Shown here: piece after piece, positions 1-64,000 of the stretch
Layout of the letters: the number at the start of each line of letters is the position of its first letter
Numbering within the stretch: the stretch's first letter is position 1
Source: Dehalococcoidia bacterium
GTDB taxonomy: Bacteria; Chloroflexota; Dehalococcoidia; Lucifugimonadales; Australimonadaceae
Length of the DNA: 64,000 nucleotides
Assembly: GCA_965116305.1 (NCBI GenBank)
Contig: OZ220673.1
Span: forward strand, 2,403,362 to 2,467,361
Direction of reading: 5' to 3'
Notes under the pieces: model-generated
What the model was told of the DNA's origin: nothing
Databases searched by the model: none
The model's input: the letters and a program-made list of their open reading frames with translations, nothing else
Program-made: the position numbers and the translations under genes

Positions 1-434
1 ATACGCGGCATATCGCGGACATGGGCGGGCTTTCGGGCCGCATGCCGCTCATCGCCATCGGGTTCATGATCGCGGGGCTGGCGTCGCTCGGCCTGCCGAC
101 GACGAGCGGCTTCGTCGCGGAGATCATGGTGTTCCTCGGCACATTCCCGGCGTACGGGCTGGCGACCGCGCTGTGCGCGTTCGGCGTCGTGCTCGCGGCG
201 GGCTACATCCTGTGGACGGCGCAGCGCACGATGTTCGGCCCGCCCCTGGAGCGGTGGGCGCACCTCGAGGACGCGTCGCGCGTGGACGTCGCCGCGATGG
301 GCGTCCTCATCGTGCCCATCTTCGTGTTCGGGGTCTACCCGGCGCTGCTGACGGACGTGTTCGACGCCGGCATCGCGCCTATCATCACGTCCTTCGCCGA
401 GAGCGCATCCCTCGTTGCGGGGCGGGGAGGCTAG
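1..434 (+). CDS. nuoM: NADH-quinone oxidoreductase subunit M, C-terminal fragment (5' end outside window)
   Basis: ORF 21..434, with the frame open back to base 3. ...RMPLIAIGFMIAGLASLGLPTTSGFVAEIMVFLG... is a typical NuoM/ND4 C-terminus. nuoN follows 3 nt later. Confidence 0.85.
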   Translation, partial: TRHIADMGGLSGRMPLIAIGFMIAGLASLGLPTTSGFVAEIMVFLGTFPAYGLATALCAFGVVLAAGYILWTAQRTMFGPPLERWAHLEDASRVDVAAMGVLIVPIFVFGVYPALLTDVFDAGIAPIITSFAESASLVAGRGG

Positions 435-437
435 CGC

Positions 438-1976
438 GTGGGCATCGCGGGCAGAGACCTCTTCCTCATCGCACCGGAGCTTGCGCTCGTGGTTGCCGCG
501 ACCGTCGTGGTGCTGTCCGGCCTGGTCTCCCGGCAGCGGCAGCTGACGCTGGGGCTCGCGCTGCTCGGGCTCGCCGCGACGTTCGCATTCGGCATCGCGC
601 TGTGGGACGACGTGCACGCGAACGGGGCGCAGTCCGCCTTCAACCACTCGCTGGTGGTGGACAAGTTCGCGCTCTACATCAAGTTCCTCGTCGCGGGGAC
701 GGCGGCGCTCGTCCTCATCGCAGGGTTGGAGTACGCGGAGCGCCTCCGTCCCTACGAGTCGGAGTTCAGCGGGCTGGTGCTCTTCTCGGCCAGCGGACTG
801 ATGCTGCTGGCAGCGGCAGCCGACCTCATCACCATCTACGTCTCGCTGGAGCTCGCCACGCTGCCGGTGGTGGCGCTGGCCGCGTTCGTCAGGATGCGCG
901 TCGCGCCCATCGAGGCAGGCGTGAAGTACCTGCTGCTCTCCGCCGTGTCGTCGGCGTTCCTGCTGTACGGGTTCGCGTTCCTGTACGGCGCGTCGGGAAC
1001 GATGCAGGTGGTGAGCAGCGGCGACGCCCCCACCATCGCGCAGTCGCTTGCCGCAGGAACCTCAGCAGTGCCGTTCGGGGGGCTCGCGGTGATGGCGGGC
1101 GCCGTGCTCGCTACCGCCGGTTTCGGCTTCAAGCTGTCCATGGTCCCCTTCCAGATGTGGACGCCGGACGTGTACGAGGGCGCGCCCACGCCTGTCGGGG
1201 CGTTCCTGGCGACGGCAAGCAAAGCCGCCGCGTTCGCCGTCGTGCTGCGCCTGTTCTACGAGGCGCTCGGCGGATCGTCGGCAGACTGGTCGACGCTGTT
1301 CGCGGCACTCGCGGCGATCACGATGACGATAGGGAACCTCGTGGCCGTCATTCAGAGCAACGTGAAGCGCCTGCTGGGCTACAGCGCCATCGCCCACGCG
1401 GGCTACATGCTCATCGGCGTCGCAGCCGTGACGGCTCATGGACAGGACACGCCGGACCCGACCGGCATCACGAGCGTCCTCTTCTATCTGGCGGGCTACG
1501 CGGCGATGACGCTGGCGGCGTTCTTCGCCGTCCTCATGCTCACGCAGCGTACCGGCGACGAGCGCATCGAGGCGATGGCGGGCATGGGGAGGCGCGCTCC
1601 GCTCGCGGCGCTGGTGCTGGCCGTCGCGTTGCTGGGTCTCACCGGCATCCCCCCAACAGTGGGGTTCATGGGCAAACTGTTCCTGTTCAACGCCGCGGTG
1701 AACTCCGGGCTCGTATGGCTCGCGGTTGTCGGAGCGGTCAACTCGGTCGTCTCCGCTTACTACTACGTCGGCATCATCCGGACGATGTACCTGCGCCAGC
1801 CCCCCTCCTCCGTCGTTCCTGCGGAGGCAGGGACCTCGCAGCCCACGCCCATCGCCGCGGCGTTCTCCGGAAGGCTCGCGCTGGTGGTAACGCTGGCAGC
1901 GATCCTCGTGCTGGGGTTCTGGCCGGGCGGTCTGCTCGAAGTGGCGCGCACCGCCGCGAGTGGGCTGGTCCCGTAA
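438..1976 (+). CDS. nuoN: NADH-quinone oxidoreductase subunit N
   Basis: 512 aa polytopic membrane protein with a GTG start. ...KLSMVPFQMWTPDVYEGAPTPV...LLGYSAIAHAGYML... is NuoN/ND2-like. It lies directly after nuoM. Confidence 0.9.
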   Translation: MGIAGRDLFLIAPELALVVAATVVVLSGLVSRQRQLTLGLALLGLAATFAFGIALWDDVHANGAQSAFNHSLVVDKFALYIKFLVAGTAALVLIAGLEYAERLRPYESEFSGLVLFSASGLMLLAAAADLITIYVSLELATLPVVALAAFVRMRVAPIEAGVKYLLLSAVSSAFLLYGFAFLYGASGTMQVVSSGDAPTIAQSLAAGTSAVPFGGLAVMAGAVLATAGFGFKLSMVPFQMWTPDVYEGAPTPVGAFLATASKAAAFAVVLRLFYEALGGSSADWSTLFAALAAITMTIGNLVAVIQSNVKRLLGYSAIAHAGYMLIGVAAVTAHGQDTPDPTGITSVLFYLAGYAAMTLAAFFAVLMLTQRTGDERIEAMAGMGRRAPLAALVLAVALLGLTGIPPTVGFMGKLFLFNAAVNSGLVWLAVVGAVNSVVSAYYYVGIIRTMYLRQPPSSVVPAEAGTSQPTPIAAAFSGRLALVVTLAAILVLGFWPGGLLEVARTAASGLVP

Positions 1977-1986
1977 AGCCCTCTCT

Positions 1987-2217
1987 CTAGGACGCGCGGA
2001 GCAGGTCGACAATCGTTACGATCGCAATGATGGCGACGGCGGCAGTGCTCACGTAGGTGGTCCAGCCGAGTCTGCCCATAGCGTTGCGCACAGCCTCGAT
2101 CTTCGTTTCGAGCGTCCGGTGCTCGGCCTCGTTGCGCCTCTCGAACTGGCGGAAAGTGGCGTTGGTCACCGGCGCGTCGTCGTCATGCGCGGGATGCGAT
2201 GGATTGCCCGTTGTCAT
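1987..2217 (-). CDS. small tail-anchored coiled-coil membrane protein (XhlA-like architecture), function unknown
   Basis: Taken from ORF 1987..2283, with the start moved to ATG 2217 (MTTGNPSH...) because AGGAGA lies 8-9 nt upstream. It has a charged helical segment, then W, then a C-terminal TM helix (AAVAIIAIVTIVDLL). Confidence 0.45.
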   Translation of the reverse strand: MTTGNPSHPAHDDDAPVTNATFRQFERRNEAEHRTLETKIEAVRNAMGRLGWTTYVSTAAVAIIAIVTIVDLLRAS

Positions 2218-2391
2218 GGCTGTCTCGTCTCCTGTGGAATTGTAGCACACCGCATCATAGGAAGCGCCGCGACCGCCGAACAATGCCCGGCTGTCACACC
2301 GTCTTCCGCTCCCTCACACGTCCGCTTCGTGGAGCCGGTCCCACGGCACGAGGCGTCCTTCCGTCCGTTCCTGCAGTACCGCAAAAACTCG

Positions 2392-2420
2392 GCTGATTCA
2401 AAATCCAACTTTGAATCAGC
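2392..2420 (-). terminator. AT-rich perfect 11-bp inverted repeat (GCTGATTCAAA / TTTGAATCAGC, 7-nt loop); on the minus strand it is followed 4 nt later by TTTTT
   Basis: Read directly from the sequence. On the minus strand the hairpin is followed by CGAGTTTTTGCGG. No minus-strand gene ends here, so the role (orphan terminator or operator) is unclear. Confidence 0.35.
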
Positions 2421-2480
2421 ACACTTTCTGTCGTTCGCTCTTCCGCCCGTACCCCGCGAACGAGATATCATGAGGCACCC

Positions 2481-3245
2481 GTGGAAGATGTAACCGCACA
2501 CCGCCTCTACACCGACCTCGCGCACCTGTGGCCGCTGATGAGCCCGCCGGAGGACTACGCAGACGAGGGCGACTGCTGGCGGGGCGAACTCCGCAAGCGC
2601 CTCGGCCCCGGCAGGGCGCACATCCTCGAGCTCGGCACGGGCGGCGGACACCTCCTGCACCACATCGCCGACGGCTTCGACGCGACCGCGGTGGACCTCT
2701 CCGAAGGGATGCTCGCGCACTCGCGCCGCCTGAACCCGGACGTAACGCACCACGTTGGCGACATGCGGACCGTCCGCCTCGGCGAGACGTTCCACGCCGT
2801 GCTCATCCACGACGCCATCGACTACATGACGACGGAAGACGACCTGCGCGCAGCCCTCGCGACGGCGAAGGCGCACCTGCGCCCCGGCGGCCTGCTGCTC
2901 ATGGCGCCGGACGATTACGTGGAGACGTTCACTCCGCCGCGCATATGGCACGAGACGCAGCGCAAGGCCGGAAGCGAGCTCACGTTTGTCGAGTACTCGT
3001 GCGACCCCGACCCGAACGACACCCAGATTGAGACGGTCTACGTGTTCTTCTTCCAGGAGAACGGCGCGTTGCGGGTGGAGGTGGACCGCCACACGACCGG
3101 GCTCTTTCCCGTCAGCACCTGGGAACGGCTGCTCATCGAGTCAGGTTTCGAAGCGGAGCGTATCGACTATCCCTACAGCGAGAACGGCAGCGAGGCGTAC
3201 CTGTGGATATGCACTGCGACCGACACAGCAGCTCGCGTAGAATGA
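2481..3245 (+). CDS. class I SAM-dependent methyltransferase
   Basis: 254 aa with a GTG start. Motif I is ILELGTGGGHLL, followed by AVDLSEGML and a post-II/III region ...FHAVLIHDAIDYM...LRPGGLLLMAPD. Confidence 0.8.
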   Translation: MEDVTAHRLYTDLAHLWPLMSPPEDYADEGDCWRGELRKRLGPGRAHILELGTGGGHLLHHIADGFDATAVDLSEGMLAHSRRLNPDVTHHVGDMRTVRLGETFHAVLIHDAIDYMTTEDDLRAALATAKAHLRPGGLLLMAPDDYVETFTPPRIWHETQRKAGSELTFVEYSCDPDPNDTQIETVYVFFFQENGALRVEVDRHTTGLFPVSTWERLLIESGFEAERIDYPYSENGSEAYLWICTATDTAARVE

Positions 3246-3282
3246 CGCGCACGACAGACGCATCGAGAGGGGAGAACGGAGC

Positions 3283-4104
3283 ATGGTGGAAGGCATAGAA
3301 GGCCGCGTGGCCATCGTTACCGGCGCGGGGCGCGGCATCGGGCAGGGCGTCGCCCTGCGGCTGGCGAAAGAGGGTGCAAGCGTCGTGGCGAACGACCTCG
3401 ACCAGGGCCCACTGGACGACACCCTGCGGCAGATCGGAGAGGCGGGGGGGAGCGCAGTGGGGCTCGCGGCATCCGTGACGGATGCGGACATCGGCGAGCG
3501 GCTGGCGTCGCTGGCGGTGGAGCGGTTCGGCGGGCTGCACATCGTCGTAACGGCGGCCGGCTTCCTCTGGGACGGGATGATCCACCGGATGACGGACGAA
3601 CAGTTCAACGCCATCGTCGACGTGCACCTCGGCGGAACGTTCCGCGTCGTGCGCGACTCGTTCAAGGTGATGCGTGAACACGCACGCCAGGAGAAGGAGC
3701 GCGGCGAGGCCGTGCCCGCCCGGCATATCGTGACCATCTCGTCGCTCTCCGGGTTCGGGAACCTCGGCCAGGCGAACTACTCCGCAGCGAAGGCCGGGAT
3801 CGCGGGGCTCACGCGAACGGTGGCGATAGAGGGCGCGATGTTCAACGTGCTGGCGAACTCGATGGCGTTCGGGTTCATCGACACGCGGATGACGCGCGCG
3901 ATGGAGTCGCAGAGCGAGTTCGTGAGCGGGGCGCCGCAAGGCATACCGGAAGCGGCACGCAACAGGGCGCTCGAAGTGATACCGCTGAAGCGCGCCGCGG
4001 CGGTCGAGGAAGCCGTCGGGCCGATCGTCTTCCTCTGCTCCGACCTCTCGACCTACGTAACAGGAGCGCTGCTCGAAGTGAACGGCGGCGTGCACATCTC
4101 GTAG
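3283..4104 (+). CDS. short-chain dehydrogenase/reductase (FabG-like)
   Basis: 273 aa. It has the TGAGRGIG Rossmann motif and the catalytic YSAAK motif (NYSAAKAGIAGLTR). Confidence 0.85.
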   Translation: MVEGIEGRVAIVTGAGRGIGQGVALRLAKEGASVVANDLDQGPLDDTLRQIGEAGGSAVGLAASVTDADIGERLASLAVERFGGLHIVVTAAGFLWDGMIHRMTDEQFNAIVDVHLGGTFRVVRDSFKVMREHARQEKERGEAVPARHIVTISSLSGFGNLGQANYSAAKAGIAGLTRTVAIEGAMFNVLANSMAFGFIDTRMTRAMESQSEFVSGAPQGIPEAARNRALEVIPLKRAAAVEEAVGPIVFLCSDLSTYVTGALLEVNGGVHIS

Positions 4105-4164
4105 CGGGGGAGAGCGGCGCTGGTCGAGTCGTTCGAAGAGTATGAGATCAAGCCGCGTATCCAC

Positions 4165-4530
4165 GTGGTGGAGTACGTGCGGCTCCGGCGTTGCAGCCAG
4201 ACGCTGGCGTTCATGCGATTGTCCATGCGCGTCTACCATGAGGCGGCCGAGGCTCCGGGATACTACGCCGGGGGCATCCGCGCGAAGTGGTGGCGGGGCG
4301 AGTTCTACAGCTACACGATCTGGGAAGACCGCGAGGCGATGACTGCTTTCGTGCACTCTGCGCCGCACACAGAGGCGGCAGCCCTTGTCTCGGAGTTCGC
4401 CGCGCCGGGCTCCTGCTACACGGAGTTCGTGAGCGACACGCCGCCGGACTGGGACGACGCCCGTCGACGCCTCTCCACTCCAACGGCCTATTTCACGCCG
4501 CCACTCCGGGGGGACCTCCGCAACCGCTAG
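4165..4530 (+). CDS. small ABM/DUF3291-like domain protein
   Basis: 121 aa. ...FYSYTIWEDREAMTAFVHSAPHTEAA... resembles the WxxxxAxxxFxxxxxH signature of DUF3291/ABM-fold proteins. Start is uncertain (GTG 4165). Confidence 0.5.
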   Translation: MVEYVRLRRCSQTLAFMRLSMRVYHEAAEAPGYYAGGIRAKWWRGEFYSYTIWEDREAMTAFVHSAPHTEAAALVSEFAAPGSCYTEFVSDTPPDWDDARRRLSTPTAYFTPPLRGDLRNR

Positions 4531-5177
4531 AAGAAATCGTGCAGGCGGTCCTTCAGCAGGGCGTGAACGCCGGCAAGCAGCAGCACCATCGTCATCAGGA
4601 ACACCGCCAGCTCCCAGTCCAGGCCGTGCGCGACGATGGCCAGGGCGGTACCCGCGGCAGGCGCATGCTCCGTATCGGTCAACGCCATCAGCAGCATCGC
4701 CAGGCCGACGGCGAGGGCGGCGTAGAAGCCGAACAGCAGGGAGAAGTCGCCGGTGAACTGCGTCCCGGTGACGTACTCGGCGAAGAAGTCGACGAGCGAC
4801 GCAGCAGCAACGGCCACCGCGTGTCCGCCGATGCTGTGCCGTGGGTGCGCAGTCGTGCTACGCGGGCCGATGAAGAGGATGAACGCGGTTGAGGCGATGG
4901 CGGCGACGAGGACAGCGCGGGCAACACTATCCCCGGTGATGAGGTCTGCCGCCCAGAGGGCCAGCATGAGCGATACCGCGGCGAGCCCCACCTGGAAGAA
5001 GTAGACGCGCAGCAGGATACGGCCGCGTGCGCCGCGCGTGAGCCTCGGATTGATGAGGCGGGACCTCCATTGCGCCGGTCGAAGGCGGCGTTCCGGGAGG
5101 CGCGTCGTACGGGTTTGAGCCTTCTGACGGAGGGGGACCCGAACCCTTGCTATCGGGTTGAATCGTCGCCTCATCAT
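4527..5177 (-). CDS. HPP-family integral membrane protein with a basic N-terminal extension
   Basis: 216 aa. It has several TM helices and an HPP-like motif region (TTAHPRHSIGGH ... TEHAPAAGTALAI). Its ATG abuts the stop of the upstream gene (5177/5178). Confidence 0.65.
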   Translation of the reverse strand: MMRRRFNPIARVRVPLRQKAQTRTTRLPERRLRPAQWRSRLINPRLTRGARGRILLRVYFFQVGLAAVSLMLALWAADLITGDSVARAVLVAAIASTAFILFIGPRSTTAHPRHSIGGHAVAVAAASLVDFFAEYVTGTQFTGDFSLLFGFYAALAVGLAMLLMALTDTEHAPAAGTALAIVAHGLDWELAVFLMTMVLLLAGVHALLKDRLHDFF

Positions 5178-5879
5178 TCACCGGAAGAGGGCGAAGAAGC
5201 GGTCCTGGTACTCATCGAACAGGTCCCAGCGTTCGATCTCCCGGTGAACGTCGCGCGGCTCCCGCTGGCCGCTCCGTGCCTCTTCGAGCATCCGTTCGAT
5301 GCGCAGACGGGCTTCCATCGGAACGCCGCCTTCCGTGCGAAGCAATCCCTGGGCGCGCATCTCGGATACATTCGTCTGCGCAGACTGGGTCGTGAACTCG
5401 TAGATGAACTTCATCAACGAAAGGTCCCACAGGTCGTCGGAGCCGGTTATCACGGCCTCCAGCGGCTTGCGCTCCTTGTCCAGCCGGTCGACGATCTTGC
5501 GCGTCACTTCCTCGACCGTCCCTGAAACGACGGCGGTCTCTGCACCCTCGTTCTTGTAGTGGTACATCAGGCCCGGATGGTCCGGCCCGATCTCCTCGGC
5601 GAGGCGCTGCAGGTAGCGGTCGGCGTTGTCGCCGAAGCCTTCGTGCCGCAGCAGGTAGTACGGCGTGACTACCCGGGGACGCTCCGCACGCACGACACCC
5701 TCGCGTACTACCGATTCCTCATGCCCGTCCTGAGGGGCGTCTAGGTCTCGATACGAGGGCTCGGTCACCAGGTAGTAGCGGACGGACGTCGACCCGAACG
5801 TCGCGAGCCCCTGCTGGGGAAGCCTGACAACGCGGGTACTGGCGATGGCCTCCATGAAGCGTACGTCCTGCTCGTCCAT
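5178..5879 (-). CDS. hypothetical soluble protein (233 aa), no family recognised
   Basis: Clean ORF with a plausible composition. Its stop abuts the HPP gene start, so an operon is inferred. Confidence 0.6.
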   Translation of the reverse strand: MDEQDVRFMEAIASTRVVRLPQQGLATFGSTSVRYYLVTEPSYRDLDAPQDGHEESVVREGVVRAERPRVVTPYYLLRHEGFGDNADRYLQRLAEEIGPDHPGLMYHYKNEGAETAVVSGTVEEVTRKIVDRLDKERKPLEAVITGSDDLWDLSLMKFIYEFTTQSAQTNVSEMRAQGLLRTEGGVPMEARLRIERMLEEARSGQREPRDVHREIERWDLFDEYQDRFFALFR

Positions 5880-6024
5880 GCCTCCATTATAGTCCGGGGG
5901 CCGTCGTGATGGGCCGCATCAGGCATGCCATTCCGCACGTACCGCCCGGCTTTGACGATCGCTTGCCTTGACCATCTCCACCGCGACTGGTAACCATGCT
6001 GCAATCACCTAAGGAGGAAGACGT

Positions 6025-6345
6025 ATGGCCAAGTACCTGTTCGAGGCGGATTACACCCAGGGAGGCACCACCGGCCTGCTGAAGGAGGGGGGCACGCAAC
6101 GGCGGGCAGCTCTCGCTGCGGCCATCGAAAGCGTCGGCGGCACGCTGGAGTCGTTCTACTATGCGTTCGGGAGGAACGATCTGTACATCGTCGCAGACCT
6201 TCCCGGTGACGCGGCGGCGGCGGCCGTCTCGTTGCACGTCGGCGCTGCCGGCGCACTCACCGTCAGCACCACCGTGCTGGTGACGCCGGAGACGATAGAC
6301 GAAGCGGTCGGCAAGAACGTGGCCTACCGGGCTCCGGGCGCCTAG
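6025..6345 (+). CDS. GYD-domain protein
   Basis: 106 aa. MAKYLFEADYTQGG...FYYAFGRNDLYIVADLPGD matches the GYD family pattern. A strong SD (AAGGAGGA) lies upstream. Confidence 0.75.
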   Translation: MAKYLFEADYTQGGTTGLLKEGGTQRRAALAAAIESVGGTLESFYYAFGRNDLYIVADLPGDAAAAAVSLHVGAAGALTVSTTVLVTPETIDEAVGKNVAYRAPGA

Positions 6346-6396
6346 TGCGCATACTGTCCGCATGACGCGGAGGTTCTGGTTAGAATCTCCCGCGTT

Positions 6397-6774
6397 ATGC
6401 GGACGCGAGCACAACCCGCCGCTGAGCGGTTCTGGGCTGCGATAGGGGAAGGAAGGTTCGATCTCCCCCGCTGCGGCATCTGCAGCGCGTGACAGGAGCC
6501 GGACGCGGAGGCATGCGAACGGTGCGGGTCGGCTGCGCTCGCGTGGGAGACCGCGTCGGCCGGCGGCACCGTGTTCAGCTCCATGGAACCGCTCAGCGGC
6601 GCAGACCAGCATCCGGTCACCATCGTCGTCGTGGACATGGACGCCGGCCTGCGGATGATGGGGGTCGTCGAAGCCGTGCCCGGGAGCGTGCCTGTTGGAA
6701 TGCGCGTCGCCGCCGTCGTCCCTGCCGTACCTGGAACAGCACGCCTCCCGTTGTTTGCGGAATCCGCCAACTAA
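6397..6774 (+). pseudogene. DUF35-type Zn-ribbon/OB-fold protein interrupted by one in-frame TGA (6490-6492)
   Basis: My own translation is MRTRAQPAAERFWAAIGEGRFDLPRCGICSA*QEPDAEACERCGSAALAWETASAGGTVFSS...DAGLRMMGVVEA...RVAAVV.... It has CxxC-x10-CxxC followed by the W..SG.GTV.S OB-fold signature. Total length is about 125 codons, as in intact DUF35 proteins. Confidence 0.6.
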
Positions 6775-6868
6775 AGAGCAAACGTATAACTGAAGCCGCA
6801 AGCTATAGAAATTATCTATACCTTGGCGTGTTTGAGGCCGTTCAGTTCTCCCAAGACCGCCCTTCCGT

Positions 6869-6898
6869 TTGCCCGCGGTACGTCGAGACCGCTATACT
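6869..6898 (+). promoter_or_regulatory. candidate sigma70-type promoter (TTGCCC-N18-TATACT) upstream of lpd
   Basis: The hexamers were read in the low-GC spacer 6775-6986, about 90 nt upstream of ATG 6987. Confidence 0.35.
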
Positions 6899-6986
6899 GC
6901 AACGACTCTCGTCGATGCCCTCTTGCCACTCGTTCTGGCGCCCTTCGCAAGGGGAGCGATACGGTCGCGAGCAAAAGATTTCGTCT

Positions 6987-8345
6987 ATGACAGACTACGA
7001 CGTTGCGGTCATCGGCTCAGGCCCGGGTGGATATCCTGCCGCGATTCGAGCCGCCCAATTGGGATTGAGCACCGTCTGCATCGAACGCGAGTTCCTCGGA
7101 GGCATATGCCTCAACCTGGGCTGCATCCCTTCCAAGGCGCTCATCCGCAACGCGGAAGTGTTGAGCACCGTCCGCAACGCCTCCGAGTACGGCATCGAGG
7201 TGAGCGGCGTCACGGCGAACTACGCGGTCGGCGTCGCCCGCAGCCGGAAGGTCGTGGAGCGCCTCACCAAGGGCGTCGCCTCGCTCTTCCGCCGCGACGG
7301 GGTTGCGTACGTGGAAGGCAACGCGACCATCACCGGCCCCCGCGAGGTTTCCGTGAACGGTGAACGGATCGGTTGCCGCAACATCATCATCGCAACAGGA
7401 GCCCGGCCTGCCCTTCCTCCACCCCTGGCCGCAGACGGCGAGGTAGTGGTGACGTACAGAGAGGTCATCGTCGACGAACGAGTCCCCGGTCGAGTGGTGA
7501 TCGTCGGCGGCGGGGCCACCGGCATCGAGTTCGCCTACCTCTACAACGTCTACGGCGCCCAGGTGACGCTGGTCGAGTTCCTGCCGCGCATACTGCCGAA
7601 AGAGGACGAGGAGATATCGCATGCGCTGTCCCGCGCGCTGGGAAGCCAGGGGATACGCCTCCTCACCGGCGCTTCAGTCACGGCCGTTGCCGTGCAGAAC
7701 GGCACAGCGCGGGTGACCATCGCCGCAGCGGACGAGACGCTCGAGGTCGAAGCGGACCGCGTTCTCGTTGCGGCGGGCATAACCCCGAACACGGACGGGC
7801 TTGGCGTTGAGCATGCCGGCGGGACCCTGGAACGCGGGTTCATCCGGGTGGACGATCACCTGCGTGTGAACAGCGAGAACGTCTACGCGGTGGGCGACGT
7901 GAACGGACGCCTGCCCCTCGCTCACGTGGCGCACGCCGAGGGCGTCTACGCGGCGGAGCAGATCGGCGGACTGGAGCCGCCTGCGTTAGACTACCCGGGC
8001 ATGCCGCGCGCCACCTACTGCAACCCGCAGGTGGCGAGCATAGGGCTGACAGAGTCGGAGGCGCGTGAGCAGGGCTATCCGGTAAAGGTGGGCAAGTTCC
8101 CATTCCTCGCGAACGGGAAGGCGCTCGCCGTTGGACACAGGGAGGGATTCGCTAAAATCGTGGCCGACTCCTCCACAGGGGAGTTGCTCGGCGCGCACCT
8201 GATAGGACACGAGGTAACGGAGCTGCTGGGCGAACTGAGCATGGCCCGGCTGCTCGACGGAACGGATGTCGAGATCGGGAGGCTGGTGAACGTTCATCCC
8301 AGCATGTCCGAGGCAGTGAAGGAAGCAGCGCTGGCCGCCGTGTAG
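6987..8345 (+). CDS. lpdA: dihydrolipoyl dehydrogenase
   Basis: The start is set at MTDYDVAVIGSGPGGY inside ORF 6489..8345. It has the redox-active GGICLNLGCIPSK motif, an NAD-binding VIVGGGATGIEFA motif and a C-terminal HPSMSE interface motif. Confidence 0.9.
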   Translation: MTDYDVAVIGSGPGGYPAAIRAAQLGLSTVCIEREFLGGICLNLGCIPSKALIRNAEVLSTVRNASEYGIEVSGVTANYAVGVARSRKVVERLTKGVASLFRRDGVAYVEGNATITGPREVSVNGERIGCRNIIIATGARPALPPPLAADGEVVVTYREVIVDERVPGRVVIVGGGATGIEFAYLYNVYGAQVTLVEFLPRILPKEDEEISHALSRALGSQGIRLLTGASVTAVAVQNGTARVTIAAADETLEVEADRVLVAAGITPNTDGLGVEHAGGTLERGFIRVDDHLRVNSENVYAVGDVNGRLPLAHVAHAEGVYAAEQIGGLEPPALDYPGMPRATYCNPQVASIGLTESEAREQGYPVKVGKFPFLANGKALAVGHREGFAKIVADSSTGELLGAHLIGHEVTELLGELSMARLLDGTDVEIGRLVNVHPSMSEAVKEAALAAV

Positions 8346-8393
8346 CGGAGCGGCGGGCGGCAGACCGACATAGAAGTACGGCCCACAGGCCGA

Positions 8394-10190
8394 GTGGAGG
8401 GACCTATGAGCGATGGGAACTACGACTTCGCCCTGGCGATAGGAGGCGAGGCCGGTCAGGGTATCGCTACACCGGGCGACACGCTCGCCCGCATCGTCGT
8501 GCGGCGCGGGTTGAACCTGTCCACCTACAACGCGTACCAGTCCATCATTCGAGGGGGGCATATCTTCCTCACCGTGCGCGTCTCCGACAGGGAAGTGCGC
8601 AGCCACGGCGACAAACTGGACATGCTGCTGGCGCTGAACCAGGACACGATGAACCGGCACCTGCGGTTGCTCGGCTCCGGCGCGGCGGCGCTCTACAACA
8701 GCGACACGATCTCTCCGGGCGACTACGCAGACGGCGTGCAGCTCTGTCCGCTGCCGGTGAACGACCTCACCGGGTCGCAGCGGTCCGGGCTGAACCAGAA
8801 CACCGTAGCCCTCGGCGCGATGATGCACCTGCTCGGCCTCGACTTCGGCCTGCTCGAAGCGAGCATCACCCAGCAGTTCGCCCGCAAGGGCGAGGATGTG
8901 GTGAACGAGAACGTGCGGGTCGCTCTTGCGGGGTACACGCACGCGCAGGAGAACTTCACCCCGTTCCCGCTGCCGATGCCCGAAGGCGGCGAGCCGCTGG
9001 GTGTCTGGTCCGGCAACGAGGCGCTCGCGATGGGCGGCGCCGCGGCAGGCGTGAAGTTCTACGCGGCCTACCCGATGAGCCCGTCTACAGGCGTGCTCCA
9101 CTGGATGGCGCAGAACGCCCGGAACCTGGGCATCATGGTGCGCCAGGTGGAAGACGAGATCGGCGTCGCGAACATGGTCGTCGGCGCTGCCCACACCGGG
9201 GCCCGCGCGATGTGCGCGACCTCCGGCGGAGGCTTCGCCCTGATGACCGAGGCGATCGGCGCCGCGGCGATGATGGAGATACCCTGCGTGTTCATCAACG
9301 TGCAGCGTGCGGGGCCGTCCACCGGCGTCCCCACCAAGACCGAGCAGGGCGACCTCTGGCAGGCGCTCGGCGCAAGCCAGGGTGACTTCGAGCGGTTCGT
9401 CGTCAGCCCGAAGGACGCCCTCGACGCCTACAACACCGTGCCGGAGCTGTTCAACCTTGCGGACAAGCTGCAATGCCCCGGCATCATCCTCTCCGACCTG
9501 CTCATCTCCGAGGGCAGGTACAGCATCAATCCCAGGGACATCGACTTCCACCCCGCCATCGACAGGGGCGAACTCATCACGGAAGGCGCCTCCAACGGGG
9601 ATGCCTACATGCGGTACAAGGACACGGCGAGCGGCGTCTCTCCGCGTGCGGTGCCCGGGACCGAGGGGCACGTACACACCGTGGCAACGGACGAGCACGA
9701 CGAAGACTCGATGCTCCTCTCCGACGAGTTCACGAACCCGCACCGCCGCCGCGCGTCGGTTGAGAAGCGCGCGCGGAAGTTCGAGGCCGCTGCAAGCCTC
9801 ATCGCGCCCCCGGAGATCGAGGGCCCCGCGAACGCAGAGGTAACGCTGGTCGGCTGGGGCTCCACCGCGGGCGTCATCCAGGAGGCTATCGAGCAGCTCG
9901 CGGACCGCGGCATCACTGCGAACCAGTTGGCGGTCAAGTGGCTCATCCCCCTGCACGCGGACGAGATCACGGCAGCCCTGACGAGCGCCAACAGGTTCAT
10001 CATCGTGGAGAACAACTACTCCGGCCAGTTCGCCCGCTACATGCGAAGCGAGACGGGGCTGAGCGCCTACGGCCACATCCGCAAGTACGACGGTGAGCCG
10101 TTCGCGCCTCACCACATAGCAGACGGCGTCGCGGACCTGCTGGGCAGGGACGGCGGCGTCTTCGTCCCCTACCAGGAAGTCATCGTCTAA
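8394..10190 (+). CDS. korA: 2-oxoacid:ferredoxin (acceptor) oxidoreductase subunit alpha
   Basis: 598 aa. ...GEAGQGI...AAYPMSPSTGV...INVQRAGPSTGVPTKTEQGDL... is typical of the KorA/OorA alpha-gamma fusion. An alternative start is ATG 8406. Confidence 0.85.
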   Translation: MEGPMSDGNYDFALAIGGEAGQGIATPGDTLARIVVRRGLNLSTYNAYQSIIRGGHIFLTVRVSDREVRSHGDKLDMLLALNQDTMNRHLRLLGSGAAALYNSDTISPGDYADGVQLCPLPVNDLTGSQRSGLNQNTVALGAMMHLLGLDFGLLEASITQQFARKGEDVVNENVRVALAGYTHAQENFTPFPLPMPEGGEPLGVWSGNEALAMGGAAAGVKFYAAYPMSPSTGVLHWMAQNARNLGIMVRQVEDEIGVANMVVGAAHTGARAMCATSGGGFALMTEAIGAAAMMEIPCVFINVQRAGPSTGVPTKTEQGDLWQALGASQGDFERFVVSPKDALDAYNTVPELFNLADKLQCPGIILSDLLISEGRYSINPRDIDFHPAIDRGELITEGASNGDAYMRYKDTASGVSPRAVPGTEGHVHTVATDEHDEDSMLLSDEFTNPHRRRASVEKRARKFEAAASLIAPPEIEGPANAEVTLVGWGSTAGVIQEAIEQLADRGITANQLAVKWLIPLHADEITAALTSANRFIIVENNYSGQFARYMRSETGLSAYGHIRKYDGEPFAPHHIADGVADLLGRDGGVFVPYQEVIV

Positions 10191-10206
10191 CCAAGGAGAA
10201 GACACC

Positions 10207-11088
10207 ATGACCACGATTCAACTGACAGCACGTGACTTCAAGGGCAAGATCGACCCTGACTGGTGCCCGGGTTGCGGTGACTTCGGCGTGTTGAACAGCC
10301 TGCAGCGCGCAGCCGCCGAGCTTGGCCTGCGCCCGCACGAGATCGTGACGGTCAGCGGCATCGGCTGTTCGTCCAACCTGCCGGGCTACATCAACACCTA
10401 CGGGGCGCACACGCTCCACGGACGTTCACTCGCGTTCGCCACGGGGGTGAAGATGGCCAACCACGAGCTCACCGTCATCGCCACCGGCGGCGACGGCGAC
10501 GGCTACGGCATCGGCGGCAACCACTTCACCCACACCGCCCGCCGTAACGTGGACCTCACCTACGTGGTGATGAATAACCAGATCTACGGCCTCACCACCG
10601 GCCAGGTCTCCCCGACCAGCAGGGTGGGACAGAAGACTAAGAGCACCCCGTTCGGCAGCGTGGAATACCCCATCAACCCCATCACCTCCGCCATCATGAA
10701 CGGCGCGACCTACGTTGCGCGAGGCTACTCCGGCGATGTGAGGCACCTGACCGAGCTCATCAAGGGAGGCATCGAGCACCAGGGTTTCGCCCTTATCGAT
10801 ATATTCAGCCCGTGCGTTACCTTCAACCTGGACAACACCCACAACTTCTTCAAGGAGCGCATCAAGAAGCTGGAGGACGAGGGTCACGACGCCACCGACT
10901 GGGCCGCTGCCTGCGAGAAGGCGATGGTCTGGGGCGACGAGATCTACATCGGCAAGTTCTACCACCTGGAGACCGAGAAGGAGTCGCTCACGGCGCTGGA
11001 ACCCGTCCTGCGCGACGGGCCCGTCGCCAAGCGCACCGGAGGGCTTACCGAGGAGCAGGCCGACCGCATCGTGCAACGCATGCTGTAA
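10207..11088 (+). CDS. korB: 2-oxoacid:ferredoxin oxidoreductase subunit beta (TPP-binding)
   Basis: 293 aa. It has the WCPGCGDFG motif and the TPP motif GGDGDGYGIGGNH...MNNQIYGLTTGQ. Confidence 0.9.
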   Translation: MTTIQLTARDFKGKIDPDWCPGCGDFGVLNSLQRAAAELGLRPHEIVTVSGIGCSSNLPGYINTYGAHTLHGRSLAFATGVKMANHELTVIATGGDGDGYGIGGNHFTHTARRNVDLTYVVMNNQIYGLTTGQVSPTSRVGQKTKSTPFGSVEYPINPITSAIMNGATYVARGYSGDVRHLTELIKGGIEHQGFALIDIFSPCVTFNLDNTHNFFKERIKKLEDEGHDATDWAAACEKAMVWGDEIYIGKFYHLETEKESLTALEPVLRDGPVAKRTGGLTEEQADRIVQRML

Positions 11089-11115
11089 CCCGTGACGCAA
11101 CACACGTCCGACGAC

Positions 11116-11142
11116 GGCCCGCGAGTCTGCGATTCGCGGGCC
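11116..11142 (+). terminator. stem-loop after korB (GGCCCGCGA / TCGCGGGCC) followed by GTTCGCTT
   Basis: A 9-bp GC stem read from the sequence, 28 nt after the korB stop. The T-tract is weak. Confidence 0.45.
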
Positions 11143-11221
11143 GTTCGCTTATCCCGGAGCCCACACAACGGCCGCCCTGCGTGTAACATTCCGTAGTGCG
11201 CAACGCGCACGCCAGACGGAC

Positions 11222-12235
11222 ATGCCCATCACTCCCGAACAGCAGGCCGAGATAGACGCGCTCCGCGAGGAGCGCCGGGAGACGCGGCGCGCCACCGTGC
11301 CCGCCGTCGAGGAGATCCTCTACCAGCCGCTGCACGTGCTCGACCACGGCTTCGTCCGCGTGGTGGACTACATGGGCGACGACGCGGCCATCGTGCAGGC
11401 CGCGCGCGTTTCGTACGGGCGCGGGACGAAGCGGACCCGCGACGACCAGGGCCTCATCAACTACCTGATGCGGAACGCCCATACCTCGCCGTTCGAGATG
11501 TGCGAGATCAAGCTCCACGTGAAGCTCCCCATCTTCGTTGCGCGGCAGTGGATACGGCACCGCATGGCGAACGTGAACGAGTATTCGGCGCGCTACTCCG
11601 TGCTCGACAGGGAGTTCTACATCCCGGAAGGCGACCAGCTGGCAACCCAGTCCGCCACCAACAATCAGGGACGGGGCCAGGTAAGCGCCGGAGAGCAACT
11701 CACCCTGGGCTCGGTCCCCGCGCCTGAAGCCGGCCCACAGCAAGGTCCCCGGCGCAGGACAGCGAGAGAGCGCACCGTCGAGGCACAGCGCGCCCGGGCC
11801 ACCCAGGAGGAGGCGCAACACGTCCAGGAGTCCATGACCGCGGACGCTCAGCGTTCGTTCGACCAGTACGACAGCCTGCTCGACGCCGGGTTCGCTCGTG
11901 AACTGGCCCGCATCGGTCTGCCGTTGAGCACGTATACGCAGTGGTACTGGAAGACCGACCTGCACAACCTGCTGCACTTCCTCGCCCTCCGCGGCGACGC
12001 CCACGCCCAGTGGGAGATACAGGAGTACGCCCGCGTGATCCTGGACGTCGTGGAGCGCTGGGTGCCGCTCACGGCGAACGCGTTCCATCGCTACCGGATT
12101 GGCGGCGCGCGTCTCAGCGCGGAGGGGCTGTCAGCCGTCAAGCGCATGCTTGCCGGCGAGGAGATAGACCCGGCGGAGCTGGAGATGTCCCCCCGCGAAT
12201 GGCGCGAACTCAAACAGACCCTTGGCCTGCCCTAG
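11222..12235 (+). CDS. thyX: flavin-dependent thymidylate synthase ThyX, with an internal low-complexity insertion
   Basis: 337 aa. It carries the ThyX motif RHRMANVNEYSARYS, with ...TSPFEMCEIKLHVKLPIFVARQW upstream. An extra segment of roughly 40 aa (GSVPAPEAGPQQGPRRRTARERTVEAQRARATQEEAQH) lies between NNQGRGQ and the helical domain. Confidence 0.9.
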   Translation: MPITPEQQAEIDALREERRETRRATVPAVEEILYQPLHVLDHGFVRVVDYMGDDAAIVQAARVSYGRGTKRTRDDQGLINYLMRNAHTSPFEMCEIKLHVKLPIFVARQWIRHRMANVNEYSARYSVLDREFYIPEGDQLATQSATNNQGRGQVSAGEQLTLGSVPAPEAGPQQGPRRRTARERTVEAQRARATQEEAQHVQESMTADAQRSFDQYDSLLDAGFARELARIGLPLSTYTQWYWKTDLHNLLHFLALRGDAHAQWEIQEYARVILDVVERWVPLTANAFHRYRIGGARLSAEGLSAVKRMLAGEEIDPAELEMSPREWRELKQTLGLP

Positions 12236-12253
12236 TCTCTCCGCCGTTCAGTG

Positions 12254-12484
12254 CCTCCCCGTCGTTCCTGCACAGCCCCCGCCACTCCCGTCCTTTCCCG
12301 TCATTCCCGCGAAGGCGGGAATCCAGCGTGCCCGGGCAGGGCACACGGGGCGGGGCGCCTGATCCCCTCTCCCTACAAGGGGAGAGGGTTAGGGAGAGGG
12401 TACTCTGGGGGGAGGGACGGAAGGGCCCCCCTTCGCCCCCTGGGAGAGGGAAACGCGCGCCAGCGCGAGGGTGAGGGTGAACCG
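12254..12484. repeat. intergenic palindromic-repeat cluster 1 (modules M5, M1, M2, M3)
   Basis: M1 GTCATTCCCGCGAAGGCGGGAATCCAGCGTGCCCGGGCAGGGCAC at 12301-12345. M2 CCCCTCTCCCTACAAGGGGAGAGGG at 12365-12389. M3 CGCGCGCCAGCGCGAGGGTGAGGGTGAACC at 12455-12484. All three recur elsewhere in the window. Confidence 0.8.
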
Positions 12485-12518
12485 CACGCGGGGCGGAGAG
12501 TGCTCCGGGAATAAGGAA

Positions 12519-12550
12519 GGCCCCGCTCAGTTGAGCGGGGCCTCTTCTTT
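12519..12550. terminator. bidirectional rho-independent terminator (GGCCCCGCTC-AGTT-GAGCGGGGCC + TCTTCTTT)
   Basis: A perfect 10-bp stem between the convergent thyX and the minus-strand gene ending at 12571. T-containing tracts lie on both sides. Confidence 0.6.
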
Positions 12551-12570
12551 AGCGTATCTGTCCGTTGTGC

Positions 12571-13581
12571 CTAGGCGAACGCACGTCGGCGGGAGCGGAA
12601 GACCACCAGCCCGCCGCTGAGGACGAACGCAGCGCCCAGTGCGAGAGCCGCCAGCGCAACCATCGGTACGAGCGAGTCGCCGGTGGCGGGCGGAGCCCCA
12701 ACGTTGGGGCGGAACGCGGCGAGGTCCTGCGACAACTCGTAGAGGTGCACCGCGCCGTAGGGCGCCTCGGCTTCTCTGGTTACCTGGTCAAGCGCCTGGC
12801 CGTCCTGCTCGGTGCCCGAGTACAGCCGGGTCGCCCATGCGAGGAGGTTCTTGGTCTCCTGCTCGGCCTCGATGCCGGATGCGCCGGACGCGCGCGACGC
12901 GGCGCCCCGCACCTCGCCGGCGAGCCTGATCACGTTGTTCGACGCGTTGATGATGTCGTTCGCAACGGCTTCGACGTTCTCGTCGCCGCCGCTGGCGGAC
13001 GAGAAGATGAGGTCGCTGGCAACCGCGGACGATTCCCGCGCCGAAGCGACGACACCGTCCAGCATGCCCGCAGCCGCGTCGGCGTCTCCCGCCTCGGCGT
13101 AGGCCAGCACTTGCGCGGCCTGGTTGCGCGCCGCCGTCGCCACACCGCCCTCACCCACGAGAGCGCTGACGTGCGAGAGAACGGCCCCGCGCGTCGCCGC
13201 ACCGTAAGCGATAACGCCGGAAGGAGCGGGGTCGGGGTCGTCCAGCGGCTCCACCGTAATCGCGAATACACCGTAGCGCGCGAGGAGGTCCGCCCCGCTG
13301 GGGGAGACGTACTCGCCCTGGAGGAACGGGCCGCGGCCAAGCCTGCCGGTGCTGAGCTTGTTATCGTCGGCGTCTATGAGCCAGCCTTCGTAGGTAGAGC
13401 CGTGGGAAAGCACGGTGGCACGGGTGAAATCGACCACCAGGCTGTCGCTTGCCGCGTTGGCGTCGCGGAAGTGGGCGGTGCCGCCAAGGGCAGGTGCCTG
13501 CGCGCTCGCGCTGAGGGTCATGAGCAGGGTCAGCGCCAGCATCAAGGCTACGCTGATGGAGAGCTTTCGGCGTGTGAACAT
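12571..13581 (-). CDS. secreted surface protein with an RskA-C-like N-terminal domain and a sortase-type C-terminal sorting signal
   Basis: 336 aa. The signal peptide is MFTRRKLSISVALMLALTLLMTLSASAQA. ...YEGWLIDADDNKLSTGRLG...FAITVEPLDDPDPAPSG resembles the anti-sigma-K RskA C-terminal domain. The C-terminus is PPATGD, then a hydrophobic helix, then RSRRRAFA. Confidence 0.65.
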   Translation of the reverse strand: MFTRRKLSISVALMLALTLLMTLSASAQAPALGGTAHFRDANAASDSLVVDFTRATVLSHGSTYEGWLIDADDNKLSTGRLGRGPFLQGEYVSPSGADLLARYGVFAITVEPLDDPDPAPSGVIAYGAATRGAVLSHVSALVGEGGVATAARNQAAQVLAYAEAGDADAAAGMLDGVVASARESSAVASDLIFSSASGGDENVEAVANDIINASNNVIRLAGEVRGAASRASGASGIEAEQETKNLLAWATRLYSGTEQDGQALDQVTREAEAPYGAVHLYELSQDLAAFRPNVGAPPATGDSLVPMVALAALALGAAFVLSGGLVVFRSRRRAFA

Positions 13582-13845
13582 CCCGCCTCCTGTTAGTCCG
13601 GTGACTCTTTACGCATCGAGGCATGGCCGGACGATGCTCTCCGGACACGCCTAATGCATATCATATCCTTCGCCTGACCGGAACCCGGTCTGGGCTTTGC
13701 ACGGCATTATAGTACATCATCGCCGCTTCGCCATAGTTTTTACAGCGTCCTCTCATCCGAGTTTCCGCGAATACACACCTGTGCGTATCCGTTTGACCAG
13801 CCATCCGCCCGGTTATACCATGCCCCGCAATCGAATAGCGAACGT

Positions 13846-13936
13846 TCAGGGGAGCCGGGCACCGCGTCCGGCTGAGAGGCCCGTCACGGGCGACCCTCCG
13901 AACCTGACCTGGGTCATGCCAGCGTAGGAAGAGCGA
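13846..13936 (+). promoter_or_regulatory. TPP (THI-box) riboswitch
   Basis: CAGGGGAGCCGGG...CCGGCTGAGAGG...GACCCTCCGAACCTGACCTGGGTCATGCCAGCGTAGGAAG matches the conserved GGGGxGC / CUGAGA / ACCC..GAACCUGAUCUGGAUAAUGCCAGCGUAGGGAA core. A downstream hairpin (GGGCCGCTC..GAGCGGCCC) precedes the SD AGGAGG of the 14008 gene. Confidence 0.9.
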
Positions 13937-14007
13937 TGCAACCGGCAGATGTCGCAAAGGGGCCGCTCCTCCACTGAGCGGCCCTTCGCTATGCAGGAGG
14001 AGACGCG

Positions 14008-15510
14008 ATGTCTACCGAGGCCTGGGCCCTCATCGCTGCGATCGTCACCATGGCCGTCATGTCCGCGGCGGGCATCGCCTACACGAGGGCGAGGCGGCAG
14101 ACCATCGAGGACTTCGTCTCTGCGCGCGGTTCCATCGGCGGCATGACCGCGATGGCCACCATGGCCGCATCCCTGCTCGGCGCGTGGATCCTGTTCAGCC
14201 CTGCTGAAGCGGCGACCTGGGCAGGGGTTGCCGCTCTCATCGGGTACGGCATCGGGCAGGCCGCTCCCATCGTGGCCTTCACTGTTGTCGGCCCGCGTAT
14301 GCGCAGACTCGCGCCGAACGGTCACTCCCTCAGCGAGTTCGTCTGGCAGCGGTACGGCCGTGCGATGTATCTCCTCACGCTCCTCATCATCGTCCTCTAC
14401 ATGTTCACGTTCCTCGCCGCCGAGATGGGCGCGATCGCACGAGCGGTGGGGCACGTTGCCGGTGCGCGGCTCGAACTGACACTCGTGCTCGTCGGCGTCG
14501 CAACGCTGGCCTACACCGTCTACGGCGGCCTGCGCGCCTCCATCTTCACGGACAACATCCAGTTCGCCATCATCGTCCCCCTGCTCATCGCCGTCCTCGT
14601 CGCCGCGCTCGCCCACTTCGGCGGTTGGACCGCGGCCTTCGATACGGTGCGGGAGGAGAACGCGGCGCTGCTCGACGTCACCCAGCTGCACGGCATCGAG
14701 TTCGGCCTCACGCTCGTGATCGCCATCCTCGCGGCGAACCTCTTCCACCAGGGGCTCTGGCAACGCGTATATGCCGCAAAGACGGACGGCGACATCCGGC
14801 GCGGCTTCCTCGCCGCGGGCGCGCTCGTCGTCCCGCTGATCGTCGCCGCGGGACTGTTCGGACTGTGGGCCGTCAGCAGCGGGCTGGTGAACGACGACCA
14901 ACCCGCCTCCATCGCGCTCTTCTCGCTGGCCCTGGAAGTGCTCCCCGGCTGGGCGCTCGTTGTCCTCGTCGCGCTTGCGCTCGTACTCGTGATGAGCAGC
15001 ATGGACACGCTCCTCAACGGCATGGCGAGCGTGTTCACGACCGACCTCTCACGCATCCGCGGCGGGCGCGGGCTGCTTCGTTCCACCCGGCTCATCACTG
15101 CGTTCCTCATCATCCCGGCCGCCGTCGTCGGTTATGCGTTCGACAGCGTGCTCTACCTCTTCCTCATAGCGGACCTCGTCTGCGCCGGCGCGATGGTGCC
15201 GGTATTCGCAGGCATGTGGGGCCGGCATCTGAGTGGAACGGGGGCCGTCACCGGTACGGTGGTCGGCATAGTCGTGGGGGCCCTCTTCTTCCCCAGGCCG
15301 GACCTCTCCGGCTGGTGGACGTGGGAGGGGCTCACGAGCGTATGGCACATCCTCGCGTCCGGGAACCTGCTGGCCAGTTTCCTCCTCGCTGTCGTCACCT
15401 CGTCGGTGGTCACGGCGCTGTTCGTCTTCGCAGCCCGGCAGCGCGCCACCGCCGGGTTCGAGCTGGAAGCGCTTGCTGACGAGATACGCCCGCTGGAGAG
15501 CGAAGCGTGA
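14008..15510 (+). CDS. sodium:solute symporter (SSS) family transporter under TPP-riboswitch control (thiV-type candidate thiamine-precursor importer)
   Basis: 500 aa with about 13 TM segments and SSS-like N-terminal repeats. Its position is riboswitch > transporter > tenA > thiD. Confidence 0.8.
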   Translation: MSTEAWALIAAIVTMAVMSAAGIAYTRARRQTIEDFVSARGSIGGMTAMATMAASLLGAWILFSPAEAATWAGVAALIGYGIGQAAPIVAFTVVGPRMRRLAPNGHSLSEFVWQRYGRAMYLLTLLIIVLYMFTFLAAEMGAIARAVGHVAGARLELTLVLVGVATLAYTVYGGLRASIFTDNIQFAIIVPLLIAVLVAALAHFGGWTAAFDTVREENAALLDVTQLHGIEFGLTLVIAILAANLFHQGLWQRVYAAKTDGDIRRGFLAAGALVVPLIVAAGLFGLWAVSSGLVNDDQPASIALFSLALEVLPGWALVVLVALALVLVMSSMDTLLNGMASVFTTDLSRIRGGRGLLRSTRLITAFLIIPAAVVGYAFDSVLYLFLIADLVCAGAMVPVFAGMWGRHLSGTGAVTGTVVGIVVGALFFPRPDLSGWWTWEGLTSVWHILASGNLLASFLLAVVTSSVVTALFVFAARQRATAGFELEALADEIRPLESEA

Positions 15511-15513
15511 GCC

Positions 15514-16185
15514 ATGGCTGAGCCGTTCACCACCCGCTTGAAAACAGCAGCCGCGGACGTGTGGGAGGCGCAGCACGAGCACCCGTTCATCCGGGGCATC
15601 GGCGACGGCAGCCTCGACCTCGCCCGCTTCCGGCACTGGGTGCGGCAGGACTACCGTTTCCTGATCGAGTACGCCCGGATGCTCGCGACAGCGTCGGCGC
15701 GCGCCCCTAGCCTCGAAGCGATGACGAAGCTGGCGCAGCTCACGAACGAAACGCTGAACGTAGAGATGTCCATGCACCGCTCCTACGCGGCTGAGTTCGG
15801 CATCAGCGAGGAAGAGTTGGAGCGCGAGACGATGTCGCCTACCTGCCGCGCCTACACGGACTTCCTCATCCGCACGGCTGCCACGGGCAGTTTCCCCGAG
15901 GTCGTCGGCGCGCTGCTGCCGTGCATGTGGGGATTCTCGGAGGTCGGTCAGCGGCTCGCCGCACGGGGACGACCGGAAGACCCGCGCTACGCCGCATGGA
16001 TCGACATGTACGCGTCCGCCGAGTTCGCCGAACTGGCCGGGTGGTGCCGCGGACTGCTCGACCGCATCGCTGAAGGGCTGCCCGAGGACGAGTTGGCCCG
16101 CATCGAAGAGACGTTCGTCACCAGCTCCCGCTACGAGTACCTCTTCTGGGAGATGGCATGGAATCAGGAGGAGTGGCCGGTATGA
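15514..16185 (+). CDS. tenA: thiaminase II / aminopyrimidine aminohydrolase TenA
   Basis: 223 aa. ...[40 protein letters not shown]...YTDFL...ALLPCMWGF... is the TenA/PqqC-like fold signature. Confidence 0.85.
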
Positions 16186-16982
16186 ACGAAGGGCGTACAC
16201 CCATCGCGCTGACGGTCGCAGGGTCCGACTCCGGAGGCGGCGCCGGCATACAGGCCGACCTCAAGACGTTCGCCGCGTTCGAGGTGTACGGCGCGAGCGC
16301 ACTGACCGCCGTCACCGCGCAGAACACCCTCGGGGTCACGGCCATCCACGAACTGCCGGTGGACGTGATCGGCGCCCAGATAGACGCCGTGGCGACCGAC
16401 ATCGGGATGGACGCGGTGAAGACGGGGATGCTCTCCAGCGCAGCGATCATCGAGACCGTGGCGGAACGGCTCCGGCATCACGGCGTGGAGCAACTCGTCG
16501 TGGACCCGGTGATGGTGGCCAAGGGAGGTGACCGCCTGCTGCGTGAGGACGCCGTATCCGCACTGGTCTCGCGACTCCTCCCCTTGGCGCTCGTCTCTAC
16601 GCCGAATGCAGGGGAGGCAGCCGCCCTCTGTGGACATCCCGTCGAAACGATGGAGCAGGCGCGGGACGCCGCACGCGCCATCCACGGTATGGGCTGCCGC
16701 TACGTCGTCGTGAAAGGCGGCCACTTCGGCGAGGACGCGGTGGACGTGCTGTACGACGGTTCAGCGTTCACTGAGTTCCCAGCGAAGCGCATCGCCACGA
16801 CCAGCACGCACGGCACGGGTTGCACGTTCGCATCGGCAGTCGCTGCCGGGCTCGCACACGGCAACGCCGTGGAGGGCGCGGTCTCCGACGCGAAAGAGTA
16901 CGTCACCGCAGCCATCGCGGGCGCTCCTCCCATCGGAGGGGGCCATGGTCCCTTGCATCACTTCCACGCGTGGTGGGCCTGA
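16182..16982 (+). CDS. thiD: hydroxymethylpyrimidine / phosphomethylpyrimidine kinase
   Basis: The start is set at ATG 16182, which forms an ATGA overlap with the tenA stop. ...[22 protein letters not shown]...[11 protein letters not shown]...[11 protein letters not shown]. Confidence 0.9.
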
Positions 16983-17027
16983 CCCCTTCCCTCTTGATGG
17001 GGGAAGGTTGGGGTAGGGGGGTGAACC
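16983..17027. repeat. intergenic repeat cluster 2 (variant M2 hairpin CCTTCCC..GGGAAGG plus variant M3 GGGGTGAACC)
   Basis: CCCTTCCCTCTTGATGGGGGAAGGTTGGGGTAGGGGGGTGAACC lies directly after the thiD stop. Confidence 0.5.
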
Positions 17028-17107
17028 AGCTGTGCCCGTGCTATACTGCCCCGAACCACAGGAGCATTGAGGCCCGCCCCAGCTTCAGTGCGAGGAGGTG
17101 TGAAAGG

Positions 17108-17401
17108 GTGGCAACGATTCGCAAGGGAGACCTGGCGCTGAGAGTATCGCTCAAGCTTAACGGGACCCGCGCCGCGGGAGACGCCGCACTCAATGCAGTG
17201 CTCGAAAGCATCACCGAAGCGGTGGCGGCCGGAGACCGTGTCGTCCTTACCGGGTTCGGCTCATTCGAGTCTCGCCAAGTGAAGGAGCGGCAGGTAACGG
17301 CCATCCGCGGTCCGCAGGCAGGGCAACGCATCAACGTCCCCGCTCACAAGCGTGTCGGTTTCACGGCAGGCGCAGATCTCGCCGGGGCGGTACGCAAGTA
17401 G
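17108..17401 (+). CDS. hup: HU/IHF-family DNA-binding protein
   Basis: GTG start at 17108 with AGGAGG upstream. ...AVLESITEAVAAGDRVVLTGFGSFESRQVKER...NVPAHKRVGFTAGADL is the HU beta-arm pattern. Confidence 0.85.
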   Translation: MATIRKGDLALRVSLKLNGTRAAGDAALNAVLESITEAVAAGDRVVLTGFGSFESRQVKERQVTAIRGPQAGQRINVPAHKRVGFTAGADLAGAVRK

Positions 17402-17438
17402 CCCGATAGCACACACCCAGTCCTATAGTCAGTCCAGC

Positions 17439-17480
17439 GCCACCTCCTGCTCGCGTGCGGGAGGTGGCCTTCAATTTGCG
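17439..17480 (+). terminator. rho-independent terminator after the HU gene (GCCACCTCC..GGAGGTGGC + CTTCAATTTGCG)
   Basis: A 9-bp perfect stem with a 12-nt loop, followed by a T-containing tail. Confidence 0.55.
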
Positions 17481-17524
17481 CGCACGACAACCGTCCGTTC
17501 CCACGCACGCGGCGCAGGGCTACC

Positions 17525-18625
17525 ATGAGCGCCGTGGACGACCAGCGGTACATCGCCCTCGTGGACCTGGACGCCTTCTATGCATCGGTGGAGGTGCTCG
17601 AAGAGCCGTCCCTTGCCGGGAAGCCGCTGCTCATCGGGGGCAGCCCCACGTCGCGGGGGGTGGTGGCGGCGGCCTCGTACGAAGCGCGGAAGTACGGCTG
17701 CCACTCTGCCATGCCCATGTCCCGCGCCGTACGGCTCTGCCCGGAAGCGATCGTCCTCCGGCCGCGCTTCCACCTCTACCGCGAACACTCCGGACGTGTG
17801 ATGGACATCCTTCAGCAGGAGTCCGGCGTCATCCAGCAGATGTCCATAGACGAGGCCTACGTCGACCTCACGCCCGTGTCGAAGGACATGCAGGAGGCTG
17901 CCGGCCGCGCCCACCGGATGCAGGGACGGGTACGCGTTGACCTCGGCCTCCCATGCTCCGTGGGTATCGCGAGCAACAAGATGGTCGCCAAGGTCGCCTG
18001 CGAAACGGGCAAACCCGGAGGATTCGTAGTCGTCGAGCCGGGAACGGAAGCGGCGTTCCTCGCGGACCTGGACGTGCGCTCCCTGCCCGGCATCGGCCCG
18101 CGATCCACGGAGCGCCTGAAGGCGCACGGGTTCCACACGCTCGGCCAGATCGCCGCCGCGTCGCCGGAGGCGCTGGTAACCGTGCTGGGGCCATGGGGCG
18201 CGGCGCTCAAGCGGCGGGCGCAGGGGGAAGATCCATCTCCCGTGGAGACGGACAGGGAGACGAAGTCCGTGAGCGCGGAGGAGACCTTCGCGGAAGACGT
18301 GAACGCTCGCGGATCGCTGGCGGAGGAGCTGCGGCGCATGGCGGAGCGGGTAGCGCAGTCGCTGGAGCGGCACGGCCTGGTGGGCCGCACCGTTACGCTC
18401 AAGCTCCGCCTCTCCGACTTCACCACGCTCACACGCTCCACGAGCCGGGATAACGCAACAGCCCACGCCGATGCGATACTTGCCGACGCGCTGCATCTGC
18501 TGGACGCCAACTGGGAACCCGGGACGAACGTTCGTCTCATCGGCGTCGGCGTCAGCAATCTACGGCCCGTTCAGGCTCCGGGGCAGCTTGCCCTGGACAT
18601 GGACGGCGGCGAAGAGGAGAGATAA
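17525..18625 (+). CDS. dinB: DNA polymerase IV (Y-family)
   Basis: 366 aa. It has IALVDLDAFYASVE, ...SIDEAYVDLT and ...KMVAKVACETGKPGG. Confidence 0.9.
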   Translation: MSAVDDQRYIALVDLDAFYASVEVLEEPSLAGKPLLIGGSPTSRGVVAAASYEARKYGCHSAMPMSRAVRLCPEAIVLRPRFHLYREHSGRVMDILQQESGVIQQMSIDEAYVDLTPVSKDMQEAAGRAHRMQGRVRVDLGLPCSVGIASNKMVAKVACETGKPGGFVVVEPGTEAAFLADLDVRSLPGIGPRSTERLKAHGFHTLGQIAAASPEALVTVLGPWGAALKRRAQGEDPSPVETDRETKSVSAEETFAEDVNARGSLAEELRRMAERVAQSLERHGLVGRTVTLKLRLSDFTTLTRSTSRDNATAHADAILADALHLLDANWEPGTNVRLIGVGVSNLRPVQAPGQLALDMDGGEEER

Positions 18626-18628
18626 CGC

Positions 18629-19582
18629 TTGCTGCTGCTCAACGAACGAGAAGTACGGGACCTGCTCCCCATGAACGAGTGCGTGGACGTGCTGGACGCC
18701 GCATTCGCCGAATGGGCGGCGGGGTCGGTCTCCAACATGCCACGCTACCGGCTGCCGCTCATGCGGGGCGCGCAACAGGTGATGGCCGGGATGTCCAACG
18801 ACGCCGGGGCAACCGGGCTGAAGACCTACGTTACCGGTACGCAGGGGCCCAGCAGCATGGTCGTGCTCCTCTTCAGCACCGAGGATGGCTCTCCTCTTGC
18901 CATGCTCGCGGCCAACGCGCTCGGACAGATACGCACCGGCGCCGCGAGCGGTGTGGCTACCCGCTACATGGCGCGCCCGGACGCCGGCACGGTTGCCGTC
19001 ATCGGGAGCGGCTACCAGGCGCGGACGCAGCTCGCGGCCGTCGCTGCGGTACGCCCCATCGAACGAGCCCTCGTCTACAGCCGCAACCCGGAGCGCCGAG
19101 AAGCGTTCGCGCAACGGATGTCAGCCGAGCTCGGCATGGACGTGCGTCCCGTCGAGTCAGTGCACGACGCCGTTGCCGGGTCCGCCATCGTCTGCGCCAT
19201 CACCAACTCGCGCGAGCCGGTGTTCGACGGCGATTCGCTCGCCCCGGGCGCCCACGTCAACGCGGCGGGGAGCAACCACTGGATGCGCCGCGAGGTGGAC
19301 GAGACGACGATACGCCGCAGCGACATCGTCGTCGTGGACGACCTCGAGGACGCGAAGATAGAGTGCGGGGAGTTGATCTGGGCCGCTGAGCGCCGGGCGT
19401 TCCGCTGGGAGAACGCCGTGGAACTGCGCGACGTGGTCTCCGGGCGTGTGGCTGGCAGGCCGTCGCCGGAGGCCGTCACCCTCTTCGAGTCCCAGGGACT
19501 GGCGATGGAGGACGTTACCGTCGGTATGCACGTCTACCGCAAGGCGCTCGATAGCGGCATCGGCAGGCAAGTGGAACTCTAG
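18629..19582 (+). CDS. ornithine cyclodeaminase / mu-crystallin family protein
   Basis: 317 aa with a TTG start. It has a Rossmann motif VAVIGSGYQARTQL and the family N-terminus LLLNEREVRDLLPMNECVDVLDAAF. Confidence 0.8.
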   Translation: MLLLNEREVRDLLPMNECVDVLDAAFAEWAAGSVSNMPRYRLPLMRGAQQVMAGMSNDAGATGLKTYVTGTQGPSSMVVLLFSTEDGSPLAMLAANALGQIRTGAASGVATRYMARPDAGTVAVIGSGYQARTQLAAVAAVRPIERALVYSRNPERREAFAQRMSAELGMDVRPVESVHDAVAGSAIVCAITNSREPVFDGDSLAPGAHVNAAGSNHWMRREVDETTIRRSDIVVVDDLEDAKIECGELIWAAERRAFRWENAVELRDVVSGRVAGRPSPEAVTLFESQGLAMEDVTVGMHVYRKALDSGIGRQVEL

Positions 19583-19829
19583 CGGCAACCTCCGTCATTC
19601 CAGCGAAAGCTGGAATCCACTCCCCCTGCCCATCGATGTGAGTACCCCATTTTCATGTTGAGCGGAGCTGAGGGCGCAGCCTGAAGCGCAGTCGAAACAT
19701 CTCTCGGAGAGAACATCCGTGGGCTGCGGCACGCCGCCCGGGAGATTCCTCGACGCCGCTGCACTCCGCTCGGAATGACTGGATAATCCTGTCTATCCTG
19801 TCCATCGATGTGAGTAAGATGTACCTGTC
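19583..19829. repeat. intergenic repeat cluster 3 (M1 variant hairpin 19594-19618 plus TIR element 19653-19779)
   Basis: GTCATTCCAGCGAAAGCTGGAATCC, followed by a TCATGTTGAGCGGAGC...CTCCGCTCGGAATGAC element. Confidence 0.8.
19653..19779. mobile_element. MITE-like element (about 127 bp) with imperfect terminal inverted repeats, bracketed by a 15-bp direct repeat
   Basis: The TIRs are TCATGTTGAGCGGAG and the reverse complement of CTCCGCTCGGAATGA. The direct repeat CCATCGATGTGAGTA is at 19630-19644 and 19802-19816. The 5' 40 nt and 3' 40 nt are homologous to the element at 25410-25613. Confidence 0.45.
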
Positions 19830-20135
19830 ATGGCGGAAGAGCAGTACGAGCCCCGGCAGATAGACATCGCGCCGGACGGACTCCACATCGTCTGGAAAGA
19901 CGGGGTCGAGACCCTTCTCCCCCACCGCTACGTGCGGGGACATTGCGGCTGCGCCCAGTGTGTCGATGAGATGACGCACACGCGGCGCGTAGGCGTGGAC
20001 GACGTGCCGTCGGACGTGACGATAGAGGAGTACATGGAGATAGGCCGCTACGCCGTCGGCCTGCTCTTCAGCGACCTGCACGACACGGGGATATTCCCCT
20101 ACAAGCTGCTCCGCGACCTCGCCGACGCCGGATAA
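19830..20135 (+). CDS. DUF971 (gamma-butyrobetaine-hydroxylase-like N-terminal domain) protein
   Basis: 101 aa. ...GLHIVWKDGVETLLPHRYVRGHCGCAQCVDEMT...YAVGLLFSDLHDTGIFPYKLLRDL. Confidence 0.8.
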   Translation: MAEEQYEPRQIDIAPDGLHIVWKDGVETLLPHRYVRGHCGCAQCVDEMTHTRRVGVDDVPSDVTIEEYMEIGRYAVGLLFSDLHDTGIFPYKLLRDLADAG

Positions 20136-20142
20136 GCATCCC

Positions 20143-20213
20143 ACCTCTCCCTTGAGGGGAGAGGTCGCCACGCAGTGGCGGGTGAGGGTGAACCGGCGGC
20201 GGGTGAGGGGGTG
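20143..20213. repeat. intergenic repeat cluster 4 (M2 + M3)
   Basis: CCTCTCCCTTGAGGGGAGAGG-TCGCCACGCAGTGGCG-GGTGAGGGTGAACC, plus a partial second GGGTGAGGGGGTG, between convergent genes. Confidence 0.75.
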
Positions 20214-20214
20214 C

Positions 20215-20520
20215 TCAGTTCGCAGCGATACCCATGCGCTCTTTGAGCGCGTCTACCGCCTCGTGAGCGCCGTACACCGTCGTCAGCCTGCCATCCACCC
20301 GGACCCGTAGCTTGCCGATGTGTCCCGTCTTCGCCAGCAACCACAGCGACCAGTTGAGCGCGGAGCGCTTCATACGGGGGAAAGTCCTGATCAGTTCGTC
20401 GCCCTGGTACTCGAACACCTCGTCCGGGCGGCGCATCAACTCTTCGTAAACCATCGCCTGTAAGGGAGGGAGGCCACCCTCGGCGAGCAAGCTGTAATTG
20501 GCGATCTGGGATATCTTCAT
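20215..20520 (-). CDS. hypothetical small protein (possible winged-helix fold)
   Basis: 101 aa ORF with a plausible composition. No family was recognised. Confidence 0.45.
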   Translation of the reverse strand: MKISQIANYSLLAEGGLPPLQAMVYEELMRRPDEVFEYQGDELIRTFPRMKRSALNWSLWLLAKTGHIGKLRVRVDGRLTTVYGAHEAVDALKERMGIAAN

Positions 20521-20711
20521 CGGCGCGTCCCTCTCGCAGGCGAAACCTCCGCTGACTGAGCAATCAGTTTAGTCGCGCCTCGGAAGCATCGGAATGAGAT
20601 TGGCTTGCGCGTAAGCACACGTTGGAAGCATCACTGCCCGCCTGACGGGGTTCGTCTGATAAACTTCATCACTGTGCCCGGCTCTCCGCGCACCCACGCG
20701 CGTCACCGACC

Positions 20712-21026
20712 ATGACCAACCAACCCGAACCCGAACTCTCCGTCGAGCAAGTGCGGCAGGTGGCCGCGCTGTGCCACATCGGGCTCACCGACGATGAGGC
20801 CGAGCAGCTGCGCGCCGAGATGGCCAAGCTCCTCGACGAAGTGAGCGTCCTGCAACGCATCGATACGTCCGGCGTCGAGCCGACAGGCCATGCGGTGGAA
20901 GAGGTCCACACGGTCATGCGCGACGACGTCTCCCGCCCGCCGCTGGAGCGCGAGGACGTCCTCGCCAACGCCCCGCGGCGCGAAGGCTCTTTCTTCCGGG
21001 TACAAGCCGTGATGGATGAGTCCTGA
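20712..21026 (+). CDS. gatC: Asp/Glu-tRNA amidotransferase subunit C
   Basis: 104 aa. ...VRQVAALCHIGLTDDEAEQLRAEMAKLLDEVSVLQRIDTSGVEPTGH. Confidence 0.9.
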   Translation: MTNQPEPELSVEQVRQVAALCHIGLTDDEAEQLRAEMAKLLDEVSVLQRIDTSGVEPTGHAVEEVHTVMRDDVSRPPLEREDVLANAPRREGSFFRVQAVMDES

Positions 21027-21029
21027 TCG

Positions 21030-22484
21030 ATGAGCGAACTGCACTATCAGACCGTAACCCGGATGTCCCGCGCCCTGGCTGAGAGAGAGGTCTCCTCCGT
21101 GGAGCTCACGGAGGCCCACCTGGAGCGCATCGCCGGGCTGGACCCGGGCATCGGCGCGTACCTTGCGGTAACGCCGGACACCGCGCAGGCGCAGGCCGCC
21201 GAGGCTGACCGCCGCATCGCGCAGGGCGATGCAGGGCCGCTGACCGGCGTCCCCCTGCAGCTCAAGGACAACCTCTCCACGCGCGGCATAGCCACGACCT
21301 GCGCGTCGCTCATGCTGGACGGCTACACGCCTCCCTACGACGCCACCGTGACCACCCGGCTCGTCGACGCCGGGGGCGCGCTCCTCGGCAAGGGCAACAT
21401 GGACGAGTTCGCCATGGGCTCCTCCAACGAGACCTCGGCGTTCAAGACCGTCCACAACCCCTGGGACCTCTCCCGCGTGCCCGGCGGATCGAGCGGCGGG
21501 CCCGCGGCGGCAGTCGCTGCGGGCTTGGCGCCCTACTCGCTCGGCTCGGACACCGGCGGCTCCATACGACAGCCTGCCGCCCTCTGCGGTATCGTCGGCC
21601 TCAAGCCGACTTATGGCCTCGTCTCGCGCTACGGCCTCGTCGCGTTCGCATCCTCGCTCGACCAGATCGGTCCCCTGACGCGTTCCGTGGAGGACGCCGC
21701 GGTCGTGCTCAACGCCATCGCCGGGCCCGACCCGTTGGACTCCACCAGCATCCCCGCAGAGCCGCCGGACTACACGGATGGACTCGAAGGCGGCGTGCAG
21801 GGACTGCGCATCGGCGTCGTGCCGGAGTACCTCGGCGACGGCATCGACCCGGCGGTCGCGGAGTCGGTGAAAGCCGCGCTCGCCGTGCTCGAGTCGCAGG
21901 GCGCGATCGTCGAGGAGGTCGCCCTGCCCACGTCGCGAGCAGCGCTTGCGGTCTACTACATCCTCGCGCCGTCCGAGTGTTCGGCGAACCTCGCCCGGTA
22001 CGACGGCGTGAAGTACGGCTACTCCGACCAGGAGGCCGACGGCATGTGGGCCGCACTGGACGCGACGCGGCGCAACGGCTTCGGCGCCGAGGTGCGACGC
22101 CGCATCCTCATGGGAGCGTACGCGCTCTCAGCCGGTTACTACGACGCCTACTACAAGAAGGCCCAGCAGGTGCGGACGCTCATCCGCCGGGAGTTCCACG
22201 ACGCCTTCCAGCGCGTCGACGTCCTGGCGCTCCCCACCTCTCCGACCACGGCATTCGAGATAGGGGGCATCGTCGATCCCATCGTCATGCACGCGAACGA
22301 CATCTGCACCATACCCGCGAACATCGCGGGCATCCCCGGCATCTCGGTCCCGTGCGGGTTCGCGGACGGCCTCCCCATCGGGCTGCAGCTGCTCGGCCCG
22401 CACCTCAGCGAGCCCACGCTCCTCCGCGCCGCCTACGCCTACGAACAGGCGTCGGAGTGGCACGACCGGCATCCCGCCCTCTAG
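21030..22484 (+). CDS. gatA: Asp/Glu-tRNA amidotransferase subunit A
   Basis: 484 aa. It has the amidase signature GGSSGGPAAAVAAG...GSDTGGSIRQPAALCG. Confidence 0.95.
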   Translation: MSELHYQTVTRMSRALAEREVSSVELTEAHLERIAGLDPGIGAYLAVTPDTAQAQAAEADRRIAQGDAGPLTGVPLQLKDNLSTRGIATTCASLMLDGYTPPYDATVTTRLVDAGGALLGKGNMDEFAMGSSNETSAFKTVHNPWDLSRVPGGSSGGPAAAVAAGLAPYSLGSDTGGSIRQPAALCGIVGLKPTYGLVSRYGLVAFASSLDQIGPLTRSVEDAAVVLNAIAGPDPLDSTSIPAEPPDYTDGLEGGVQGLRIGVVPEYLGDGIDPAVAESVKAALAVLESQGAIVEEVALPTSRAALAVYYILAPSECSANLARYDGVKYGYSDQEADGMWAALDATRRNGFGAEVRRRILMGAYALSAGYYDAYYKKAQQVRTLIRREFHDAFQRVDVLALPTSPTTAFEIGGIVDPIVMHANDICTIPANIAGIPGISVPCGFADGLPIGLQLLGPHLSEPTLLRAAYAYEQASEWHDRHPAL

Positions 22485-22497
22485 GGACTGTCATTCC

Positions 22498-23304
22498 CTA
22501 GCGCGTGATGTCCCGCCGCTGGAACAGCACGAGCGCGGCGACGAACCCCGCGAGCCCGACGCCGAACAGCACCACCACGTCGCGCAGCAGCGTCGTGCCG
22601 TTCGTCGCCACTGCCAGGGGGTCGAAGTAGTAGAAGATCGACAGGGGCGCCAGCGGCTCCGCCGGGCCCCATATCGCTCCCACGAAGTCGAGGAAGTACA
22701 TCACCGTCAGTATCCCGGCGGTTACGGATACCGTACGGCCACCGTCCGAGCTCACGGCGGAGAGCAGCACCGCGATGCCGCCCGCCGCCAGGAGCACGCC
22801 CAGTTCGTTCAGCTGGGCCAGCGCCAGCGTCCCGCCTTCCACGTCGCCGCCGAGGCCCGTTAGCGACGCCCCCGCCAGCGAACCCAGCCAGGACATCGTT
22901 ACGATGACCACAGCCCCCACGACCAGCACTCCCACTTTCGCCGCCAGGTAGCGCCAGCGCGCCATGGGCGATGCGAGCAGCATCAGCGCGGTGCCCCGCT
23001 CGATCTCACGCGCCGCGGCGCCGCCCGATACCGACAGCACGAACGCGAGACCCGCGATGATGTACACCGGGTGGCGGTAGTCGAGCGCGATGTAGCTTGT
23101 GAGGGAAGTCCCGAACCCTCCCTGCGCGCGGAACATGGCTGTCATCGGCGCGGGCAGCGATTCGAACAGATCGGCAAACGCGTCCAGCCCGCCGAACGCA
23201 TCGAACGTATAGACGATGATCATGCTCATCAGGAACAGGCCAACCGACACGGCCAACAACCCGATGCGGTGCGAGCGGAGCGTGTATGCGAATACGCTAA
23301 GCAT
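22498..23304 (-). CDS. ABC-2 type transporter permease
   Basis: 268 aa with six predicted TM segments. It overlaps the upstream ATPase gene by 8 nt. Confidence 0.7.
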   Translation of the reverse strand: MLSVFAYTLRSHRIGLLAVSVGLFLMSMIIVYTFDAFGGLDAFADLFESLPAPMTAMFRAQGGFGTSLTSYIALDYRHPVYIIAGLAFVLSVSGGAAAREIERGTALMLLASPMARWRYLAAKVGVLVVGAVVIVTMSWLGSLAGASLTGLGGDVEGGTLALAQLNELGVLLAAGGIAVLLSAVSSDGGRTVSVTAGILTVMYFLDFVGAIWGPAEPLAPLSIFYYFDPLAVATNGTTLLRDVVVLFGVGLAGFVAALVLFQRRDITR

Positions 23305-24226
23305 CCGCCAGCTCCCTGCCCCCGCCTTCGCCGTAGAAGCCCATGAACAGGTCCTCCAGGCTCAACCGCTCATAGGTCATGTCGGCTACGTCGTGCTTCG
23401 CCAGCTCCCGCAGCACCTCGTTGATGTCGCCGGAGATGGCCAGCTCCCACCTCGTGCCTTCCTGTGACAACACGTCCACGCCGGGTATGGAGAGCCCGCC
23501 GGTTGGCGGCGCCCGGAACTCCACCTCCATCGTGCGGGCCTTGCCTTCGCGCAGCGCTTCCACCGACCCTGTCCCCACGATGCGGCCCTCGCGGATGAGC
23601 GCCACCCGCTCGCAGACCTCCTCCACGTCGGACAGGACGTGGGACGACATGAACACCGTCGCGCCCCTGTTCCGCGCCTCCCTGATGATCGCGAACAGCT
23701 CCTGCCGCATCAGCGGGTCCAGCGCCTCGGTCGGCTCGTCCATGATGAGCACGTCGGGATCGTGCTGCATCGCCTGCACGAGCGCCAGCTTCTTCGCCAT
23801 GCCGGAGGAGTACCCTTTCACCTTCCGCCGGAGTGCGGAGTCCGGGAGTTCCAGGCGCTCCAGCAGCTCCGCCTGGCGCGGGAGTCTCCCCCTGATGCCC
23901 CTCAGGCTCGCGACGTAGTTCAGGAAGTCCTGCCCCGTGAAGCCGCTGGCGAACGCAACCACGTCCGGCAGAAAGCCGAGCCGCGCCTTGATGGCGACCG
24001 TCTCGCCCCAGGCCTCCATCCCCAGCACCCGGGCGCTGCCCTGGTCCGCACGGATGAACCCGGTCAGGACGCGGATGGTCGTGGTCTTGCCTGCGCCGTT
24101 CGGGCCGAGGAAGCCGAATATCTCGCCCTGCTCGACCGCGAGGTCGACGCCGCGCAGCGCCTCCACGTCGCCGAAACGCTTGTGGACGCCCGAAACAGTG
24201 AGCGCCTGCACCCCGGCTCCGCTCAT
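23297..24226 (-). CDS. ABC transporter ATP-binding protein
   Basis: The start is set at MSGAGVQALTVSG (ATG 24226) inside ORF 23297..24346. It has Walker A GPNGAGKTT, signature YSSGMAKKL and Walker B LIMDEPTEALD. Confidence 0.9.
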   Translation of the reverse strand: MSGAGVQALTVSGVHKRFGDVEALRGVDLAVEQGEIFGFLGPNGAGKTTTIRVLTGFIRADQGSARVLGMEAWGETVAIKARLGFLPDVVAFASGFTGQDFLNYVASLRGIRGRLPRQAELLERLELPDSALRRKVKGYSSGMAKKLALVQAMQHDPDVLIMDEPTEALDPLMRQELFAIIREARNRGATVFMSSHVLSDVEEVCERVALIREGRIVGTGSVEALREGKARTMEVEFRAPPTGGLSIPGVDVLSQEGTRWELAISGDINEVLRELAKHDVADMTYERLSLEDLFMGFYGEGGGRELADA

Positions 24227-25380
24227 GCAGCATCCCCGGTCGTCATCTGCCCGTCCCGGACACGCAGATGGTGGGCAGAGTGCAGGAACACGTCGGGCAG
24301 CGCATGGGGATCGGCGGTCGTCACGATGGTCTGAGGATAGCAACACGCTTCTTCCAGCACGAGTTTCCTGCGGCGTTCGTCGAGCTCGGACAGCGCGTCG
24401 TCCAGCAGCAGCAGCGGTTGGTCGCCCCTGCGCTCAGCCAGCAGACGCGCCTCGCCCAGCCGCATCGCCAGCGCAGCCAGCCGGGCCTGCCCTCGCGAGG
24501 CGTGCCGCGTCGCTTCCACACCGTTCAGCATCAGCCGCAGATCGTCGCGATGCGGGCCGACGACCGTCATGCCGCGCGCGCGTTCCTGGTCGCGCGATGC
24601 ACGCAGCGCTTCCCTCAGCGCACGCTCCCCATCCCCGTCTTCCGGTTCCCCAACCGTCCCCACGTATGCAATGGACAGCGCGTCCTGCGACGACAAGCGC
24701 TCGAACGCGGACGCGGTGAACGCTGCCAACGTCGCCATGGACGACCAGCGTTCACGCAGCACGACGGCGCCCTCCTTCACCAACGCGTCGTCCCAGAAAG
24801 CGAGTTCTTCCTCCCTGGCGCGCCCCTCCCGCATCGCGCGAAGCAACGTGTTCCGCTGCGCCAGCACCCGGTGGTACCGCGAGAGCGTCTGCACGTACCG
24901 GCGCGATACCTGCGCGAGCAATACGTCGAGGTAACGCCTGCGCCCGCTCGGGGGGCCGGACACCAGCTCGATGTCCTCGGCCGCGAAGAGCACCGCGCCC
25001 ATCATCCCCACGAGATCGGACGTCCGTTTCGGTGCGCCGTTCACCCGGACCTGCTTGGCGGTGCTGTTGCCCTCTCTGCAGTCGAGGCCGACGCGCAATT
25101 CGAGCGGCCCCTGCGGCCCTTCGAGCGCTGCCGCCACGATCGTATACCCGCCGGCTTCCGCTGCCTGCCACGAGACGAGGTCGCGCTCCGTCACCGCGCG
25201 GTACGACTTGCCGATGGCAAGCAGGTACACCGCTTCCAGCAGATTGCTCTTGCCCTGCCCGTTCTCGCCGCTGACAACGGTGAGCCCTGGCCCCAACGCA
25301 AGGTCGAGCTGCCGGTAGGAGCGGAAGTTCGTGAGTGTCAGGTTCGTGAGTTGCACTGCTGCAATGATAATCGTCACCAC
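24223..25380 (-). CDS. recF: DNA replication/repair protein RecF
   Basis: 385 aa ORF. ...LTLTNFRSYRQLDLALGPGLTVVSGENGQGKSNLLEAVYLL... and ...LLLLDDALSELDERRR. The true start may be the in-frame GTG at 25356 (VQLTNLTLTNF), which fits canonical RecF N-termini better. Confidence 0.9.
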   Translation of the reverse strand: MVTIIIAAVQLTNLTLTNFRSYRQLDLALGPGLTVVSGENGQGKSNLLEAVYLLAIGKSYRAVTERDLVSWQAAEAGGYTIVAAALEGPQGPLELRVGLDCREGNSTAKQVRVNGAPKRTSDLVGMMGAVLFAAEDIELVSGPPSGRRRYLDVLLAQVSRRYVQTLSRYHRVLAQRNTLLRAMREGRAREEELAFWDDALVKEGAVVLRERWSSMATLAAFTASAFERLSSQDALSIAYVGTVGEPEDGDGERALREALRASRDQERARGMTVVGPHRDDLRLMLNGVEATRHASRGQARLAALAMRLGEARLLAERRGDQPLLLLDDALSELDERRRKLVLEEACCYPQTIVTTADPHALPDVFLHSAHHLRVRDGQMTTGDAA

Positions 25381-25397
25381 ACGCCGAGGTGCGGGGG

Positions 25398-25623
25398 CTC
25401 CGTCTTATTGTCATGCTGAGCGGAGCTGAAGGCGCAGCCTGAAGCGCAGCCCCGCGCTTTAGCGCGCAGCATCCTCTCGGGAAGAACGTCGGGGGGACGG
25501 TTCACCCTCACCCGCGCTTTCAGCGCGACCTCTCCCCTCAAGGGAGAGGGGTTCCCCCGAGAGATTCCTCGACTCCGCCATCGGCTATCGCCGACGGCTC
25601 CGCTCGGAATGACAAGCACATCA
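25398..25623. mobile_element. composite MITE-like repeat element (cluster 5) bracketed by a perfect 24-bp direct duplication
   Basis: The TIR element spans 25410-25613 (GTCATGCTGAGCGGAGC...GCTCCGCTCGGAATGAC) and has M3+M2 modules nested at 25499-25549. The flanking duplication TCACCACACGCCGAGGTGCGGGGG is at 25374-25397 and 25624-25647. Confidence 0.6.
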
Positions 25624-27123
25624 TCACCACACGCCGAGGTGCGGGGGGAGGATGGTGGAGTCCGCGTCATCGCCGACGTCCGGGTCGTGCTCGTCTTCGT
25701 CGCGCGTAGGCGAGGGGACGGGGATGCCTGTGGGTGGTCGGGGGTGGAGCAGGAACGGCTCGTAGCCGGTCCAGATCTGCAGCGACGGCGGGGTCATGAA
25801 CGCGAGGGCGAGGGCGTCGGCGCGGTCCGGCGACCGCAGCTTCTTCTTGCGCAGCTCCCGCTTGCTCTCCATCACCACCTGGCCGGAGCTGGAGACGTCG
25901 TAGCGCAGCGAGAGGAGTTGAGCGGCGAGCTCCTCGTCGTCCGGCAGCGCGATGAGGCGGTCGTTGATGAGGCGGCGCAGCTCCCAGAAGATTTCGGAGC
26001 GGTGGTTTGCGAAGCGCGTGGGGTGCGGCGCCCTGCGTCCGAACTGCACGCCCTGGACGGGCGCACTCAGCTCGCGCAGGCGGTCGGCGACGCCCCCGCC
26101 GACGCCGCCCTCATCCACGAAGATCGCCTCCGCGCCGAGCTCGCGCGCCATGAGATTGGCCTCCCCCGCCAGGCGCATGGTGTCGATGCGCTCGAACGAC
26201 TTGAGCGCGACGACGCGCTGCCCACGGCGCGCGCAGAGCACCGACTTGTCGTCGCCGAACCGGCCGACGTCCACGCCGATGTAGACGGGCTGCCGGGCGT
26301 CGTCCTCCTCCGTGGGCGCGCCCTCGCCGGTGGGGGCGTCCTCGCGCATCGCGTCCTCGACGGCTGCGCGTCCGACGAGCGAGTCCTCCAGGGTGTCGGG
26401 GAACTGCGCGTAGACGGCGGCGATGAACTTGGGGTGGTCGAGACCCCAGTGCAGGGCCTTGTCGGCGATGTCCTCGGCAGTGATAAGGCCGGGCCGCGCG
26501 GGCTCCTCGCCGGTGAGGTTCGGCGTGTCGTAGGCGGAGATGCGGATGCGCTCGTAGTGGTCGCGCTTCCCGTGGTGAGACTCGTAGAACGTGCCGGAGG
26601 TGGAGAAAGCGTTGCCCGCCAGGAGCGTCTTCGACGCGTTGAGGCGGAGCGCGGCGTCGAAGTGAGACTCGCGGACCGCGTGCGCCTCGTCGACGATGAG
26701 CAGCAGTTCCGGCGAGTGGAAGCCGTGGATGTTGTCCGGGTTGTTCGTGGCGAAGCCGATGGCGAACCGGTCGGGCGAGATGAAGTACTTGCCCTTCGTC
26801 AGCTTGCCGCTGAGGGCGTCCCCGGCGGCGGCGCAGACGGCGGCCAGCTCTTGCCAGAGCACCTCGCACACCTGGCGGTTGGTGGATGAGAGGACGACGA
26901 CCTTCGCCTGCGCCCGCGTTTCGACCCACCAGAGGATGAGGCGGGCGAGCGCCCAGCCCTTGCCGCTCCCGTTAGCGCCCACGACGGACACGCGCCGGGA
27001 CCCTGCGACGGCGTTCAGCATGTCGCGCTGCTTCGAGTAGGGCTTGCCTGCCGCGCCGAGGACGTTCTCGACGAACCCTGCGGGGTCGTCCCGATACTGT
27101 GGATAGCGGACCTCGTTGCTCAT
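25624..27123 (-). CDS. phage terminase large-subunit-like ATPase/nuclease (orphan)
   Basis: The start is set at MSNEVRYPQY (ATG 27123, with GGAAGG 6 nt upstream) inside ORF 25624..27273. It has Walker A-like VVGANGSGKGW and Walker B LLLIVDEAH. The RNaseH-like nuclease half reads IGVDVGRFGDDKSV...FVDEGGVGGGVADRL...SPDRADALALAF. Confidence 0.8.
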   Translation of the reverse strand: MSNEVRYPQYRDDPAGFVENVLGAAGKPYSKQRDMLNAVAGSRRVSVVGANGSGKGWALARLILWWVETRAQAKVVVLSSTNRQVCEVLWQELAAVCAAAGDALSGKLTKGKYFISPDRFAIGFATNNPDNIHGFHSPELLLIVDEAHAVRESHFDAALRLNASKTLLAGNAFSTSGTFYESHHGKRDHYERIRISAYDTPNLTGEEPARPGLITAEDIADKALHWGLDHPKFIAAVYAQFPDTLEDSLVGRAAVEDAMREDAPTGEGAPTEEDDARQPVYIGVDVGRFGDDKSVLCARRGQRVVALKSFERIDTMRLAGEANLMARELGAEAIFVDEGGVGGGVADRLRELSAPVQGVQFGRRAPHPTRFANHRSEIFWELRRLINDRLIALPDDEELAAQLLSLRYDVSSSGQVVMESKRELRKKKLRSPDRADALALAFMTPPSLQIWTGYEPFLLHPRPPTGIPVPSPTRDEDEHDPDVGDDADSTILPPHLGVW

Positions 27124-27176
27124 GTCATGCCTTCCGTTCGCTGCCATTCCTTCGTGATGCTCCGTTCCTTCTTTAG

Positions 27177-27265
27177 CCCTCACCCCCAGCCCCTCTCCCA
27201 GGGGGCGAGGGGAGCCAGGCGAGGTTCCTGCTCTCCGCGCGCGCTGAAGCGCGGGAACGACGGGG
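27177..27265. repeat. intergenic repeat cluster 6 (CCCTCACCCCC, M2 variant, GC hairpin + M5 GGGAACGACGGGG)
   Basis: CCCTCACCCCCAGCCCCTCTCCCAGGGGGCGAGGGG...CGCGCGCGCTGAAGCGCGGGAACGACGGGG. Confidence 0.6.
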
Positions 27266-27275
27266 TTAACCAAAA

Positions 27276-27303
27276 GAGCCCCGGCCTCTGGAGGCCGGGG
27301 CTC
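27276..27303 (-). terminator. strong rho-independent terminator on the minus strand (12-bp stem GAGCCCCGGCCT/AGGCCGGGGCTC, then TTTTGG)
   Basis: Read directly from the sequence. The T-tract is present only in the minus-strand reading. It lies about 150 nt upstream of the terminase-like gene. Confidence 0.55.
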
Positions 27304-27360
27304 TTCCCCGATCCGTTCGCTCGCGCCGGCTGCGCCAGCCGGCTGCTATGTCTGCGTAAC

Positions 27361-27390
27361 ATGATAACCGGTGATGTGTTGCTTACGCAA
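27361..27390 (-). promoter_or_regulatory. candidate minus-strand promoter TTGCGT-N18-TATCAT
   Basis: The reverse complement of 27385-27390 is TTGCGT and of 27361-27366 is TATCAT. Together with the terminator at 27276-27303 it would define a transcript of about 85 nt. Confidence 0.3.
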
Positions 27391-27567
27391 CTATGGGGCG
27401 TCGCAGGTCGTACAGACTGCGTGGAGATGCGGTTAGGCGTGCTAGGGCGCGGGGCCGCTCCGCGCCTCAGCCGTTCACCTGTGCGTCACTACTGTAAGCC
27501 TCTCGCGGCTCAGGCAGGTGTCCATTGCGCGATGGCGTACAATGCAGGCTGAGGGTATCGTGGAGCA

Positions 27568-27819
27568 GTGAGCATGGAGTTGTACCAGTTGGACTATGTG
27601 TTGCACGAACCCTGCGAGGAGCAGGGGTGGTTCTATATGGCTGAGATACCCGAACTTCCCGGGTGCCGAGCCTGGGCGGAGACGCCTAAAGAGACTCTGG
27701 CTGAACTGTGCACGGTGGCTGAACATTTCATTCTCTCCTACCAGGACCGTGGTAAACCTCTGCCTGCACGGATAGCCAGGTTGCGGACAGGACAAGGCAG
27801 TATCTCCGTCGCTGTATGA
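27568..27819 (+). CDS. hicB: HicB-family antitoxin (UPF0150-type)
   Basis: 83 aa. ...EEQGWFYMAEIPELPGCRAWAETPKETLAELCTVAEHFI... It overlaps hicA by 4 nt and lies in a low-GC region. Confidence 0.8.
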   Translation: MSMELYQLDYVLHEPCEEQGWFYMAEIPELPGCRAWAETPKETLAELCTVAEHFILSYQDRGKPLPARIARLRTGQGSISVAV

Positions 27820-28025
27820 CGTACGGGGAGCTGACGAGGAAGCTCAGAAGGCTGGGTTGCGTCTTCGAGCGTCAGGCGGGAGGTTCGCACGAAATCTGGA
27901 TCAACCCGGCCAACAACCGGGAAACCACGGTCCCGAGGCATGGCAACAGAGACTTGGCCACAGGAACCATCCACGGGATCCGGAGAGACTTGGGTATCGC
28001 CAGGCAGGAGTTCGACCAAGCGTAA
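27816..28025 (+). CDS. hicA: HicA-family mRNA-interferase toxin
   Basis: 69 aa. MTYGELTRKLRRLGCVFERQAGGSHEIWINP...TVPRHGNRDLATGTIHGIRRDLGI. Confidence 0.85.
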   Translation: MTYGELTRKLRRLGCVFERQAGGSHEIWINPANNRETTVPRHGNRDLATGTIHGIRRDLGIARQEFDQA

Positions 28026-28220
28026 GGCCAGCGCACTCGAAGGTTCGCAGACCGAGCGCCAGGAGGGCCTCCGGGTCCTGCGCCCGCAAGCGCCTCTTTC
28101 GTCGCACACTCGAAGGAAAACGCAGCCCAGTGGCGTTGTGGGGACACATCTCCCTCCCTGTACAATGAAGATACGGTCATGGGTTGCCCCCTCGATGATC
28201 GAACGTTGAGGAGTATCCCT

Positions 28221-29066
28221 GTGCTCACGAACCTGTCCGCTTCTCTCCGCGCCGGCTTCCGCAGCGCCGCAGCCGTCACGCTCATCCTTCTCATGTTCGC
28301 GGCGTTCGCCGCAGCGTGCGGCTCGGACCCGACTCCCACTCCAACCCCTACCCCCCGGCCAACGCCGACTCCGACGCCGACGGCCACTCCAACGCCGGTC
28401 CCGCCGACGCCGACTCCCACGCCCGCGCCGGAACCAACCCCGGACGCCATGATGCCCGAACCGGAGGGGGGTTCAATCGAAGACCTCGTCATAACGGACA
28501 GCACCACCGTGGGCGACCTCATGGCTACGCTCTCCGAGAGCGAGGTCTCCTGCCTGCGCGACGCCGTGGGCGAAGCCACGTTGGATGCCGTTATGAACCT
28601 CCCCCTGGCGAGCGCTCCCGCGGGAGCCATGGAGGCCCTTCCGTTCGAATGTCTCGCACCGGAGAGCGCCATCGGCATCAGCATCGCAATGATGTCCGCG
28701 GCGGCCGGAGGGCTGAGCGCGGAGACGCGCGGCTGCATCAGCGCCCTCGCGATGGAGAACCCCAGCGTGCTTGGCATCGGTGGGCCTCCGGAAGACCCTA
28801 CGGAGCTCTTCGGCACCGCCATCCAGATGCAGCTCTGCATGACCGACGAGGAGGCCGCCCGCTTCGCGGCAGACAGCGGAGAAGCAATGCCGCCTCCCTC
28901 TGTCATGCGGTGCATGGAGGAGCAGCTCGGGAGTCTCGACGACCTGCTCGCCCTGTTCTTCGGGGGAGAGCCGGACCTGGCGGCGCTGGGTGAACTGATG
29001 GCAGCCGCCGAGACGTGCGGGCTCGAGATGACGCCGCCCGCAGGCGGGAGCGGGTTCGGCCAGTAG
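28221..29066 (+). CDS. lipoprotein with a Pro/Thr linker and a Cys-containing acidic domain, function unknown
   Basis: GTG 28221 is preferred (GAGGAG 7 nt upstream); the ORF track starts at 28179. The signal/lipobox is ...LILLMFAAFAAAC|GSD, followed by (PT)n and six spaced Cys residues. Confidence 0.6.
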   Translation: MLTNLSASLRAGFRSAAAVTLILLMFAAFAAACGSDPTPTPTPTPRPTPTPTPTATPTPVPPTPTPTPAPEPTPDAMMPEPEGGSIEDLVITDSTTVGDLMATLSESEVSCLRDAVGEATLDAVMNLPLASAPAGAMEALPFECLAPESAIGISIAMMSAAAGGLSAETRGCISALAMENPSVLGIGGPPEDPTELFGTAIQMQLCMTDEEAARFAADSGEAMPPPSVMRCMEEQLGSLDDLLALFFGGEPDLAALGELMAAAETCGLEMTPPAGGSGFGQ

Positions 29067-29179
29067 TCCCCGACCCGGCAGACATCCATTCGTTGCGAGC
29101 CGTCCTTGTGGGCGGCTCGCGGCATGTCCGCGCCCGACCGGTCCGGTCCGGCGCAGAGGGGCCGGCACGCTCCGAGGCT

Positions 29180-29208
29180 TTGACACTCCGCCTCTACGCT
29201 CATAGCAT
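29180..29208 (+). promoter_or_regulatory. candidate promoter TTGACA-N17-TAGCAT upstream of mtnA
   Basis: The hexamers are at 29180-29185 and 29203-29208, 28 nt before GTG 29236. The same hexamer pair occurs at the rpsL promoter candidate. Confidence 0.5.
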
Positions 29209-29235
29209 TGTTCAGTACGCCTGTGGACAGATCCT

Positions 29236-30315
29236 GTGAGCGACCTACCCACCATCACCGAGGAACTTCAACCCATCGTCTGGCAGGACGGACAGCTCCT
29301 CCTGCTCGACCAGACGGTGCTTCCCGCAAGCGAAGAGTGGGTGACGGTCCACGACGTGAACGGCGCCGTCGAGGCCATACGCAGCATGCGTGTGCGGGGG
29401 GCGCCCGCCATCGGCATCGCAGCCGCCTACGCCATGGCCATCGCCGCGCGCAGCATCGAAGCCTCCACCATGCCTGCGTTCCTCGGCGAGCTGGATGCCC
29501 AGGCGGAGCGGATCGCCGCCGCACGCCCCACCGCCGTCAACCTCGGCTGGGCCGTGCAGCGATGCCAGGGCGCCGCGCGTACGTGCAGCACCCCCGGCCA
29601 GGCTGCGGCACGCATCCTCGCTCTCGCACACGCCATGCGGGAGCAGGACATCGAGTCCAACAGGTCGATCGGACGCAACGGCGCGACGCTCATGCCGGAG
29701 TCCGGCGGCGTGCTCACCCACTGCAACACCGGCGCGCTCGCAACGGCCGGGTACGGCACCGCGCTCGGCGTCATCCGCGCGGCATGGGAGTCCGGCAAGC
29801 GGGTACGCGTCTTCCACACCGAGACGCGCCCCTGGCTGCAAGGCGCACGTCTGACCGCGTGGGAGTTCGCCCGGCTCGGCATACCGGCGACGCTTCTGGT
29901 GGACTCCGCTGCCGGCGCGCTCATGGCGTCCGGCCACGTTGCGGCTGTCGTCACCGGCGCCGACCGCATCGCCGCGAACGGGGATACGGCGAACAAGATC
30001 GGCACGTACAGCCTGGCTGCCCTGGCGGCTGCGAACGGCATCCCCTTCTACGTCGCCGCGCCCTCCTCCACGGTGGACCTGAACGTGCAGAGCGGTGCAG
30101 ACATCCCGGTGGAGGAGCGCCCCACCGTGGAGGTCACGTCGCTGGCGGGGCAGCGCATCGCGGCGGAAGGCGTGGAGGTGTGGAACCCGGTGTTCGACGT
30201 GACGCCCGCCGGACTCATCGCCGCGATCATCACGGAGCACGGGGTGCTGCGCCCACCGTACGAGGCAGGGCTACGCGAGCGGGAGGCGCAGCCGCAGGAG
30301 AAGACCCTTGCGTAG
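29236..30315 (+). CDS. mtnA: S-methyl-5-thioribose-1-phosphate isomerase
   Basis: 359 aa. ...MRVRGAPAIGIAAAYAM...HCNTGALATAGYGTALGVI...TGADRIAANGDTANKIGTY. Confidence 0.9.
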   Translation: MSDLPTITEELQPIVWQDGQLLLLDQTVLPASEEWVTVHDVNGAVEAIRSMRVRGAPAIGIAAAYAMAIAARSIEASTMPAFLGELDAQAERIAAARPTAVNLGWAVQRCQGAARTCSTPGQAAARILALAHAMREQDIESNRSIGRNGATLMPESGGVLTHCNTGALATAGYGTALGVIRAAWESGKRVRVFHTETRPWLQGARLTAWEFARLGIPATLLVDSAAGALMASGHVAAVVTGADRIAANGDTANKIGTYSLAALAAANGIPFYVAAPSSTVDLNVQSGADIPVEERPTVEVTSLAGQRIAAEGVEVWNPVFDVTPAGLIAAIITEHGVLRPPYEAGLREREAQPQEKTLA

Positions 30316-30486
30316 CCCGTCCACCCCGCCGCACTTGTGGTATGTCATTCCGAGCGAAGCGCTGGCTGCGCTCAACATGACAAGCCCCCCTTCCCACCGG
30401 CCCCACCGCGTGCGCTGCCCGCGCACCCTGGATTCCCGCCTGTGCGGGAATGACGGAAGAAGGCGGGAACGACGGAGTGGGGCGGC
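30316..30486. repeat. intergenic repeat cluster 7 (mini TIR element 30344-30381, M1 reverse 30410-30454, M5)
   Basis: GTCATTCCGAGCGAAGCGCTGGCTGCGCTCAACATGAC; GTGCGCTGCCCGCGCACCCTGGATTCCCGCCTGTGCGGGAATGAC; GGCGGGAACGACGG. Confidence 0.8.
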
Positions 30487-31362
30487 ATGACCGACCTGCC
30501 ACGCGCAACCATCGGTATCATCGGCGGCACCGGCCTGTACGACATCAGCATGGACAGCGTGCAGGAAGTAACGCTCTCCACGCCCTACGGAGAGCCCAGC
30601 GGCGCTATCACCATAGGCGAGATGGGGGGTGTTGCGGCCGCGTTCCTTCCACGGCACGGGGTGGGCCATCGCATATCTCCCACGGAACTGAACTCCCATG
30701 CCAACATCCACGCATTCAAGCAGCTGGGTGTCGAGCGTGTGGTCTCCGTGAGCGCCGTGGGCAGCCTGCAGGAGCAGATAGCGCCGCTGCACATGGTCGT
30801 GCCGGACCAGCTGATCGACCGCACGAGGTTGCGCGGGAACACCTTCTTCGGCGATGGTCTTATAGCGCACATCTCCTTCGCCGACCCGTTCTGCCCCGAC
30901 CTGAGCGCTCAGCTGGCGGACGCCGTCGAGGAAAGCGCCTCGGCGACCGTGCACCGGGGCGGAACGCTGGTGGTGATGGAAGGCCCCGCCTTCTCCACCC
31001 GGGCAGAGTCCGCTCTCTACCGCTCCTGGGGCGCGAGCATCATCGGCATGACGGCGCTGCCCGAGGCAAAGCTGGCCCGCGAGGCTGAGATGTGTTACGC
31101 AACGCTCGCGTGTGCGACCGACTACGACGTCTGGCACGACGAGTACGCAAGCGTGACGGTCGAGGTGGTGATACAGAACCTGCAGAGGAACGTTGCGGCG
31201 TCACGGGAGACGCTGGGGCGCCTCATCCCCCGGCTCGGGGGCGAGCGCACGTGCGGGTGCGGGGACGCCTTGCGCAACGCGATAGTCACACCTATCGGAC
31301 TTGCCCCACAGGAGACGCTGGAGCGACTCGGCCCCATCGTCTCCCGGTACACTAACCAGTGA
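30487..31362 (+). CDS. mtnP: S-methyl-5'-thioadenosine phosphorylase
   Basis: 291 aa. ...IGIIGGTGLYD...FLPRHG..H.ISPTELN..ANI.A.K.LGV...GMTALPEAKLAREAEMCYA. Confidence 0.9.
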   Translation: MTDLPRATIGIIGGTGLYDISMDSVQEVTLSTPYGEPSGAITIGEMGGVAAAFLPRHGVGHRISPTELNSHANIHAFKQLGVERVVSVSAVGSLQEQIAPLHMVVPDQLIDRTRLRGNTFFGDGLIAHISFADPFCPDLSAQLADAVEESASATVHRGGTLVVMEGPAFSTRAESALYRSWGASIIGMTALPEAKLAREAEMCYATLACATDYDVWHDEYASVTVEVVIQNLQRNVAASRETLGRLIPRLGGERTCGCGDALRNAIVTPIGLAPQETLERLGPIVSRYTNQ

Positions 31363-31374
31363 GGAGTTGACGAC

Positions 31375-31728
31375 ATGGCACGAGGACGACAGGACCCGGG
31401 CGAGCCGTACCGGCGGATATCCGTCGAGGAGGCCCACGAGATGCAACAGGAAGGCGCGCTCGTCGTAGACGTACGCCGCCCCGACGAATGGGTCGCGGGA
31501 CACGTCTCCGGCGCATTGCACATCCCCGTGGACGACTTCCTCGGAGAGGCGGAGGCGAAGCTTCCGAAGGACAACGACCTGCTTTTCATCTGCGCCGCAG
31601 GCGTCCGCAGCGGACTGGCGGCGGAGATGGCCGCAGCGCTCGGCTTCGAGTCCGAGCGCCTCTACAACATCGAGGAAGGCACGCCGACGTGGATCGCGGC
31701 GGACCTGCCTACCGACTACGGCGACTAG
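31375..31728 (+). CDS. single-domain rhodanese-like sulfurtransferase
   Basis: 117 aa. ...[24 protein letters not shown]...[15 protein letters not shown] contains the active-site loop CAAGVR. Confidence 0.8.
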
Positions 31729-31742
31729 GAAGGGAGAGATTC

Positions 31743-33014
31743 TTGCAACCGGAAGGAAAACTCGGAGACGTCAAAGACCCGTCGCTGGCGGACGAAGGAG
31801 TCCGCCTCGTTGAATGGGCGGCGCGGGAGATGCCCGTGATACGCCTGATAAGGGAGCGCTTCGCCAGGGAGAAGCCCCTGGAGGGGCTCACCCTCGCAGC
31901 CTGCCTGCACGTAACCTCGGAGACCGCCAACCTCGCCCTCGCCCTGCAGGCCGGAGGCGCGGACGTGCGTCTCTGCGCGAGCAACCCGCTCTCCACGCAG
32001 GACCCCATCGCGGCCGCGCTCGCCGTCGCCTACGACATACCCACCTACTCCATCAAGGGCGAGGACAACGACACCTACTACCAGCACATAGCCTCCGTCG
32101 TGGACGCGAAGCCGCACATGACGATGGACGACGGCGCCGACCTCGTGGCCATGCTTCACACCCAGCGGCAGGCGCTCCTCGACGGCGTCATCGGGGGGAT
32201 GGAGGAGACCACCACCGGCGTCATCCGCCTGCGCAGCATGGCGAAGGCGGGCAAGCTCCGCTACCCCATCATCGCCGTCAACCAGGCCGACACCAAGCAC
32301 ATGTTCGACAACCGCTACGGCACCGGCCAGAGCACGCTGGACGGTATCACGCGCGCCACGAACCTGCTCTTCGCGGGGAAGAACGTGGTCGTGGCGGGCT
32401 ACGGCTGGTGCGGGCGAGGCATCGCCATGCGCGCCAGGGGCATGGGCGCACAGGTCATCGTTACCGAGATCGACCCGGTCCGGGCGCTCGAAGCGACGAT
32501 GGACGGCCACCAGCTGATGCGCATGGACGACGCCGCCCGCGCAGGAGACGTCTTCGTCACGGTGACCGGCGGCAAGCACGCCATCGACGCGCAGCACTTC
32601 CAGGTGATGAAGGACGAGGCCGTCATCGCCAACAGCGGCCACTTCAACGTGGAGATCAACATCGACGCGCTGGAAGACGCCGCCGTCGAGAAGAAGGAAG
32701 TGCGCCCTATGGTGCACCAGTACGTGATGGCGGACGGGCGCAAGATCAACCTGCTCGCGGAGGGCAGGCTGGTCAACCTCTCCGCCGCGGAAGGACACCC
32801 GTCCGCGGTCATGGACATGAGCTTCGCCAACCAGGCGCTCAGCGCCGAGTACATGGCGAAGAACGCCGCCAACCTCCCCATAGACGTCTACGACGTTCCC
32901 CTGGAGCTCGACCAGCAGGTCGCCTCGCTCAAACTGGAAGCGATGGGCCTCTCGATGGACACGCTCTCGGAGGAACAGGCCGCCTACCTGGCGGGATGGG
33001 AAGCGGGCACGTAG
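31743..33014 (+). CDS. ahcY: adenosylhomocysteinase
   Basis: The start is set at TTG 31743 (AGGGAG upstream) inside ORF 31488..33014. ...[20 protein letters not shown]...[12 protein letters not shown]...[20 protein letters not shown]...GHFNVEI. Confidence 0.9.
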
Positions 33015-33057
33015 CCCGCAGGCAAACGTAACTCAGGAAGTTCGGAGGACCCACGGA

Positions 33058-34287
33058 ATGACACAGACCGGAACGACGTTCGAGACCTCGCCCTCTTACC
33101 TGCTGACCTCGGAATCCGTTACCGAGGGACATCCCGACAAGCTGTGCGATCAGGTGTCCGACGCCATCCTCGACGCTATCTATGCGCAGGACCCGATGGC
33201 GCGCGTCGCCTGTGAAACGGCCACCGGCACGAACATCGTCATGGTGGTCGGCGAGATCACCACGACCGCCAAGGTGGACTACGAGGCCATCGTCCGCGAC
33301 ACCGTCAGGCGCATCGGCTACGACGACCAGGAGATCGGCATCGACTACAAGACCTGCGAGGTCATCGTGCGGCTGCACGAGCAGTCGCCCGACATCAAGG
33401 CCGGAGTGGACACGGCGCTCGAAGAGCGCGGCAAGGACGGCGCGACCGACGAGCTGAACCTCGGCGCGGGCGACCAGGGCATGATGGTCGGCTTCGCCTG
33501 CAGCGAGACCGCCGAGTTCATGCCGCTCACCATCTCACTCGCCCACAAGCTCACCCGACGCCTCTCCATCGCCCGACGGGAGGGCGTCATCCCCTACCTG
33601 AAGCCGGACGGCAAGTCGCAGGTCACCGTGGAGTACGCCCACGGCAAACCGAAGCGCATCGCGGCCATCGTGGTCAGCACACAGCACAGCGCCGACGTGA
33701 CCAACGAGGAGATAGAGCGGGACGTGCGGGAGCACATCATCGGCGCGGAAGTCCCCGCGGACCTCATGGACGACGACACGCGCATCTACGTGAACCCGTC
33801 CGGGCGTTTCGTCGTCGGCGGCCCGCACGGCGACTCCGGCCTCACCGGACGCAAGATCATCGTCGACACGTACGGAGGCGTCGCGCGCCACGGCGGCGGG
33901 GCGTTCTCCGGCAAGGACCCCACAAAGGTGGACCGCTCGGCGACGTACGCGGCGCGATGGGTCGCGAAGAACGTCGTCGCGGCCGGTCTCGCCGACCGCT
34001 GCGAAGTGCAGGTCTCCTACGCCATCGGCGTCGCGGAGCCCACCAGCCTCGCGGTCGAGACGTTCGGCACGAACAAGGTGGAGACCGCGCTCATCACCGA
34101 ACTGGTGAAGAAGCACTTCGACCTGCGCCCGCGCGCCATCATCCGCGACCTCGAGCTCAGGAGGCCGATCTACGCTCAGACCGCCTCCTACGGCCATTTC
34201 GGGCGTATGGACGTCGACCTGCCGTGGGAGCGCACGGACAAGGCGGAGGCCCTGCGCGCCGACGCGAAGCCGGGAGCCGCCCGGTGA
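33058..34287 (+). CDS. metK: S-adenosylmethionine synthetase
   Basis: 409 aa. ...[23 protein letters not shown]...[12 protein letters not shown]...[16 protein letters not shown]. Confidence 0.95.
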
Positions 34288-35705
34288 GCAACGACCCGCC
34301 CATCCGGTTCGGCACCGACGGCTGGCGAGCGCTCATCGCCCGGGACTATACGTTCGAGAACGTGCGCATCTGCGCCGCCGCCGTCGCCGCGTACCTCAAG
34401 GACGAGGGGCTGGGCGAGCGCGGGGCCGTCGTCGGCTACGACACCCGCTGGGGTTCGCCGGAGTTCGCGGCAGAGGCCGCCGCCGTCATCGCAGCGAGCG
34501 GGATCCCCACGTACGTCTCCAGCCACGTCTCTCCCACGCCCGTGGTCAGCTACAACATCCTCCACCGGCAGGCGGGGGGCGGCGTCATCATCACCGCCAG
34601 CCATAACTCCGGCCTGTGGAACGGCTTCAAGTACAAGCCCGACTACGCTGGCAGCGCGCCGCCGGAGATCGTCGAGCAGATCGAGCGCCACATAGACGCG
34701 CTCCAGGCTGCGGGAGGCGTGGCCGCCCCCGGACGGGACGCGCCGAAGGCGCAGAGCGTCGAGATGGCGGCCCCCTACCTCGCGAACCTGGCGAACGTCA
34801 TAGACATGCGGGCTATCGGAGCGGCCGGTCTGCGCATCGGCGTGGACGCCATGCACGGCGCAGGCGGAGGGTACTTCAGCGCCGCGCTCGACGGCGCCGG
34901 CGCGAACGTGCAGGAGATGCGCGCCGAGCGGAACCCCGCGTTCCCCGGCATGAAGCAGCCCGAGCCGATCGAGCCCAACCTCGGCCCGAGCATCGAGGCC
35001 GCGCGCGCCGGACGTTTCGACGTCGTGCTCGCGAACGACGGCGACGCCGACCGCCTGGGTGTGCTCGATGAGAACGGCGCCTTCATAGACACGCTCTCCA
35101 CGTTCTCGCTGCTCTGCCTGCACCAGCTGGACGGCAAGGGCCTGCGCGGGCCCATCATCCGCTCTCTCACGCAGAGCGCGATGATCGACAAGCTCGCCGC
35201 GCTGTACGACGTGCCCGTCCACGTGACGCCCGTCGGCTTCAAGTTCGTCGGGCCTGCGATGCTCACGGAGTCGGCGGTCGCGGCAGGAGAGGAGAGCGGC
35301 GGCTACGCCTTCCAGGGCAACATCCCGGAGCGGGACGGCATCTTCAGCGGCCTCCTCTTCGTGGAGCTGATGGCCAGGACCGGCAAACGGGCATCGGAAC
35401 TCGTGAAACTGCTCTTTGAGAAGGTCGGCGAGCATGCCTACGACCGTCTCGACGTCGACCTCGCTCCCGGCGACCCGAAGCCGGACACGCAGGCGCTTGC
35501 CGCGAATCCGCCCGCGTCCATCGCCGGTCTGCGGGTCACCGGCACCGACACCATGGACGGCGTGCGTTACGTGCTGGAGGACGGCTTCTGGGGACTGGTA
35601 CGCCCCTCCGGCACCGAGCCGCTCCTTCGCATCTATGCGGAAGGCGACAGCCCCCAGCGCGTCGCCGAGATGCTCCAGGAGCTGCGCGGTCTCGCGGGAG
35701 CGTAA
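34284..35705 (+). CDS. alpha-D-phosphohexomutase family protein (phosphoglucomutase/phosphomannomutase)
   Basis: The start is set at GTG 34284, which forms a GTGA overlap with the metK stop. ...FGTDGWRA...[14 protein letters not shown] (catalytic Ser)...[11 protein letters not shown]...GEESGGY. Confidence 0.85.
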
Positions 35706-35706
35706 A

Positions 35707-35733
35707 GAGAGCCCGCTCGATGAGCGGGCTCTC
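35707..35733. terminator. bidirectional terminator hairpin (GAGAGCCCGCTC / GAGCGGGCTCTC) between the convergent phosphohexomutase gene and rpsI
   Basis: A perfect 12-bp stem starting 2 nt after the TAA at 35703-35705. Confidence 0.6.
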
Positions 35734-35761
35734 TGCTTCAACCGTTGTCAGGGTAGAGCGG

Positions 35762-36166
35762 CTAGCGCTTGGTGTACTGAGGCGCACGGCGGGCGCGCTT
35801 GAGGCCGTACTTCTTGCTCTCCTTGATGCGCGAGTCGCGCGTCAGGTAGCCGTGGCTGCGCAGCTCCTTCTTGAGGTTCGGGTCGGCCAGGAGCAGTGCA
35901 CGGGCGATGCCGTGGCGCAGCGCGTCCGCCCATGCGGAGACGCCGCCACCCTCGATCTTCGCGACGACGTTGAACCGGTCGGCCGCCGCAGAGATGGTCG
36001 AGAACGGTTGCATGGCGCGCTTCTGCCAGTCTATCCAGGGCAGCGCCTCTTCGAGCGGTTTGCCGTTCACGATCACCGTGCCCGTGCCGCCCGGGTAGAG
36101 ACGCACGCGAGCGATGGCAGACTTCCGCTTCCCCGTCCCGTAGTAGTAGCTCTCCTGCGTCGTCAT
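35762..36166 (-). CDS. rpsI: 30S ribosomal protein uS9
   Basis: 134 aa. ...YYGTGKRKSAIARVRL...LTRDSRIKESKKYGLKRARRAPQYTKR. Confidence 0.95.
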   Translation of the reverse strand: MTTQESYYYGTGKRKSAIARVRLYPGGTGTVIVNGKPLEEALPWIDWQKRAMQPFSTISAAADRFNVVAKIEGGGVSAWADALRHGIARALLLADPNLKKELRSHGYLTRDSRIKESKKYGLKRARRAPQYTKR

Positions 36167-36873
36167 CTGGTCTCGCTCTCCTCGTCCTGTTCGCCCTCAG
36201 CGGTTTCTTCCCCCTCGGGCCCGCCTTCCGGCGACTCGTCTACAGCAGCCTCCTCAGCCTCGGCGACGGCCGTTTCGGGCTCCTCCGCTTCCGGAGCGGC
36301 CTCCGCGACTTCTTCAACCGCCTCTGCTTCGGCAACGGCCTGAGGGGCCTCTTCCTCGGCCGCCGTCTCCTCGCGCACGGCTCGGCGCCTGCGGCGCGCG
36401 GGCGCCGGCGCAGGGGCGGCAGGGGCCTGCTTCGCCTTGCCCATGCCTATGCGGACCTGTGCCTCGTGCGGGTGCGTCGCGGCCGTGTACACCTTCAGCC
36501 GCCGGAGCATCCGGCGGCCAAGCCGGTTCCGGGGCAGCATCCCCTTCACCGCGAGCTCGATCACCCGCTCGGGGAAACGCGTCAGCATCTCTTCCAGCGT
36601 GCGCGTGCGCAGGCCGCCGAGGTAACCGGAGTGGCGGTAGTAGAGCTTCTGGGACATCTTGTTGCCGGAGACCCCGACCTTCGCGGCGTTGACCACGATG
36701 ACGAAGTCGTCCGACAGCTGATGGCGGCTGTAGTCCGGGCGGTGCTTGCCCTGCAGCAGACCGGCGACCTTCGTGGCGAGGCGGCCCAGCCGCTCGCCTT
36801 CCGCGTCCACCACGTGCCACTTCTCCTTACGGGCTGCCGGTTTCGTATGTTTCGTCGTGCGTTGTAGTTGCAT
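36163..36873 (-). CDS. rplM: 50S ribosomal protein uL13 with a C-terminal Ala/Glu/Pro-rich tail of about 90 aa
   Basis: 236 aa. The core is ...KWHVVDAEGERLGRLATKVAGLLQGKH...VKGMLPRNRLGR.... The tail is ...APAPAPARRRRRAVREETAAEEEAPQAVAEAEAVEEVAE...GEQDEESETR. An ATGA overlap with rpsI lies at the extended stop. Confidence 0.85.
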   Translation of the reverse strand: MQLQRTTKHTKPAARKEKWHVVDAEGERLGRLATKVAGLLQGKHRPDYSRHQLSDDFVIVVNAAKVGVSGNKMSQKLYYRHSGYLGGLRTRTLEEMLTRFPERVIELAVKGMLPRNRLGRRMLRRLKVYTAATHPHEAQVRIGMGKAKQAPAAPAPAPARRRRRAVREETAAEEEAPQAVAEAEAVEEVAEAAPEAEEPETAVAEAEEAAVDESPEGGPEGEETAEGEQDEESETR

Positions 36874-37630
36874 CGTTCTCAGGCGGGAATCCCGCGTATC
36901 TCACTTCCTGTAGTGTCAGGCCGCGTGCGGGGAGAACCGTCTCCGCCGCGCCCTGCGCTCCGCTCTCGGTCATCTGCTCGAACGCGCTCACCGTCATCCT
37001 GCCAAGCCCCACGTCCACCAGCGCTCCTGCCGTCCGCCGTACCTGCTGGGGGAGAAAGGCGTTCGCCTCCAACTCCACGACCACCTCATCGCCATCCCGG
37101 AACACCGTTGCCCGCGTCATCCGCCTGACGAACGACTTGCCCGCGGGCTGCGGCCCGCTGAAGGCCCGGAAATCGTGCTCCCCGACGAGGCTTGCCGCTG
37201 CCAGGCACATCGCCCCGGTATCCAGCCGGCGCGCCACCCGGTGGGTGACACCACGGCGCAGCGGAGACGGTGTGCCTCCTTCCAGCAGCCGGTAGCGGTA
37301 CACCCTTGCCCCGGCATGCCTCCTGGGGTCGAACGACAGGGGAACGTCGTACGCCGCGCGTACCGCTATCTGTTCTCCCAGGTAGTGGTTCAGCCCGGCC
37401 ACCACGCGTTCGGTGGGCAACGTGCTCTGTGTATCGAACACCCCCACCTGCGCCAAGGCGTGGACCCCGGCGTCGGTGCGTCCGGCCCCACGAACCGTGG
37501 CCCTGACCGTCGTGAGCGACTCTATTGCGTTTTCGAGTTCCTCCTGTATCGAAGGGGCATTCGCCTGGCGTTGAAACCCGGCATACCCCGTCCCGTCGTA
37601 TTCGATGACGAGCGCGATCCGTCTCGTCAC
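36827..37630 (-). CDS. truA: tRNA pseudouridine(38-40) synthase
   Basis: 267 aa. MTRRIALVIEYDGTGYAGFQRQ...GAGRTDAGVHA. Confidence 0.9.
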   Translation of the reverse strand: MTRRIALVIEYDGTGYAGFQRQANAPSIQEELENAIESLTTVRATVRGAGRTDAGVHALAQVGVFDTQSTLPTERVVAGLNHYLGEQIAVRAAYDVPLSFDPRRHAGARVYRYRLLEGGTPSPLRRGVTHRVARRLDTGAMCLAAASLVGEHDFRAFSGPQPAGKSFVRRMTRATVFRDGDEVVVELEANAFLPQQVRRTAGALVDVGLGRMTVSAFEQMTESGAQGAAETVLPARGLTLQEVRYAGFPPENDATTTHDETYETGSP

Positions 37631-37639
37631 GGTCCTCCT

Positions 37640-37990
37640 CTACACCAACTCCAGCAACGCCATCGGTGCGGCGTCGCCCTTGCGCGGCATGAGCTTCACC
37701 ATCCGCGTGTACCCGCCGGGCCGGTCCGCGTACCTCGGGCCTATCTCATTGAAGAGCCGCTCGACGGCGTGCTTGTCCGGCACTACGGAGAGCGCCTGGC
37801 GCCGGTTGTGCAGCGTTGCGTCTCTCCCCTTGCTGATGATCTTCTCCGCCAGAGCACGCACTTCGCGAGCCTTGGCCTCGGTTGTCGTTACGCGCTCGTG
37901 ACGCAGCAACTGCGAGACGAGATTGTTCATCAGCGCCTCGCGGTGCTCGCTGCGACGGCCCAGTTTGCGGCCTGCTACCCGATGTCGCAT
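37640..37990 (-). CDS. rplQ: 50S ribosomal protein bL17
   Basis: 116 aa. MRHRVAGRKLGRRSEHREALMNNL...TTEAKAREVR. Confidence 0.95.
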   Translation of the reverse strand: MRHRVAGRKLGRRSEHREALMNNLVSQLLRHERVTTTEAKAREVRALAEKIISKGRDATLHNRRQALSVVPDKHAVERLFNEIGPRYADRPGGYTRMVKLMPRKGDAAPMALLELV

Positions 37991-37994
37991 CGCC

Positions 37995-39056
37995 TTACGC
38001 CTCCTCCTCTGCCGTCTGCTCCGAGGCGGCGGCTACAGGGGACAGGTCAGGCGCGCTGTCCTGCGTCCACAAGCCGGGGTGGGTGATGCCTATCTCACGC
38101 AGGCGCTCGTCCAGCTCATCGAGCGACTTCTCGCCGAAGTTCCGGATGCGCAGCAGCTCGTCGCGGTCCCGCTCCAGGACCTCGCCCACCTTGTGGATCG
38201 CGGCGCGCTTCAGGCAGTTGAGCGTCCGCATGGTGAGGTTGAGGTTCTCAACCAGCATGTTGTACTGCGAGGAGGGAATCGCCGCTGCCCACATCATCCG
38301 GTCGCCGTCCTGCGACTGCGACTCCGAGACGGTGGAGAAACGGAAGAAGTGCTCAACCAGCTCCTGCCCTGCCTGGCGCATCGCCTCGGCGGGAGAGACT
38401 GCTCCGTTCGTCCAAACTTCGACGTTCAGCCGCTCGTAGTCCGTGTGCTGCCCGACGCGGGTGCGCTCCACCGTGTAGTTCACCTTGCGCACCGGGGTGT
38501 AGATGGCATCGACGGGCAACTCCCCGATGGGGCGGCCGTCGCCGGACGCCGCGGGTTCGTAGCCCTTGCCGGTCTCCACGTTCAGGTCCATCTCGAGCTT
38601 CGAGTCCGGGCCGTCCAGCGTGGCGATGTGGAACTCAGGGTTCACGATCTCGAAGTCCGGAGACATGATGATGTCTCCCGCCTTCACCTCGCCGGGCCCC
38701 TCGACGCGCAGGCGGAGCTTGCCGGGCCTGCTGGTGTGCGCGCGCAGGTTGATGGACTTGACGTTGAGCAGGATGTCCACCACGTCCTCCTTCACATGGG
38801 GAACGGTGGAGTATTCGTGCTCGACACCCTCGATCTTGACGGAGCTGATAGCCGAGCCGTTGATGGAGCTCAACAGCACGCGGCGCAGGGGGTTCCCCAA
38901 CGTCACGCCGTACCCGCGCGGCAGCGGTTCGATGACGAACATCCCGTAGTTCTCACCGGATTCCGTCATCCTCACCGTGGGTTTGGGCACAGGCGCGAGG
39001 TCGAAACTGGAGTCGCGAGGCTCGTCGTAGCCGTAGTCCAACATCTCTTGTTCCAT
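37995..39056 (-). CDS. rpoA: DNA-directed RNA polymerase subunit alpha
   Basis: 353 aa. The NTD has ...FVIEPLPRGYGVTLGNPLRRVLLSS. The CTD has ...ENLNLTMRTLNCLKRAAIHKVGEVL. Confidence 0.95.
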   Translation of the reverse strand: MEQEMLDYGYDEPRDSSFDLAPVPKPTVRMTESGENYGMFVIEPLPRGYGVTLGNPLRRVLLSSINGSAISSVKIEGVEHEYSTVPHVKEDVVDILLNVKSINLRAHTSRPGKLRLRVEGPGEVKAGDIIMSPDFEIVNPEFHIATLDGPDSKLEMDLNVETGKGYEPAASGDGRPIGELPVDAIYTPVRKVNYTVERTRVGQHTDYERLNVEVWTNGAVSPAEAMRQAGQELVEHFFRFSTVSESQSQDGDRMMWAAAIPSSQYNMLVENLNLTMRTLNCLKRAAIHKVGEVLERDRDELLRIRNFGEKSLDELDERLREIGITHPGLWTQDSAPDLSPVAAASEQTAEEEA

Positions 39057-39108
39057 CCTTCATGCACCCCGGCCCTCCTCGGAGAGCCGGGCGAACCAAG
39101 CCAGCCCG

Positions 39109-39735
39109 TCAGCGCGAGTAGAACTCCACGACCATTCGGGTCTCGATCTTGCTGTCTATGTCCACCGGTTCCGGGTTCCGCGTGATCATCGCGGTCATCT
39201 CGCTCCGGTCGAACTCGATCCACTCCGGGAGCGGCCGCTGACCGACCGAGCGGACGGCGTCCTGCCCGAACTGCGCGTCCTTGCTGGACTGCTTCCAGGC
39301 GATCATCTCGCCCGGCCGGACACGGTAGGAGGGGATGTTCACCTTCCGGCCGTTCACGGTGAAGTGTCCGTGCAGCACGCGCTGGCGGGCCTGCGCCCGG
39401 GAGTCCGCAAAGCCGATGCGGTAGATCACGTTATCCAGCCGGCGCTCCAGCAGTTGCATCAGGTTCTCACCCGTTGCGCCCTGCATCCGGAGCGCGTCGC
39501 TGAAGTAGCGGCGGAACTGGCGCTCCAGCACGCCGTAAGACTGGCGCGCCTTCTGCTTCTCGCGCAGTTGTATCGCCCAGTCCGACGCACGGCGGCGGCG
39601 CGGCTGCTGGTCGCCGGGCGTCTTGCGGCGCTTCTCCACCCCGCACTTGGGAGTGAAGCAGCGCTCGCCCTTCAGGAACAGTTTCTCTCCTGCGCGCCGG
39701 CACTGCCGGCACACGGGGCCTGTGTATCTTGCCAT
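39109..39735 (-). CDS. rpsD: 30S ribosomal protein uS4
   Basis: 208 aa. MARYTGPVCRQCRRAGEKLFLKGERCFTPKC... with a Cys-rich N-terminus. Confidence 0.95.
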   Translation of the reverse strand: MARYTGPVCRQCRRAGEKLFLKGERCFTPKCGVEKRRKTPGDQQPRRRRASDWAIQLREKQKARQSYGVLERQFRRYFSDALRMQGATGENLMQLLERRLDNVIYRIGFADSRAQARQRVLHGHFTVNGRKVNIPSYRVRPGEMIAWKQSSKDAQFGQDAVRSVGQRPLPEWIEFDRSEMTAMITRNPEPVDIDSKIETRMVVEFYSR

Positions 39736-39744
39736 CTTTGCCTC

Positions 39745-40137
39745 TTAGACCCGCCGCCGTTTCGGAGGACGGCAGCCGTTATGCGGAACCGGCGTAACGT
39801 CGCGGATGCTCGTGACGGTCAGACCTGCACCCTGCAGTGCACGGATCGCCGATTCGCGCCCCGCACCGGGACCTCGTACGTACACTTCGACCTGGCGCAG
39901 ACCGAAGTCCATAGCCTTGCGCGCAGCAGTCTCAGAGACGCGCTGCGCCGCGAAGGCCGTGCTCTTCCGCGCTCCCTTGAATCCAACGCCACCGCCTGAG
40001 CCCCAGGCCACAACGTTGCCCTCGGGGTCGGTGAGCGAAACTATCGTGTTGTTGAACGTCGCCGTGATGAACACCTTGCCGCGCGGAACGAACTTCCGCT
40101 CCCGGCGCCGCGTCCTTGTTCTGTTGGCCCTGGCCAA
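39745..40137 (-). CDS. rpsK: 30S ribosomal protein uS11
   Basis: 130 aa. ...[30 protein letters not shown]...[18 protein letters not shown]. Confidence 0.95.
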
Positions 40138-40156
40138 GATGATTCCTCCGCCCGTC

Positions 40157-40537
40157 CTACTTCTTCATCACACGCCGCTTGCCGGCGACCGTCCTGCGGC
40201 CGCTCCGCTTCGTGCGTGCGTTCGTCTTCGTCCGCTGACCGTGCACCGGCAGACCGCGACGGTGCCGCAGCCCCCGGTAAGCGCCGATGTCTATCAACCG
40301 GCGGATGTTGTCATTCACTTCCCGCTTGAGGTCACCTTCCACGGTGTATTCGTGGTCGATGATCTCCCTGACGCGGGCCATCTGCTCGTCCGGCACCTCA
40401 CGGACCTTCGGGTTGCCGGCGATACCGGCCTGCGACGCGATGCGCGTTGCAGCCGTCGGCCCGATACCATGGATGCGCCTGAGCGCTATCTCCACGCGCT
40501 TGTTGTCCGGTATGTCCACCCCTGCTACGCGTGCCAT
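40157..40537 (-). CDS. rpsM: 30S ribosomal protein uS13
   Basis: The start is set at [19 protein letters not shown] (ATG 40537) inside ORF 40157..40624. Confidence 0.95.
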
Positions 40538-40541
40538 GGCC

Positions 40542-40655
40542 TCACCCCTGCTTCTGGTTGTGCCGCGGGTTGGAGCAGATGATCCGCAGCGTGCGGCCAC
40601 GCCGTATCTGACGGCACTTGTCACACCGCGGCTTGACCGATGCTGATACCTTCAC
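40542..40655 (-). CDS. rpmJ: 50S ribosomal protein bL36 (Zn-binding C+ form)
   Basis: GTG 40655 with GGAG upstream. [37 protein letters not shown] is the tail of track ORF 40542..40814. Confidence 0.9.
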
Positions 40656-40671
40656 GTCGTCCCTGCTCCTT

Positions 40672-40890
40672 CTACTTGAACCGGTAGGTGATCCGCCCAC
40701 GGGTAAGGTCGTACGGCGACAGTTCCACCAGCACGCGGTCCCCGGGAAGAACGCGGATGAAGTGCATCCGCATCTTGCCTGACACGTGCGCCAGCACCTC
40801 GTGGCCGTTCGCAAGCTCCGCGCGGAAGGTTGCGTTCGGCAGCGCCTCCATCACCGTGGCCTCGACCTCTATGGACTCTTTCTTTGCCAT
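40672..40890 (-). CDS. infA: translation initiation factor IF-1
   Basis: The start is set at [26 protein letters not shown]... (ATG 40890). It is 72 aa. Confidence 0.95.
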
Positions 40891-40909
40891 GCGGCTTACA
40901 TCTTTCTCC

Positions 40910-41722
40910 CTACTGGTCCACCTTCGTCGTAATGATGGGAGCACCCTCGGTGACGATCACCGTGTGCTCATAGTGGACGGACACCGATCCGTCCACGGTA
41001 ACCACTGTCCAGTCGTCGTCCAGCACGGTCGTGCCATCGCCGCCGAAGTTCACCATCGGCTCGATGGCGATGGCCATCCCCGGACGCAGCAGCGGCCCGT
41101 GTCCACCGGGGCCGAAGTTGGGAACGGACGGCTCTTCGTGCAACTGGGTGCCGATGCCATGCCCGACGTACTCCCTGACGATGCCATATCGACCGCGGCG
41201 CAGGATCTCCTGCTCCACGGCGTGGGAGACGTCGCCAACGCGGTTGCCCGCGCGCGCCTGCGCGATGCCGGCGAACAGCGCCGCACGCCCCGTCTCCATC
41301 TGAGCGCGGATGCCTTCGCTCACGTCTCCAACCGCCACGGTCACCGCGGAGTCGCCGTACAGCCCGTCGACGATCGCCCCGAGGTCCATCCCCACGACGT
41401 CGCCGACCCGGATGACGCGGTCGCCGGGTATGCCGTGGACGATCTCCTCGTTGAGGGAGATGCACAGCGTAGCGGGAAAGCCGCGGTAGCCCTTGAACGC
41501 GGGAACCGCCCCACGGGCCCGTATCTCGCGCTCCGCGATGGCGTCCATCTCCCGCGTCGTCATCCCGGGGGCTATCGACTCGCGCAGCACACGCAGAACC
41601 TCGCCGGTAACGCGCCCAGCCTCCTGCATCCGGTCCAGCTCCTTCGAGCTCTTGACCGTGATGCCGCCGCGCCCGCTCCTGACGCCCAGGTCCCGCAGCA
41701 CCGATTTCGTCTGTGTCATCAT
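40910..41722 (-). CDS. map: type I methionine aminopeptidase
   Basis: The start is set at MMTQTK (ATG 41722). ...[26 protein letters not shown]...[12 protein letters not shown]...AIEPM. Confidence 0.9.
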
Positions 41723-41772
41723 CCGCAAACGCCTATTGTACGTGCCACACGCAGACAACGCAAAGCGCTGTC

Positions 41773-42423
41773 TCATGCGCCAAAGGCCGCCTCCAGGTCT
41801 GTCGTTACCTGTTCCACACTCTGCTGGCCGTTCACCCGCGCCAGCTTCCCCTGCGACTCGTAGTAGCCCACCAGCGGCGCAGTTTGCCGCTCGTACGTCT
41901 CCAGCCGCGCGCGCACCACCTCGGGCTTGTCGTCGTCACGCTGGTACAACTCGCCGCCGCAGAAGTCGCAGCTCCATGCCGTCCGCGGAGGCGAGAACGT
42001 CTCGTGGTACGGCGTCTGGCACTTCCGGCATATCCACCGTCCGGCCAGCCGGCGCACGAGCTCTTCCGTCTCCACTTCTATCAGCAGCGCCGCGGCTATC
42101 TCGCGTCCCTGACCGTCCAGAGCCTCGTCCAGCGCCTTTGCCTGTTCCATCGTCCGGGGGAAGCCGTCCAGCACGTAGCCGTCCCGGGCGTCCGGCTCGT
42201 CCATGCGCTCGAGCACCATCCGGATCGTGACGTCGTCCGGCACCAGCTCGCCCTTGTCCATGTACGTCTTCGCGAGCGCTCCGAGCTCGGTGCCCTCGCC
42301 CAGGTGCTTGCGGAACAGGTCTCCGGACGCGATGTGCGCGCCAGCCCCGCCTTCGGCGATGAGCGCCGCCTGCGTGCCCTTCCCGGCGCCGGGGGGACCC
42401 AACAGCACAACGCGCGCGCTCAT
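41773..42423 (-). CDS. adk: adenylate kinase (Zn-lid type)
   Basis: The start is set at MSARVVLLGPPGAGKGTQA (ATG 42423), which forms an ATGA overlap with the secY stop. The lid is CRKCQTPYH...CDFCGG. Confidence 0.95.
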   Translation of the reverse strand: MSARVVLLGPPGAGKGTQAALIAEGGAGAHIASGDLFRKHLGEGTELGALAKTYMDKGELVPDDVTIRMVLERMDEPDARDGYVLDGFPRTMEQAKALDEALDGQGREIAAALLIEVETEELVRRLAGRWICRKCQTPYHETFSPPRTAWSCDFCGGELYQRDDDKPEVVRARLETYERQTAPLVGYYESQGKLARVNGQQSVEQVTTDLEAAFGA

Positions 42424-43763
42424 CGGAGGAACCCCTCGTAGTTGCGCATGAGCAGTTGCGCTTCCAACTGGCGCATGAAGTCGAGCGCGACGGACACCAT
42501 GATGAGCAGGCTCGTGCTGCTGAGCGTCAGCGCCTCGACCCCCGTAACCCGCGTGAAGAAGAACGGCAGCACGGCCACGGTGCCCAGGAAGAGCGCGCCG
42601 CCCCACGTGATGCGCACGATGACGCGGTTCAGGTACTGCTGCGTCGGCACGCCCGGTCGGATGCCGGGCACGAACCCACCGTTCTTCTGCAAGTTCTCCG
42701 CCAATTGCTGTTGCTGGAAGACCACGAGCGTATAGAAGAACGTGAAGATCACCACCAGGATGAAGATCGCCACCCAGTACCAGAGCGATGTGTAGGCGAA
42801 CGTGCGTACGATGAACCCCGCGACGCTCGACAGGAAGCCGGAGCTGGACGGGTTGTAGATGAAGCCCGCAACCGTGCCCGGCAGCACCATGATGGCGAAC
42901 GCGAAGATCAGCGGGATCATGCCCGCGGAGTTCACGCGCAACGGCAGATGCGTCGCGCCTGTCTGTCTATACATCCGGCCGCCCCGGAATACGCTCCGGC
43001 CATACTGGACAGGGATGCGCCGCTGGGCCTCGTTGAACACGACGATGAAGAAGACGAGCACCAGCCCCGCGGCGGCGAGCGAGAGCAGCCCCACGGTGTT
43101 GTCGCGCGCGAGGAACCCCTGGGATAACAGCCCGGGCAAGCCCGACACGATGCCCGCGAAGATGATGAGCGAGATGCCGTTGCCGACGCCGCGTTCGGTG
43201 ATGAGTTCGCCCATCCAGACCAGCAACATCGTTCCGCCCACGAAACTGATGACGATAGTCAGCGTCTCGAAGGAGCCCTCACCGACAAAACCGATGGGGT
43301 GCGTGAACACGCCCGCACGGGAGAACAGCAGCAGCTGTCCGTAGCCGGAGAAGAAGGCTATGGGAACGGTGATCCAGTGCGTGATCTGGTTTATCCGCTG
43401 CCGCCCGCTGTCGCCTTCCCTGGCGAGCGCCTGCAGCTGGGGCAGGACCGGCGTCAGCACCTGGATCACGATGGACGACGTGATGTACGGGAACACGCCC
43501 AGCGCGGCGATGCTCATGTTGCGCAGTCCGCCGCCGCTGAACAGGTCGAACAGGGGCACGAGCGGGTTGCTCTGGAAGAGGTTGCCCAGGGCTGAACGCT
43601 CGACACCCGGCACCGGCACGTGGGCCAGCAGGCGGAAGATCACGAGCATCGCGAGCACGAACAGGATCCGGCTCCGCAGGTCCGGCGTCCTGAACGCATC
43701 GATCATCGCCTGGATGAGCGCCGGTCTGCCCGGCTGCTCACGGGCGGTCTGCCCGGCTCGCAC
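42420..43763 (-). CDS. secY: preprotein translocase subunit SecY
   Basis: 447 aa with 10 TM segments. ...LFSGGGLRNMSIAALGVFPYITSSIV... Confidence 0.95.
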   Translation of the reverse strand: MRAGQTAREQPGRPALIQAMIDAFRTPDLRSRILFVLAMLVIFRLLAHVPVPGVERSALGNLFQSNPLVPLFDLFSGGGLRNMSIAALGVFPYITSSIVIQVLTPVLPQLQALAREGDSGRQRINQITHWITVPIAFFSGYGQLLLFSRAGVFTHPIGFVGEGSFETLTIVISFVGGTMLLVWMGELITERGVGNGISLIIFAGIVSGLPGLLSQGFLARDNTVGLLSLAAAGLVLVFFIVVFNEAQRRIPVQYGRSVFRGGRMYRQTGATHLPLRVNSAGMIPLIFAFAIMVLPGTVAGFIYNPSSSGFLSSVAGFIVRTFAYTSLWYWVAIFILVVIFTFFYTLVVFQQQQLAENLQKNGGFVPGIRPGVPTQQYLNRVIVRITWGGALFLGTVAVLPFFFTRVTGVEALTLSSTSLLIMVSVALDFMRQLEAQLLMRNYEGFLR

Positions 43764-43766
43764 CGC

Positions 43767-44207
43767 TTACGCCTCCACTGAGCCGCCAGTCGCCTCGATC
43801 CTGGCCCTGGCGGACGCCGTAACCTTCACTCCCGATACCGTGAAAGCACGCTCTATCCCGCCGCCGCCCAGCAACTTCACCGGTCTGTCCGCGTGCCTGA
43901 CCATCCCGTTCGCCTTCAGCACCGACGGCGTGATGCCGCTCACCTCGTCAGGGAGCGAGGCCAGCCTGCCGACGTTCACCACCTGGTACTCCACGCGGAA
44001 CGGGTTCTTGAAGCCGCGCAGCATCGGCAGACCCTTGATCTGCGGGTTCTGACCGCCCTCGAAGCCGGGGCGGACGCCGCCGCCGGAGCGGGCCTTCTGT
44101 CCCTTCATCCCGCGCCCCGAGTAGGTGCCCCTGCCGGAGCCGTCGCCCCGACCGACACGCTTGCGCTTCGGGCGCGCATGAGCAGACCGAATCGTGTGCG
44201 CCTGCAT
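43767..44207 (-). CDS. rplO: 50S ribosomal protein uL15
   Basis: 146 aa. ...RVGRGDGSGRGTYSGRGMKGQKARSG... Confidence 0.95.
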   Translation of the reverse strand: MQAHTIRSAHARPKRKRVGRGDGSGRGTYSGRGMKGQKARSGGGVRPGFEGGQNPQIKGLPMLRGFKNPFRVEYQVVNVGRLASLPDEVSGITPSVLKANGMVRHADRPVKLLGGGGIERAFTVSGVKVTASARARIEATGGSVEA

Positions 44208-44210
44208 CGC

Positions 44211-44399
44211 TTAGCCTTCCTCTCCTGCGCTCACCGACACCAGATGACGCACCTTGTGCACCATCCCCCGGATCGTGGGGCTGTCCTCCCGCACGACCTC
44301 GTGCTGGAGGCGCCGTAGCCCGAGCGCCTTGATCGTGCGGCGCTGGCTCTGTTCGTAACCTATGCCGCTCCGCACCCACTTGATACGCAGTTTCGCCAT
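44211..44399 (-). CDS. rpmD: 50S ribosomal protein uL30
   Basis: 62 aa. MAKLRIKWVRSGIGYEQSQRRTIKALGLRRL... Confidence 0.9.
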   Translation of the reverse strand: MAKLRIKWVRSGIGYEQSQRRTIKALGLRRLQHEVVREDSPTIRGMVHKVRHLVSVSAGEEG

Positions 44400-44401
44400 C
44401 G

Positions 44402-45040
44402 CTAACGCTCCTGAACCTGAGCCGGACGCGGTCCAGAGTCACGGGGTTCACGAGGCTCACGGCGCTCACGGTCGCCCCTGTCTCGATCGCGTCGGGAACT
44501 CGCCTCCCGGCGCAACGGGGTGCGCCGGTCGGGCGCAGTGGGGAGCACCGCCTTCCGCGCGTGCTCCTCCTCGGTCGGAGCGAGCGCCTCCATCTGGCGA
44601 AGCCCCTGGATGGCAGCCTGCACGACGTTGATGGGGTTCCGGCTGCCGAGCGCCTTCGCGACGACGTCCTTCACGCCCAGCGCCTCCATGACCGCACGTA
44701 CGGCGCCTCCCGCCTTGATCCCCGCGCCCGGCTGCGCAGGCCGGAGCAGCACCTGGGATGCGCGGAACTTCGTCGTCACCGAATACGGTATCGTCGAACC
44801 GTTCAGCGTGATCGGCGTCATGTCCTTCCGGGCGATCGTTGCCCCCTTGCGGATGGCATCCGGGACGGCCTTGCCCTTGCCGAAGCCGACCCCGACCTGG
44901 CCCTGGCCGTCGCCCACCACGACAACAGCGTTGAACGTGAGGTTACGTCCGCCCTTCACCACCTTGGCGACCCTGCGGATGTGGACGACCTTCTCTTGCA
45001 GGTCGCTCTGCTCTTCGTTTGAACGCTCAGTCATTACCAT
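44402..45040 (-). CDS. rpsE: 30S ribosomal protein uS5 with a C-terminal Arg/Asp/Glu-rich tail of about 50 aa
   Basis: 212 aa. The core is ...VVHIRRVAKVVKGGRNLTFNAVVVVGDGQGQVGVGFGKGKAV.... The tail is ...RRTPLRREASSRRDRDRGDRERREPREPRDSGPRPAQVQER. Confidence 0.9.
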   Translation of the reverse strand: MVMTERSNEEQSDLQEKVVHIRRVAKVVKGGRNLTFNAVVVVGDGQGQVGVGFGKGKAVPDAIRKGATIARKDMTPITLNGSTIPYSVTTKFRASQVLLRPAQPGAGIKAGGAVRAVMEALGVKDVVAKALGSRNPINVVQAAIQGLRQMEALAPTEEEHARKAVLPTAPDRRTPLRREASSRRDRDRGDRERREPREPRDSGPRPAQVQER

Positions 45041-45043
45041 GGG

Positions 45044-45400
45044 TTAGAACTCCAGTCCTTCTTCCCGCGCGCCGTCCGCCAGCGCCTTCACGCGTCCGTG
45101 GTACTGGTAGCCGCCGCGGTCGAACACGACCGTCTCAACGCCCTTCGCCTTCGCACGACCGGCCACCAAGCGGCCCACTTCTTTGGCCGCATCCGTCTTG
45201 CCAAACGCGTCCTTCGGGAGTTCGCGCGAACTCGCCGCCGCTATGGTGTGCCCCGCGGTGTCGTCTATCACCTGTGCGTACGTGAACCGCGCGCTCCGGT
45301 AGACGTTCAACCTCGGGCGTGCAGTCGTACCCGACAGATGCCGCCTCAACCTGAGGTGCCTCACCACCCGCGCAGCGCGGTTCGTCTTGATCTTCGCCAT
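45044..45400 (-). CDS. rplR: 50S ribosomal protein uL18
   Basis: 118 aa. ...[20 protein letters not shown]...[28 protein letters not shown]. Confidence 0.95.
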
Positions 45401-45404
45401 CCCG

Positions 45405-45944
45405 CTAACCCCTCTTCGCGGCGGACTTGCCTGGCTTCAGCCGGACCTTCTCGCCCATGTACCGCACGCCCTTACCCTTGTAGGCGTCCGGGGGCCTCAA
45501 ACGCCGCAGGCGCGCCGCCTGTTCCCCCACGATCTGCTTGTCTATGCCCCGTACGTGGATGCGGTTGACCCCCTCCACCTCGAACACCACGCCGTCCATG
45601 GGCTCGATCACCACGGGATGACTGAACCCCAGCTGCATGTTGACCGCATCGCCCTGGGCCTGCACCCGGTAGCCCACCAGCTCCATCGTCCGGGTGAAAC
45701 CTTCGCTCACGCCCGTGACCATGTTGGCCAGCAGCGCGCGCGTCAGCCCGTGCAATGCCCGCTGCTCACGGTCGTCCGACGCACGGCGCACCACGAGGGC
45801 GCCGTCCTCTTCCTGCACCGAGATGCCCGGGTTCACGGCCTGGCGCAACTCTCCGCGCTGTCCCTTGACGACGATCTCCCCATCGGCGACCTCCACGGAG
45901 ACGCCGCTGGGTATGGGTATGGGCTTCTTCCCGACTCGTGACAC
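45405..45944 (-). CDS. rplF: 50S ribosomal protein uL6
   Basis: 179 aa. [19 protein letters not shown]...[15 protein letters not shown]. Confidence 0.95.
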
Positions 45945-45954
45945 TTCCGTGCTC

Positions 45955-46353
45955 CTACCAGACGTACGCCATCAGCTCCCCGCCGATACCCCGGCGGTAC
46001 GCATCGCGTCCGGTCATGATCCCCTGCGACGTAGAGACGATAGAGATACCGACGCCACCGAAGGCGCGCGGCACGTCCTTCTTCTGCACGTGGATACGCA
46101 GGCCCGGCTTGCTGACCCGCTTCAGCCCGGTTATCCCCGGCTCCTGGTTCACCCTGTAGTGCAACTGCAGCCGCAGCCAGTTCTGCGTCTTCTGCCTCGA
46201 GATGCTGTAGTCGGAGATGTAGCCCTCGCTCTTCAGTATCTCCGCGATGGAGACCTTCACCTTGGAGGACGGCACATCGACGTCAGGGTGGCGGACCAGC
46301 AGCGCGTTCCTGATGCGCGTGAGCATGTCTGCTATGGGATCGGTCATTGTCAT
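45955..46353 (-). CDS. rpsH: 30S ribosomal protein uS8
   Basis: 132 aa. MTMTDPIADMLTRIRNALLV...GIGGELMAYVW. Confidence 0.95.
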   Translation of the reverse strand: MTMTDPIADMLTRIRNALLVRHPDVDVPSSKVKVSIAEILKSEGYISDYSISRQKTQNWLRLQLHYRVNQEPGITGLKRVSKPGLRIHVQKKDVPRAFGGVGISIVSTSQGIMTGRDAYRRGIGGELMAYVW

Positions 46354-46363
46354 AGCGCGCCTC

Positions 46364-46549
46364 TTACCAACTGGCCTTCCGCACTCCGGGCAACTGACCG
46401 GTCAGCGCCATCTGCCGGAAGCAGACGCGGCACAGGCCGGCGAACCGGATGTACGCACGCGGCCTGCCGCACCGGTTGCAGCGGTTCATCGCCCGCACCT
46501 TGTACGGGGCCTCCCGCTTCCACTTCGCCAGTTTGCTCTTCTTCGCCAA
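46364..46549 (-). CDS. rpsN: 30S ribosomal protein uS14, short type-Z Zn-binding form
   Basis: 61 aa. ...[40 protein letters not shown]. Confidence 0.95.
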
Positions 46550-46562
46550 GGCCCTCCGCCTC

Positions 46563-47408
46563 CTAGTTCGTCTGCACTCGTGCGAACGGCATTCCCATCA
46601 GTTCCAACAGACGGAAACCCTCCGCATCCGTGCGCGCACTCGTCGTGATGACCACCTGGAACCCCCGTACGCGGTCCACGCTGCCGTAATCGATCTCAGG
46701 GAACACGATCTGCTCACGGAAACCCAGGGCGTAGTTGCCCCGGCCATCGAAGGAGTCCCGCGGGACACCGCGGAAGTCCCTGATACGCGGCAGCGCCGTC
46801 GAGATCATCCTGTCCAGGAACTCGTACATCCGCCTGCCACGCAACGTGACCATCACGCCGATGGCCTGCCCTTCCCGCACCTTGAAGCCCGCGACCGATC
46901 TGCGGGCCTTCGTGATCACGGGCTTCTGGCCGGTGATCGCCGCCACGTGTCCGGGCGTCGTCTCCAGGGCGCGGGTGTTCGTCAAGCCTTCGCCGAGCCC
47001 CACGTTGAGCACTACCTTCTTCACTTCCGGCGCCTGCATCGCACTCGAGTAGCCAAACTCGTTGATGAGTTGCCCACGGATCTCTTCGCGATAGCGGCCC
47101 ATGAGCCTGGGCAGCGGGCGCTGTTCGACGACCGGCTTCGTCCGCTTCGGGGCCGAACGCCTCCGCGCGGTCCTGCCCGTCGCGGGCGCTTCCGTCTCCG
47201 GCTCAGCGACAGCAACCTCAGCAGCAGGCACTGCTTCCTCAGCAGCCGCGGCAGCGGTCCGTCGACGCGTACGAGGCTGCGGCGCAGACTCTCCGCTTGC
47301 ACTCCGGCGCGTCCGCGTGGCCCGCTTCGGCTTTTCTTCCGCTGCGGCCGGCTCCTGATCCGGTGCGCTGTTTTCAGCGTCTGTCGTCAACTGAACATCC
47401 CCTCGCAT
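46563..47408 (-). CDS. rplE: 50S ribosomal protein uL5 with an N-terminal mixed acidic/basic extension of about 100 aa
   Basis: 281 aa ORF. The canonical uL5 begins near ...[42 protein letters not shown]. The extension is rich in A/E/R/T (..[29 protein letters not shown]..). ATG 47408 overlaps the rplX 3' end by 22 nt. An alternative internal ATG near 47103 would leave a gap of about 285 nt. Confidence 0.75.
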
Positions 47409-47707
47409 TTCTTACACATGCGCGACTTCCTGCCGTCCTCGAGCACCCTGATGGCGATGCGCGTGGGCTGGTTGCACGCCGGACAGACCGGCATGAGCTT
47501 CGACGCATGGATGGGCATCTCCTTGTCGATGATGCCCGCCTGCCGGGCGCCGCCCACGCCCGAGCGTTGGTGCCGCTTGACGATGTTCACACCGTCCACC
47601 AGCACCTTCCCGTTGTCCGGCAAGACGCGCTGTATCTTGCCGCGCTTGCCCTTGTCACGGCCTGCTATCACCATCACCTCGTCGTCCCGCTGCAACCGCG
47701 CCGTCAT
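47387..47707 (-). CDS. rplX: 50S ribosomal protein uL24 (C-terminal CxxC..CxxC Zn-ribbon form)
   Basis: The start is set at [25 protein letters not shown] (ATG 47707, sharing one nt with the rplN stop). The C-terminus is ...[35 protein letters not shown]. Confidence 0.9.
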   Translation of the reverse strand: MTARLQRDDEVMVIAGRDKGKRGKIQRVLPDNGKVLVDGVNIVKRHQRSGVGGARQAGIIDKEMPIHASKLMPVCPACNQPTRIAIRVLEDGRKSRMCKKCEGMFS

Positions 47708-48075
47708 CACAGCACCTCCGGAGCGAGCGAAACGATGCGCATGAAGTTGCGTTCGCGCAACTCCCGGGCCACCGGCCCGAAGATACGCGTACCGCGCGGC
47801 ATCTCCGACTGCGCCAGGATAACTGCCGCGTTGTCGTCGAACCGTATGGTGGAGCCGTCCGGACGCTTGGTCACGGCGCTCGTTCGTACCACGACAGCGC
47901 GCACCACCTCGCCCTTCTTCACGGCGCTGTTCGGCTGCGCGTGCTTGACCGACGCCACGATGATGTCGCCGACCCTGGCGTAACGCCTGCGCGTCCCGCC
48001 GGGGATGTTGAAGCACATGATCTCTTTCGCGCCGGAGTTGTCGGCGACATTCAAGCGCGTCTGCGGCTGAATCAC
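47707..48075 (-). CDS. rplN: 50S ribosomal protein uL14
   Basis: 122 aa. [24 protein letters not shown]... Confidence 0.95.
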
Positions 48076-48947
48076 GACGTCTTCTCCTCGCTCGTCCCTT
48101 CAGCATCCGCTTCTTCGGCGGCCTCCGGCTCCTCTGCATCAGCTGCCGGCTCATCGGCCTCAGCGACCGCAGGGGCGTCGTCGTCACCGGCTTCCTCTAC
48201 CGGTTCCTCAGCGGGCTCCTCGGTCGATTCCTCGACCTCGGCGACCGCGGCCTCGTCTTCAGCGTCGGCCTCTTCCGTCGTTTCCTCAGCAGGCTCGTCA
48301 GCCGGTCCCTCTACCTCTGCAACGGCGGCCTCGTCTTCAGCGTCGGCCTCTTCCGTCGTTTCCTCAGCAGGCTCTTCGGCCGGTTCCTCTACCTCTGCAA
48401 CGGCGGCCTCTTCTTCAGCGTCCGCCTCTTCCACCGGCTCTTCAGCCGCCTCTGCTTCCGTTTCCTCGACCTCAGCGACGGCAGTCTCGTCTTCCGCGTC
48501 TGCTTCTGTTTCCTCGGTCTCTGCAGCGGCAGCTTCGTCCTCTACTTCCACAACGGCAACCGCCTCCTCAGCAGTTTCCTCTGCGGTTGACTCTTCTGCC
48601 TCGACAACGGCAACCGGCTCTTCGACCGCAGCCGCCTCCAGTGTCTCCTCGGCCTCTACGGTCGTGTCGACCTGCGACGCCTGCACGACCTCTTCCCGGT
48701 GCAGCAGTTCGGCGACGCGCCAGCGCTTGGTGCGGGAGAGGGGCCTCGTCTCCATCAGGCGGACGACGTCCCCGACCTTGTACTCGTTCTGTTCGTCGTG
48801 CGCCTTGAATTTCTTCACGTGCCGCACGGACTTGTGGTAGATGGGGTGATGCACGCGGCGCTCCACGACCACGACCACGGTCTTGTCCATCACGTCGCTG
48901 ACCACGCGGCCAACGCGGCTCTTGCGGAGGGCAGCTCTTTCGTTCAT
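48072..48947 (-). CDS. rpsQ: 30S ribosomal protein uS17 with a C-terminal poly-acidic tail of about 200 aa
   Basis: 291 aa. The core is ...[42 protein letters not shown]...[16 protein letters not shown]. It is followed by E/A/T/V/P-rich repeats up to a stop that overlaps the rplN ATG by 4 nt. Confidence 0.85.
48249..48482. repeat. 78-bp tandem repeat (about 3 copies) inside the rpsQ tail
   Basis: GGCCTCGTCTTCAGCGTCGGCCTCTTCCGTCGTTTCCTCAGCAGGCTC... restarts at 48249, 48327 and 48405. It encodes 26-aa units (..[23 protein letters not shown]..). Confidence 0.8.
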
Positions 48948-49153
48948 ACCGCGCCTCCCATGAGTTCGCGTTCCCGCGCCACAGTCAGGATGTGCGCAAG
49001 GCGGCGCTTCGCGTCCCGCAACTCGGACGGGTCCGAGAGTTGGCGCGTCGCCACCTTGAAGCGCAGGTTCATCAGCTCCAGGCGTGTGCTGAACTCCTCT
49101 TCCTTGAGGCGTTCGTCGGACAGCGCCCGTACCGTTTCTATCTTGGCTCTCAT
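48944..49153 (-). CDS. rpmC: 50S ribosomal protein uL29
   Basis: 69 aa. ...[29 protein letters not shown]... Confidence 0.9.
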
Positions 49154-49167
49154 GCTCTATCTCACCG

Positions 49168-49593
49168 CTAGCTGGTAACGAGCGGCTCCTCCCTGCTTAC
49201 CATCCTCGTTTGCACCGGCATCTTCTGCGCTGCGCGCGCAAGCGCTTCCTTCGCAAGCTCCGCGGGCACTCCGCCGACCTCGTACATCACGCGCCCCGGC
49301 TTCACCAGAGCGACCCAGGCGTCCACGGGGCCCTTGCCGCCGCCCTGCCGGGTCTCGGCCGGCTTGCGCGTGATGGGCTTGGCCGGGAACACCCTGATCC
49401 ACACCTTTCCGCCACGGCGGAGGTGACGCGTGATGGCTCGGCGACCGGCCTCGATCTGGCGCGCGGTTATCCAGCCCGCGTCCAGCGTCTTCAGGCCGAA
49501 ATCGCCGAAGCGCACGGAACTGCCCCGCACCGCCATGCCGCGCATGCGACCGCGATGCTGCTTCCGGAACTTAGTTCTCTTCGGTTGAAGCAT
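49168..49593 (-). CDS. rplP: 50S ribosomal protein uL16
   Basis: 141 aa. [19 protein letters not shown]... Confidence 0.95.
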
Positions 49594-50464
49594 CTGCTTC
49601 TCCCTCGTTCTCCGCGTCCTCGACGGCGCCTTCCGGGGCCGCCTCAGGAGTCTCCTCTACTGCCTGCTCCTCCACCGCCTCGGGCTCGCTGCCCTCCACG
49701 GCAACCGGAGCTTCCTCGGGGTCAGCGACTGCCGTCGCAGTGCCCGAGGCCTGCGCAGCAAGCGCCTCCTGGGCCGCGGCGACGATCTCCGCCGGGACCT
49801 CGGGCGCAGCGGGCTGGGCGCGTTCGGGCTCCTTGAGCACGTCGCCCCGGTATATCCACACCTTCACGCCTATCCGACCCATGGTCGTGCTCGCTTCCGC
49901 CAGCCCATAGTCGATGTCGGCGCGCAACGTGTGCAGCGGCACGCGGCCATCCATCACCTTCTCGCGCCGGGCGATCTCCGCGCCGCCCAGGCGTCCGGAT
50001 ACCATCACCTTGATCCCGCGAGCCCCGGCCTGCATGGAGCGCATCACCGCCTGACGCGTCGCGCGACGGTACATCACACGGCGTTCCAATTGGTCCGCCA
50101 CGTTCCGCGCGACGAGGTACGCGTCCAACTCCGGCTGGCGTATCTCCAACACGTTGAGTCGGACCCGCTTCCCGCCCGCGGCGCCTTCCACGAGCTTCCG
50201 CAGCTCGTCCACGCGCTGGCCGCCCCGGCCGATAACGATGCCCGGACGCGCGGTGTGCACGTTGATCGTGATGTCCTGCGTGCTCCGCTCGATCTCCACC
50301 CGCGAGATGCCGGCCTCGGCATACTGCTTGCGGATCACTTCGCGGATGCGCCAGTCCTCCACGACCTGCTCGGAGTACTGCTTGCCCGTTCCCGCGAACC
50401 AGCGCGACTGCCAGCCCTTGATCACGCCAAGGCGGAAGCCGATGGGATGTGTCTTGTGTCCCAC
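49571..50464 (-). CDS. rpsC: 30S ribosomal protein uS3 with a C-terminal Ala/Glu/Pro-rich tail of about 75 aa
   Basis: 297 aa. The core is [24 protein letters not shown]...[12 protein letters not shown]. The tail is ...[13 protein letters not shown]...[28 protein letters not shown]...[10 protein letters not shown] and overlaps the rplP start by 23 nt. Confidence 0.9.
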
Positions 50465-50468
50465 GCGC

Positions 50469-50807
50469 TCAGTCTCCCTGTTCGTCCACGACGATGGTGA
50501 TGTGGCTCGCCTGCCTTGCGATGCGGCTCACGCGGCCCCGCGACCGTGCGCGGAACCGGCGTATCTTCACCGCCTGGTTCGCGTAGGCAGACACCACTAC
50601 CAGCCTCGTCGGGTCCATCTGCTCGTTGTTCTCGGCATTCGCCGCCGCCGACTTCAACAGCGACAGCACTTCCTCCGCCGTAGGGCCCGGCTGGAAGCGC
50701 AACTCGTTGAGCGCAGCCTGAACGGGCCGCCCCTGCAGCGCGCGCAGCAGCGGGCGCACCCGCTTGGGCGATATCCCTACCTGCCTGCCTGTTGCCCGGA
50801 CCGGCAT
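50469..50807 (-). CDS. rplV: 50S ribosomal protein uL22
   Basis: 112 aa. ...[27 protein letters not shown]... Confidence 0.9.
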
Positions 50808-50810
50808 CGC

Positions 50811-51098
50811 CTACCGCCTCACCGAAGACTGACGTTCCGACTTGGAGATATGGCCGCGGAACGTCCGGGTCGGAGCGAACTCGCCCAGCTTGTGTCCCAC
50901 CATGTTCTCCGTGATGAACACCGGGATATGCCGACGCCCGTCATGCACCGCGATCGTCATGCCGAGCATGTCCGGCATGATGGTCGAAGCGCGCGACCAC
51001 GTCGTGATGACCACCTTGGTGCCCGAGTTCTGGGCGCGGGTGACCTTCTTCGCGAGTTTCGGGTGCACGTACGGCCCCTTCTTCACTGAGCGCGACAT
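50811..51098 (-). CDS. rpsS: 30S ribosomal protein uS19
   Basis: 95 aa. [15 protein letters not shown]...[33 protein letters not shown]. Confidence 0.95.
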
Positions 51099-51101
51099 GG
51101 C

Positions 51102-51932
51102 TTACCGCTTCCTCCTGTCACGAACGATGAACACGTCCGTGTGCATACGGCGGCGCGTCTTCGGACCCAGCGCGGGCTTGCCCCACGGGGTCTTCGGGTG
51201 CGTCATCCCGATGCCTGCGCGGCCCTCGCCGCCGCCGTGGGGGTGATCGCTCGGGTTCATCGCGGTACCGCGCGTGTGCGGTCGCTTGCCGAGATGCCGG
51301 TTCCGCCCGGCCTTCCCCAGCGACGCGTTCTTGTGCTCCGCGTTGCCCACCTGGCCTATCGTGGCCTGGCACGTGCTCGGGACACGCCGGATCTGGCCGG
51401 AGGGCAGCCGCAACAGCGCCGTTTCATCGTCACGGGCAAGCAGCTGCGCGCCGGTGCCGGCGCCCCGGCACATCTGGCCGCCCTTGCCGGGCTGCAACTC
51501 GATGTTGTGCACCATCGTGCCGGTCGGGATGTTCCGCAGCGGCATCGCGTTCCCCACGCGTATCTCCGCGTCCGGACCGGACACCAGGGAATCGCCCACC
51601 TTCACCCCACCCGGGGCGAGGATGTAGCGCCGCGCTCCGTCCGCGTACAGCAACAGCGCGATGCGCGCGGAGCGGTTCGGGTCGTACTCGATGGACTCCA
51701 CCTTGCAGGGGACGCCCGGCTTGTTGCGCTTGAAATCGATGTCGCGCCAGGCCCGCTTCGCGCCGCCTCCGCGGTGCCGAACGGTCATCTTGCCGCGGAC
51801 GTTCCTGCCCCCGCTCTTGTGGAGGCCTTTCGTCAGCGGCTTGTGCGGCGACCGCCGCGTCACCTCCGAGAAGTCGGGGCGCACCGCGGCACGAACGCCG
51901 GGGCTGGTGGGGTTCAATCGCTTCAACGGCAT
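51102..51932 (-). CDS. rplB: 50S ribosomal protein uL2
   Basis: The start is set at [14 protein letters not shown] (ATG 51932) inside ORF 51102..52016. ...[18 protein letters not shown]. Confidence 0.95.
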
Positions 51933-51934
51933 CG

Positions 51935-52222
51935 TTACGCTCCCTCGAACAGCTGGATCGTGTCGCCCGGAGCGACGGTAACGATCGCCTTCTTCGTCGC
52001 CGGAGTCCGAAGCCACCGCCCGTTGCGGAGACGCCGGTTCTCTCCGGCGGTGTGCACCATGTTCACGTTCGTAACCTTGACCTCGAAGGCCCGTTGCACC
52101 GCCTCGCGCACCTGCACCTTGTTCGCGGACGGCATCACTTCGAAGACGTACTTGTTCTGCTCCTGCAGCAGGGTCGACTTCTCCGTGATCAACGGCCGCT
52201 TCAATACCTGAAAGATATGCAT
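51935..52222 (-). CDS. rplW: 50S ribosomal protein uL23
   Basis: The start is set at [16 protein letters not shown] (ATG 52222, sharing one nt with the rplD stop). Confidence 0.9.
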
Positions 52223-52875
52223 CAGGCCACCGCCTCCTGCGTTCGCACGCGGCGGGTGTCCGACCATATCTCGTCCGTGCGCCGGACCGCGTCCGGGCTC
52301 ATGAGCACTGCGTCGTAGCGAAGCAGGTCCAACACATTCACGAGGTCGGCGCGGATGGCCTTCACGCGGGGGATGTTCCGCACCGCGACTCCGGTCTGCG
52401 ATTCCGCTCCCAGCACGACGAGCGCCGAGCCTTTCACCTCGAAGGCGGACAGCACTGCCGCCATCGCCTTCGTCTTCTGCTCCATCGAGTCCAGCCCGTC
52501 GACAACGAACAGCCGCTCCGCGGCTACCTTGCCCGACAGCGCCGTCCGGATCGCCTGCCGGCGCATCTGCTTGGGCATCCGCTGCCGGTACGAGCGGGGC
52601 GTCGGCCCGAAAGCCACACCGCCTCCGCGATGGTGCGGCGACTTCCAGGAGCCCTGCCGCGCACGGCCGGTGCCCTTCTGGGAGAAAGGCTTGCGGCCGG
52701 TGCCGTTCACCTGTCCTCGCGTCAGGGTGTTGCTGGAGCCCTGCCGCTGGTTCGCGCGGTGGTACACCAACGCCTGGTGCAGCAGCTCCGGGTTCTCAGG
52801 CGCGCCGAAGACCACGTCGCTGACTTCCAGCGTGTCCGTGCCGTTGGCGCTCACGTCGTACAGAGGAAGTTGCAT
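52222..52875 (-). CDS. rplD: 50S ribosomal protein uL4
   Basis: 217 aa. ...[40 protein letters not shown]. Confidence 0.95.
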
Positions 52876-54056
52876 CAGGAACGCTCCTCCTCTTTGTCGG
52901 GCTGCTCGGCATCCCCGGCCTCGGCTTCGTCGCCCGACTCATCGTCGGCAGGCGCTTCGTCGACCGACGCTTCTTCAGCCGCAGGCTCGTCGGCAGATGC
53001 TTCTTCAGCCGCAGGCTCGTCGGCAGATGCTTCTTCAGCCGCAGGCTCGTCGGCAGATGCTTCTTCAGCCGACGCCTCGTCACCCGACGTCTCGTCGACT
53101 TCGGCTGCGGGCTCTTCAACTTCTGCGACAGGCTCTTCCTCCGACGTCTCCGTCGACGGTTCCTCCGCAGCAGCTTCTTCGGCTTCCGCTGCCGGTTCGT
53201 CTGCAACAGTCTCCTCAACCTCCGCCACCGGCTCCTCCCGGAGAACTTCTTCGGCCTCGGCCGGCTGTTCCGCCGCGACAGTCTCCTCGACTTCCGCGAC
53301 CGGTTCCTCCGCCGCCGGTTCCTCAGCCTCCGTTGCGGTCTCCTCAACCACCGCTTCCTCTACCTCGGCGACCGCCTCTTCCACGACGGCTTCCTCGACA
53401 ACCGGCTCTTCAGGAACGATGCGCTCCGCCACGGGAACGCCGTGTGCGTAGCGCACCATCACGGTGGTGTTGCGCGCGCCGGGAACGGCGCCCCGCACGA
53501 AGAGCAGGTTGCGCTCGGCGTCTACCTCAACGACCTTGAGCTTGCGGACGGTCTTGCGCTTGTTGCCCATGTGGCCGGGCATCTTTTTGCCCTTCAACAC
53601 ACGACCCGGGTACGTCCCCGCGCCGATGGAACCTACCGCCCGGCCACGGTCGCCCTGACCGTGCGTCTTCTGTCCGCCGCCGAAGCCGTGACGCCGCATG
53701 GCGCCCTGGAAACCGCGGCCCTTGGTCGTCGACACCACGTCGACGAGGTCATCGGCCTGGAACTGATTGACCCGTAACTCCTGGCCCACCTTGTAGGAAG
53801 AGACGTCGTCTGAGCCGAACTCGCGCAGGTGCCGTAACCGCGCGCCCGACAACGCCAAGTGTCCCGCCGCGGGTCTGCTCAACTGCTTCACCGAGCCGTA
53901 GCCCAGTTGGACGGCTTCGTACCCGTCGCGTTCCTCGGTGCGGACCTGTGTGACGACACAAGGCCCGACTTCGAGCACGGTGACAGGGATGACCCGCGCC
54001 TCTGAAGCGAAGAGGTGCGTCATCCCTATCTTCTTGCCTATCAGTCCTTCGATCAT
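52875..54056 (-). CDS. rplC: 50S ribosomal protein uL3 with a C-terminal poly-acidic tail of about 180 aa
   Basis: 393 aa. The core is [16 protein letters not shown]...[24 protein letters not shown]...[14 protein letters not shown]. The tail then carries EEPVAEVEE and [10 protein letters not shown] repeats. Its stop shares one nt with the rplD ATG. Confidence 0.85.
52951..53070. repeat. 30-bp tandem repeat inside the rplC tail: three perfect copies plus one degenerate copy
   Basis: GCAGGCTCGTCGGCAGATGCTTCTTCAGCC occurs three times at 52981-53070, preceded by the diverged copy GGCGCTTCGTCGACCGACGCTTCTTCAGCC. It encodes [10 protein letters not shown] three times. Confidence 0.9.
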
Positions 54057-54063
54057 CGTTCCG

Positions 54064-54414
54064 CTACAACTTGATGGAGATGTCCACGCCCGCAGGCATC
54101 TGCAAGCGGGTCAGTGCGTCTATCGTCTTGGAGTTGGGGTCCAGGATGTCCACCAGACGCTTGTGCGTCCGGAGCTCGAAGTGCTCGCGCGAGTCCTTGT
54201 CGATATGCGGCGAGCGGATCACGCAGAACCGCTTGATGCGCGTCGGCAGGGGGACCGGCCCGGACACTGCCGCGCCCGTTCGCTCCGCCGCCTCCACGAT
54301 CTGCCCGGACGATTGGTCGACCAGCTTGTGGTCGAACGCCCGCAGGACGATGCGGACCTTCTGACCCGGTCCGGTCACCTGGGCGCCTCGCACTCGTGTT
54401 GTCTGTTCAACCAC
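54064..54414 (-). CDS. rpsJ: 30S ribosomal protein uS10
   Basis: 116 aa ORF. ...[30 protein letters not shown]...[24 protein letters not shown]. The true start may be a few codons downstream. Confidence 0.9.
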
Positions 54415-54425
54415 GTCCTGTTCTC

Positions 54426-56495
54426 CTATGCGCTGCGGGCCACGGCCTGCACAGTGGAGTCCGGCGCCTTCTCGTAACGCCCGAACTCCATCGAGTAGTT
54501 CGCCCTGCCTTGCGTCACCGACCGCAGGTCGGTCGCGTAGCCGAACATCTCCACCAGCGGAGCGTCCGCCTCGAGCACCTGCGTGTCGCCCTGGCCTTCC
54601 ATCGACTTGATCCTGCCCCGACGGCTGTTCAGGTCTGCAAGCACCTCGCCCAGGTATTCACCCGGCGTTATCACCTGCAGCTCCATCACCGGCTCCAGCA
54701 GTACGGGCCCCGCCTTGGACAGCGCGTCCTTTATCGCCATGGACGCCGCTATCTTGAACGCCATCTCGGACGAGTCCACCGCGTGGAAGGAGCCGTCCAC
54801 AACGGCAACCTTCACGTCCATCACGGGGTAGCCCGCGACGACGCCCGTGAGCAGTGCCTCCTCGGCGCCCTTGCTGACCGCCGGGATGTACTCGCGCGGG
54901 ATGGCGCCGCCCACTATCCGGTTCTCGAACTGGAAGCCGGAGCCCTGCCGGCCCGGCTCGATCTCCAGCACGCAGTCGCCGAACTGGCCGCGACCGCCCG
55001 TCTGACGCACGAAACGCCCCTGCGCCTTGGCCAGGCGTGTGATCGCCTCGCGGTACGCCACCTGCGGACGGCCTATCGCGGCGTTCACGTTGAACTCGCG
55101 CTTCAGGCGGTCGACCAGGATCTCGAGGTGCAGTTCGCCCATGCCGGACATCACCGTCTGGCCGGTCTCCTTGTCGTACCGCACCCGGAACGTGGGGTCT
55201 TCTTCCGCCAGCTTGATGAGCGAGTCTGTCAGCTTGTCCTGTTCCGCTCGCGTCGCGGGCTCGATAGCCACCGAGATCACCGGCTCAGCGAAGCGGATCG
55301 ACTCCAGCATGATGGGCTGTTTCTCGTCGCAGATCGTCTCGCCGGTGAACGTGTTCTTCAGTCCCACCGCCGCGCCGATCTCACCGACGGAGATGCTCTC
55401 CGCCTCTTCCCGGTGGTTCGCATGCATGAACATGATGCGCCCCATCCGCTCCCGCACTCCCTTGATGGAGTTGTACACGCTCGCTCCCGCTTTCATGGAG
55501 CCGGAGTACACCCGGAAGTAGACGAGCCGCCCCACGTAGGGGTCGGACACGACCTTGAACGCCAGCGCCGCGAACGGTTCGGAGACGTCCGCCCTGCGCT
55601 CGACCTCGTTCTCACTGTTGGGGACCTTCCCGACCACCGCAGGAACGTCCAGCGGCGACGGCAGGTAGTCCAGCACTGCGTCCAGCACCAACTGCACGCC
55701 CAGGCTCTGGAGGGCTGAGCCGCACACGACCGGCACGGCGTGGTTCGCTATCGTCGCCCGCCGGAGAGCGGCCTTGATCTCTTCCGGGGAGGGGGTCTCG
55801 CCGGAGAGGAACTGTTCAAGCACGTGCTCGTCGTTCTCCGCGACCCGCTCGATCATCTCCTCGCGGATCTGGGCTGCTTCCTCGCGCAGTTCGGACGGTA
55901 TCTCGCCCTCACGCAACTCGCCGGACGCGCCGCCGCGCTCGAAGAACCACGCCTTCTCTTCCACCAGGTCGATGACGCCGTGGAACTGGTCCTCGGCCCC
56001 GATCGGGTACTGCACAGGAACCGGCACCGCTTTGAGCCGGTGCCGGATAGAGTCCATCGTCTTCTCGAAGTCCGCGCCGATGCGGTCCATCTTGTTGACA
56101 AAGCAGATGCGCGGCACTCCGTATCGGTCAGCCTGACGCCATACCGTCTCGGATTGCGGCTGCACGCCTGCGACCGCGTCGAACACAACAACGCCTCCGT
56201 CGAGTACACGGAGGCTTCGCTCCACTTCCGCCGTAAAGTCCACGTGACCCGGCGTGTCGATGATATTGATCTGATGGCCCTTCCAGGCGGCACGCGTTGC
56301 GGCGGACGTGATCGTGATGCCGCGCTCACGCTCCTGGGCCATCCAGTCCATCACTGCCGTTCCCTCGTGCACCTCGCCCAGCTTGTACGTTCGGCCCGTG
56401 AAGAACAGCACCCGCTCGGTTACCGTCGTCTTGCCGGCGTCGATGTGGGCGATGAACCCGATGTTTCGGACTTTCTGCAGGTCAGTTGTCATCAA
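54426..56495 (-). CDS. fusA: elongation factor G
   Basis: 689 aa. ...[21 protein letters not shown]...[12 protein letters not shown]... Confidence 0.95.
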
Positions 56496-56498
56496 TCC

Positions 56499-56969
56499 CT
56501 ACCAGCGGTAATGGACGAACGCCCGGTTCGCCTCGGCCATCCTGTGCATCTCTTCACGGCGGCGTGCCGCCGCTCCCTGTCCCCGCGACGCGTCGATGAT
56601 CTCGGCCGCGAGCCGGGAGCGCATCGGCTGCCCTCCGCGCGCACGCGCGAAGCGTATGAGCCAGCGCATCGCCAGCGCGTTGCGGCGGCGTTCAGGCACC
56701 TCAACCGGCACCTGGTATGTCGCGCCGCCCACACGCCGGGGCTTCACCTCGACCGTCGGGGTGACGTTCCGCAGCGCCGTCTGGAAGACCTCCATGGCGT
56801 CGCGGTTCGTCTCCTGCGCCACCTGGTCGAGCGCCTGATAGACGCTTCGCTGCGCAACCGTCTTCTTGCCGTTCAGCATGACGCGGTTGATGAAGCTGGC
56901 CAGCGTCACACTCCCGTAGCGGGGGTCCGCTACAGGCACGCGGCGCTCAGCACGTCGTCGACGAGACAT
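56499..56969 (-). CDS. rpsG: 30S ribosomal protein uS7
   Basis: 156 aa. [20 protein letters not shown]...[12 protein letters not shown]. Confidence 0.95.
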
Positions 56970-57128
56970 CTATTCGCTTTCCTCCCCTGCCCCGTGGGGC
57001 AGACCTGCGCTTCAGCGCACTTGCGCCCTCGAAGCGCAGATAACCCATGACGCCAAGCCCGCAGATCGCGCCAGCGAACCGCGTCCCTGCCAATTACTGA
57101 ATTGGAGAACGGGACCCTCCAGTGGAAC
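56970..57128 (-). promoter_or_regulatory. structured 159-nt rpsL-rpsG intercistronic spacer (candidate uS7 translational operator and/or REP-like hairpins)
   Basis: The minus-strand RNA contains the hairpins CCAATT-CAGT-AATTGG, CTGCGCTTC..GAAGCGCAG (with a nested GCGCA..TGCGC) and CTGCCCC-AC-GGGGCAG. The last one lies immediately 5' of the SD GGAGG. Confidence 0.3.
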
Positions 57129-57539
57129 TTACTGGCGCTTGGTCCCGTACTTGCTCCGCCCCTGCTTCCGGCCGTTGACCCCCGTAGCGTCGAGCGCCCC
57201 ACGGATGATGTGGTAGCGAACGCCCGGCAGGTCCTTCACGCGGCCTCCGCGGATCAGGACGACGGAGTGCTCCTGCAGCGTGTGGCCCTCTCCCGGAATG
57301 TAGGCCGTAACCTCCATCCCGTTCGTCATGCGGACACGGGCCACCTTCCGCAGAGCGGAGTTCGGCTTCTTCGGCGTAACCGTTCGCACCTGGACACAGA
57401 CGCCCAGCTTCTGCGGGCTCCCATCTCCACGGTACACACGGTTGCGCAGGCTGTTCCGCACGAAACGGAGCGCAGGCGCCTTGGTCTTCTTCACCACGCG
57501 CTTGCGTCCATGACGCACCAGCTGATTTACAGTAGGCAC
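57129..57539 (-). CDS. rpsL: 30S ribosomal protein uS12
   Basis: 136 aa. [24 protein letters not shown]...[19 protein letters not shown]... Confidence 0.95.
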
Positions 57540-57611
57540 TTGTGCGGTACTCCCTGCGCTTTTCGTAAGCCTGTCTGCCGAATCCGTACCCGTTCGGGCA
57601 CGAACATGGGG

Positions 57612-57640
57612 ATGCTACCGCAAGCTCACTCCTGTGTCAA
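57612..57640 (-). promoter_or_regulatory. candidate promoter of the ribosomal super-operon: TTGACA-N17-TAGCAT
   Basis: The reverse complement of 57635-57640 is TTGACA and of 57612-57617 is TAGCAT. It lies about 70 nt upstream of the rpsL ATG. Confidence 0.55.
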
Positions 57641-57704
57641 CCGCGTACACGCTCGTCGACGAGTCACGCGCAGCGTTCCCCGGCGCACGTATAATCCCCG
57701 CGAC

Positions 57705-58274
57705 ATGACCGACATCAAGATCTACACGAAGTACGGCGACGAAGGGGAGACCGGCCTCCTGTACGGCGGGCGCATCTCCAAGAGCGACCTCCGCACCGAG
57801 GCCTACGGCACCACCGACGAGGCCGTCTCCGCCCTCGGCCTCGCCCGTGCGCTCACCGGCGACCCGGACGTGCAGCGCATCGTCAAGCGCCTCCAGCGCG
57901 AACTCTTCACCGTCGGAGCGGAACTCGCCACCGACCGCGCGGAGTACGCCAACCTCCAGCGCCACTTCAGCGTCGTCACCCCGGAGATGACCGCCGCGCT
58001 CGAGAACGACATCGACACTCTCGGCGCGCAGGTGGAACTGCCGCGCAGCTTCATCATCCCCGGCGCAACCCAGGCCTCCTCCGCGCTCGACCTCGCACGC
58101 TCCATCCTGCGCAGGGCCGAGCGGCGCGCCGTGCAGATGAACCTCGAAGGCATGATCGAGAACCCGGAGCTGATCCGTTACCTCAACCGCGCCTCGGACC
58201 TCGTATTCATGCTCGCCCGCTACCAGGACCGCGCCCTGCCGTTCGAACGGCTCACGGGCGACGATCCCTGCTGA
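57705..58274 (+). CDS. PduO-type ATP:cob(I)alamin adenosyltransferase
   Basis: The start is set at MTDIKIYTKYGDEGETGLLYGGRISKSDLRTEAYGTTDEAVSALG (ATG 57705) inside ORF 57102..58274. A TATAAT at 57690-57695 lies 9 nt upstream. Confidence 0.85.
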   Translation: MTDIKIYTKYGDEGETGLLYGGRISKSDLRTEAYGTTDEAVSALGLARALTGDPDVQRIVKRLQRELFTVGAELATDRAEYANLQRHFSVVTPEMTAALENDIDTLGAQVELPRSFIIPGATQASSALDLARSILRRAERRAVQMNLEGMIENPELIRYLNRASDLVFMLARYQDRALPFERLTGDDPC

Positions 58275-58295
58275 CAACGAAAGGGGAGGGGAACC

Positions 58296-59372
58296 ATGGC
58301 CGGAGAACCCATCAACCTCTACGAACTGGAAGCGATCTGCGAGCAGACGCTCCCGCTCAACGAGTGGGACTACGTCGCGGGCGGCGCCACCGACGAGATC
58401 ACCCTCGAACGCACGCGCTCCGTCTTTGACCACATCGCGCTCCGCCCACGCATGCTCGCGGGCATACCGGACGCCGACCTCTCCGTCTCCGTGCTCGGCA
58501 ACCGCATCGGGCTGCCGTTCATGCTCTCGCCCTGCGGCAGCCACAAGCGCGCGCACGAGGACGGCGAACTCGCCTCCGCACGGGCTGCCGCAGCCGCAGG
58601 GACCATCCTCGCCGTCAGCGCCAACTGCTCCTACGCCCCCGAAGAGATCGCCCGTGCAGCCGACGGCCCCAAGTGGTACCAGACCTACTTCTACCGCGAC
58701 CGCGAACAGACCGTGGACCGCGTCCACATGGCGGAGGAGAACGGCTACGACGCCATCTGCGTCACGCTGGACGCCGTCTGGCCACCCAAGCGCGAGCGCA
58801 ACATCCGCAACTCCTACCAGCGCCAACCAACCGCCGGTGACGCGCCCGGACTGGCCCCGCCCAAGGACCTCACCAAGTTCAACTCCGGCATCAGCTCGCG
58901 CAGCCGCGTCGACCCGGGCGCATCGTGGGACGACGTCGCCTGGCTGCGCTCCGTCACCAACCTGCCCATCGTCTTCAAGGGCATCATCACCCGAGAGGAC
59001 GCCGCCCTCTGCGCCGAGCACGGCGTGGACGCCCTCATCGTCTCCAACCACGGCGGGCGCAACCTCGATACCACCATCCCCACCATCGAGGCGCTGCCTG
59101 AGGTGGCCGACGCCGCGGGCGACGTCGAGGTCTACCTGGACGGCGGCATCCGGCGCGGCACGGACGTCGTGAAGGCGATCGCTCTCGGCGCGAAGGCGGT
59201 GATGCTCGGCAGGCCGATGTTCTGGGGACTCGCCTACGCAGGCGACCAGGGCGTGGTGCACATGCTGGACATCCTGCGCGACGAGGTCGAGACCACGATG
59301 ATGATGTGCGGCAAGGCCCGCATCGAGGACATCGGCCGCGACCTCATCACCCGCCTCCCCGAGCTCCGCTGA
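58296..59372 (+). CDS. FMN-dependent alpha-hydroxy-acid dehydrogenase/oxidase family protein (LldD/glycolate-oxidase-like)
   Basis: 358 aa. ...WYQTYFYRDR...ITLDAVWPPKRERN...IVFKGI...IVSNHGGRNLD...VYLDGGIRRGTDV. Confidence 0.85.
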   Translation: MAGEPINLYELEAICEQTLPLNEWDYVAGGATDEITLERTRSVFDHIALRPRMLAGIPDADLSVSVLGNRIGLPFMLSPCGSHKRAHEDGELASARAAAAAGTILAVSANCSYAPEEIARAADGPKWYQTYFYRDREQTVDRVHMAEENGYDAICVTLDAVWPPKRERNIRNSYQRQPTAGDAPGLAPPKDLTKFNSGISSRSRVDPGASWDDVAWLRSVTNLPIVFKGIITREDAALCAEHGVDALIVSNHGGRNLDTTIPTIEALPEVADAAGDVEVYLDGGIRRGTDVVKAIALGAKAVMLGRPMFWGLAYAGDQGVVHMLDILRDEVETTMMMCGKARIEDIGRDLITRLPELR

Positions 59373-59375
59373 ACC

Positions 59376-60146
59376 TCAGACCAGCAGCGCCTCGAACCGC
59401 GCCGGCAGCTCCACCTGCCCCTGCGCGATCTCCCGCAGGCGCTCGTCCGACAGCGGGAAGCCGAACTCCTCGTTCCGCATCCGCAGCCGCTGCATGGAGA
59501 TCTCCGTCACCATCTCCATCGCCAGCGCCCAGTCCTCCTCCGTGCGCGCCACCGCGTTCAGGTCGTCGGCGCCGTGCGCCGCGTGGTCCATCTCGTCGTT
59601 GTAGACGTTCGCGCACGCCGCGGCGATGCGGTCGCTGAGCTCGTCGCCGCCGATCTGCATCCCCTCGTAGAAGATGGACGCCCCGCCGCCCTCGCAGAAC
59701 GACGACGCGAACCGCCCGAGCTCGCCGTGACGCTCGAAGCAGCGCTTGCGCACCGCGCGCAGCTCCCGCTCGTGCTCGATGTCGTACGTCGCCAGCTCCT
59801 CGGTCGTCAGCTGTGCGCCGGTGATGTAGTCGATGACGTCCGCGAAGACGACGTAGTGCCGGAACTCCTCTTCGAGGAACTGGATGTTGTAGAGAAAGTC
59901 GGCGCGGCCGACGCCCTTCTCGAGCGACGGGTAGTTCCGCGCCAGCTGCTCGATGTTCCGCAGGATGATGCCGTCGCCGCGCGGCTGCAGTTCCTTGTAC
60001 GCCTGCACGCGCAGCCAGCGCAGGTGCTCCTCCGGCGACCGCGCCTGCGAGAAGAACGTCCGCGCGATCTCGGCTTCGCCCGCCCAGAACCGCGACGCGT
60101 ACCGGGTCAACTCGTTACGACGCTCCCGTGCCTGCTGCTCGTCCAT
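59376..60146 (-). CDS. hypothetical helical protein with two ExxH motifs (candidate ferritin-like or heme-oxygenase-like di-iron protein)
   Basis: 256 aa. It contains ...FLEEEFRHYVVFADVIDYITG... and ...NVYNDEMDHAAHGADDL... No named family was recognised. Confidence 0.45.
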   Translation of the reverse strand: MDEQQARERRNELTRYASRFWAGEAEIARTFFSQARSPEEHLRWLRVQAYKELQPRGDGIILRNIEQLARNYPSLEKGVGRADFLYNIQFLEEEFRHYVVFADVIDYITGAQLTTEELATYDIEHERELRAVRKRCFERHGELGRFASSFCEGGGASIFYEGMQIGGDELSDRIAAACANVYNDEMDHAAHGADDLNAVARTEEDWALAMEMVTEISMQRLRMRNEEFGFPLSDERLREIAQGQVELPARFEALLV

Positions 60147-60251
60147 CGCACGCCTCCTCGTTGAACGGCGGGATTATAGGCCAGCGGCGCGATGGCGACC
60201 CGCTCCGCTACAATGCTCCCCGCCCTATTCCGGAACGCAGGAGGAACGCGC

Positions 60252-61724
60252 GTGCTGCCCGAGGTCAAAGCCAACTACGGCAAACTGAGGAATCTCATCA
60301 ACGGCGAGTGGGTCGAGCCCGACGCTAGCGGCTGGCTGGACGTGGAGAACCCCGCGACCACCGGCGTCATCGCGCAGGTCCCGCTCTCCACCCCCAGCGA
60401 GGTGAACGACGCGGTCGCCGCGGCGAAGCAGGCGTTTCTTACATGGCGTGAGACTCCGCCCGTGCTGCGAGCGCGCAGCCTCTTCACGCTCAAGGGGCTG
60501 ATGGAGCAGCACTTCGAGGAGTTCGCTCGCACCATCGTCCAGGAGCACGGCAAGACGATCGAGGACGCGCGCGGCGAGACGAGACGCGCCATCGAGAACG
60601 TGGAGGTCGCCGCCGGCATCCCCACGCTCATGCAGGGCTACGGCCTCGAGAACATCGCACCCAGCATCGACGCCGAGGCAGTCCGCCAGCCTATCGGCGT
60701 CTTCGGCATCATCGGGCCGTTCAACTTCCCGCTCATGGTGCCCAACTGGTTCATCCCGTACGCCATCGCCACCGGCAACACCGTCGTCGTCAAGCCGTCG
60801 GAGCAGACCCCACTCTCGCAGACGCGCATGGCCGAACTCGCGCTCGAGGCCGGCATCCCCGCCGGCGTGTTGAACGTCGTCCACGGCGCGAAGGCTGCCG
60901 TCGACGCACTGCTGGAACACCCGGACGTGCGCGGCATCTCGTTCGTCGGCTCCTCTCCTGTGGCGCGTTACGTCTACACGAGGGCGTCCGCGGAGGGGAA
61001 GCGCGTCCAGTGCGGCGGCGGCGCGAAGAACTTCCTCGTCGCCATGCCGGACGCCCACCTCGACTCGACCATCGACAACATGATGGGCTCCATCTTCGGC
61101 GCGGCAGGGCAGCGATGCCTCGCGGGCTCGGTCGTCGTCACCGTGGGCGGCGCCTACGAGAGCGTGCGCGACCGCCTTGCCGAGGGCGCACGGAACCTCA
61201 AGCTCGGCTACGGGCTGGACGAGACCGTCGGCATGGGGCCGGTCATCTCCCAGCGCTCGCTGGACCGGGTGCTCGGCTACGTCGACAAGGGCGTCGAGGA
61301 GGGCGCGGACCTCATCGTGGACCGGCGCTCCGCCCGGCAGGACGAGGAGCTTGCGGGTTACTTCGCCGGGCCGTGCGTGTTCGACGGCGTCGAGCCGCAG
61401 ATGGCCATCGCGAGGGAGGAGATATTCGGCCCCGTCGCGGGCATCATGCGCGCCGACTCGCTGGACGAGGCGATAGGCCGCATCGAGGCCCTGCCGTTCG
61501 GCAACGCCGCCAGCATCTTCACCGCCAGCGGCGCAGCGGCGCGGGAGTTCAGGCACCGCGTGACCGCGGGCAACATCGGCGTCAACGTCGGCGTCGCCGC
61601 GCCGATGGCGTTCTTCCCGTTCGGTGGCATGAAGGACTCCTTCTTCGGTACGCTGCACGCCCAGGGCCGCGAGGTCGTCGATTTCTTCACCGACCGCAAG
61701 GTCGTCATCAGCAGATGGTTCTAG
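60252..61724 (+). CDS. mmsA: CoA-acylating methylmalonate-semialdehyde dehydrogenase
   Basis: The start is set at GTG 60252 (AGGAGG 7 nt upstream) inside ORF 60192..61724. ...NLINGEWVE...FNFPLMVP.W....A...GN..V.KPSE...GAAGQRCLA... and the C-terminal FPFGGMKDSFFGTLHAQGREVVDFFTDRKVVISRW are typical of MmsA/IolA. Confidence 0.85.
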   Translation: MLPEVKANYGKLRNLINGEWVEPDASGWLDVENPATTGVIAQVPLSTPSEVNDAVAAAKQAFLTWRETPPVLRARSLFTLKGLMEQHFEEFARTIVQEHGKTIEDARGETRRAIENVEVAAGIPTLMQGYGLENIAPSIDAEAVRQPIGVFGIIGPFNFPLMVPNWFIPYAIATGNTVVVKPSEQTPLSQTRMAELALEAGIPAGVLNVVHGAKAAVDALLEHPDVRGISFVGSSPVARYVYTRASAEGKRVQCGGGAKNFLVAMPDAHLDSTIDNMMGSIFGAAGQRCLAGSVVVTVGGAYESVRDRLAEGARNLKLGYGLDETVGMGPVISQRSLDRVLGYVDKGVEEGADLIVDRRSARQDEELAGYFAGPCVFDGVEPQMAIAREEIFGPVAGIMRADSLDEAIGRIEALPFGNAASIFTASGAAAREFRHRVTAGNIGVNVGVAAPMAFFPFGGMKDSFFGTLHAQGREVVDFFTDRKVVISRWF

Positions 61725-61726
61725 CC

Positions 61727-62827
61727 GTGCGCGCCGCCGTCTTCTCCCAGCCCAACCAGCCCATGACCGTCGAGGAACTGGTCATGCCGGAGCCGCACGA
61801 GCACGAGGTGCGCGTTAAAGTCGCCGCGTGCGGCGTCTGCCACACCGACCTCCACGTGCTCAAGGGCGAGGTCGCCTTCCCCACGCCCGGCGTGCTCGGC
61901 CACGAGGTCTCCGGTGTCGTCGACGCCACAGGCCCGGGCGTGACGAACGTCGCCGTGGGCGACCGTGTCGTCTGCTCGTTCATCATGCCGTGCGGGAACT
62001 GCGGCTACTGCGTCCGCGGACGCGAGGACCTGTGCGAGACGTTCTTCGCCTACAACCGCCTCAAGGGCCAGTTGTACGACGGCTCGACGCGCCTGCATCG
62101 CGCCAACGGCGAACCCATCGCCATGTACAGCATGGGCGGGCTCGCCGAGTATGCCGTGACGCCGGACACGTCCGTCTTCCCGCTACCGGAGAGCGTGCCG
62201 CTCACAGACGCCGCCATCGTCGGCTGCTCCATCTTCACTGCCTACGGTGCAGTGCGGAACCAAGCCGACGTCCGCCCCGGCCAGAGTGTCGCCGTCTTCG
62301 CCGTCGGCGGCGTCGGCACGCAGGTGCTGCAGATGGCGCGGGCGTTCGGCGCGTCGCAGGTCATCGCCGTGGACATACGCGGCGACAAGCTGGAGAAGGC
62401 GCTGGAGATGGGAGCAACGTACACTGTCAACGGCTCGACCGAGGACGCTCCGGCACGCGTCCGCGAACTTGCGAACGGGCGCGGCGTCGACGTCGCGATC
62501 GAGGCGCTCGGCTCGCCCGTCACGGTGCGGCAGGCGTTCGAGTCGGTGCGCGACGGCGGCAAGGTGGTGCTCATCGGCATCGCGGCTGTGGGCGTGGAGG
62601 TGCCGCTGGAGATCACGCGGTTCGTCCGGCGCGGGATCATGGTCGCGGGCTCCTACGGCGCGAAGGCGCGCAGCGACATGCCGGAGATCGTCGATCTCGT
62701 GCGGCGCGGCGCGGTCGACACCAGCGCGCCCATCACCCGCCGCTACACGCTCGACGAGGTGAACGACGCCTACGGCGCGCTCGCCAGCGGCGACATCGTC
62801 GGCCGCGCCATCATCGAGATGGGATAG
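61727..62827 (+). CDS. zinc-dependent alcohol dehydrogenase family protein
   Basis: GTG 61727 (VRAAVFSQPNQP...), taken from the tail of ORF 61010..62827. It has CGVCHTDLH, GHEVSGVV, a structural-Zn motif CGNCGYCVRGREDLC and VFAVGGVG. Confidence 0.85.
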   Translation: MRAAVFSQPNQPMTVEELVMPEPHEHEVRVKVAACGVCHTDLHVLKGEVAFPTPGVLGHEVSGVVDATGPGVTNVAVGDRVVCSFIMPCGNCGYCVRGREDLCETFFAYNRLKGQLYDGSTRLHRANGEPIAMYSMGGLAEYAVTPDTSVFPLPESVPLTDAAIVGCSIFTAYGAVRNQADVRPGQSVAVFAVGGVGTQVLQMARAFGASQVIAVDIRGDKLEKALEMGATYTVNGSTEDAPARVRELANGRGVDVAIEALGSPVTVRQAFESVRDGGKVVLIGIAAVGVEVPLEITRFVRRGIMVAGSYGAKARSDMPEIVDLVRRGAVDTSAPITRRYTLDEVNDAYGALASGDIVGRAIIEMG

Positions 62828-62856
62828 CGAAGGTCACAGCGCACGGAGAGGGATCG

Positions 62857-63159
62857 ATGGCCGGCAATCACAGATGGACATTGCGGGATGTACAGGTTGC
62901 GTTCGCTCTGTACTACCTCCATGCACCTATTGGGCGAAAGCCACCCACTCACCCGGAAGTCCGGCGTTCTGCGCGTGCCATAGGGACAACGCCTGCTTCG
63001 ATGTCAATGAGGCTAGCCAACATCGCGAGCCTGGAGAACACTACCGGTCTCGACAATGCGGCGAAGTTGGATCGAGAGCTGTGGGTGCAGATGCAGACAG
63101 ACCGTGAAGGTATTTTGAAGGCATGTGCGGAGTCCATGAAACAGCTAGGGATGCCCTGA
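62857..63159 (+). CDS. small hypothetical protein in a low-GC patch; resembles the N-terminal helical domain often fused to HNH endonucleases
   Basis: ATG 62857, about 100 aa. MAGNHRWTLRDVQVAFALYYLH...EVRRSARAIGTTPASMSMRLANIASLE... No nuclease domain is present. Confidence 0.45.
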   Translation: MAGNHRWTLRDVQVAFALYYLHAPIGRKPPTHPEVRRSARAIGTTPASMSMRLANIASLENTTGLDNAAKLDRELWVQMQTDREGILKACAESMKQLGMP

Positions 63160-63321
63160 ATAAGCGGGGACGTCCCCTGAGAGATGCTTCGACTCCGCTG
63201 CGCTCCGCTCAGCATGACAACACTCCACCTGTCCCCACAACTCCCCCTTGTGCGCTGCCCGCGCACCCTGGATTCCCGCCGGTGCGGGAATGACGGGAAG
63301 TGGTTGACGCTCTGCCGGCCC
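63160..63321. repeat. intergenic repeat cluster 8 (GGGGACGTCCCC palindrome, 3' half of the TIR element 63179-63218, M1 reverse 63250-63294)
   Basis: GAGAGATGCTTCGACTCCGCTGCGCTCCGCTCAGCATGAC; GTGCGCTGCCCGCGCACCCTGGATTCCCGCCGGTGCGGGAATGAC, which is near-identical to 30410-30454. Confidence 0.75.
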
Positions 63322-64000
63322 TCACCACCTTGACGGCGCAAGCGCTTCCAGCGTGTCGCGCATCAGCGGCAGGTCGGCCCCGTGGGGGAGCATCAGCACC
63401 GGCAGCGTGACGCCTGCCGCGTACGCCGCCTCCAGCCGCTCCCTGGCGTGGGCCGGAGTGCCCACGAGGCTCGTCGAGTCCAGCATCTCGTCGGTGACGG
63501 CGGCTGCGGCAGCCGGACGGCCCTCGCGGTTCGGGCGCGCCCACTCCCGGTTGATGCGCTCCGCCTCCTCCGTCCACCCGAAACGCTGGAGCATCCGGTT
63601 GTAGAACGTCCCCATACCGCCCGCGTAGAACGCGACGTGCGCCCTCGCCAGGTCCCGCGCAGCCTCCGGCGCTCGTTCGGATGCCGCCGCCAGCATCGCG
63701 GGCGCTATCTCGATGGCAGACGCGTCGCGACCCGACCGCGCCGCGCCCGCCGCCAGCATCGCCCGCATCTCCGGCAGTGCGTCGATGCGCAGGAAGATCG
63801 GCAGCCAGCCCTCGGCCAGCTCGCCGGTCAACTCGACGTTGCGGGGGCCTATCGAGGCCAGCATGACCGGCACGGCGGGGCGCGGAGGCTCGTCGCGCAG
63901 GCGGAAGCCCCGCAGCCGGAAGACTTTGCCGTCGTAGTCGACCCGCTCGCCCGAGAGCGCCAGGCGCACGATCTCGATGAACTCGCGCGTCCGCTGCAAG
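63322..64000 (-). CDS. LLM-class (luciferase-like) flavin/F420-dependent oxidoreductase, C-terminal part (5' end outside window)
   Basis: ORF 63322..63999. ...EFIEIVRLALSGERVDYDGKVFRLRGFRL...VPVMLASIGPRNVELTGELAEGWLPIFL...FYAGGMGTFYNRML... Confidence 0.75.
   Translation of the reverse strand, partial: LQRTREFIEIVRLALSGERVDYDGKVFRLRGFRLRDEPPRPAVPVMLASIGPRNVELTGELAEGWLPIFLRIDALPEMRAMLAAGAARSGRDASAIEIAPAMLAAASERAPEAARDLARAHVAFYAGGMGTFYNRMLQRFGWTEEAERINREWARPNREGRPAAAAAVTDEMLDSTSLVGTPAHARERLEAAYAAGVTLPVLMLPHGADLPLMRDTLEALAPSRW

Follow-up and report, generated by a model that had tools for sequence, protein, structure and literature searches.

The eight intergenic clusters of repeats in the window (the whole stretch of Dehalococcoidia DNA that was analysed, 64,000 nt) are probably mosaics of two independent, previously described repeat classes, put together as in NIMEs and BIMEs. 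Class A, which comprises M1, M4 and M5, appears by its sequence to consist of Ssn-related hairpins with the grammar GTC-stem-loop-stem'-C. Class B, in which M2 and M3 are joined, appears to be BoxC/PIT/TM, a triplex (or G-quadruplex) motif. Both repeat types are known from other bacteria; here they occur in a Chloroflexota genome, where their presence varies among close relatives. An earlier note on this DNA had described eight clusters built combinatorially from one family of modules. The clusters were recovered, all eight of them intergenic, with module coordinates right within 1-2 nt and counts far above chance, but the single family gave way to two unrelated ones. None of the modules is restricted to the window, since each was also found in other Dehalococcoidia/SAR202 loci.

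Results

M1 is most simply read as the published Neisseria NTS or Ssn-related motif (SRM), with dRS3 contained within it. The NTS consensus CGTCATTCCCGCGMAVGCGGGAATCYRG is identical to window positions 12299-12326 (+ strand; CGTCATTCCCGCGAAGGCGGGAATCCAG), which enclose the dRS3 sequence ATTCCC-N8-GGGAAT and are predicted to form a hairpin in ssDNA. Covariation and folding place a second, lineage-specific hairpin (GTGCCCGGGCAGGGCAC) at 12328-12344 (+), and the predicted two-hairpin fold has an energy of -19.3 kcal/mol (z = -4.1). The M1 core GTCATTCCCGC-N4-GCGGGAATCC occurs exactly at 12300(+), 30430(-) and 63270(-), where none is expected by chance, and three M1 copies conform to the pattern published for SRM searches. 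The copy at 30401-30455 (-) contains an NTS at 30428-30455 with one mismatch to the consensus and a second hairpin at 30410-30426; that at 63241-63295 (-) contains an NTS at 63268-63295 with two mismatches, both in the loop, and a second hairpin at 63250-63266. A further SRM variant, CGTCATTCCAGCGAAAGCTGGAATCCAC, lies at 19593-19620 (+), and its core at 19594(+) has two mismatches. The orthologous site in locus L374 reads GTCATGCCAGCGAAAGCTGGCATCC, with compensatory stem changes, and L377 has a near-identical ATCATGCC… variant. In a repeat search of the window the M1 repeats extended to 56-75 nt. Chloroflexota copies carry the second hairpin and a G-rich tail, and this hairpin (GTGC[G/C/A]C..G[C/G/T]GCAC) shows Watson-Crick covariation (G:C / C:G / A:T). 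A 32-nt M1 pattern has many copies per genome in Dehalococcoidia/SAR202, and the 25-nt core is also present in other phyla.

M5 is probably a variant SRM, GTCGTTCC, that is often truncated. The sites that had been assigned to it as a module of its own were found again, but they represent a half or a variant of an M1-type hairpin. Taken alone the motif is weak (as an 11-mer, 10 matches at ≤1 mismatch vs 3.3 expected). At 12261-12276 (+) only the 5' half, GTCGTTCCTGCACAGC, is left; in L176, a locus from another relative, the orthologous position reads GTCGTTCCTGCGCAGC, and a complete GTCATTCCTGCGAAGGCAGGAATC hairpin lies upstream of it in the same thyX array. Sequence and motif searches identified a candidate M5-type hairpin, GTC-GTTCC-[GC hairpin loop]-GGAAC-C, at 27223-27261 (-), and the M5 motif search a half-site, GTCGTTCCCGCC, at 30462-30473 (-).

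M4 may be regarded as a REPIN-like doublet, made of two inverted arms that belong to a second SRM subclass (class 2), GTCAT-NNN-GAGCGGAGC…N'N'N'-ATCTC. Its ends lie at 19652/19763, 25410/25597, 30344/30365 and 63202, and the window has 8 matches against 1.6 expected. A single match, at 61327, lies outside the clusters. The arms covary internally: in 79 of 107 the triplet is followed by its own complement and then ATC, vs 2.9% when the complement of a different triplet is taken. No arm matched the published SRM search pattern, and no stable fold was predicted for a single arm alone. The doublet at 19652-19779 (-) has a TCC arm at 19744-19779 and a GTT arm at 19652-19705. It is flanked by a 20-nt direct repeat, CCTG[C/T]CCATCGATGTGAGTA, at 19625-19644 and 19797-19816 with one mismatch between the copies (shuffled maximum, 10). 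The second doublet (25410-25613, -, 204 nt), located by its ends and sequence, has a TM unit in its centre; L377 and L374 lack the element at this junction. Comparison with relatives revealed a 28-nt duplication around it, of which the distal copy (ATCGTCACCACACGCCGAGGTGCGGGGG, 25370-25397) is now non-coding and the proximal copy (25620-25647) holds the last codons of the P-loop gene with its TGA stop (25626-25624). A collapsed mini-M4 at 30344-30381 (+) joins both arm termini in a 38-nt palindrome (predicted fold, -9.8 kcal/mol; z = -2.6). The former "half M4" at 63183-63218 (-) was identified by end and arm searches as a single candidate class-2 arm, GTCATGCTGAGCGGAGCGCAGCGGAGTCGAAGCATC, and together with the M1 at 63241-63295 it makes a composite of ~124 nt, also present in at least 8 further Dehalococcoidia loci.

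M2 and M3 had been listed as separate modules. Both are present, M2 (CCTCTCCC-loop-GGGAGAGG) at 12366, 20144 and 25529 with none expected and M3 (GGTGAGGGTGAACC) at 12470, 20181 and 25499(-), but the repeat search joined them in one 52-nt unit, which corresponds to an intrastrand-triplex motif of E. coli, BoxC/PIT/TM. Their sequence blocks are the same three as in the E. coli TM_ECO table, and a strict TM regular expression gave 4 matches in the window vs 0 in 100 shuffles. These blocks and this expression define two canonical copies, CCCCTCTCCC-TACAAG-GGGAGAGGG-TTA-GGGAGAGGG at 12364-12400 (+) and the type B-like CCCTCGCCCCCTGGGAGAGGGGCTGGGGGTGAGGGC at 27176-27212 (-). Three of the six copies have a GC hairpin of 14-16 nt instead of the 3-nt linker, plus TGAACC. 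One, at 12426-12483 (+), has the linker CGCGCGCCAGCGCG followed by the GGTGAGGGTGAACC of the former M3 and is kept in L176. The repeat search and the TM expression located the others at 20144-20194 (+; z = -3.2 for the fold), where the L374 site has only 5 nt, and at 25498-25549 (-), nested inside M4 as had been proposed. The last copy, at 16983-17027 (+), is a degenerate TM-like unit (CCCCTTCCC-loop-GGGGGAAGG-TT-GGGGTAGGGG-GGTGAACC) that recurs in other loci. L214 holds an independent M4, likewise with nested triplex-motif units, one of which resembles this degenerate copy.

The NTS hairpin is bound, only as ssDNA, by the 94-aa GIY-YIG nuclease SsnA, which nicks it upstream and depends critically on the GTC and on the C that follows the stem (PMC11893778). 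The NTS-ssn-NTS layout was found independently in L037, L088 and L004. GTC-stem-loop-stem-C variants, among them the M5 type, flank further close homologues of Ssn; in L315, Ssn genes lie between complete GTCGTTCCCGC..GCGGGAACC hairpins. In a second Ssn subclade, class-2 (M4-type) hairpins lie ≤1.2 kb from 56 of 80 genes, which had been picked on protein similarity alone. Class-2 arms reach a density of 97 per 100 kb beside these genes. None occurred in shuffled sequence or next to Ssn genes of the NTS type, and other viral loci had 1.3 per 100 kb. The arms stand on both sides of the genes at a median distance of 44-150 nt, and those of L333 are arranged as inverted doublets, as in M4. In 41 viral contigs that carry M4-type arms, no Ssn gene lay nearby. 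The window, 115 genome loci (~75 of them chloroflexotan) and the four syntenic loci of 21 kb yielded no Ssn or GIY-YIG ORF, and neither ssn nor a transposase or recombinase was found in the window or ~0.9 Mb of genome loci (~0.7 Mb from relatives). For this reason we only infer the nuclease partner. Of ~8,000 proteins homologous to an NTS-type Ssn, the best 120 were Sphingomonadales-like, which counts against the putative cognate nuclease of this lineage; 19% of SRM-rich genomes have no Ssn nuclease gene (PMC11893778).

Comparison with four syntenic 21-kb loci of relatives (RecF 93-94% identical) revealed empty sites at recF, mtnA/mtnP and DUF971, where the window has clusters. The recF site contains an insert of 222 nt with the 28-nt target duplication. 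At 30316-30486 a whole 171-nt cluster was inserted right after the mtnA stop and keeps mtnA and mtnP apart, whereas in three relatives the two genes overlap (ATGA). The thyX array measures 156 nt in the window vs 573 nt in L176, whose flanks are ~90% identical; L176 has two extra 162-nt units with an SRM at the start of each. The empty sites bear out the earlier proposal of dispersed structured repeats with present or recent mobility, as do the target duplication at one M4 insert and a thyX array that differs by >400 nt.

Discussion

We propose that a class A hairpin would extrude when DNA becomes single-stranded, as in replication, repair or incoming DNA. A single-domain GIY-YIG nuclease of roughly 100 aa (Ssn, cd10448), presumably encoded by this genome, would bind the hairpin sequence-specifically and nick a few nucleotides 5' of GTC. 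Nicks, together with homology between copies, could then cause units to be inserted, deleted and reshuffled where hairpins begin and end, so that arrays come to differ between close relatives. Ssn nicking would thus be the cause of the mobility. Class B, itself tied to local instability, occupies the same intergenic slots and also sits in the M4 loops.

The likeness to the NTS/SRM-SsnA system (Chenal et al., Nat Commun 2025, PMC11893778) includes the M1 consensus, the orientation, multiple copies and intergenic placement of hairpins that have GTC 5' and C 3' of the stem, the variants that flank Ssn homologues, and the IS-like SRM-ssn-SRM unit, which was found again. Unlike that system, the host is a chloroflexotan (Dehalococcoidia/SAR202), a group absent from the main text of PMC11893778; M1 is extended by a second hairpin and by a tail rich in G, M4 arms, which have large GAGCGGAGC loops and form inverted doublets, do not fit the SRM pattern, and ssn is missing from the window and the genome loci searched. 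NIMEs (dRS3 flanking RS elements; PMC1797815) have the same ATTCCC-N8-GGGAAT core, hairpin-delimited units of 50-160 nt (compare the 162-nt units of L176) and arrays whose length varies between related genomes. The window arrays, in contrast, are short (80-335 nt), include BoxC/TM motifs and class-2 doublets foreign to NIMEs, and lie beside housekeeping rather than surface-antigen genes. With BoxC/PIT/TM_ECO (Holder et al., NAR 2015, PMC4666352) the window copies share the blocks CCCTCKCCC-loop-GGGAGAGGG-linker-GGGTGAGGG, invariably intergenic siting in either orientation, occasional inverted pairs and ties to intergenic indels; they differ in their nesting within M4 and in the GC hairpin linker, which exceeds the 1-6-nt ITxF loop limit.

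A rival reading, in which M4 and possibly also the composites would be classical MITEs of the Correia kind, is unlikely; it makes them deletion derivatives of a DDE-transposase IS moved in trans via their TIRs with target-site duplications. The inverted ends (GTCATKYYGAGCGGAGC), the size of 100-200 nt, the filled and empty sites and the duplication of unique local sequence at two copies agree with such an origin. However, these duplications differ in length (20 and 28 nt), lie 6-17 nt off the element ends rather than flush, and are missing from the 16 other copies among the 18 checked (17 full-length and one mini). No end pair was >204 nt apart or enclosed an ORF in ~0.9 Mb of genome loci, nor was a parental IS seen there. 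Internal stem covariation and solitary arms fit a hairpin recognition site, not a transposase-binding inverted repeat, and arms of this type are found beside Ssn genes.

Slightly less credible is a mainly RNA-level role under selection (terminators, 3'-end stabilisers or small RNAs), part of which the earlier note had suggested. The hairpins are stable, and five of the eight clusters follow the ends of convergent or co-directional genes. On the other hand, modules occur in both orientations, some upstream of genes, and a terminator role is not supported because they lack T-runs; distinct terminator-like hairpins with T-runs adjoin at 12518-12543 and 27296-27277. What is kept across phyla is a 25-nt sequence, beyond mere structure, and no Rfam match was obtained even at E ≤ 1. 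Moreover, SsnA does not bind RNA (PMC11893778), and PIT/BoxC was reported to have neither promoter nor terminator activity (PMC4666352).

We consider it improbable that the hairpins are REP/REPIN elements served by a RAYT (an IS200/IS605-type Y1 transposase), the partner first suggested for them. Intergenic palindromes in mosaic clusters, an inverted doublet as the likely unit and a proposed single-copy protein partner acting on ssDNA hairpins are common to both systems. The window motif is nevertheless a different one, has no GTAG-type head and is identical to NTS, for which the demonstrated partner is a small GIY-YIG ssDNA nuclease; Ssn genes are physically linked to both hairpin classes in the loci gathered here, and the window contains no RAYT or other transposase. 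Just as improbable is an IS110/Piv-type recombinase or filamentous phage that uses the dRS3-type core of M1 as its attachment or target site and leaves the arrays as recombination scars: dRS3 is the integration site of the Neisseria Nf prophage via a phage-encoded recombinase (PMC1797815) and the M1 core occurs in >120 viral contigs, but no recombinase, IS or prophage was found in the window, no IS-sized repeat lies beside M1 where longer flanks are shared in the Chloroflexota loci inspected, and M4 and the TM units are left unexplained.

An origin of the clusters from the two known repeat classes is thus the reading that we prefer. The window adds a Chloroflexota case of the known NTS/SRM and BoxC/TM repeats, with turnover between close relatives.

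Results

The window (G+C about 67%) encodes only housekeeping genes: thyX, the thi operon with its TPP riboswitch, dinB, recF, mtnA/mtnP, metK, ahcY, a ribosomal-protein operon, secY, rpoA and fusA. Between these genes the earlier note had described five palindromic modules (M1 to M5) in eight clusters. All of the listed modules were recovered where it had placed them, and all eight clusters do lie between genes. The M1 core is present in three exact copies and one copy with two mismatches (0 expected), M2 in three copies (0 expected) and M3 in three exact copies; the ends of M4 gave 8 matches against 1.6 expected, one of which (61327) lies outside the clusters. This amounts to four M1 copies and seven M4 ends per 64 kb, all intergenic, and the repeat observation is real and statistically solid. 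A repeat search of the window extended the similarity around M1 to 56-75 nt and showed that M2 and M3, although both present, are not separate modules but one 52-nt unit. Confinement to the window, which would count against a dispersed family, was not observed, as each module recurs in other Dehalococcoidia or SAR202 loci.

The gene at 25624-27273 (-), previously named terL, is better described as a P-loop ORF with threshold-level matches only (AAA_30, Terminase_6N). It adjoins recF in the relative locus L377 too, and is therefore no evidence of a prophage. Its true start is probably near 27141, so that cluster 6 stays intergenic. Several ribosomal-protein ORFs in the window greatly exceed their Pfam domains in length and contain tandem repeats in frame: S17 (48072-48947, -; 291 aa, domain at residues 13-80, 78-nt repeats at 48145-48534), L3 (52875-54056, -; 393 aa, 30- and 36-nt repeats at 52974-53397) and L13 (36163-36873, -; 236 aa, domain at residues 17-135). 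In the relative locus L375, too, L13 is long (212 aa).

M1 corresponds to the Neisseria Transformation Sequence (NTS), defined as CGTCATTCCCGCGMAVGCGGGAATCYRG and containing the classical dRS3 repeat, ATTCCC-N8-GGGAAT (Chenal et al. 2025, PMC11893778). The authors of that study tolerated one mismatch to the consensus. The M1 copy at 12299-12326 (+) has none, that at 30428-30455 (-) has one, and that at 63268-63295 (-) has two, both in the loop. The degenerate pattern of Ssn-related motifs (SRM), HGTCWYN(0-2)YYVSBRHN(0-5)WNVSBRGN(0-2)RNCYNB, matched five times in the window compared with 0.98 in shuffles, and is fitted by M1 at 12299 and 30428 and by the variant at 19593; the M4 arms do not fit this published pattern. 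SsnA is a 94-aa single-domain GIY-YIG protein (cd10448) that binds the NTS solely in single-stranded form and cleaves a few nucleotides upstream of it; critical positions are the bases 5' of the stem and the C that follows it (PMC11893778). The predicted ssDNA fold of M1 has an energy of -19.3 kcal/mol (z = -4.1). GTC 5' and C 3' of the stem are found in all M1 copies, in the complete M5-type hairpin at 27223-27261 and in all M4 arms detected. Fold prediction and covariation suggest that these elements would form the SRM hairpin, flanked by GTC and C, as ssDNA.

The 32-nt M1 pattern was found in at least 115 stretches of a species-representative genome collection, mostly from MAGs of Dehalococcoidia, SAR202 and other Chloroflexota that carry several copies each. 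After the NTS, Chloroflexota copies have a second hairpin, GTGC[G/C/A]CGGGCAG[C/G/T]GCAC, with Watson-Crick covariation, then a G-rich spacer and often an M4 arm. Other phyla (Rickettsiales, Nitrospirota, Gammaproteobacteria, Zixibacteria, Patescibacteria) have only the 25-nt M1 core in common. The identical 25-nt core was also seen, in loci L122-L236, in Rickettsiales, Holosporales, Thermodesulfovibrionales, Nitrospiraceae, Magnetococcales, Zixibacteria, Hydrogenedentes and Parcubacteria/Patescibacteria; its identity in such distant lineages points to horizontal spread of an Ssn/NTS pair or to a strong specificity constraint. In three contigs fetched by the M1 core alone (L037, L088 and L004), a GIY-YIG ORF lies beside an NTS-type hairpin, and in L037 and L088 inverted NTS copies stand on both sides of this ORF. 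M5 occurs as truncated hairpins of the GTCGTTCC type at 12261-12276 and 30462-30473, and in its complete form at 27223-27261, where the loop is itself a GC hairpin. Complete GTCGTTCCCGC..GCGGGAACC hairpins of this type flank Ssn genes in other contigs.

The M2+M3 unit is the BoxC/PIT/triplex motif (TM). E. coli K-12 has 23 copies of CCCTCKCCC-loop-GGGAGAGGG-TTA/CCG-GGGTGAGGG (Holder et al. 2015, PMC4666352), which are always intergenic, occur in either orientation and form a triplex in vitro; the motif is associated with intergenic rearrangement and found in more than 260 genomes (PMC4666352). By definition the blocks CCCTCKCCC, GGGAGAGGG and GGGTGAGGG are consecutive with short loops (ITxF: 1-6 nt). 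Canonical copies of this form lie at 12364-12400 and 27176-27212 (-). Three further copies, at 12426-12483, 20144-20194 and 25498-25549 (-), have all three blocks, and their second linker is a GC hairpin of 14-16 nt, beyond the defined loop length. The strict pattern gave four matches in the window vs none in 100 shuffles, and the predicted ssDNA fold of the unit has z = -3.2.

M4 is typically 100-117 nt long in Chloroflexota loci and reads GTCATTCCGAGCGGAGC..CGAGGAATCTCTCGGG, a variable stretch of about 30 nt, and CCCGAGAGATGTTTCG..GCTCCGCTCAACATGAC. Its two arms differ from each other at three positions (TCC vs GTT or GCT), and the matching complement (GGA vs AAC or AGC) precedes ATCTC. The arm's own complement was in place in 79 of 107 arms, vs 2.9% for the complements of other triplets, and the same rule is seen in unrelated viral contigs. 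Since each arm carries its own complement, it is built by the rules of an SRM (GTC-stem-loop-stem'-C), which makes M4 an inverted doublet. The mini form at 30344-30381 consists of two arm termini joined, and what had been taken for a half copy at 63183-63218 is instead a single complete arm. The whole M4 has a predicted ssDNA fold with z = -2.0; a lone arm is not stable alone in these predictions, which suggests that a protein reads or stabilises its stem. A literature search with M4-arm sequences returned unrelated primer matches only, and in 73 viral contigs the neighbourhood of M4-type arms showed no recurrent gene family.

A scan for Ssn homologues identified the contig L333, whose ssn gene lies amid doublets of GTCATTGCGAG...GCAATCT arms. 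We fetched 80 metagenome relatives of its Ssn protein, selected solely by protein similarity. Arms of this GTCAT type (class 2) lay within 1.2 kb of the Ssn gene in 56 of the 80. These 172 arms correspond to 97 per 100 kb; shuffled sequence and the surroundings of NTS-type Ssn genes both gave 0, and other viral loci 1.3 per 100 kb. The median distance between arm and Ssn gene was 44-150 nt, on both sides, and some arms are near-identical in form to those of M4, e.g. GTCATCGCGAGCGGAGCGAAGCGATCTCC. The Ssn genes concerned (L333 1338-1998 and L378-L457) belong to a Bacteroidota-like, low-GC subclade; they lie amid inverted GTCATTGCGAG..GCAATCT doublets, and as many as 10 of these hairpins occur within 2.6 kb; the class lies outside the published SRM pattern.

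The proposal of the earlier note that the modules are mobile, non-autonomous repeats is reasonable, and comparison with relatives, which shows filled and empty sites, supports it. RecF homologues (annotated Chloroflexi at 93-95% identity) led to four syntenic 21-kb loci, L374-L377. The P-loop gene and recF are separated by 13 nt in L377 and are continuous in L374; in the window the junction holds a 222-nt insert composed of GTGCTT, a 204-nt M4 and AATAAGACGGAG, between two copies of a 28-nt stretch from the 3' end of the P-loop gene, stop codon included. mtnA and mtnP overlap (ATGA) in L374, L375 and L377, and in the window a 171-nt cluster lies immediately 3' of the mtnA stop. The interval from OCD to DUF971 measures 247 nt in the window, with a 20-nt duplication, compared with 35 nt in both L375 and L376, and with 179-196 nt in L374 and L377, where it has one SRM and one M4 arm. 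The interval between DUF971 and the convergent gene is 5 nt in L374, 19 nt in L375 and L376, 50 nt in L377 (an M5-type SRM) and 79 nt in the window (a TM unit). L375 and L376 are almost without modules across the whole region.

On either side of both full M4 copies in the window, unique local sequence is directly duplicated, over 28 nt (25370-25397 and 25620-25647) and 20 nt (19625-19644 and 19797-19816); these duplications lie 6-17 nt from the M4 ends and are not flush with them. Because the 28-nt duplication repeats the last codons and the stop of the upstream gene, that gene stays intact. Alignment to relatives places the likely start of recF, GTGCAACTCACG, about 20 nt further downstream than the duplication. 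Target duplication as a general feature of M4 was rejected: it accompanies 2 of 18 copies, the two in the window, and 15 M4 copies in other genomes are without it.

The orthologous thyX locus of Chloroflexi bacterium SB0664_bin_11 (L176, about 90% identity) has an array of 573 nt vs 156 nt in the window. Part of the difference is made up by two 162-nt units in tandem, both starting with an SRM. The L176 array occupies about 2516-3088, orthologous to window positions 12272-12427, between flanking genes that are about 90% identical, and extra SRMs are present at this locus. Each unit consists of the SRM GTCATTCCTGCGAAGGCAGGAATC, a TM-like block and a further tail of about 40 nt, an array of the kind seen in Neisserial intergenic mosaic elements (NIME) that is absent from the window.

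A terminator role had also been considered, and the modules are without T-runs. Terminator-like GC hairpins with a T-run do stand directly beside repeat clusters at 12518-12543 (+) and 27296-27277 (-), and a third lies about 400 nt beyond cluster 2 at 17439-17468 (+); the three have no sequence in common with the modules. Rfam gave no family match for the modules at the gathering threshold or at E <= 1; the TPP riboswitch and chance matches were all that it returned. The riboswitch (13838-13947, +; 71.7 bits), upstream of the sodium:solute symporter, tenA and thiD operon, is the sole Rfam match in the window.

Discussion

The elements belong to kinds already described, namely NTS/dRS3/SRM with Ssn, NIME-like arrays and BoxC/TM, and are not a new kind of system. 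NIME are defined by 20-bp dRS3 inverted repeats around 50-150-bp RS units. The window has the dRS3 core, and its arrays are short and not regularly bounded by dRS3. L176 shows SRM-delimited 162-nt tandem units, and its thyX array resembles the organisation and dynamics of NIME in Neisseria (PMC1797815). Modestly new are the Chloroflexota host, the second hairpin class, which forms doublets and is linked to an Ssn subclade, and the long duplication at a coupled-gene junction.

Whether Ssn nucleases move DNA was left open by the authors of the Ssn study (PMC11893778). A GIY-YIG Ssn may act in trans to mobilise M4-type doublets and composites of M4 arms with M1 as non-autonomous, REPIN-like elements, a reading that we regard as unlikely. 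The linkage of Ssn genes to these motifs was seen in other organisms only. HMMs built from 4, 61 and about 140 Ssn sequences detected no ssn/GIY-YIG gene in the window, the 115 genome loci or the four syntenic loci. The window and about 0.9 Mb of genome loci, of which about 0.7 Mb came from relatives, contained neither an ssn gene nor a transposase or recombinase. A search with an NTS-type Ssn protein returned Sphingomonadales-like proteins only among the best 120 matches listed, and says nothing about Chloroflexota. For these reasons we infer, rather than observe, an Ssn partner in this genome and a causal role of Ssn in mobility.

Other types of element agree less well with the data. A MITE, the non-autonomous derivative of an insertion sequence, is expected to have terminal inverted repeats, a target-site duplication of constant length and a related autonomous IS. 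M4 does have inverted ends, but the duplications accompany only 2 of 18 copies, measure 20 and 28 nt and are not flush with the ends. In about 0.9 Mb of genome loci, M4 end pairs sought up to 3 kb apart gave nothing longer than 204 nt, and thus no longer, autonomous element with such ends; IS-sized repeats sought next to M1 in CBDBHA01 came to shared sequence of only about 116-268 nt. A TnpA(REP)/IS200-IS605-type partner, as suggested earlier, or a REP/RAYT system is not indicated, as the motif is the NTS and not a REP palindrome with its conserved 5' tetranucleotide, and no Y1 transposase (RAYT) lies within the window.

The clusters and the spurious ORFs to which they give rise (VIPAQAGIQ, SFPRRRESS etc.) can be annotated as SRM/NTS and BoxC/TM repeats and not as unknown genes. 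The results extend the Ssn/SRM system to Chloroflexota (SAR202/Dehalococcoidia) and bring in another widespread class of hairpin, GTCAT-NNN-GAGCGGAGC…ATCTC, which has a statistical link to a second Ssn subclade. The naturally filled and empty sites, among them the coupled-gene junction with its 28-nt duplication, could offer a means of testing DNA mobilisation by Ssn. If mobilisation by Ssn were true, Ssn/SRM would join IS200/IS605 and RAYT/REPIN as a third kind of ssDNA mobile system based on hairpins, and would have crossed phyla, since the same 25-nt NTS is found in Chloroflexota, Proteobacteria, Nitrospirota, Patescibacteria and others. Its insertion would involve long, variable target duplications of 20-28 nt, which would allow the elements to land between translationally coupled genes with neither gene destroyed.

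Follow-up and report, generated by a model that had tools for sequence, protein, structure and literature searches.

A palindromic repeat bracketed by a 24-bp duplication at the junction of a lone terminase-like gene with recF in a Dehalococcoidia bacterium

Organization of the terL-recF junction

The window, by which we mean the whole stretch of 64,000 nucleotides of Dehalococcoidia DNA that was analysed, carries on its minus strand a lone gene resembling terminase large subunits (terL-like), followed by recF, with a palindromic repeat termed M4 between the two (Table 1). The terL-like product matched the PHROG_2 terminase large subunit at E = 7e-37 and showed a weak Terminase_6N/AAA_30 match, and its orthologues are about 500 aa long. 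The recF start, VQLTNLTLTNFRSY, is conserved, including in two relatives (L069 and L070) that lack the cassette carrying the terL-like gene; the start given in the open reading frame track, 25380, falls inside one copy of the duplication described below. M4 is inserted 17 nt upstream of recF.

Table 1. Features at the terL-recF junction, in window coordinates
Feature	Position	Strand	Remarks
recF	24223..25356	-	377 aa, conserved GTG start at 25356; TIGR00611 298.9 bits (cut-off 172)
Duplication copy B (recF side)	25370..25397	-	24 nt exact (25374-25397); one mismatch over 28 nt
Filler ctccgtctta, between copy B and left inverted repeat	25398..25407		Neither target nor element; without match elsewhere
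M4 palindromic doublet, TTGTCATGCTGAGCGGAGC ... GCTCCGCTCGGAATGACAA	25408..25615		Inverted repeat, related copies, hairpin fold
M4 left arm	about 25408-25485		Nested CCCGCGCTTTAGCGCG module inside
M4 central nested module	about 25497-25552		GGTGAGGG / CCCTCTCC type
M4 right arm	about 25553-25615
Filler gcac, between right inverted repeat and copy A	25616..25619		gcacatca (8 nt) if the duplication is taken as 24 nt
Duplication copy A	25620..25647	-	terL-like 3' end: last 7 codons and TGA at 25624-25626, then tgat
Lone terminase-large-subunit-like gene	25624..27123	-	499 aa from ATG 27123; last gene of a variable cassette
Promoter-like element and ~95-nt leader RNA with terminator hairpin (predicted)	27262..27402	-	Conserved

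The initial annotation had described a perfect 24-bp duplication around the insert, copying the PPHLGVW-stop end of the terminase-like gene, and both statements were confirmed. The 24-mer TCACCACACGCCGAGGTGCGGGGG has two exact copies in the window, the second at 25624-25647, and a search allowing up to 3 mismatches returned the same two, against an expectation of 0.00 from 100 shuffles. Extended to 25370 and 25620, the repeat is 28 nt with one mismatch (G25373 against A25623). On the minus strand the 24-mer reads CCC CCG CAC CTC GGC GTG TGG TGA, that is PPHLGVW-stop, and since the C-terminus LPPHLGVW is conserved in the orthologues P0001, P0003 and P0008, copy A is the native gene end. Copy B carries the ancestral variant tgaCgat, then tatcattgcagca and the recF GTG, and equals the single-copy sequence at the junctions without an insert in L002, L068 and L074. 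In a scan of the whole window for short-range direct repeats of at least 20 nt and at least 95% identity, only two were found, this one and one at the other M4 doublet, at 19.6 kb.

The locus is rich in repeats and the window probably derives from a metagenome-type assembly, yet an assembly artefact or a chance duplication has next to no probability, given the null expectation above, two junctions that are unique in sequence and keep the register of the intact genes flanking them, and copies that can be told apart by a one-base difference. A dif/Xer-like site within the 28-mer was considered and rejected, as no convincing dyad symmetry was seen by eye.

Structure and distribution of M4

The insert between the copies measures 222-226 bp, so that insertion and duplication together account for 250 bp, and it folds as a long hairpin (z = -6.37). 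Its inverted repeats (25408-25434 and 25589-25615) are 27-nt arms with 81% complementarity, the end motif being TGTCATGYTGAGCGGAGC, and its modules recur elsewhere in the window. The element does not abut the duplication. At one junction ctccgtctta meets the TTGTCATG end and at the other gcac(atca) follows the ATGACAA end, leaving filler of 10-11 nt and of 4-8 nt, respectively, between duplication and inverted repeat; on both sides it belongs to neither target nor element.

Copies of M4 were found at about 25 loci of related metagenome-assembled genomes, as doublets and as singlets, and the TGT...ACA termini are conserved in about 25 copies. The arms are 95-100% identical across genomes whose genes differ by 10-15%, which fits spread by copying or conversion. 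When the insert was scanned for promoters and terminators, promoter-like sites were absent and a single terminator-like match stood at shuffle background. Neither M4 nor the predicted leader upstream of the terL-like gene matched an Rfam family at gathering level. A search of JGI metagenomes, which do not contain the lineage concerned, gave 0 further matches to M4. Viral contigs gave 4 matches to the M4 inverted-repeat motif and 0 relatives of the terL-like gene, and are not informative.

Empty sites and timing of the insertion

Empty terL-recF junctions carrying one 24-mer had been predicted for related genomes, and they were found. In five relatives (L002, L066/L003, L068, L072 and L074) a single 24-28-mer is followed by cgat-tatcattgcagca-GTG(recF), and a sixth single-copy empty site, in L001, lies in another cassette context. 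The single copy in the five relatives identifies the 250 bp as a lineage-specific insertion together with a duplication of its native target. The GTGA overlap of the two genes expected without the insert is likewise seen in the gene calls of L002 and L074. None of the relatives has M4 at the terL-recF junction. Copies A and B are identical at 24 of 24 positions while the orthologous sites differ among themselves at 1-4 of them, and the insertion is recent and confined to this lineage. The locus thus offers a cleanly resolved pair of filled and empty sites, in which a palindromic repeat has entered a gene junction with zero spacing and destroyed neither gene.

The terL-like cassette and its boundary

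The initial annotation took the close packing of the two genes to mean that they were originally one transcription unit, which is misleading: the terL-like gene lies in a variable cassette that is missing from the closest flank relatives, L069 and L070, and in L001, L067, L025 and L060 it occupies another context, beside a convergent Rieske gene. Presence and absence, together with these two genomic contexts, indicate that the gene is carried on a mobile cassette. The promoter-like element and the predicted leader are present wherever the terL-like gene is found, which places them in the same cassette. In both contexts the cassette DNA ends in ...TGGTGACGAT, and the adjoining TATCATT is common to the cassette-free L069 and L070; the end of the duplication coincides exactly with this boundary.

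M4 also stands at the terL-like end in the second context, in the same orientation and 8-9 nt after the stop codon (L025, L060 and L067). Because position and orientation thus agree in two unrelated genomic contexts, M4 doublets might be targeted specifically to the 3' end of a mobile cassette with a lone terminase gene, or might travel with it, each insertion giving a long, variable duplication with filler. We consider this reading clearly unlikely; if it were true, the insertion process would be a way of spreading repeats that is not known from bacterial MITEs or REP-like elements.

The same observations could be turned around, with repeat-M4-repeat as an ancient feature of the cassette end and the empty sites as later deletions. 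Recombination between the repeat copies would restore exactly the empty sites observed, those of both contexts end in the same cassette sequence, and M4 is at the terL-like end in both. Against this, the two copies are fully identical though one is non-coding and the orthologous sites vary, six empty sites stand against one filled site with the repeat, and the filled sites of the second context have no outer copy. We regard such an ancient origin as highly improbable.

At the one base that separates the 28-nt copies, the tgaT of copy A is the variant at all three other M4-linked terL-like ends (L025, L060 and L067), and tgaC is present in all empty sites and in copy B, as expected if the tract adjoining M4 was templated by an M4-linked donor, although this is an argument from a single base. 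A test for a donor-derived terL-like 3' tract gave no convincing mosaic: 24-mer and acidic tail both match the L002 type, and only the tgaT base fits.

This base is also what would be left by an att- or Campbell-type event, in which a small circle bearing M4 and the terminal 24-28 bp of a cassette recombined with the resident end, either site-specifically or through short homology. Copy A would then be the M4-linked and copy B the resident variant, with an identical core (24/24) on either side of the insert and the duplication ending at the cassette boundary, and an M4-linked 24-mer does exist as a potential donor in the three genomes of the second context. That route is nevertheless quite improbable. 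The 226 bp consist of repeat modules, with no gene and no room for a recombinase; the potential donors have no second copy of the 24-mer, and the window has no third; copy A agrees over its 24 nt with the L002 type (ccc ccg cac ctc) and not with the L025/L060 type; and forming the circle would itself require an earlier illegitimate event.

Flanks of other M4 copies

The duplication is a one-off and not the usual footprint of the M4 family. The check proposed in the initial annotation, whether other M4 copies bear long flanking duplications, speaks largely against a family-wide target-site duplication (TSD): mismatch-tolerant scoring of about 15 further two-armed copies from related genomes found no flank repeat above the shuffled-flank null. 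The best ungapped scores at these copies were 5-8 (null mean 6.4, 95th percentile 9), compared with 26 for the terL-recF copy. M4-filled sites without a flank repeat include filled/empty pairs (L066 14434-14528; L025 against L001). In L024, which has an 11-nt flank repeat (p about 0.02), homologous modules lie on both sides. Flank repeats in L036 and L045 were rejected as TSDs, because the arm itself forms part of these tandem arrays or segmental repeats.

The second M4 doublet of the window, at 19.6 kb, has a 20-nt flank repeat, which we rejected as independent evidence of a long TSD: it is no unique target sequence but a module (module X) that recurs, adjoining M4 in L024 and L047 too. Both copies of that repeat share further diverged similarity upstream, and the corresponding site in relatives is a plain 33-nt spacer without module X. 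As a control, L066 holds a MITE of a different family (inverted repeat GTAACTGTTCAGA) whose 9-bp TSD is clean and abuts the element, and for which the window provides the intact empty site, so canonical TSDs are detectable at this divergence. Of the features that define MITEs moved by DDE transposases, M4 has terminal inverted repeats and empty sites in relatives, and an abutting TSD of family-typical length is absent at most copies.

Duplication by a long-stagger transposase

The proposed target-site duplication therefore holds in part: the empty sites establish that a native target was duplicated on insertion, but the repeats do not abut the element and are absent at the other copies. A genuine TSD remains the main alternative, due to a DDE transposase whose stagger would be very long (24-28 bp) or variable and which would act in trans on M4 as a MITE, like those of IS1202 or IS1634/IS1549. 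The initial annotation called 24-28 bp longer than typical for DDE transposases, but such lengths do have precedents. Target repeats in the IS1202 subgroup are 27-28 bp long (bioRxiv 10.1101/2022.12.17.520857). Those of the ISTde1 subgroup are 16-17 bp, the ends begin with 5'-TGT, and certain members choose positions a set short distance from a specific site, in a set orientation (bioRxiv 10.1101/2022.12.17.520857; PMC10132070). For IS1634/IS1549, formerly placed in the IS4 family, repeats of 8-514 bp that vary in length between copies have been reported, with no accepted mechanism (PMC2266710).

M4 resembles the IS1202 family in its very long duplication and in its TGT termini, and its 19-27-nt inverted repeats and polymorphic, multi-copy distribution with empty sites would suit a transposase substrate. 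The window's only two high-identity short-range direct repeats flank its two M4 doublets, and the 11-nt repeat in L024 might be added to them. However, in the IS1202 family the duplications directly adjoin the inverted repeats, and their length is constant within each subgroup (27-28, 16-17 or 5-6 bp), whereas at M4 filler intervenes at either end, duplications are absent from most copies, and the lengths vary (24-28 nt, 20 nt in the repeat formed by module X, 11 nt in L024, itself among homologous modules). Long duplications of variable length are a likeness to IS1634/IS1549, but the terminal pattern of that family, C-----YT, is not matched by the TGTCAT of M4, and its duplications were reported for autonomous insertion sequences. 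No such transposase was seen around M4, and no full-length insertion sequence or other autonomous element with M4 ends was found in the window or the 74 related loci (about 600 kb); the only long inverted-repeat pair (1.8 kb, L030) encloses an aminotransferase gene. On balance we judge a long-stagger transposase unlikely, though it deserves serious consideration.

Proposed origin of the insertion

The reading we tentatively prefer is that M4 was copied in by sloppy break repair or template switching and that selection kept the outcome; both the mechanism and the role of selection are inferred from indirect features of one clean event. An M4 doublet with its nested modules already aboard was inserted at the 3' boundary of the terL-like cassette, the event also copying the terminal 24(-28) bp of the cassette. 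The process would be recombination or replication-repair (a template switch, one-sided invasion, or break repair with capture) and not a transposase with fixed stagger. Another locus may have served as template for M4 and for a few flanking nucleotides of the donor, which would be the fillers. Synthesis or joining would then have returned to the resident DNA 24-28 nt upstream of where it had left, and this stretch would thereby have been copied twice. With the end of the terL-like gene copied, both genes stayed intact, and selection may have retained an outcome that preserves the LPPHLGVW-stop end as well as the native recF upstream region.

In favour of the repair reading are the single-copy empty sites, the recency of the event, the filler on both sides, the lack of flank repeats at other M4 copies when the control MITE shows a canonical TSD, the near-identity of M4 arms across genomes, the tgaT base of copy A and the coincidence with the cassette boundary. 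Several observations weigh against it. Inverted-repeat TGT...ACA termini and presence/absence polymorphism are as in transposase substrates, and transposases making 27-28-bp or variable long duplications are known. Both two-armed M4 copies of the window have long flank repeats, compared with none of about 12 independent copies elsewhere, which could mean recent transposase-made TSDs that have been lost from older copies. A donor locus for the fillers was searched for and none was found, and there is no second terL-like cassette in the 64-kb window.

Relation to other repeats and implications

REP/REPIN-type doublets and bacterial MITEs consist of two inverted copies of a short unit and so form long hairpins. 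They occur as many near-identical intergenic copies, often just past stop codons, as singlets and doublets and usually without target duplication. M4 is likewise an inverted doublet of a short palindromic unit that also exists as singlets; it differs in its TGT...ACA termini and in the long duplication of unique target at the terL-recF copy. Among the window open reading frames examined, none was noted as a RAYT (TnpA-REP) gene. Homology-facilitated illegitimate recombination, reportedly described by de Vries and Wackernagel in 2002, and template switching at palindromes, including the quasipalindrome switching associated with Lovett, can bring in ectopic or foreign sequence along with filler or nucleotides from the donor flank. 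Their junctions lie at arbitrary positions, with variable local duplications or deletions, and palindromes are favoured. To our knowledge neither process has been shown to spread a repeat family, and at M4 neither a donor nor microhomologies were found.

Should the signature of filler and long duplication recur throughout the genome, such repeats would seem to spread in a non-canonical way that depends on repair or replication; alternatively, long-stagger transposases like those of IS1202 or IS1634 would have gained a new host range. The terminase-like cassette, mobile, with a single gene and with a predicted structured leader of its own, may exceed the duplication in interest. M4-type palindromic repeats litter the intergenic spacers of this uncultured Chloroflexota lineage.

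The duplication at the terL-like/recF junction

The 24-mer TCACCACACGCCGAGGTGCGGGGG occurs twice at this junction, with no third match in the window when up to three mismatches were allowed. Extended by four bases, the duplication covers 28 nt with one mismatch (G25373 versus A25623). On the minus strand the 24-mer reads PPHLGVW-stop, and because the closest orthologues of the terL-like (terminase-large-subunit-like) protein conserve the C-terminus LPPHLGVW, copy A is the native gene end. The copying of this gene end described in the initial annotation is present and non-random (0.00 occurrences expected by chance), and that it is an artefact is scarcely credible.

Features at the junction and at related loci. 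Positions without a locus handle (L, loci fetched from related MAGs) are those of the window.
Feature	Position	Strand	Remarks
Duplication, copy A	25620-25647 (24-mer, 25624-25647)		terL-like side
Duplication, copy B	25370-25397 (24-mer, 25374-25397)		recF side
M4 element	25408-25615		from TTGTCATGCTGAGCGGAGC (25408) to GCTCCGCTCGGAATGACAA (25615)
terL-like gene	25624-27123	minus	499 aa; PHROG_2 terminase large subunit, E = 7e-37; weak Pfam matches only
recF	conserved start GTG 25356		downstream gene; TIGR00611, 298.9 bits (cut-off 172)
Promoter-like element (TTGCG..TATCAT) and leader RNA	27262-27402	minus	conserved in both genomic contexts
Further copies of element and leader	L001 2845-2981; L002 2197-2333; L067 9576-9710; others		
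DNA in place of cassette	L069 12533-12756; L070 16463-16685		
HicB/HicA-like pair	27568-28025	plus	
RNase P RNA look-alike	L025 ~5180-5560	minus	GGAAAGTCCGG...ACAGAATCCGGCTTA
Control MITE	L066 16395-16580		inverted repeat GTAACTGTTCAGA, other modules nested
Empty site of control MITE	20619-20628		intact
M4-like doublet	L066 14434-14528		between two stop codons
Insert at cassette end	L060 5399-5798		
Module-filled spacers	12229-12513; 19583-19827; 20123-20216; 25398-25623; 30267-30480		
Dense tandem arrays	L036 3540-4440; L036 6800-7130		
Tandem repeat	48145-48534		78-nt period, at least 4 copies, 65-79% identity
Tandem repeat	53157-53397		36-nt period, at least 5 copies

Orthologous junctions, retrieved through protein homologues, provided the predicted single-copy empty sites. 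In L002, L066/L003, L068, L072 and L074, one copy of the 24-28-mer is followed directly by cgat-tatcattgcagca-GTG, the GTG being that of recF, and in L002 and L074 the two gene calls overlap by 4 nt. None of the relatives compared has M4, a TGT...ACA palindromic repeat doublet, at this junction. Judged from these sites, the additional 250 bp in the window are derived, an insertion plus a duplication of native target sequence, as the initial annotation had proposed. The event is recent, since the window copies are identical at 24/24 nt, one of them being non-coding, while comparison among the orthologous sites shows differences at 1-4/24. Single-copy junctions could also arise by deletion from an ancient cassette structure; set beside the identity of the two copies, this seems very improbable.

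The mobile terL-like cassette

Upstream of the terL-like gene there is always the same promoter-like element, together with a leader of approximately 95 nt. The first hairpin of the leader is variable and covaries in part, and the terminator hairpin (GAGCCCCGGCC...GGCCGGGGCTC plus a U-run) is invariant; a CGGGG upstream might compete with the terminator in an attenuator-like manner. The leader RNA had no match in Rfam.

The gene was found in two contexts. In the first (window, L002, L066, L068, L072 and L074) a 204-aa gene and recF lie on either side of it; in L069 and L070, the two relatives with the highest flank identity, the cassette is absent and approximately 224 nt of unrelated DNA separates the same neighbours. 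In the second (L001, L067, L025 and L060) gene and leader adjoin a convergent Rieske/LigXa gene, and in L067 a gene for a large serine recombinase is found 3 kb upstream. Sequence common to both contexts ends in ...GGCGTGTGGTGACGAT, and the TATCATT that follows is also present in cassette-free genomes, so the 28-nt duplication ends exactly at the cassette boundary. Such an end point could reflect the integration, of att or Campbell type, of a small circle bearing the end of the cassette, which we consider improbable. Given the cassette-free relatives and the second context, the suggestion that terL and recF were originally one tightly packed transcription unit does not hold; their close packing reflects a cassette that landed beside recF, not an ancestral operon.

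Several other properties of the cassette were observed. Genomes carry several terL-like paralogues (a single 2.53-Mb contig has four, for example), and the L072 copy is a pseudogene (frameshift, TGA to CGA). Orthologue proteins P0004-P0013 have variable C-terminal tails with in-frame stretches resembling translated repeat modules (VVPAEAGTSQPGG; PAHGEPVEPRALRHAQGERA), which suggests that repeat elements may have inserted in frame into the coding tails. The HicB/HicA-like pair between the 204-aa gene and the leader is an insertion relative to L002 and L066 and is the same in L068; in L067 a HicB gene instead follows the terL-like gene on its downstream side. In L025 (Rieske context), the RNase P RNA look-alike lies directly upstream of the leader. 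This lone-terminase mobile cassette with a structured leader is a by-product of our analysis that deserves separate study.

M4 does not normally duplicate its target

M4 consists of a short unit arranged as an inverted doublet with smaller modules nested inside, and its predicted fold is a single long hairpin (-63.8 kcal/mol, z = -6.4). The window contains five occurrences of its termini, where 0.02 were expected. When species-representative genomes were scanned with a 19-mer from inside M4, 62 loci were returned, of which approximately 25 are genuine copies belonging to MAGs of uncultured Chloroflexota/Dehalococcoidia; the arms are 95-100% identical across genomes with 10-15% gene divergence.

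For all two-armed copies in the loci that were fetched, the left and right 50-nt flanks were compared and their best ungapped similarity was scored, with mismatched flank pairs as the null (mean 6.4, 95th percentile 9). The window copies at 25.4 and 19.6 kb scored 26 and 18, L045 scored 13, L024 scored 11 and the remaining 13 copies scored 5-8. The L045 and L036 cases were rejected as target-site duplications, being segmental or tandem repeats that take in the arm itself. The flank repeat at 19.6 kb, CCTGYCCATCGATGTGAGTA, belongs to a module (X) that also adjoins the same M4 end in L024 and L047, and in L024 homologous modules flank M4 on both sides. Because X recurs in this way and its two copies at 19.6 kb share further, diverged similarity upstream, this repeat was rejected as an independent case of fresh duplication of a unique target. 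In relatives, X and M4 are both missing from this site and the spacer is a plain 33 nt.

Filled versus empty sites at the L066 doublet and between L025 and L001 showed no duplication. Another MITE in L066 served as the positive control and cleanly abuts a 9-bp duplication, CTTCCAATG. Canonical duplications are therefore visible at this divergence, and M4, most copies of which have flanks at the null level, does not normally make them. A long target-site duplication characteristic of M4 is thus unsupported, long flanking duplications are not usual at its other copies, and the duplication beside recF is one single, well-resolved event.

Origin of the insertion

The duplication does not touch M4 on either side. 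The filler between copy B and M4 is 10-11 nt (ctccgtctta[t]) and that between M4 and copy A is 4-8 nt (gcac[atca]); neither matched anything elsewhere in the data. The length of 24-28 bp, previously taken to hint at an unusual mechanism, is not exotic by itself, since the IS1202 subgroup, with TGT termini, makes duplications of 27-28 bp (bioRxiv 10.1101/2022.12.17.520857) and IS1634/IS1549 of 8-514 bp (PMC2266710). A long-stagger transposase could accordingly be envisaged, but is unlikely here: filler lies on either side of M4, other M4 copies are without duplications, the few candidate duplications are unequal in length, and no autonomous partner with M4 ends was found in the available data. 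On this evidence we tentatively favour sloppy recombination or replication-repair insertion. M4 would have been copied from another locus, bringing a few nucleotides of donor flank with it, and re-entry of synthesis would have occurred 24-28 nt upstream; the product would have been kept because the C-terminus conserved in one gene and the native 5' region of its neighbour were both left intact.

An M4 arm of the same orientation also follows the terL-like stop in L025, L060 and L067, at a distance of 8-9 nt (spacers tgggggtgg, tggggatg and ttggggtga), with no second copy of the 24-mer. The sequence is TGA-T at all four M4-linked terL-like ends and TGA-C at every empty site and in window copy B. 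Taken with the recurrence of M4 at this position and in this orientation, the one-base difference hints that an M4-linked donor may have been the template for the M4-adjacent tract, or that the cassette end may be a preferred target. A donor-derived gene end is disfavoured by the 24-mer and by the acidic tail upstream, both of the L002 type. Between M4 and the stop, L060 also has an insert of approximately 400 bp with a small ORF, bracketed by direct repeats of 8-10 nt, (a/g)tccccatc; this is a second insertion at that end of the cassette.

Repeat modules elsewhere

Five intergenic spacers in the window hold 94-285 nt of stacked repeat modules; in L069, L070, L066 and L068 they measure approximately 33-43 nt (0 nt at the terL-recF junction). 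No M4 doublets were found in L069-L074, which include the closest flank relatives, in approximately 70 kb mostly syntenic with the window. This burst of modules, enlarging five approximately 33-nt spacers in the source genome, also deserves separate study.

The ABC-2 permease and amidase genes have convergent stops. Between these, the window (~22489-22502), L072 (~6883) and L073 (~2869) share a single isolated fragment of the GGAATGACA inverted repeat, L066 has the full M4-like doublet, and L068, L069 and L070 have a plain 8-9-nt spacer. In the L036 arrays, doublet units of approximately 226 nt are interspersed among dozens of fragments of the inverted repeat (GTCGCTCGGAATGACAGTTCG). A whole-window repeat scan also detected the two tandem repeats near 48 and 53 kb, which are probably repetitive coding sequence.

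Follow-up and report, generated by a model that had tools for sequence, protein, structure and literature searches.

Long, mostly acidic terminal extensions on six ribosomal proteins of an uncultured Dehalococcoidia-class Chloroflexota bacterium

The tails of the P1/P2 stalk proteins are acidic and disordered and end in a conserved factor-binding peptide. The C-terminal extension of uS2/RPSA is acidic and disordered (PMC4098866), and ribosomal-protein extensions have been described in the chlororibosome (PMC13481248). In Mycoplasma pneumoniae, 11 of 52 ribosomal proteins exceed their E. coli counterparts by more than 20 aa at the N or C terminus; the extra segments are mostly predicted to be disordered, their function is largely unknown, and extensions of this sort are reported to be common across bacteria (Xue et al. 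2022, PMC9534751). Poly-alpha-glutamylation of bS6 by RimK influences the translated proteome (PMC4741518, PMC7343187). In yeast, dedicated chaperones serve uL3 (Rrb1), uL4 (Acl4), uL5/uL18 (Syo1), uS3 (Yar1) and uS5 (Tsr4), mostly by binding eukaryote-specific segments (PMC6648895).

The window analyzed here (the whole 64-kb stretch of DNA, GC 67%) comes from a so far uncultured Dehalococcoidia-class member of the Chloroflexota. Six of its ribosomal proteins had been predicted to be oversized; all six sizes and coordinates were verified by ORF checks, and the combined surplus over the canonical proteins, originally put at about 700 residues per ribosome, was recounted as ~720. Low-complexity extensions are C-terminal on uS17, uL3, uL13, uS3 and uS5 and N-terminal on uL5. 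The features are as follows.

36163..36873, minus strand: rplM (uL13), 236 aa (ORF, Pfam)
36166-36438, minus strand: uL13 tail, aa 146-236; basic linker PAPAPARRRRR, then acidic segment
44402..45040, minus strand: rpsE (uS5), 212 aa (ORF, Pfam)
44405-44563, minus strand: uS5 RD/RE-rich tail, aa 160-212 (composition)
46563..47408, minus strand: rplE (uL5), 281 aa (ORF, Pfam)
47109-47408, minus strand: uL5 N-terminal extension, aa 1-100; mixed acidic and Arg-rich
48072..48947, minus strand: rpsQ (uS17), 291 aa (ORF, PF00366, AlphaFold2 OB-fold core)
48072..48075, minus strand: rpsQ stop/rplN start overlap GTGA, with SD GAGGAGAA in the last tail codons
48075..48692, minus strand: uS17 C-terminal acidic tail, aa 86-291 (E 0.36, A 0.26, net -89)
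48204..48507, minus strand: uS17-tail tandem repeat, 78 nt (26 codons), 3.9 copies, family D1 (TRF)
49571..50464, minus strand: rpsC (uS3), 297 aa (ORF, Pfam)
49574-49831, minus strand: uS3 acidic tail, aa 212-297 (composition)
52873..52877, minus strand: rplC stop/rplD start overlap TGATG, with SD GAGGAGGAG in the last tail codons (KEEERS)
52875..54056, minus strand: rplC (uL3), 393 aa (ORF, PF00297, PDB alignment)
52878..53435, minus strand: uL3 C-terminal acidic tail, aa 208-393 (E 0.34, A 0.24, net -72)
52957..53332, minus strand: uL3-tail in-frame tandem repeats, family D2 (TRF)

As in M. pneumoniae, where uL3 (7ood_b, 287 aa) likewise has a longer C-terminus, a whole set of ribosomal proteins in a single bacterium bears terminal extensions, but those of the Chloroflexota reach much greater lengths (206 aa at most, on a core of 85 aa), are built of in-frame tandem repeats and are hypervariable in length between strains; they are also overwhelmingly polyanionic. 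In the original prediction, such a set was not known to have a described function; literature searches likewise turned up none for acidic ribosomal-protein tails of this kind, but disordered multi-protein extensions were already on record (PMC9534751), and the present tails are an extreme, undescribed version of these. RimK-modified bS6 likewise has an acidic C-terminal tail, but there an ATP-grasp ligase attaches the poly-Glu after translation, under regulation and on bS6 only, whereas the Chloroflexota tails are genetically encoded, 50-200 aa long, mixed in composition (E/A/V/P/D/T) and carried by six other proteins. The uS17 and uL3 families are also enlarged in organellar ribosomes (PDB chains of mitoribosomal uS17m, 130-237 aa, and uL3m, 249-439 aa); organellar extensions are largely structured or RNA-replacing in the maps, whereas the tails described here are low-complexity, acidic and predicted coil. 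Eukaryotic and archaeal uS2/RPSA and P1/P2 share with them acidic, intrinsically disordered, solvent-exposed C-terminal segments; unlike in the stalk tails, no conserved terminal motif was found beyond the residues that encode the SD of the next gene.

Pfam matches were limited to the canonical parts of all six proteins (residues 17-135 of uL13, 40-204 of uS3, 123-275 of uL5, 14-153 of uS5, 13-80 of uS17 for PF00366, and 97-180 of uL3 for PF00297, the last being the best-matching stretch only). PDB homologues of uS17 stop at query residue ~85-87, the alignment of PDB uL3 chains covers just residues 1-205, with ends at query ~204-207, and no PDB chain similar to the tail was found by PDB search. 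The extensions had been described as mostly Ala/Glu-rich and acidic, which holds for the four polyanionic ones, on uS17, uL3, uL13 and uS3 (E 0.26-0.38, A 0.24-0.28; net charge -27 for uL13 and -24 for uS3); the other two are mixed-charge and Arg-rich, the uL5 N-terminal extension being an R/A/E/P mix of net charge +4. The uS17 tail is without K or R over ~200 residues. With their tails, uS17 (net -79, pI 4.05) and uL3 (net -57, pI 4.31) are strongly acidic proteins; halophily was ruled out, the pI being ordinary in other proteins and 10-11.8 in other ribosomal proteins. Disorder prediction, proposed at the outset as a check, was carried out for uS17 with AlphaFold2 (114-sequence alignment): the OB-fold core was modeled at pLDDT 82-97 and residues ~90-291 as coil at pLDDT 41-50, a prediction of disordered coil for the uS17 tail.

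When the 64-kb window was scanned in all six frames, acidic low-complexity segments were confined to the four tails; just 2 turned up in the control operon loci (1.32 Mb), and in six related 20-kb loci they lay almost exclusively in ribosomal-protein tails. Among 76 non-Chloroflexota control operons, tails measured -1 to 3 aa for uS17, -4 to +7 aa for uL3 (22-32 aa in six) and 7-31 aa for uS5. Tails of 47-109 aa on uS3 were common in Actinomycetota, Bacteroidota and Oscillospiraceae, near the 86 aa found here (compared by length only), so the uS3 length, originally listed as unusual at 297 aa, is ordinary; in those genomes, however, uS17 and uL3 are not extended and there is no multi-protein pattern. 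Other Chloroflexota lineages extend different proteins (uL4 to 375, uL5 to 236-403 and uS5 to 289 aa), uL3 is of normal length (210-218 aa) in some, and basic tails occur on uL4 in locus L086 and on uL13 in SAR202; which protein carries the extension is mosaic and lineage-specific.

Long homologues number in the hundreds (uS17 160-368, uL13 195-323, uL3 230-398 aa), and tails of at least 60 aa were present in 111 of 114 uS17 homologues (the median tail being 121 aa long, with 34% acidic residues and a net charge near -34), in searches that were word-seeded with tails and hence biased toward tail-bearing sequences. With one exception, named long homologues were labeled Chloroflexi, Dehalococcoidia or SAR202, and the extensions are characteristic of an extensive, not yet cultured Chloroflexota group of Dehalococcoidia-class MAGs. 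One uS17 match, P0029, is labeled Alphaproteobacteria bacterium (a MAG).

All tandem-repeat periods detected by TRF in the acidic tails were multiples of 3 (78, 72, 60, 48, 39, 30, 21, 18, 15, 12 and 9 nt). The uL3 tail contains a 30-nt unit in 3.8 copies (52957-53071) and a 72-nt unit in 2.6 copies (53148-53332), and the uS5 tail a 9-nt repeat (44439-44471); no long DNA identity was found between tails of different genes. The tails lengthen and shorten in frame, through slippage or tandem duplication of units that are 9-78 nt long and rich in GAR/GCN/GTN. On alignment with related genomes, a check suggested in the original prediction, the tails were present in frame and variable in length. 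Between the window and relatives L001 and L003, lengths differ by multiples of 3 nt (uS17 206/124/190, uL3 186/190/114, uS3 86/85/84 and uS5 53/43/55 aa, the REP repeat number of uS5 differing in L003), and the C-terminal residues are identical across the three related assemblies despite the length change. The uS3 tail (84-85 aa) and the upstream frame of uL5, with ATG or GTG at the matching position, are kept in L001-L003; the alternative uL5 start, M103, has no SD. In 66 uL3 homologues the tail starts with PVAER, within a conserved boundary GVPVAERI(I/V)PEEP, spans 22-193 aa in 45+ distinct lengths, and ends in EEERS or EEGRS in 63, so that the frame is retained in these; a 393-aa tail in P0284 came from a fused uL3-uL4 call. 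The uL13 homologues share a like architecture and a conserved end.

Amino-acid identity was 57-79% in tails and 89-98% in cores, and dN/dS, approximate because it was taken from low-complexity, protein-guided alignments, was 0.05-0.48 in tails and 0.02-0.11 in cores. In the frame-shift control, pN/pS below 1 (0.09-0.57) and zero stops were found in the annotated frame only, whereas shifted frames gave pN/pS of 0.5-4 and 1-15 stops. By protein, pN/pS was 0.25-0.31 for the uL3 tail (frame 0 only), 0.24-0.57 for uS3, 0.09-0.11 for uS5 and 0.25-0.35 for the uL5 extension, against 1.1-4 in shifted frames for the last. Selection on the tails is purifying, acting on composition and charge rather than on exact sequence.

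The tails had been argued to be translated from the coupling overlaps at their stop codons. These overlaps are present at rplC/rplD, rplM/rpsI (uL13/uS9, ATGA), rpsC/rplP (uS3/uL16, 23 nt) and rpsQ/rplN (4 nt, 48072-48075; rplN starts with GTG rather than the ATG given), and the last tail codons also supply the SD and start of the gene that follows, whose translation is coupled, so the overlaps alone are not proof of translation. The claim itself, that the tails are neither ORF-calling artefact nor read-through, was borne out on comparative grounds: frame, purifying selection, repeat periods and restriction to ribosomal proteins together strongly support genuine translated terminal extensions in frame with the conserved core.

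That the proteins end canonically and the remainder is non-coding spacer, assembly error or high-GC open frame is exceedingly improbable. Long spurious ORFs are common at 67% GC, other frames over the tails are partly open, and long-read assemblies L002 and L085 contain frameshifts within the tail repeats; yet dozens of independent assemblies have no stop at the canonical C-terminal ends, 3-periodicity is strong (GC1 0.89, GC2 0.43, GC3 0.63), an excess of wobble-position substitutions is restricted to the annotated frame, and no Rfam family or unusual RNA structure was found. Frame-specific pN/pS and uL3 frame retention effectively refute this reading. It is unlikely that short linear motifs (e.g. 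xVAEVEEx) or bulk charge recruit a partner or drive a collective state (hibernation/aggregation control, condensates, membrane or nucleoid exclusion, cation/polyamine buffering). Every VAEVEE-type instance quoted in the original prediction was found, and uS17 and uL3 share (A/P)VAEVEE(P/T) slightly above shuffles (4 shared 7-mers where 0.67 would be expected, P=0.026; P=0.07 for 6-mers), a marginal excess in what is otherwise mostly an effect of composition; VAE[VA][ED] occurs in 44 of 114 diverse uS17 tails, and one block of 18 residues is conserved among close uL3 relatives. Against this, uL13, uS3 and uL5 share no motif beyond chance, its repetition is largely duplication history because it sits inside recently duplicated units, and the window shows no gene for a candidate partner. 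Since the tails share no DNA, the common mechanism originally read from the motif amounts to a common mutational mode, in-frame slippage, together with selection for like composition, and the tails have no module in common.

The bL27 N-terminal extension of Firmicutes is removed by Prp, and tails that act in synthesis or assembly and are then cleaved from mature ribosomes would be a counterpart, which we consider quite improbable. Nothing favors it directly; it is compatible with a cis-chaperone idea and with the conserved uL3 tail-start boundary (only uL3 was examined), but no operon-associated protease gene was found in the window or relatives, and hypervariable length is unexpected in a propeptide that undergoes processing and has a definite task. 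Less easily set aside, though still doubtful, is that the tails are translated but functionless, slippage-prone GAR/GCN sequence expanding at gene 3' ends and persisting as a frameshift or premature stop would uncouple the downstream gene, with only harmless acidic, non-sticky, non-hydrophobic compositions surviving on the ribosome surface. The extreme length polymorphism among close relatives, low tail identity, mosaic distribution, normal uL3 in some lineages, coupled starts at tail ends and codon usage atypical for highly expressed genes fit this account. Set against it are in-frame pN/pS far below 1, uS17 tails that last across deep divergence (core identity of just 57-60%), convergence of independent tails in composition, the substantial cost of ~720 residues per ribosome in the cell's most abundant proteins, which selection should purge if useless, the N-terminal position of the uL5 extension, to which the coupling argument is inapplicable, and the coupled non-ribosomal genes secY, adk and map, which are without tails.

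The best explanation is probably that the tails are encoded and disordered, lie at the ribosome surface, are mostly polyanionic, change size through in-frame slippage and are under selection for composition. Termini of these ribosomal proteins probably face solvent in bacterial subunits, and the tails would stick out as a flexible, negatively charged brush, which may be tethered to rRNA by short proximal stretches rich in Arg (in uL13, uL5, uS5 and some uS17 homologues). Their most likely role would be that of a cis-acting solubilizer or charge neutralizer, keeping ribosomal proteins that are very basic and prone to aggregation in solution and away from non-cognate RNA until they assemble, and shielding the ribosome surface from sticking and aggregation afterwards. 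Brush, anchoring and the cis solubilizer/charge-shield role are a tentative proposal. The tails would resemble, hard-wired in the gene, eukaryotic dedicated chaperones or RimK poly-Glu on bS6; the yeast chaperones likewise protect basic, aggregation-prone proteins before assembly (a functional analogy only), and their clients make up five of the seven families extended in Chloroflexota (hypergeometric P=0.02, post hoc), but they are trans-acting folded proteins, whereas the Chloroflexota element would act in cis. The uL3 tails of 22-60 aa in close relatives and the lineages with normal uL3 indicate that long tails are not essential and that much of their length could stem from neutral drift, and the basic tails of L086 uL4 and SAR202 uL13 fit a purely polyanionic-brush role poorly.

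Codon usage also differs between tails and cores, GC3 being 0.63-0.74 in the former and 0.82-0.89 in the latter; as a signature at the level of translation, NNG codons are avoided in tails, and SD-like motifs are scarcer than expected (21 where 57 were expected, and 20 where 45 were).

Between 57539 and 35762 the minus strand carries rpsL-rpsG-fusA, then the canonical S10-spc-alpha block and rplM-rpsI, in a window of 65-69% GC throughout. Gene order, taken from the window and from the gene tables of its relatives, is canonical (S10-L3-L4-L23-L2-S19-L22-S3-L16-L29-S17-L14-L24-L5-S14-S8-L6-L18-S5-L30-L15-SecY). Terminal extensions were surveyed among the ribosomal proteins of this operon block, where six proteins carry them and the remaining ~23 are of ordinary length. 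The six sizes given in the original prediction were exact by ORF check, and the extra segments, claimed at roughly 700 residues, sum to about 720.

Extended ribosomal proteins of the operon block
48072-48947, minus strand: ORF of uS17, 291 aa, extra segment aa 86-291
52875-54056, minus strand: ORF of uL3, 393 aa, extra segment aa 208-393
36163-36873, minus strand: ORF of uL13, 236 aa, extra segment aa 146-236
49571-50464, minus strand: ORF of uS3, 297 aa, extra segment aa 212-297
46563-47408, minus strand: ORF of uL5, 281 aa, extra segment aa 1-100 (N-terminal)
44402-45040, minus strand: ORF of uS5, 212 aa, extra segment aa 160-212

All six proteins belong to their families by Pfam domains above gathering score (uS17, PF00366; uL3, PF00297; uL13, PF00572; uS3, PF00189 and PF07650; uL5, PF00281 and PF00673; uS5, PF00333 and PF03719), which are confined to the canonical parts; the extensions had no Pfam match. 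Extension bounds were set with E. coli chains for uS17 and uL3, which align to residues 11-83 and 4-203, respectively, and with Pfam coordinates for the other four; every extension runs more than 20 residues beyond the E. coli terminus (about 45-206 aa). Solved bacterial chains in the PDB align only to uS17 ~1-85 and uL3 ~1-205. In the same block, uS14 is the short zinc type (61 aa), and uL24 (rplX, 47387-47707, minus strand; about 106 aa) has a C-terminal CxxC...CxxC zinc-ribbon-like segment.

Nearly every bacterial ribosomal protein is strongly basic, and those without tails in the window have pI 10-11.8. Glu makes up 26-38% and Ala 24-28% of the uS17, uL3, uL13 and uS3 tails, which also contain Val, Pro, Asp and Thr; their net charges are -89, -72, -27 and -24, respectively, such that whole uS17 has pI 4.05 and net charge -79 and whole uL3 pI 4.31 and net charge -57. 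In the uL5 N-extension, acidic and Arg-rich sequence is mixed (net +4), and the uS5 tail is RD/RE-rich. In uL13 a short Arg-rich segment lies beside the core and is followed by the acidic stretch, a layout also seen in uS5, uS17 and uL5 of relatives. A halophile-type acidic proteome was rejected because the non-ribosomal proteins have ordinary pI (4.8-6.3, SecY 10.9; D+E 0.11-0.17, SecY 0.04). RpoA (353 aa, 37995-39056, minus strand) ends in a short acidic tail (PVAAASEQTAEEEA) that resembles the ribosomal tails in miniature.

The tails were compared with three related assemblies: L001 (NCBI MAG GCA_034422795.1), L002 (a long-read contig from ENA in which frameshift errors are obvious) and L003 (a "Dehalococcoidia bacterium" MAG, uS17 core 97% identical). 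L003 and the source names of homologues also served as the basis for the taxonomic placement. Cores are 89-98% identical between relatives while tail lengths differ (uS17 206, 124 and 190 aa and uL3 186, 190 and 114 aa in the window, L001 and L003; uS3 86, 85 and 84 aa and uS5 53, 43 and 55 aa among related assemblies), and every difference is a multiple of three nucleotides, with the same last residues reached throughout. The uL5 N-extension is likewise kept in frame in relatives; the position of its ATG or GTG does not change, it overlaps the end of rplX, and Met103, the alternative internal start, has no Shine-Dalgarno (SD) sequence. Among 66 uL3 homologues with the common tail start PVAER, many with a core at least 94% identical to the query, tails span 22-193 aa in more than 45 distinct lengths, and 63 end in EEERS or EEGRS. 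Relatives of uL13 at 86-91% overall identity retain architecture and end, as judged from protein sequences.

Nei-Gojobori dN/dS, approximate given the low-complexity alignments, was 0.05-0.48 in tails and 0.02-0.11 in cores. As an internal control, both sequences were shifted by 1 or 2 nt, which gave pN/pS of about 0.5-4 with 1-15 stop codons, versus 0.09-0.57 and zero stops in any genome in the annotated frame. Codon periodicity in the tails is strong (GC1 0.89, GC2 0.43-0.56, GC3 0.63-0.74). Alignment with related genomes, a check proposed with the original prediction, thus found the tails present, in frame and with the same end at varying lengths; the in-frame length changes, together with pN/pS below 1 without stops in the annotated frame only, argue that the tails are translated, as predicted. 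Short of contrary proteomics, a non-coding or artefactual origin is excluded by the kept frame and by selection in it. Ser/Ala-rich ORFs lie antisense to the uS17 tail (47941-48840, plus strand, 299 aa) and the uL3 tail (52630-53451, plus strand, 273 aa), most likely as compositional by-products of GAR/GCN codons on the opposite strand. An RNA-level function found no support and was rejected: the tail-coding region has no Rfam family and the mRNA no unusual structure, the long tails having a minimum free energy per nucleotide only mildly weaker than that of neighbours, one that falls inside the EF-G and rpoA range.

Tandem Repeats Finder resolved a 78-nt unit (x3.9) in the uS17 tail, 30-nt (x3.8) and 72-nt (x2.6) units in the uL3 tail and a 9-nt unit in the uS5 tail. 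In the acidic tails all repeat periods are divisible by 3, which, with the frame kept in 63 of 66 uL3 homologues, led us to reject phase-variable simple-sequence contingency loci. Between tails of different genes, DNA identity is limited to stretches of 20-40 nt at 65-95%, which led us to reject gene conversion or a shared module: each tail expands by its own in-frame duplications, with no module exchanged. The VAEVEE-type motif proposed to be common to the tails held up marginally for one pair, uS17 and uL3 (four shared 7-mers versus 0.67 expected, P=0.026; 6-mers, P=0.07), and dissolved for uL13, uS3 and uL5, in which no peptide words were shared above composition-preserving shuffles. VAE[VA][ED]-type words occur in 44 of 114 diverse uS17 tails, a recurrence that we take as a preference in composition and pattern, short of a proven motif.

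Codon use differs between tail and core (GCG 0.29 versus 0.55, GTG 0.17 versus 0.57, GAG 0.61 versus 0.77), the tails shunning NNG codons (48075-48692 and 52878-53435, minus strand). SD-like strings are rarer in the tails than under synonymous resampling (uS17, 21 versus 57 expected; uL3, 20 versus 45), a 2-3 fold depletion relative to core codon usage. NNG avoidance and this depletion probably account for the lower tail GC3. GAGGAG(A/G) returns exactly at the tail ends, as the SD of the next gene, and tail conservation is limited to the last 5-10 residues, which coincide with that SD and the next start. The junctions are GTGA at rpsQ/rplN, TGATG at rplC/rplD, ATGA at rplM/rpsI and a 23-nt overlap at rpsC/rplP, so that all four predicted coupling overlaps are present, with the correction that rplN starts with GTG rather than ATG.

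A six-frame scan of the 64 kb found exactly four acidic low-complexity stretches, all on the tails, and none in the ~45 kb of other window genes. The same scan of related Chloroflexota operons gave 2-4 such segments per 20-kb locus; most of those checked against gene tables are ribosomal-protein tails, but two lie across from other genes instead, and one of these two was confirmed to be a spurious antisense frame. A seeming extra segment at L003 137-268 was rejected as a spurious frame on the antisense strand. Controls were drawn from a contig scan with a uS17 core alignment, using generic patterns, in which 76 of 80 loci were non-Chloroflexota; in these 76 operon loci from other phyla (1.32 Mb) only 2 acidic low-complexity segments occur. 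Control tails measure -1 to 3 aa for uS17, without exception, -4 to +7 aa for uL3, save six Clostridia with 22-32 aa, 7-31 aa for uS5 and up to 109 aa for uS3, for which ~50-90 aa is routine in Actinomycetota and Bacteroidota. The tails of uS17 and uL3 are therefore highly unusual and those of uS5 and uL13 moderately so, while the uS3 tail is ordinary in length; of the oversize predicted for these C-terminally tailed proteins, only that of uS3 loses its force. An HMMER search of the uS17 tail alone against 1.84 billion representatives returned one irrelevant match, bias filters stripping low-complexity matches.

Long homologues number in the hundreds in metagenomes and MAGs (uS17 160-368 aa, uL13 195-323 aa, uL3 230-398 aa), from searches that were word-seeded and so biased toward tail-bearing sequences, their counts being no measure of prevalence. 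Almost all sources named in these searches are labelled "Chloroflexi bacterium", "Dehalococcoidia bacterium" or "SAR202 cluster", and no cultured organism is among them. Two further MAGs, L030 and L038 (one Chloroflexia, the other another Chloroflexota), have short tails only. Four more divergent Chloroflexota contigs each extend a different set.

Extended proteins in divergent Chloroflexota contigs
L083: uL3 349 aa, uS5 266 aa, uS17 235 aa
L084: uS3 271 aa, uL5 236 aa, uS17 249 aa; uL3 near-normal at 235 aa, short tail only
L085: uL5 403 aa, uS17 about 300 aa; uL3 near-normal at 210 aa
L086: uL4 375 aa, uS5 289 aa, uL5 272 aa, rpoA 437 aa

In L085, uL5 (11562-12773) contains five copies of a 34-35-aa Arg-rich/acidic unit (AKPARRRKRATAEAEPEQPDVAVADADAETKDAEE), and uS17 is split in the gene calls into 203 aa and a frameshifted ORF of 102 aa. 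In L086, uL4 (5701-6828) has an Ala/Lys/Pro/Thr-rich basic tail, the acidic tail of uS17 (10001-10699) turns Lys-rich at its end, and rpoA (19955-end) is called at 437 aa. A SAR202 uL13 homologue (P0213) carries a basic Ser/Thr/Lys tail; with the basic tail of uL4 and the Lys-rich end of uS17, the extensions of the phylum are therefore not always acidic. Given this mosaic of extended proteins among contigs, the trait is a clade-wide propensity with lineage-specific outcomes; its oldest elements seem to be the tail of uS17 and the N-extension of uL5. L085 also encodes a 293-aa hydrophobic, membrane-like ORF without a Pfam match between rpsK and rpsD (19453-20334).

AlphaFold2 with a 114-sequence alignment modelled uS17 residues 10-85 as a confident OB-fold (pLDDT 82-97) and residues about 90-291 as featureless coil (pLDDT 41-50); this model was used in place of a single-sequence one, in which even the core had low pLDDT. 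The uS17 tail is thus predicted to be disordered, in line with the original prediction; for the other five extensions disorder is expected from composition. A search of the PDB with the uL3 tail sequence gave no match. Since about 45% of their residues carry charge, negative in nearly every case, the tails would be expected to act as extended polyelectrolytes, in line with what is established for intrinsically disordered proteins. The C-termini of uS17, uL3, uL13, uS3 and uS5 and the N-terminus of uL5 are presumably solvent-exposed on the bacterial ribosome, so the tails would project outwards; uL13 is a neighbour of uL3.

Multi-protein, mostly disordered ribosomal-protein extensions are known from M. 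pneumoniae and are reportedly common across bacteria, with function "largely elusive" (Xue et al. 2022, PMC9534751). The extensions described here fall in that class by their length beyond 20 residues and by predicted disorder (modelled for uS17), and M. pneumoniae uL3 (7ood_b, 287 aa) is C-terminally extended like the present one. Organellar ribosomes enlarge the same families, but with structured segments. The poly-Glu that RimK attaches to bS6 changes translation output (PMC4741518, PMC7343187); a RimK-type tail was rejected here, as the tails are gene-encoded and sit on uS17, uL3, uL13, uS3, uS5 and uL5, and both bS6 and rimK are absent from the window. Acidic stalk proteins (bL12, P1/P2) were rejected as a model because the tails have no conserved C-terminal factor-binding domain or peptide. 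A full-text literature search found no description of polyanionic, repeat-built, length-hypervariable uS17/uL3/uL13 tails or of such a trait in Chloroflexota; given the M. pneumoniae precedent, this is therefore an extreme version of known disordered extensions and not a new kind of system.

By analogy, we tentatively propose, as one possibility, that the tails act in cis: before assembly they would neutralise the charge of, and solubilise, very basic ribosomal proteins, and on the assembled ribosome they would form a polyanionic brush against sticking. Yeast uL3, uL4, uL5, uS3 and uS5 each depend on a dedicated chaperone of their own against aggregation (PMC6648895), and five of the seven families extended in Chloroflexota are such clients (post-hoc hypergeometric P=0.02 over 28 universal proteins). 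As the main rival, the tails could instead be tolerated passengers, kept open by the need for translational coupling and kept acidic since they would otherwise be harmful, which we consider only slightly less probable: extreme length polymorphism and lineages with normal-length uL3 speak for it, but the tails persist across deep divergence, cost extra residues and are restricted to ribosomal proteins, and coupling does not apply to the N-terminal uL5 extension. Cleavable pro-sequences of the bL27/Prp type were also considered, but no protease gene lies in or adjoining the operon in the window and relatives. Building on the solubilising role in cis, it is conceivable, though on balance unlikely, that a Chloroflexota clade evolved an encoded polyanionic ribosome coat for in-cis chaperoning and anti-aggregation, in which flexible uS17, uL3, uL13 and uS3 tails carry some 200 or more additional negative charges and whose size is continuously tuned by repeat slippage. 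If so, the coat would be a bacterial hard-wired counterpart of eukaryotic dedicated chaperones and of RimK polyglutamylation, and ribosome surface electrostatics would be an evolvable strain-level trait.

By rough estimate, the disordered tails add about 10% to the ribosomal-protein mass. Should they stay on the ribosome, surface charge and hydrodynamic size would be changed in an abundant uncultured soil and marine phylum, which would offer a natural system for probing the purpose of disordered extensions, left open by the M. pneumoniae work (PMC9534751). Standard tryptic proteomics is blind to the tails because that of uS17 is free of K or R for about 200 residues. As hypervariable in-frame repeats within universal marker genes, the tails could resolve strains in phylogenomics and strain typing. 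Gene callers mis-start uL5 and uL13: a 100% identical uL13 (P0121) is called 20 residues late, without the conserved MQLQR(T/I)TKHTK N-terminus, and the L001 call for uL5 (at 11600) is 179 aa long and lacks the conserved N-extension. Long-read assemblies contain frameshifted or split calls inside uS17 repeat tails and rplE (L002 2170-3214 and 3899-4737; L085 10001-10880), which suggests that assembly or consensus errors concentrate in these repeats. Elsewhere in the window, a TPP riboswitch (RF00059; 13838-13947, plus strand; 71.7 bits, E=3.9e-12) lies directly upstream of a 500-aa ORF (14008-15510, plus strand).
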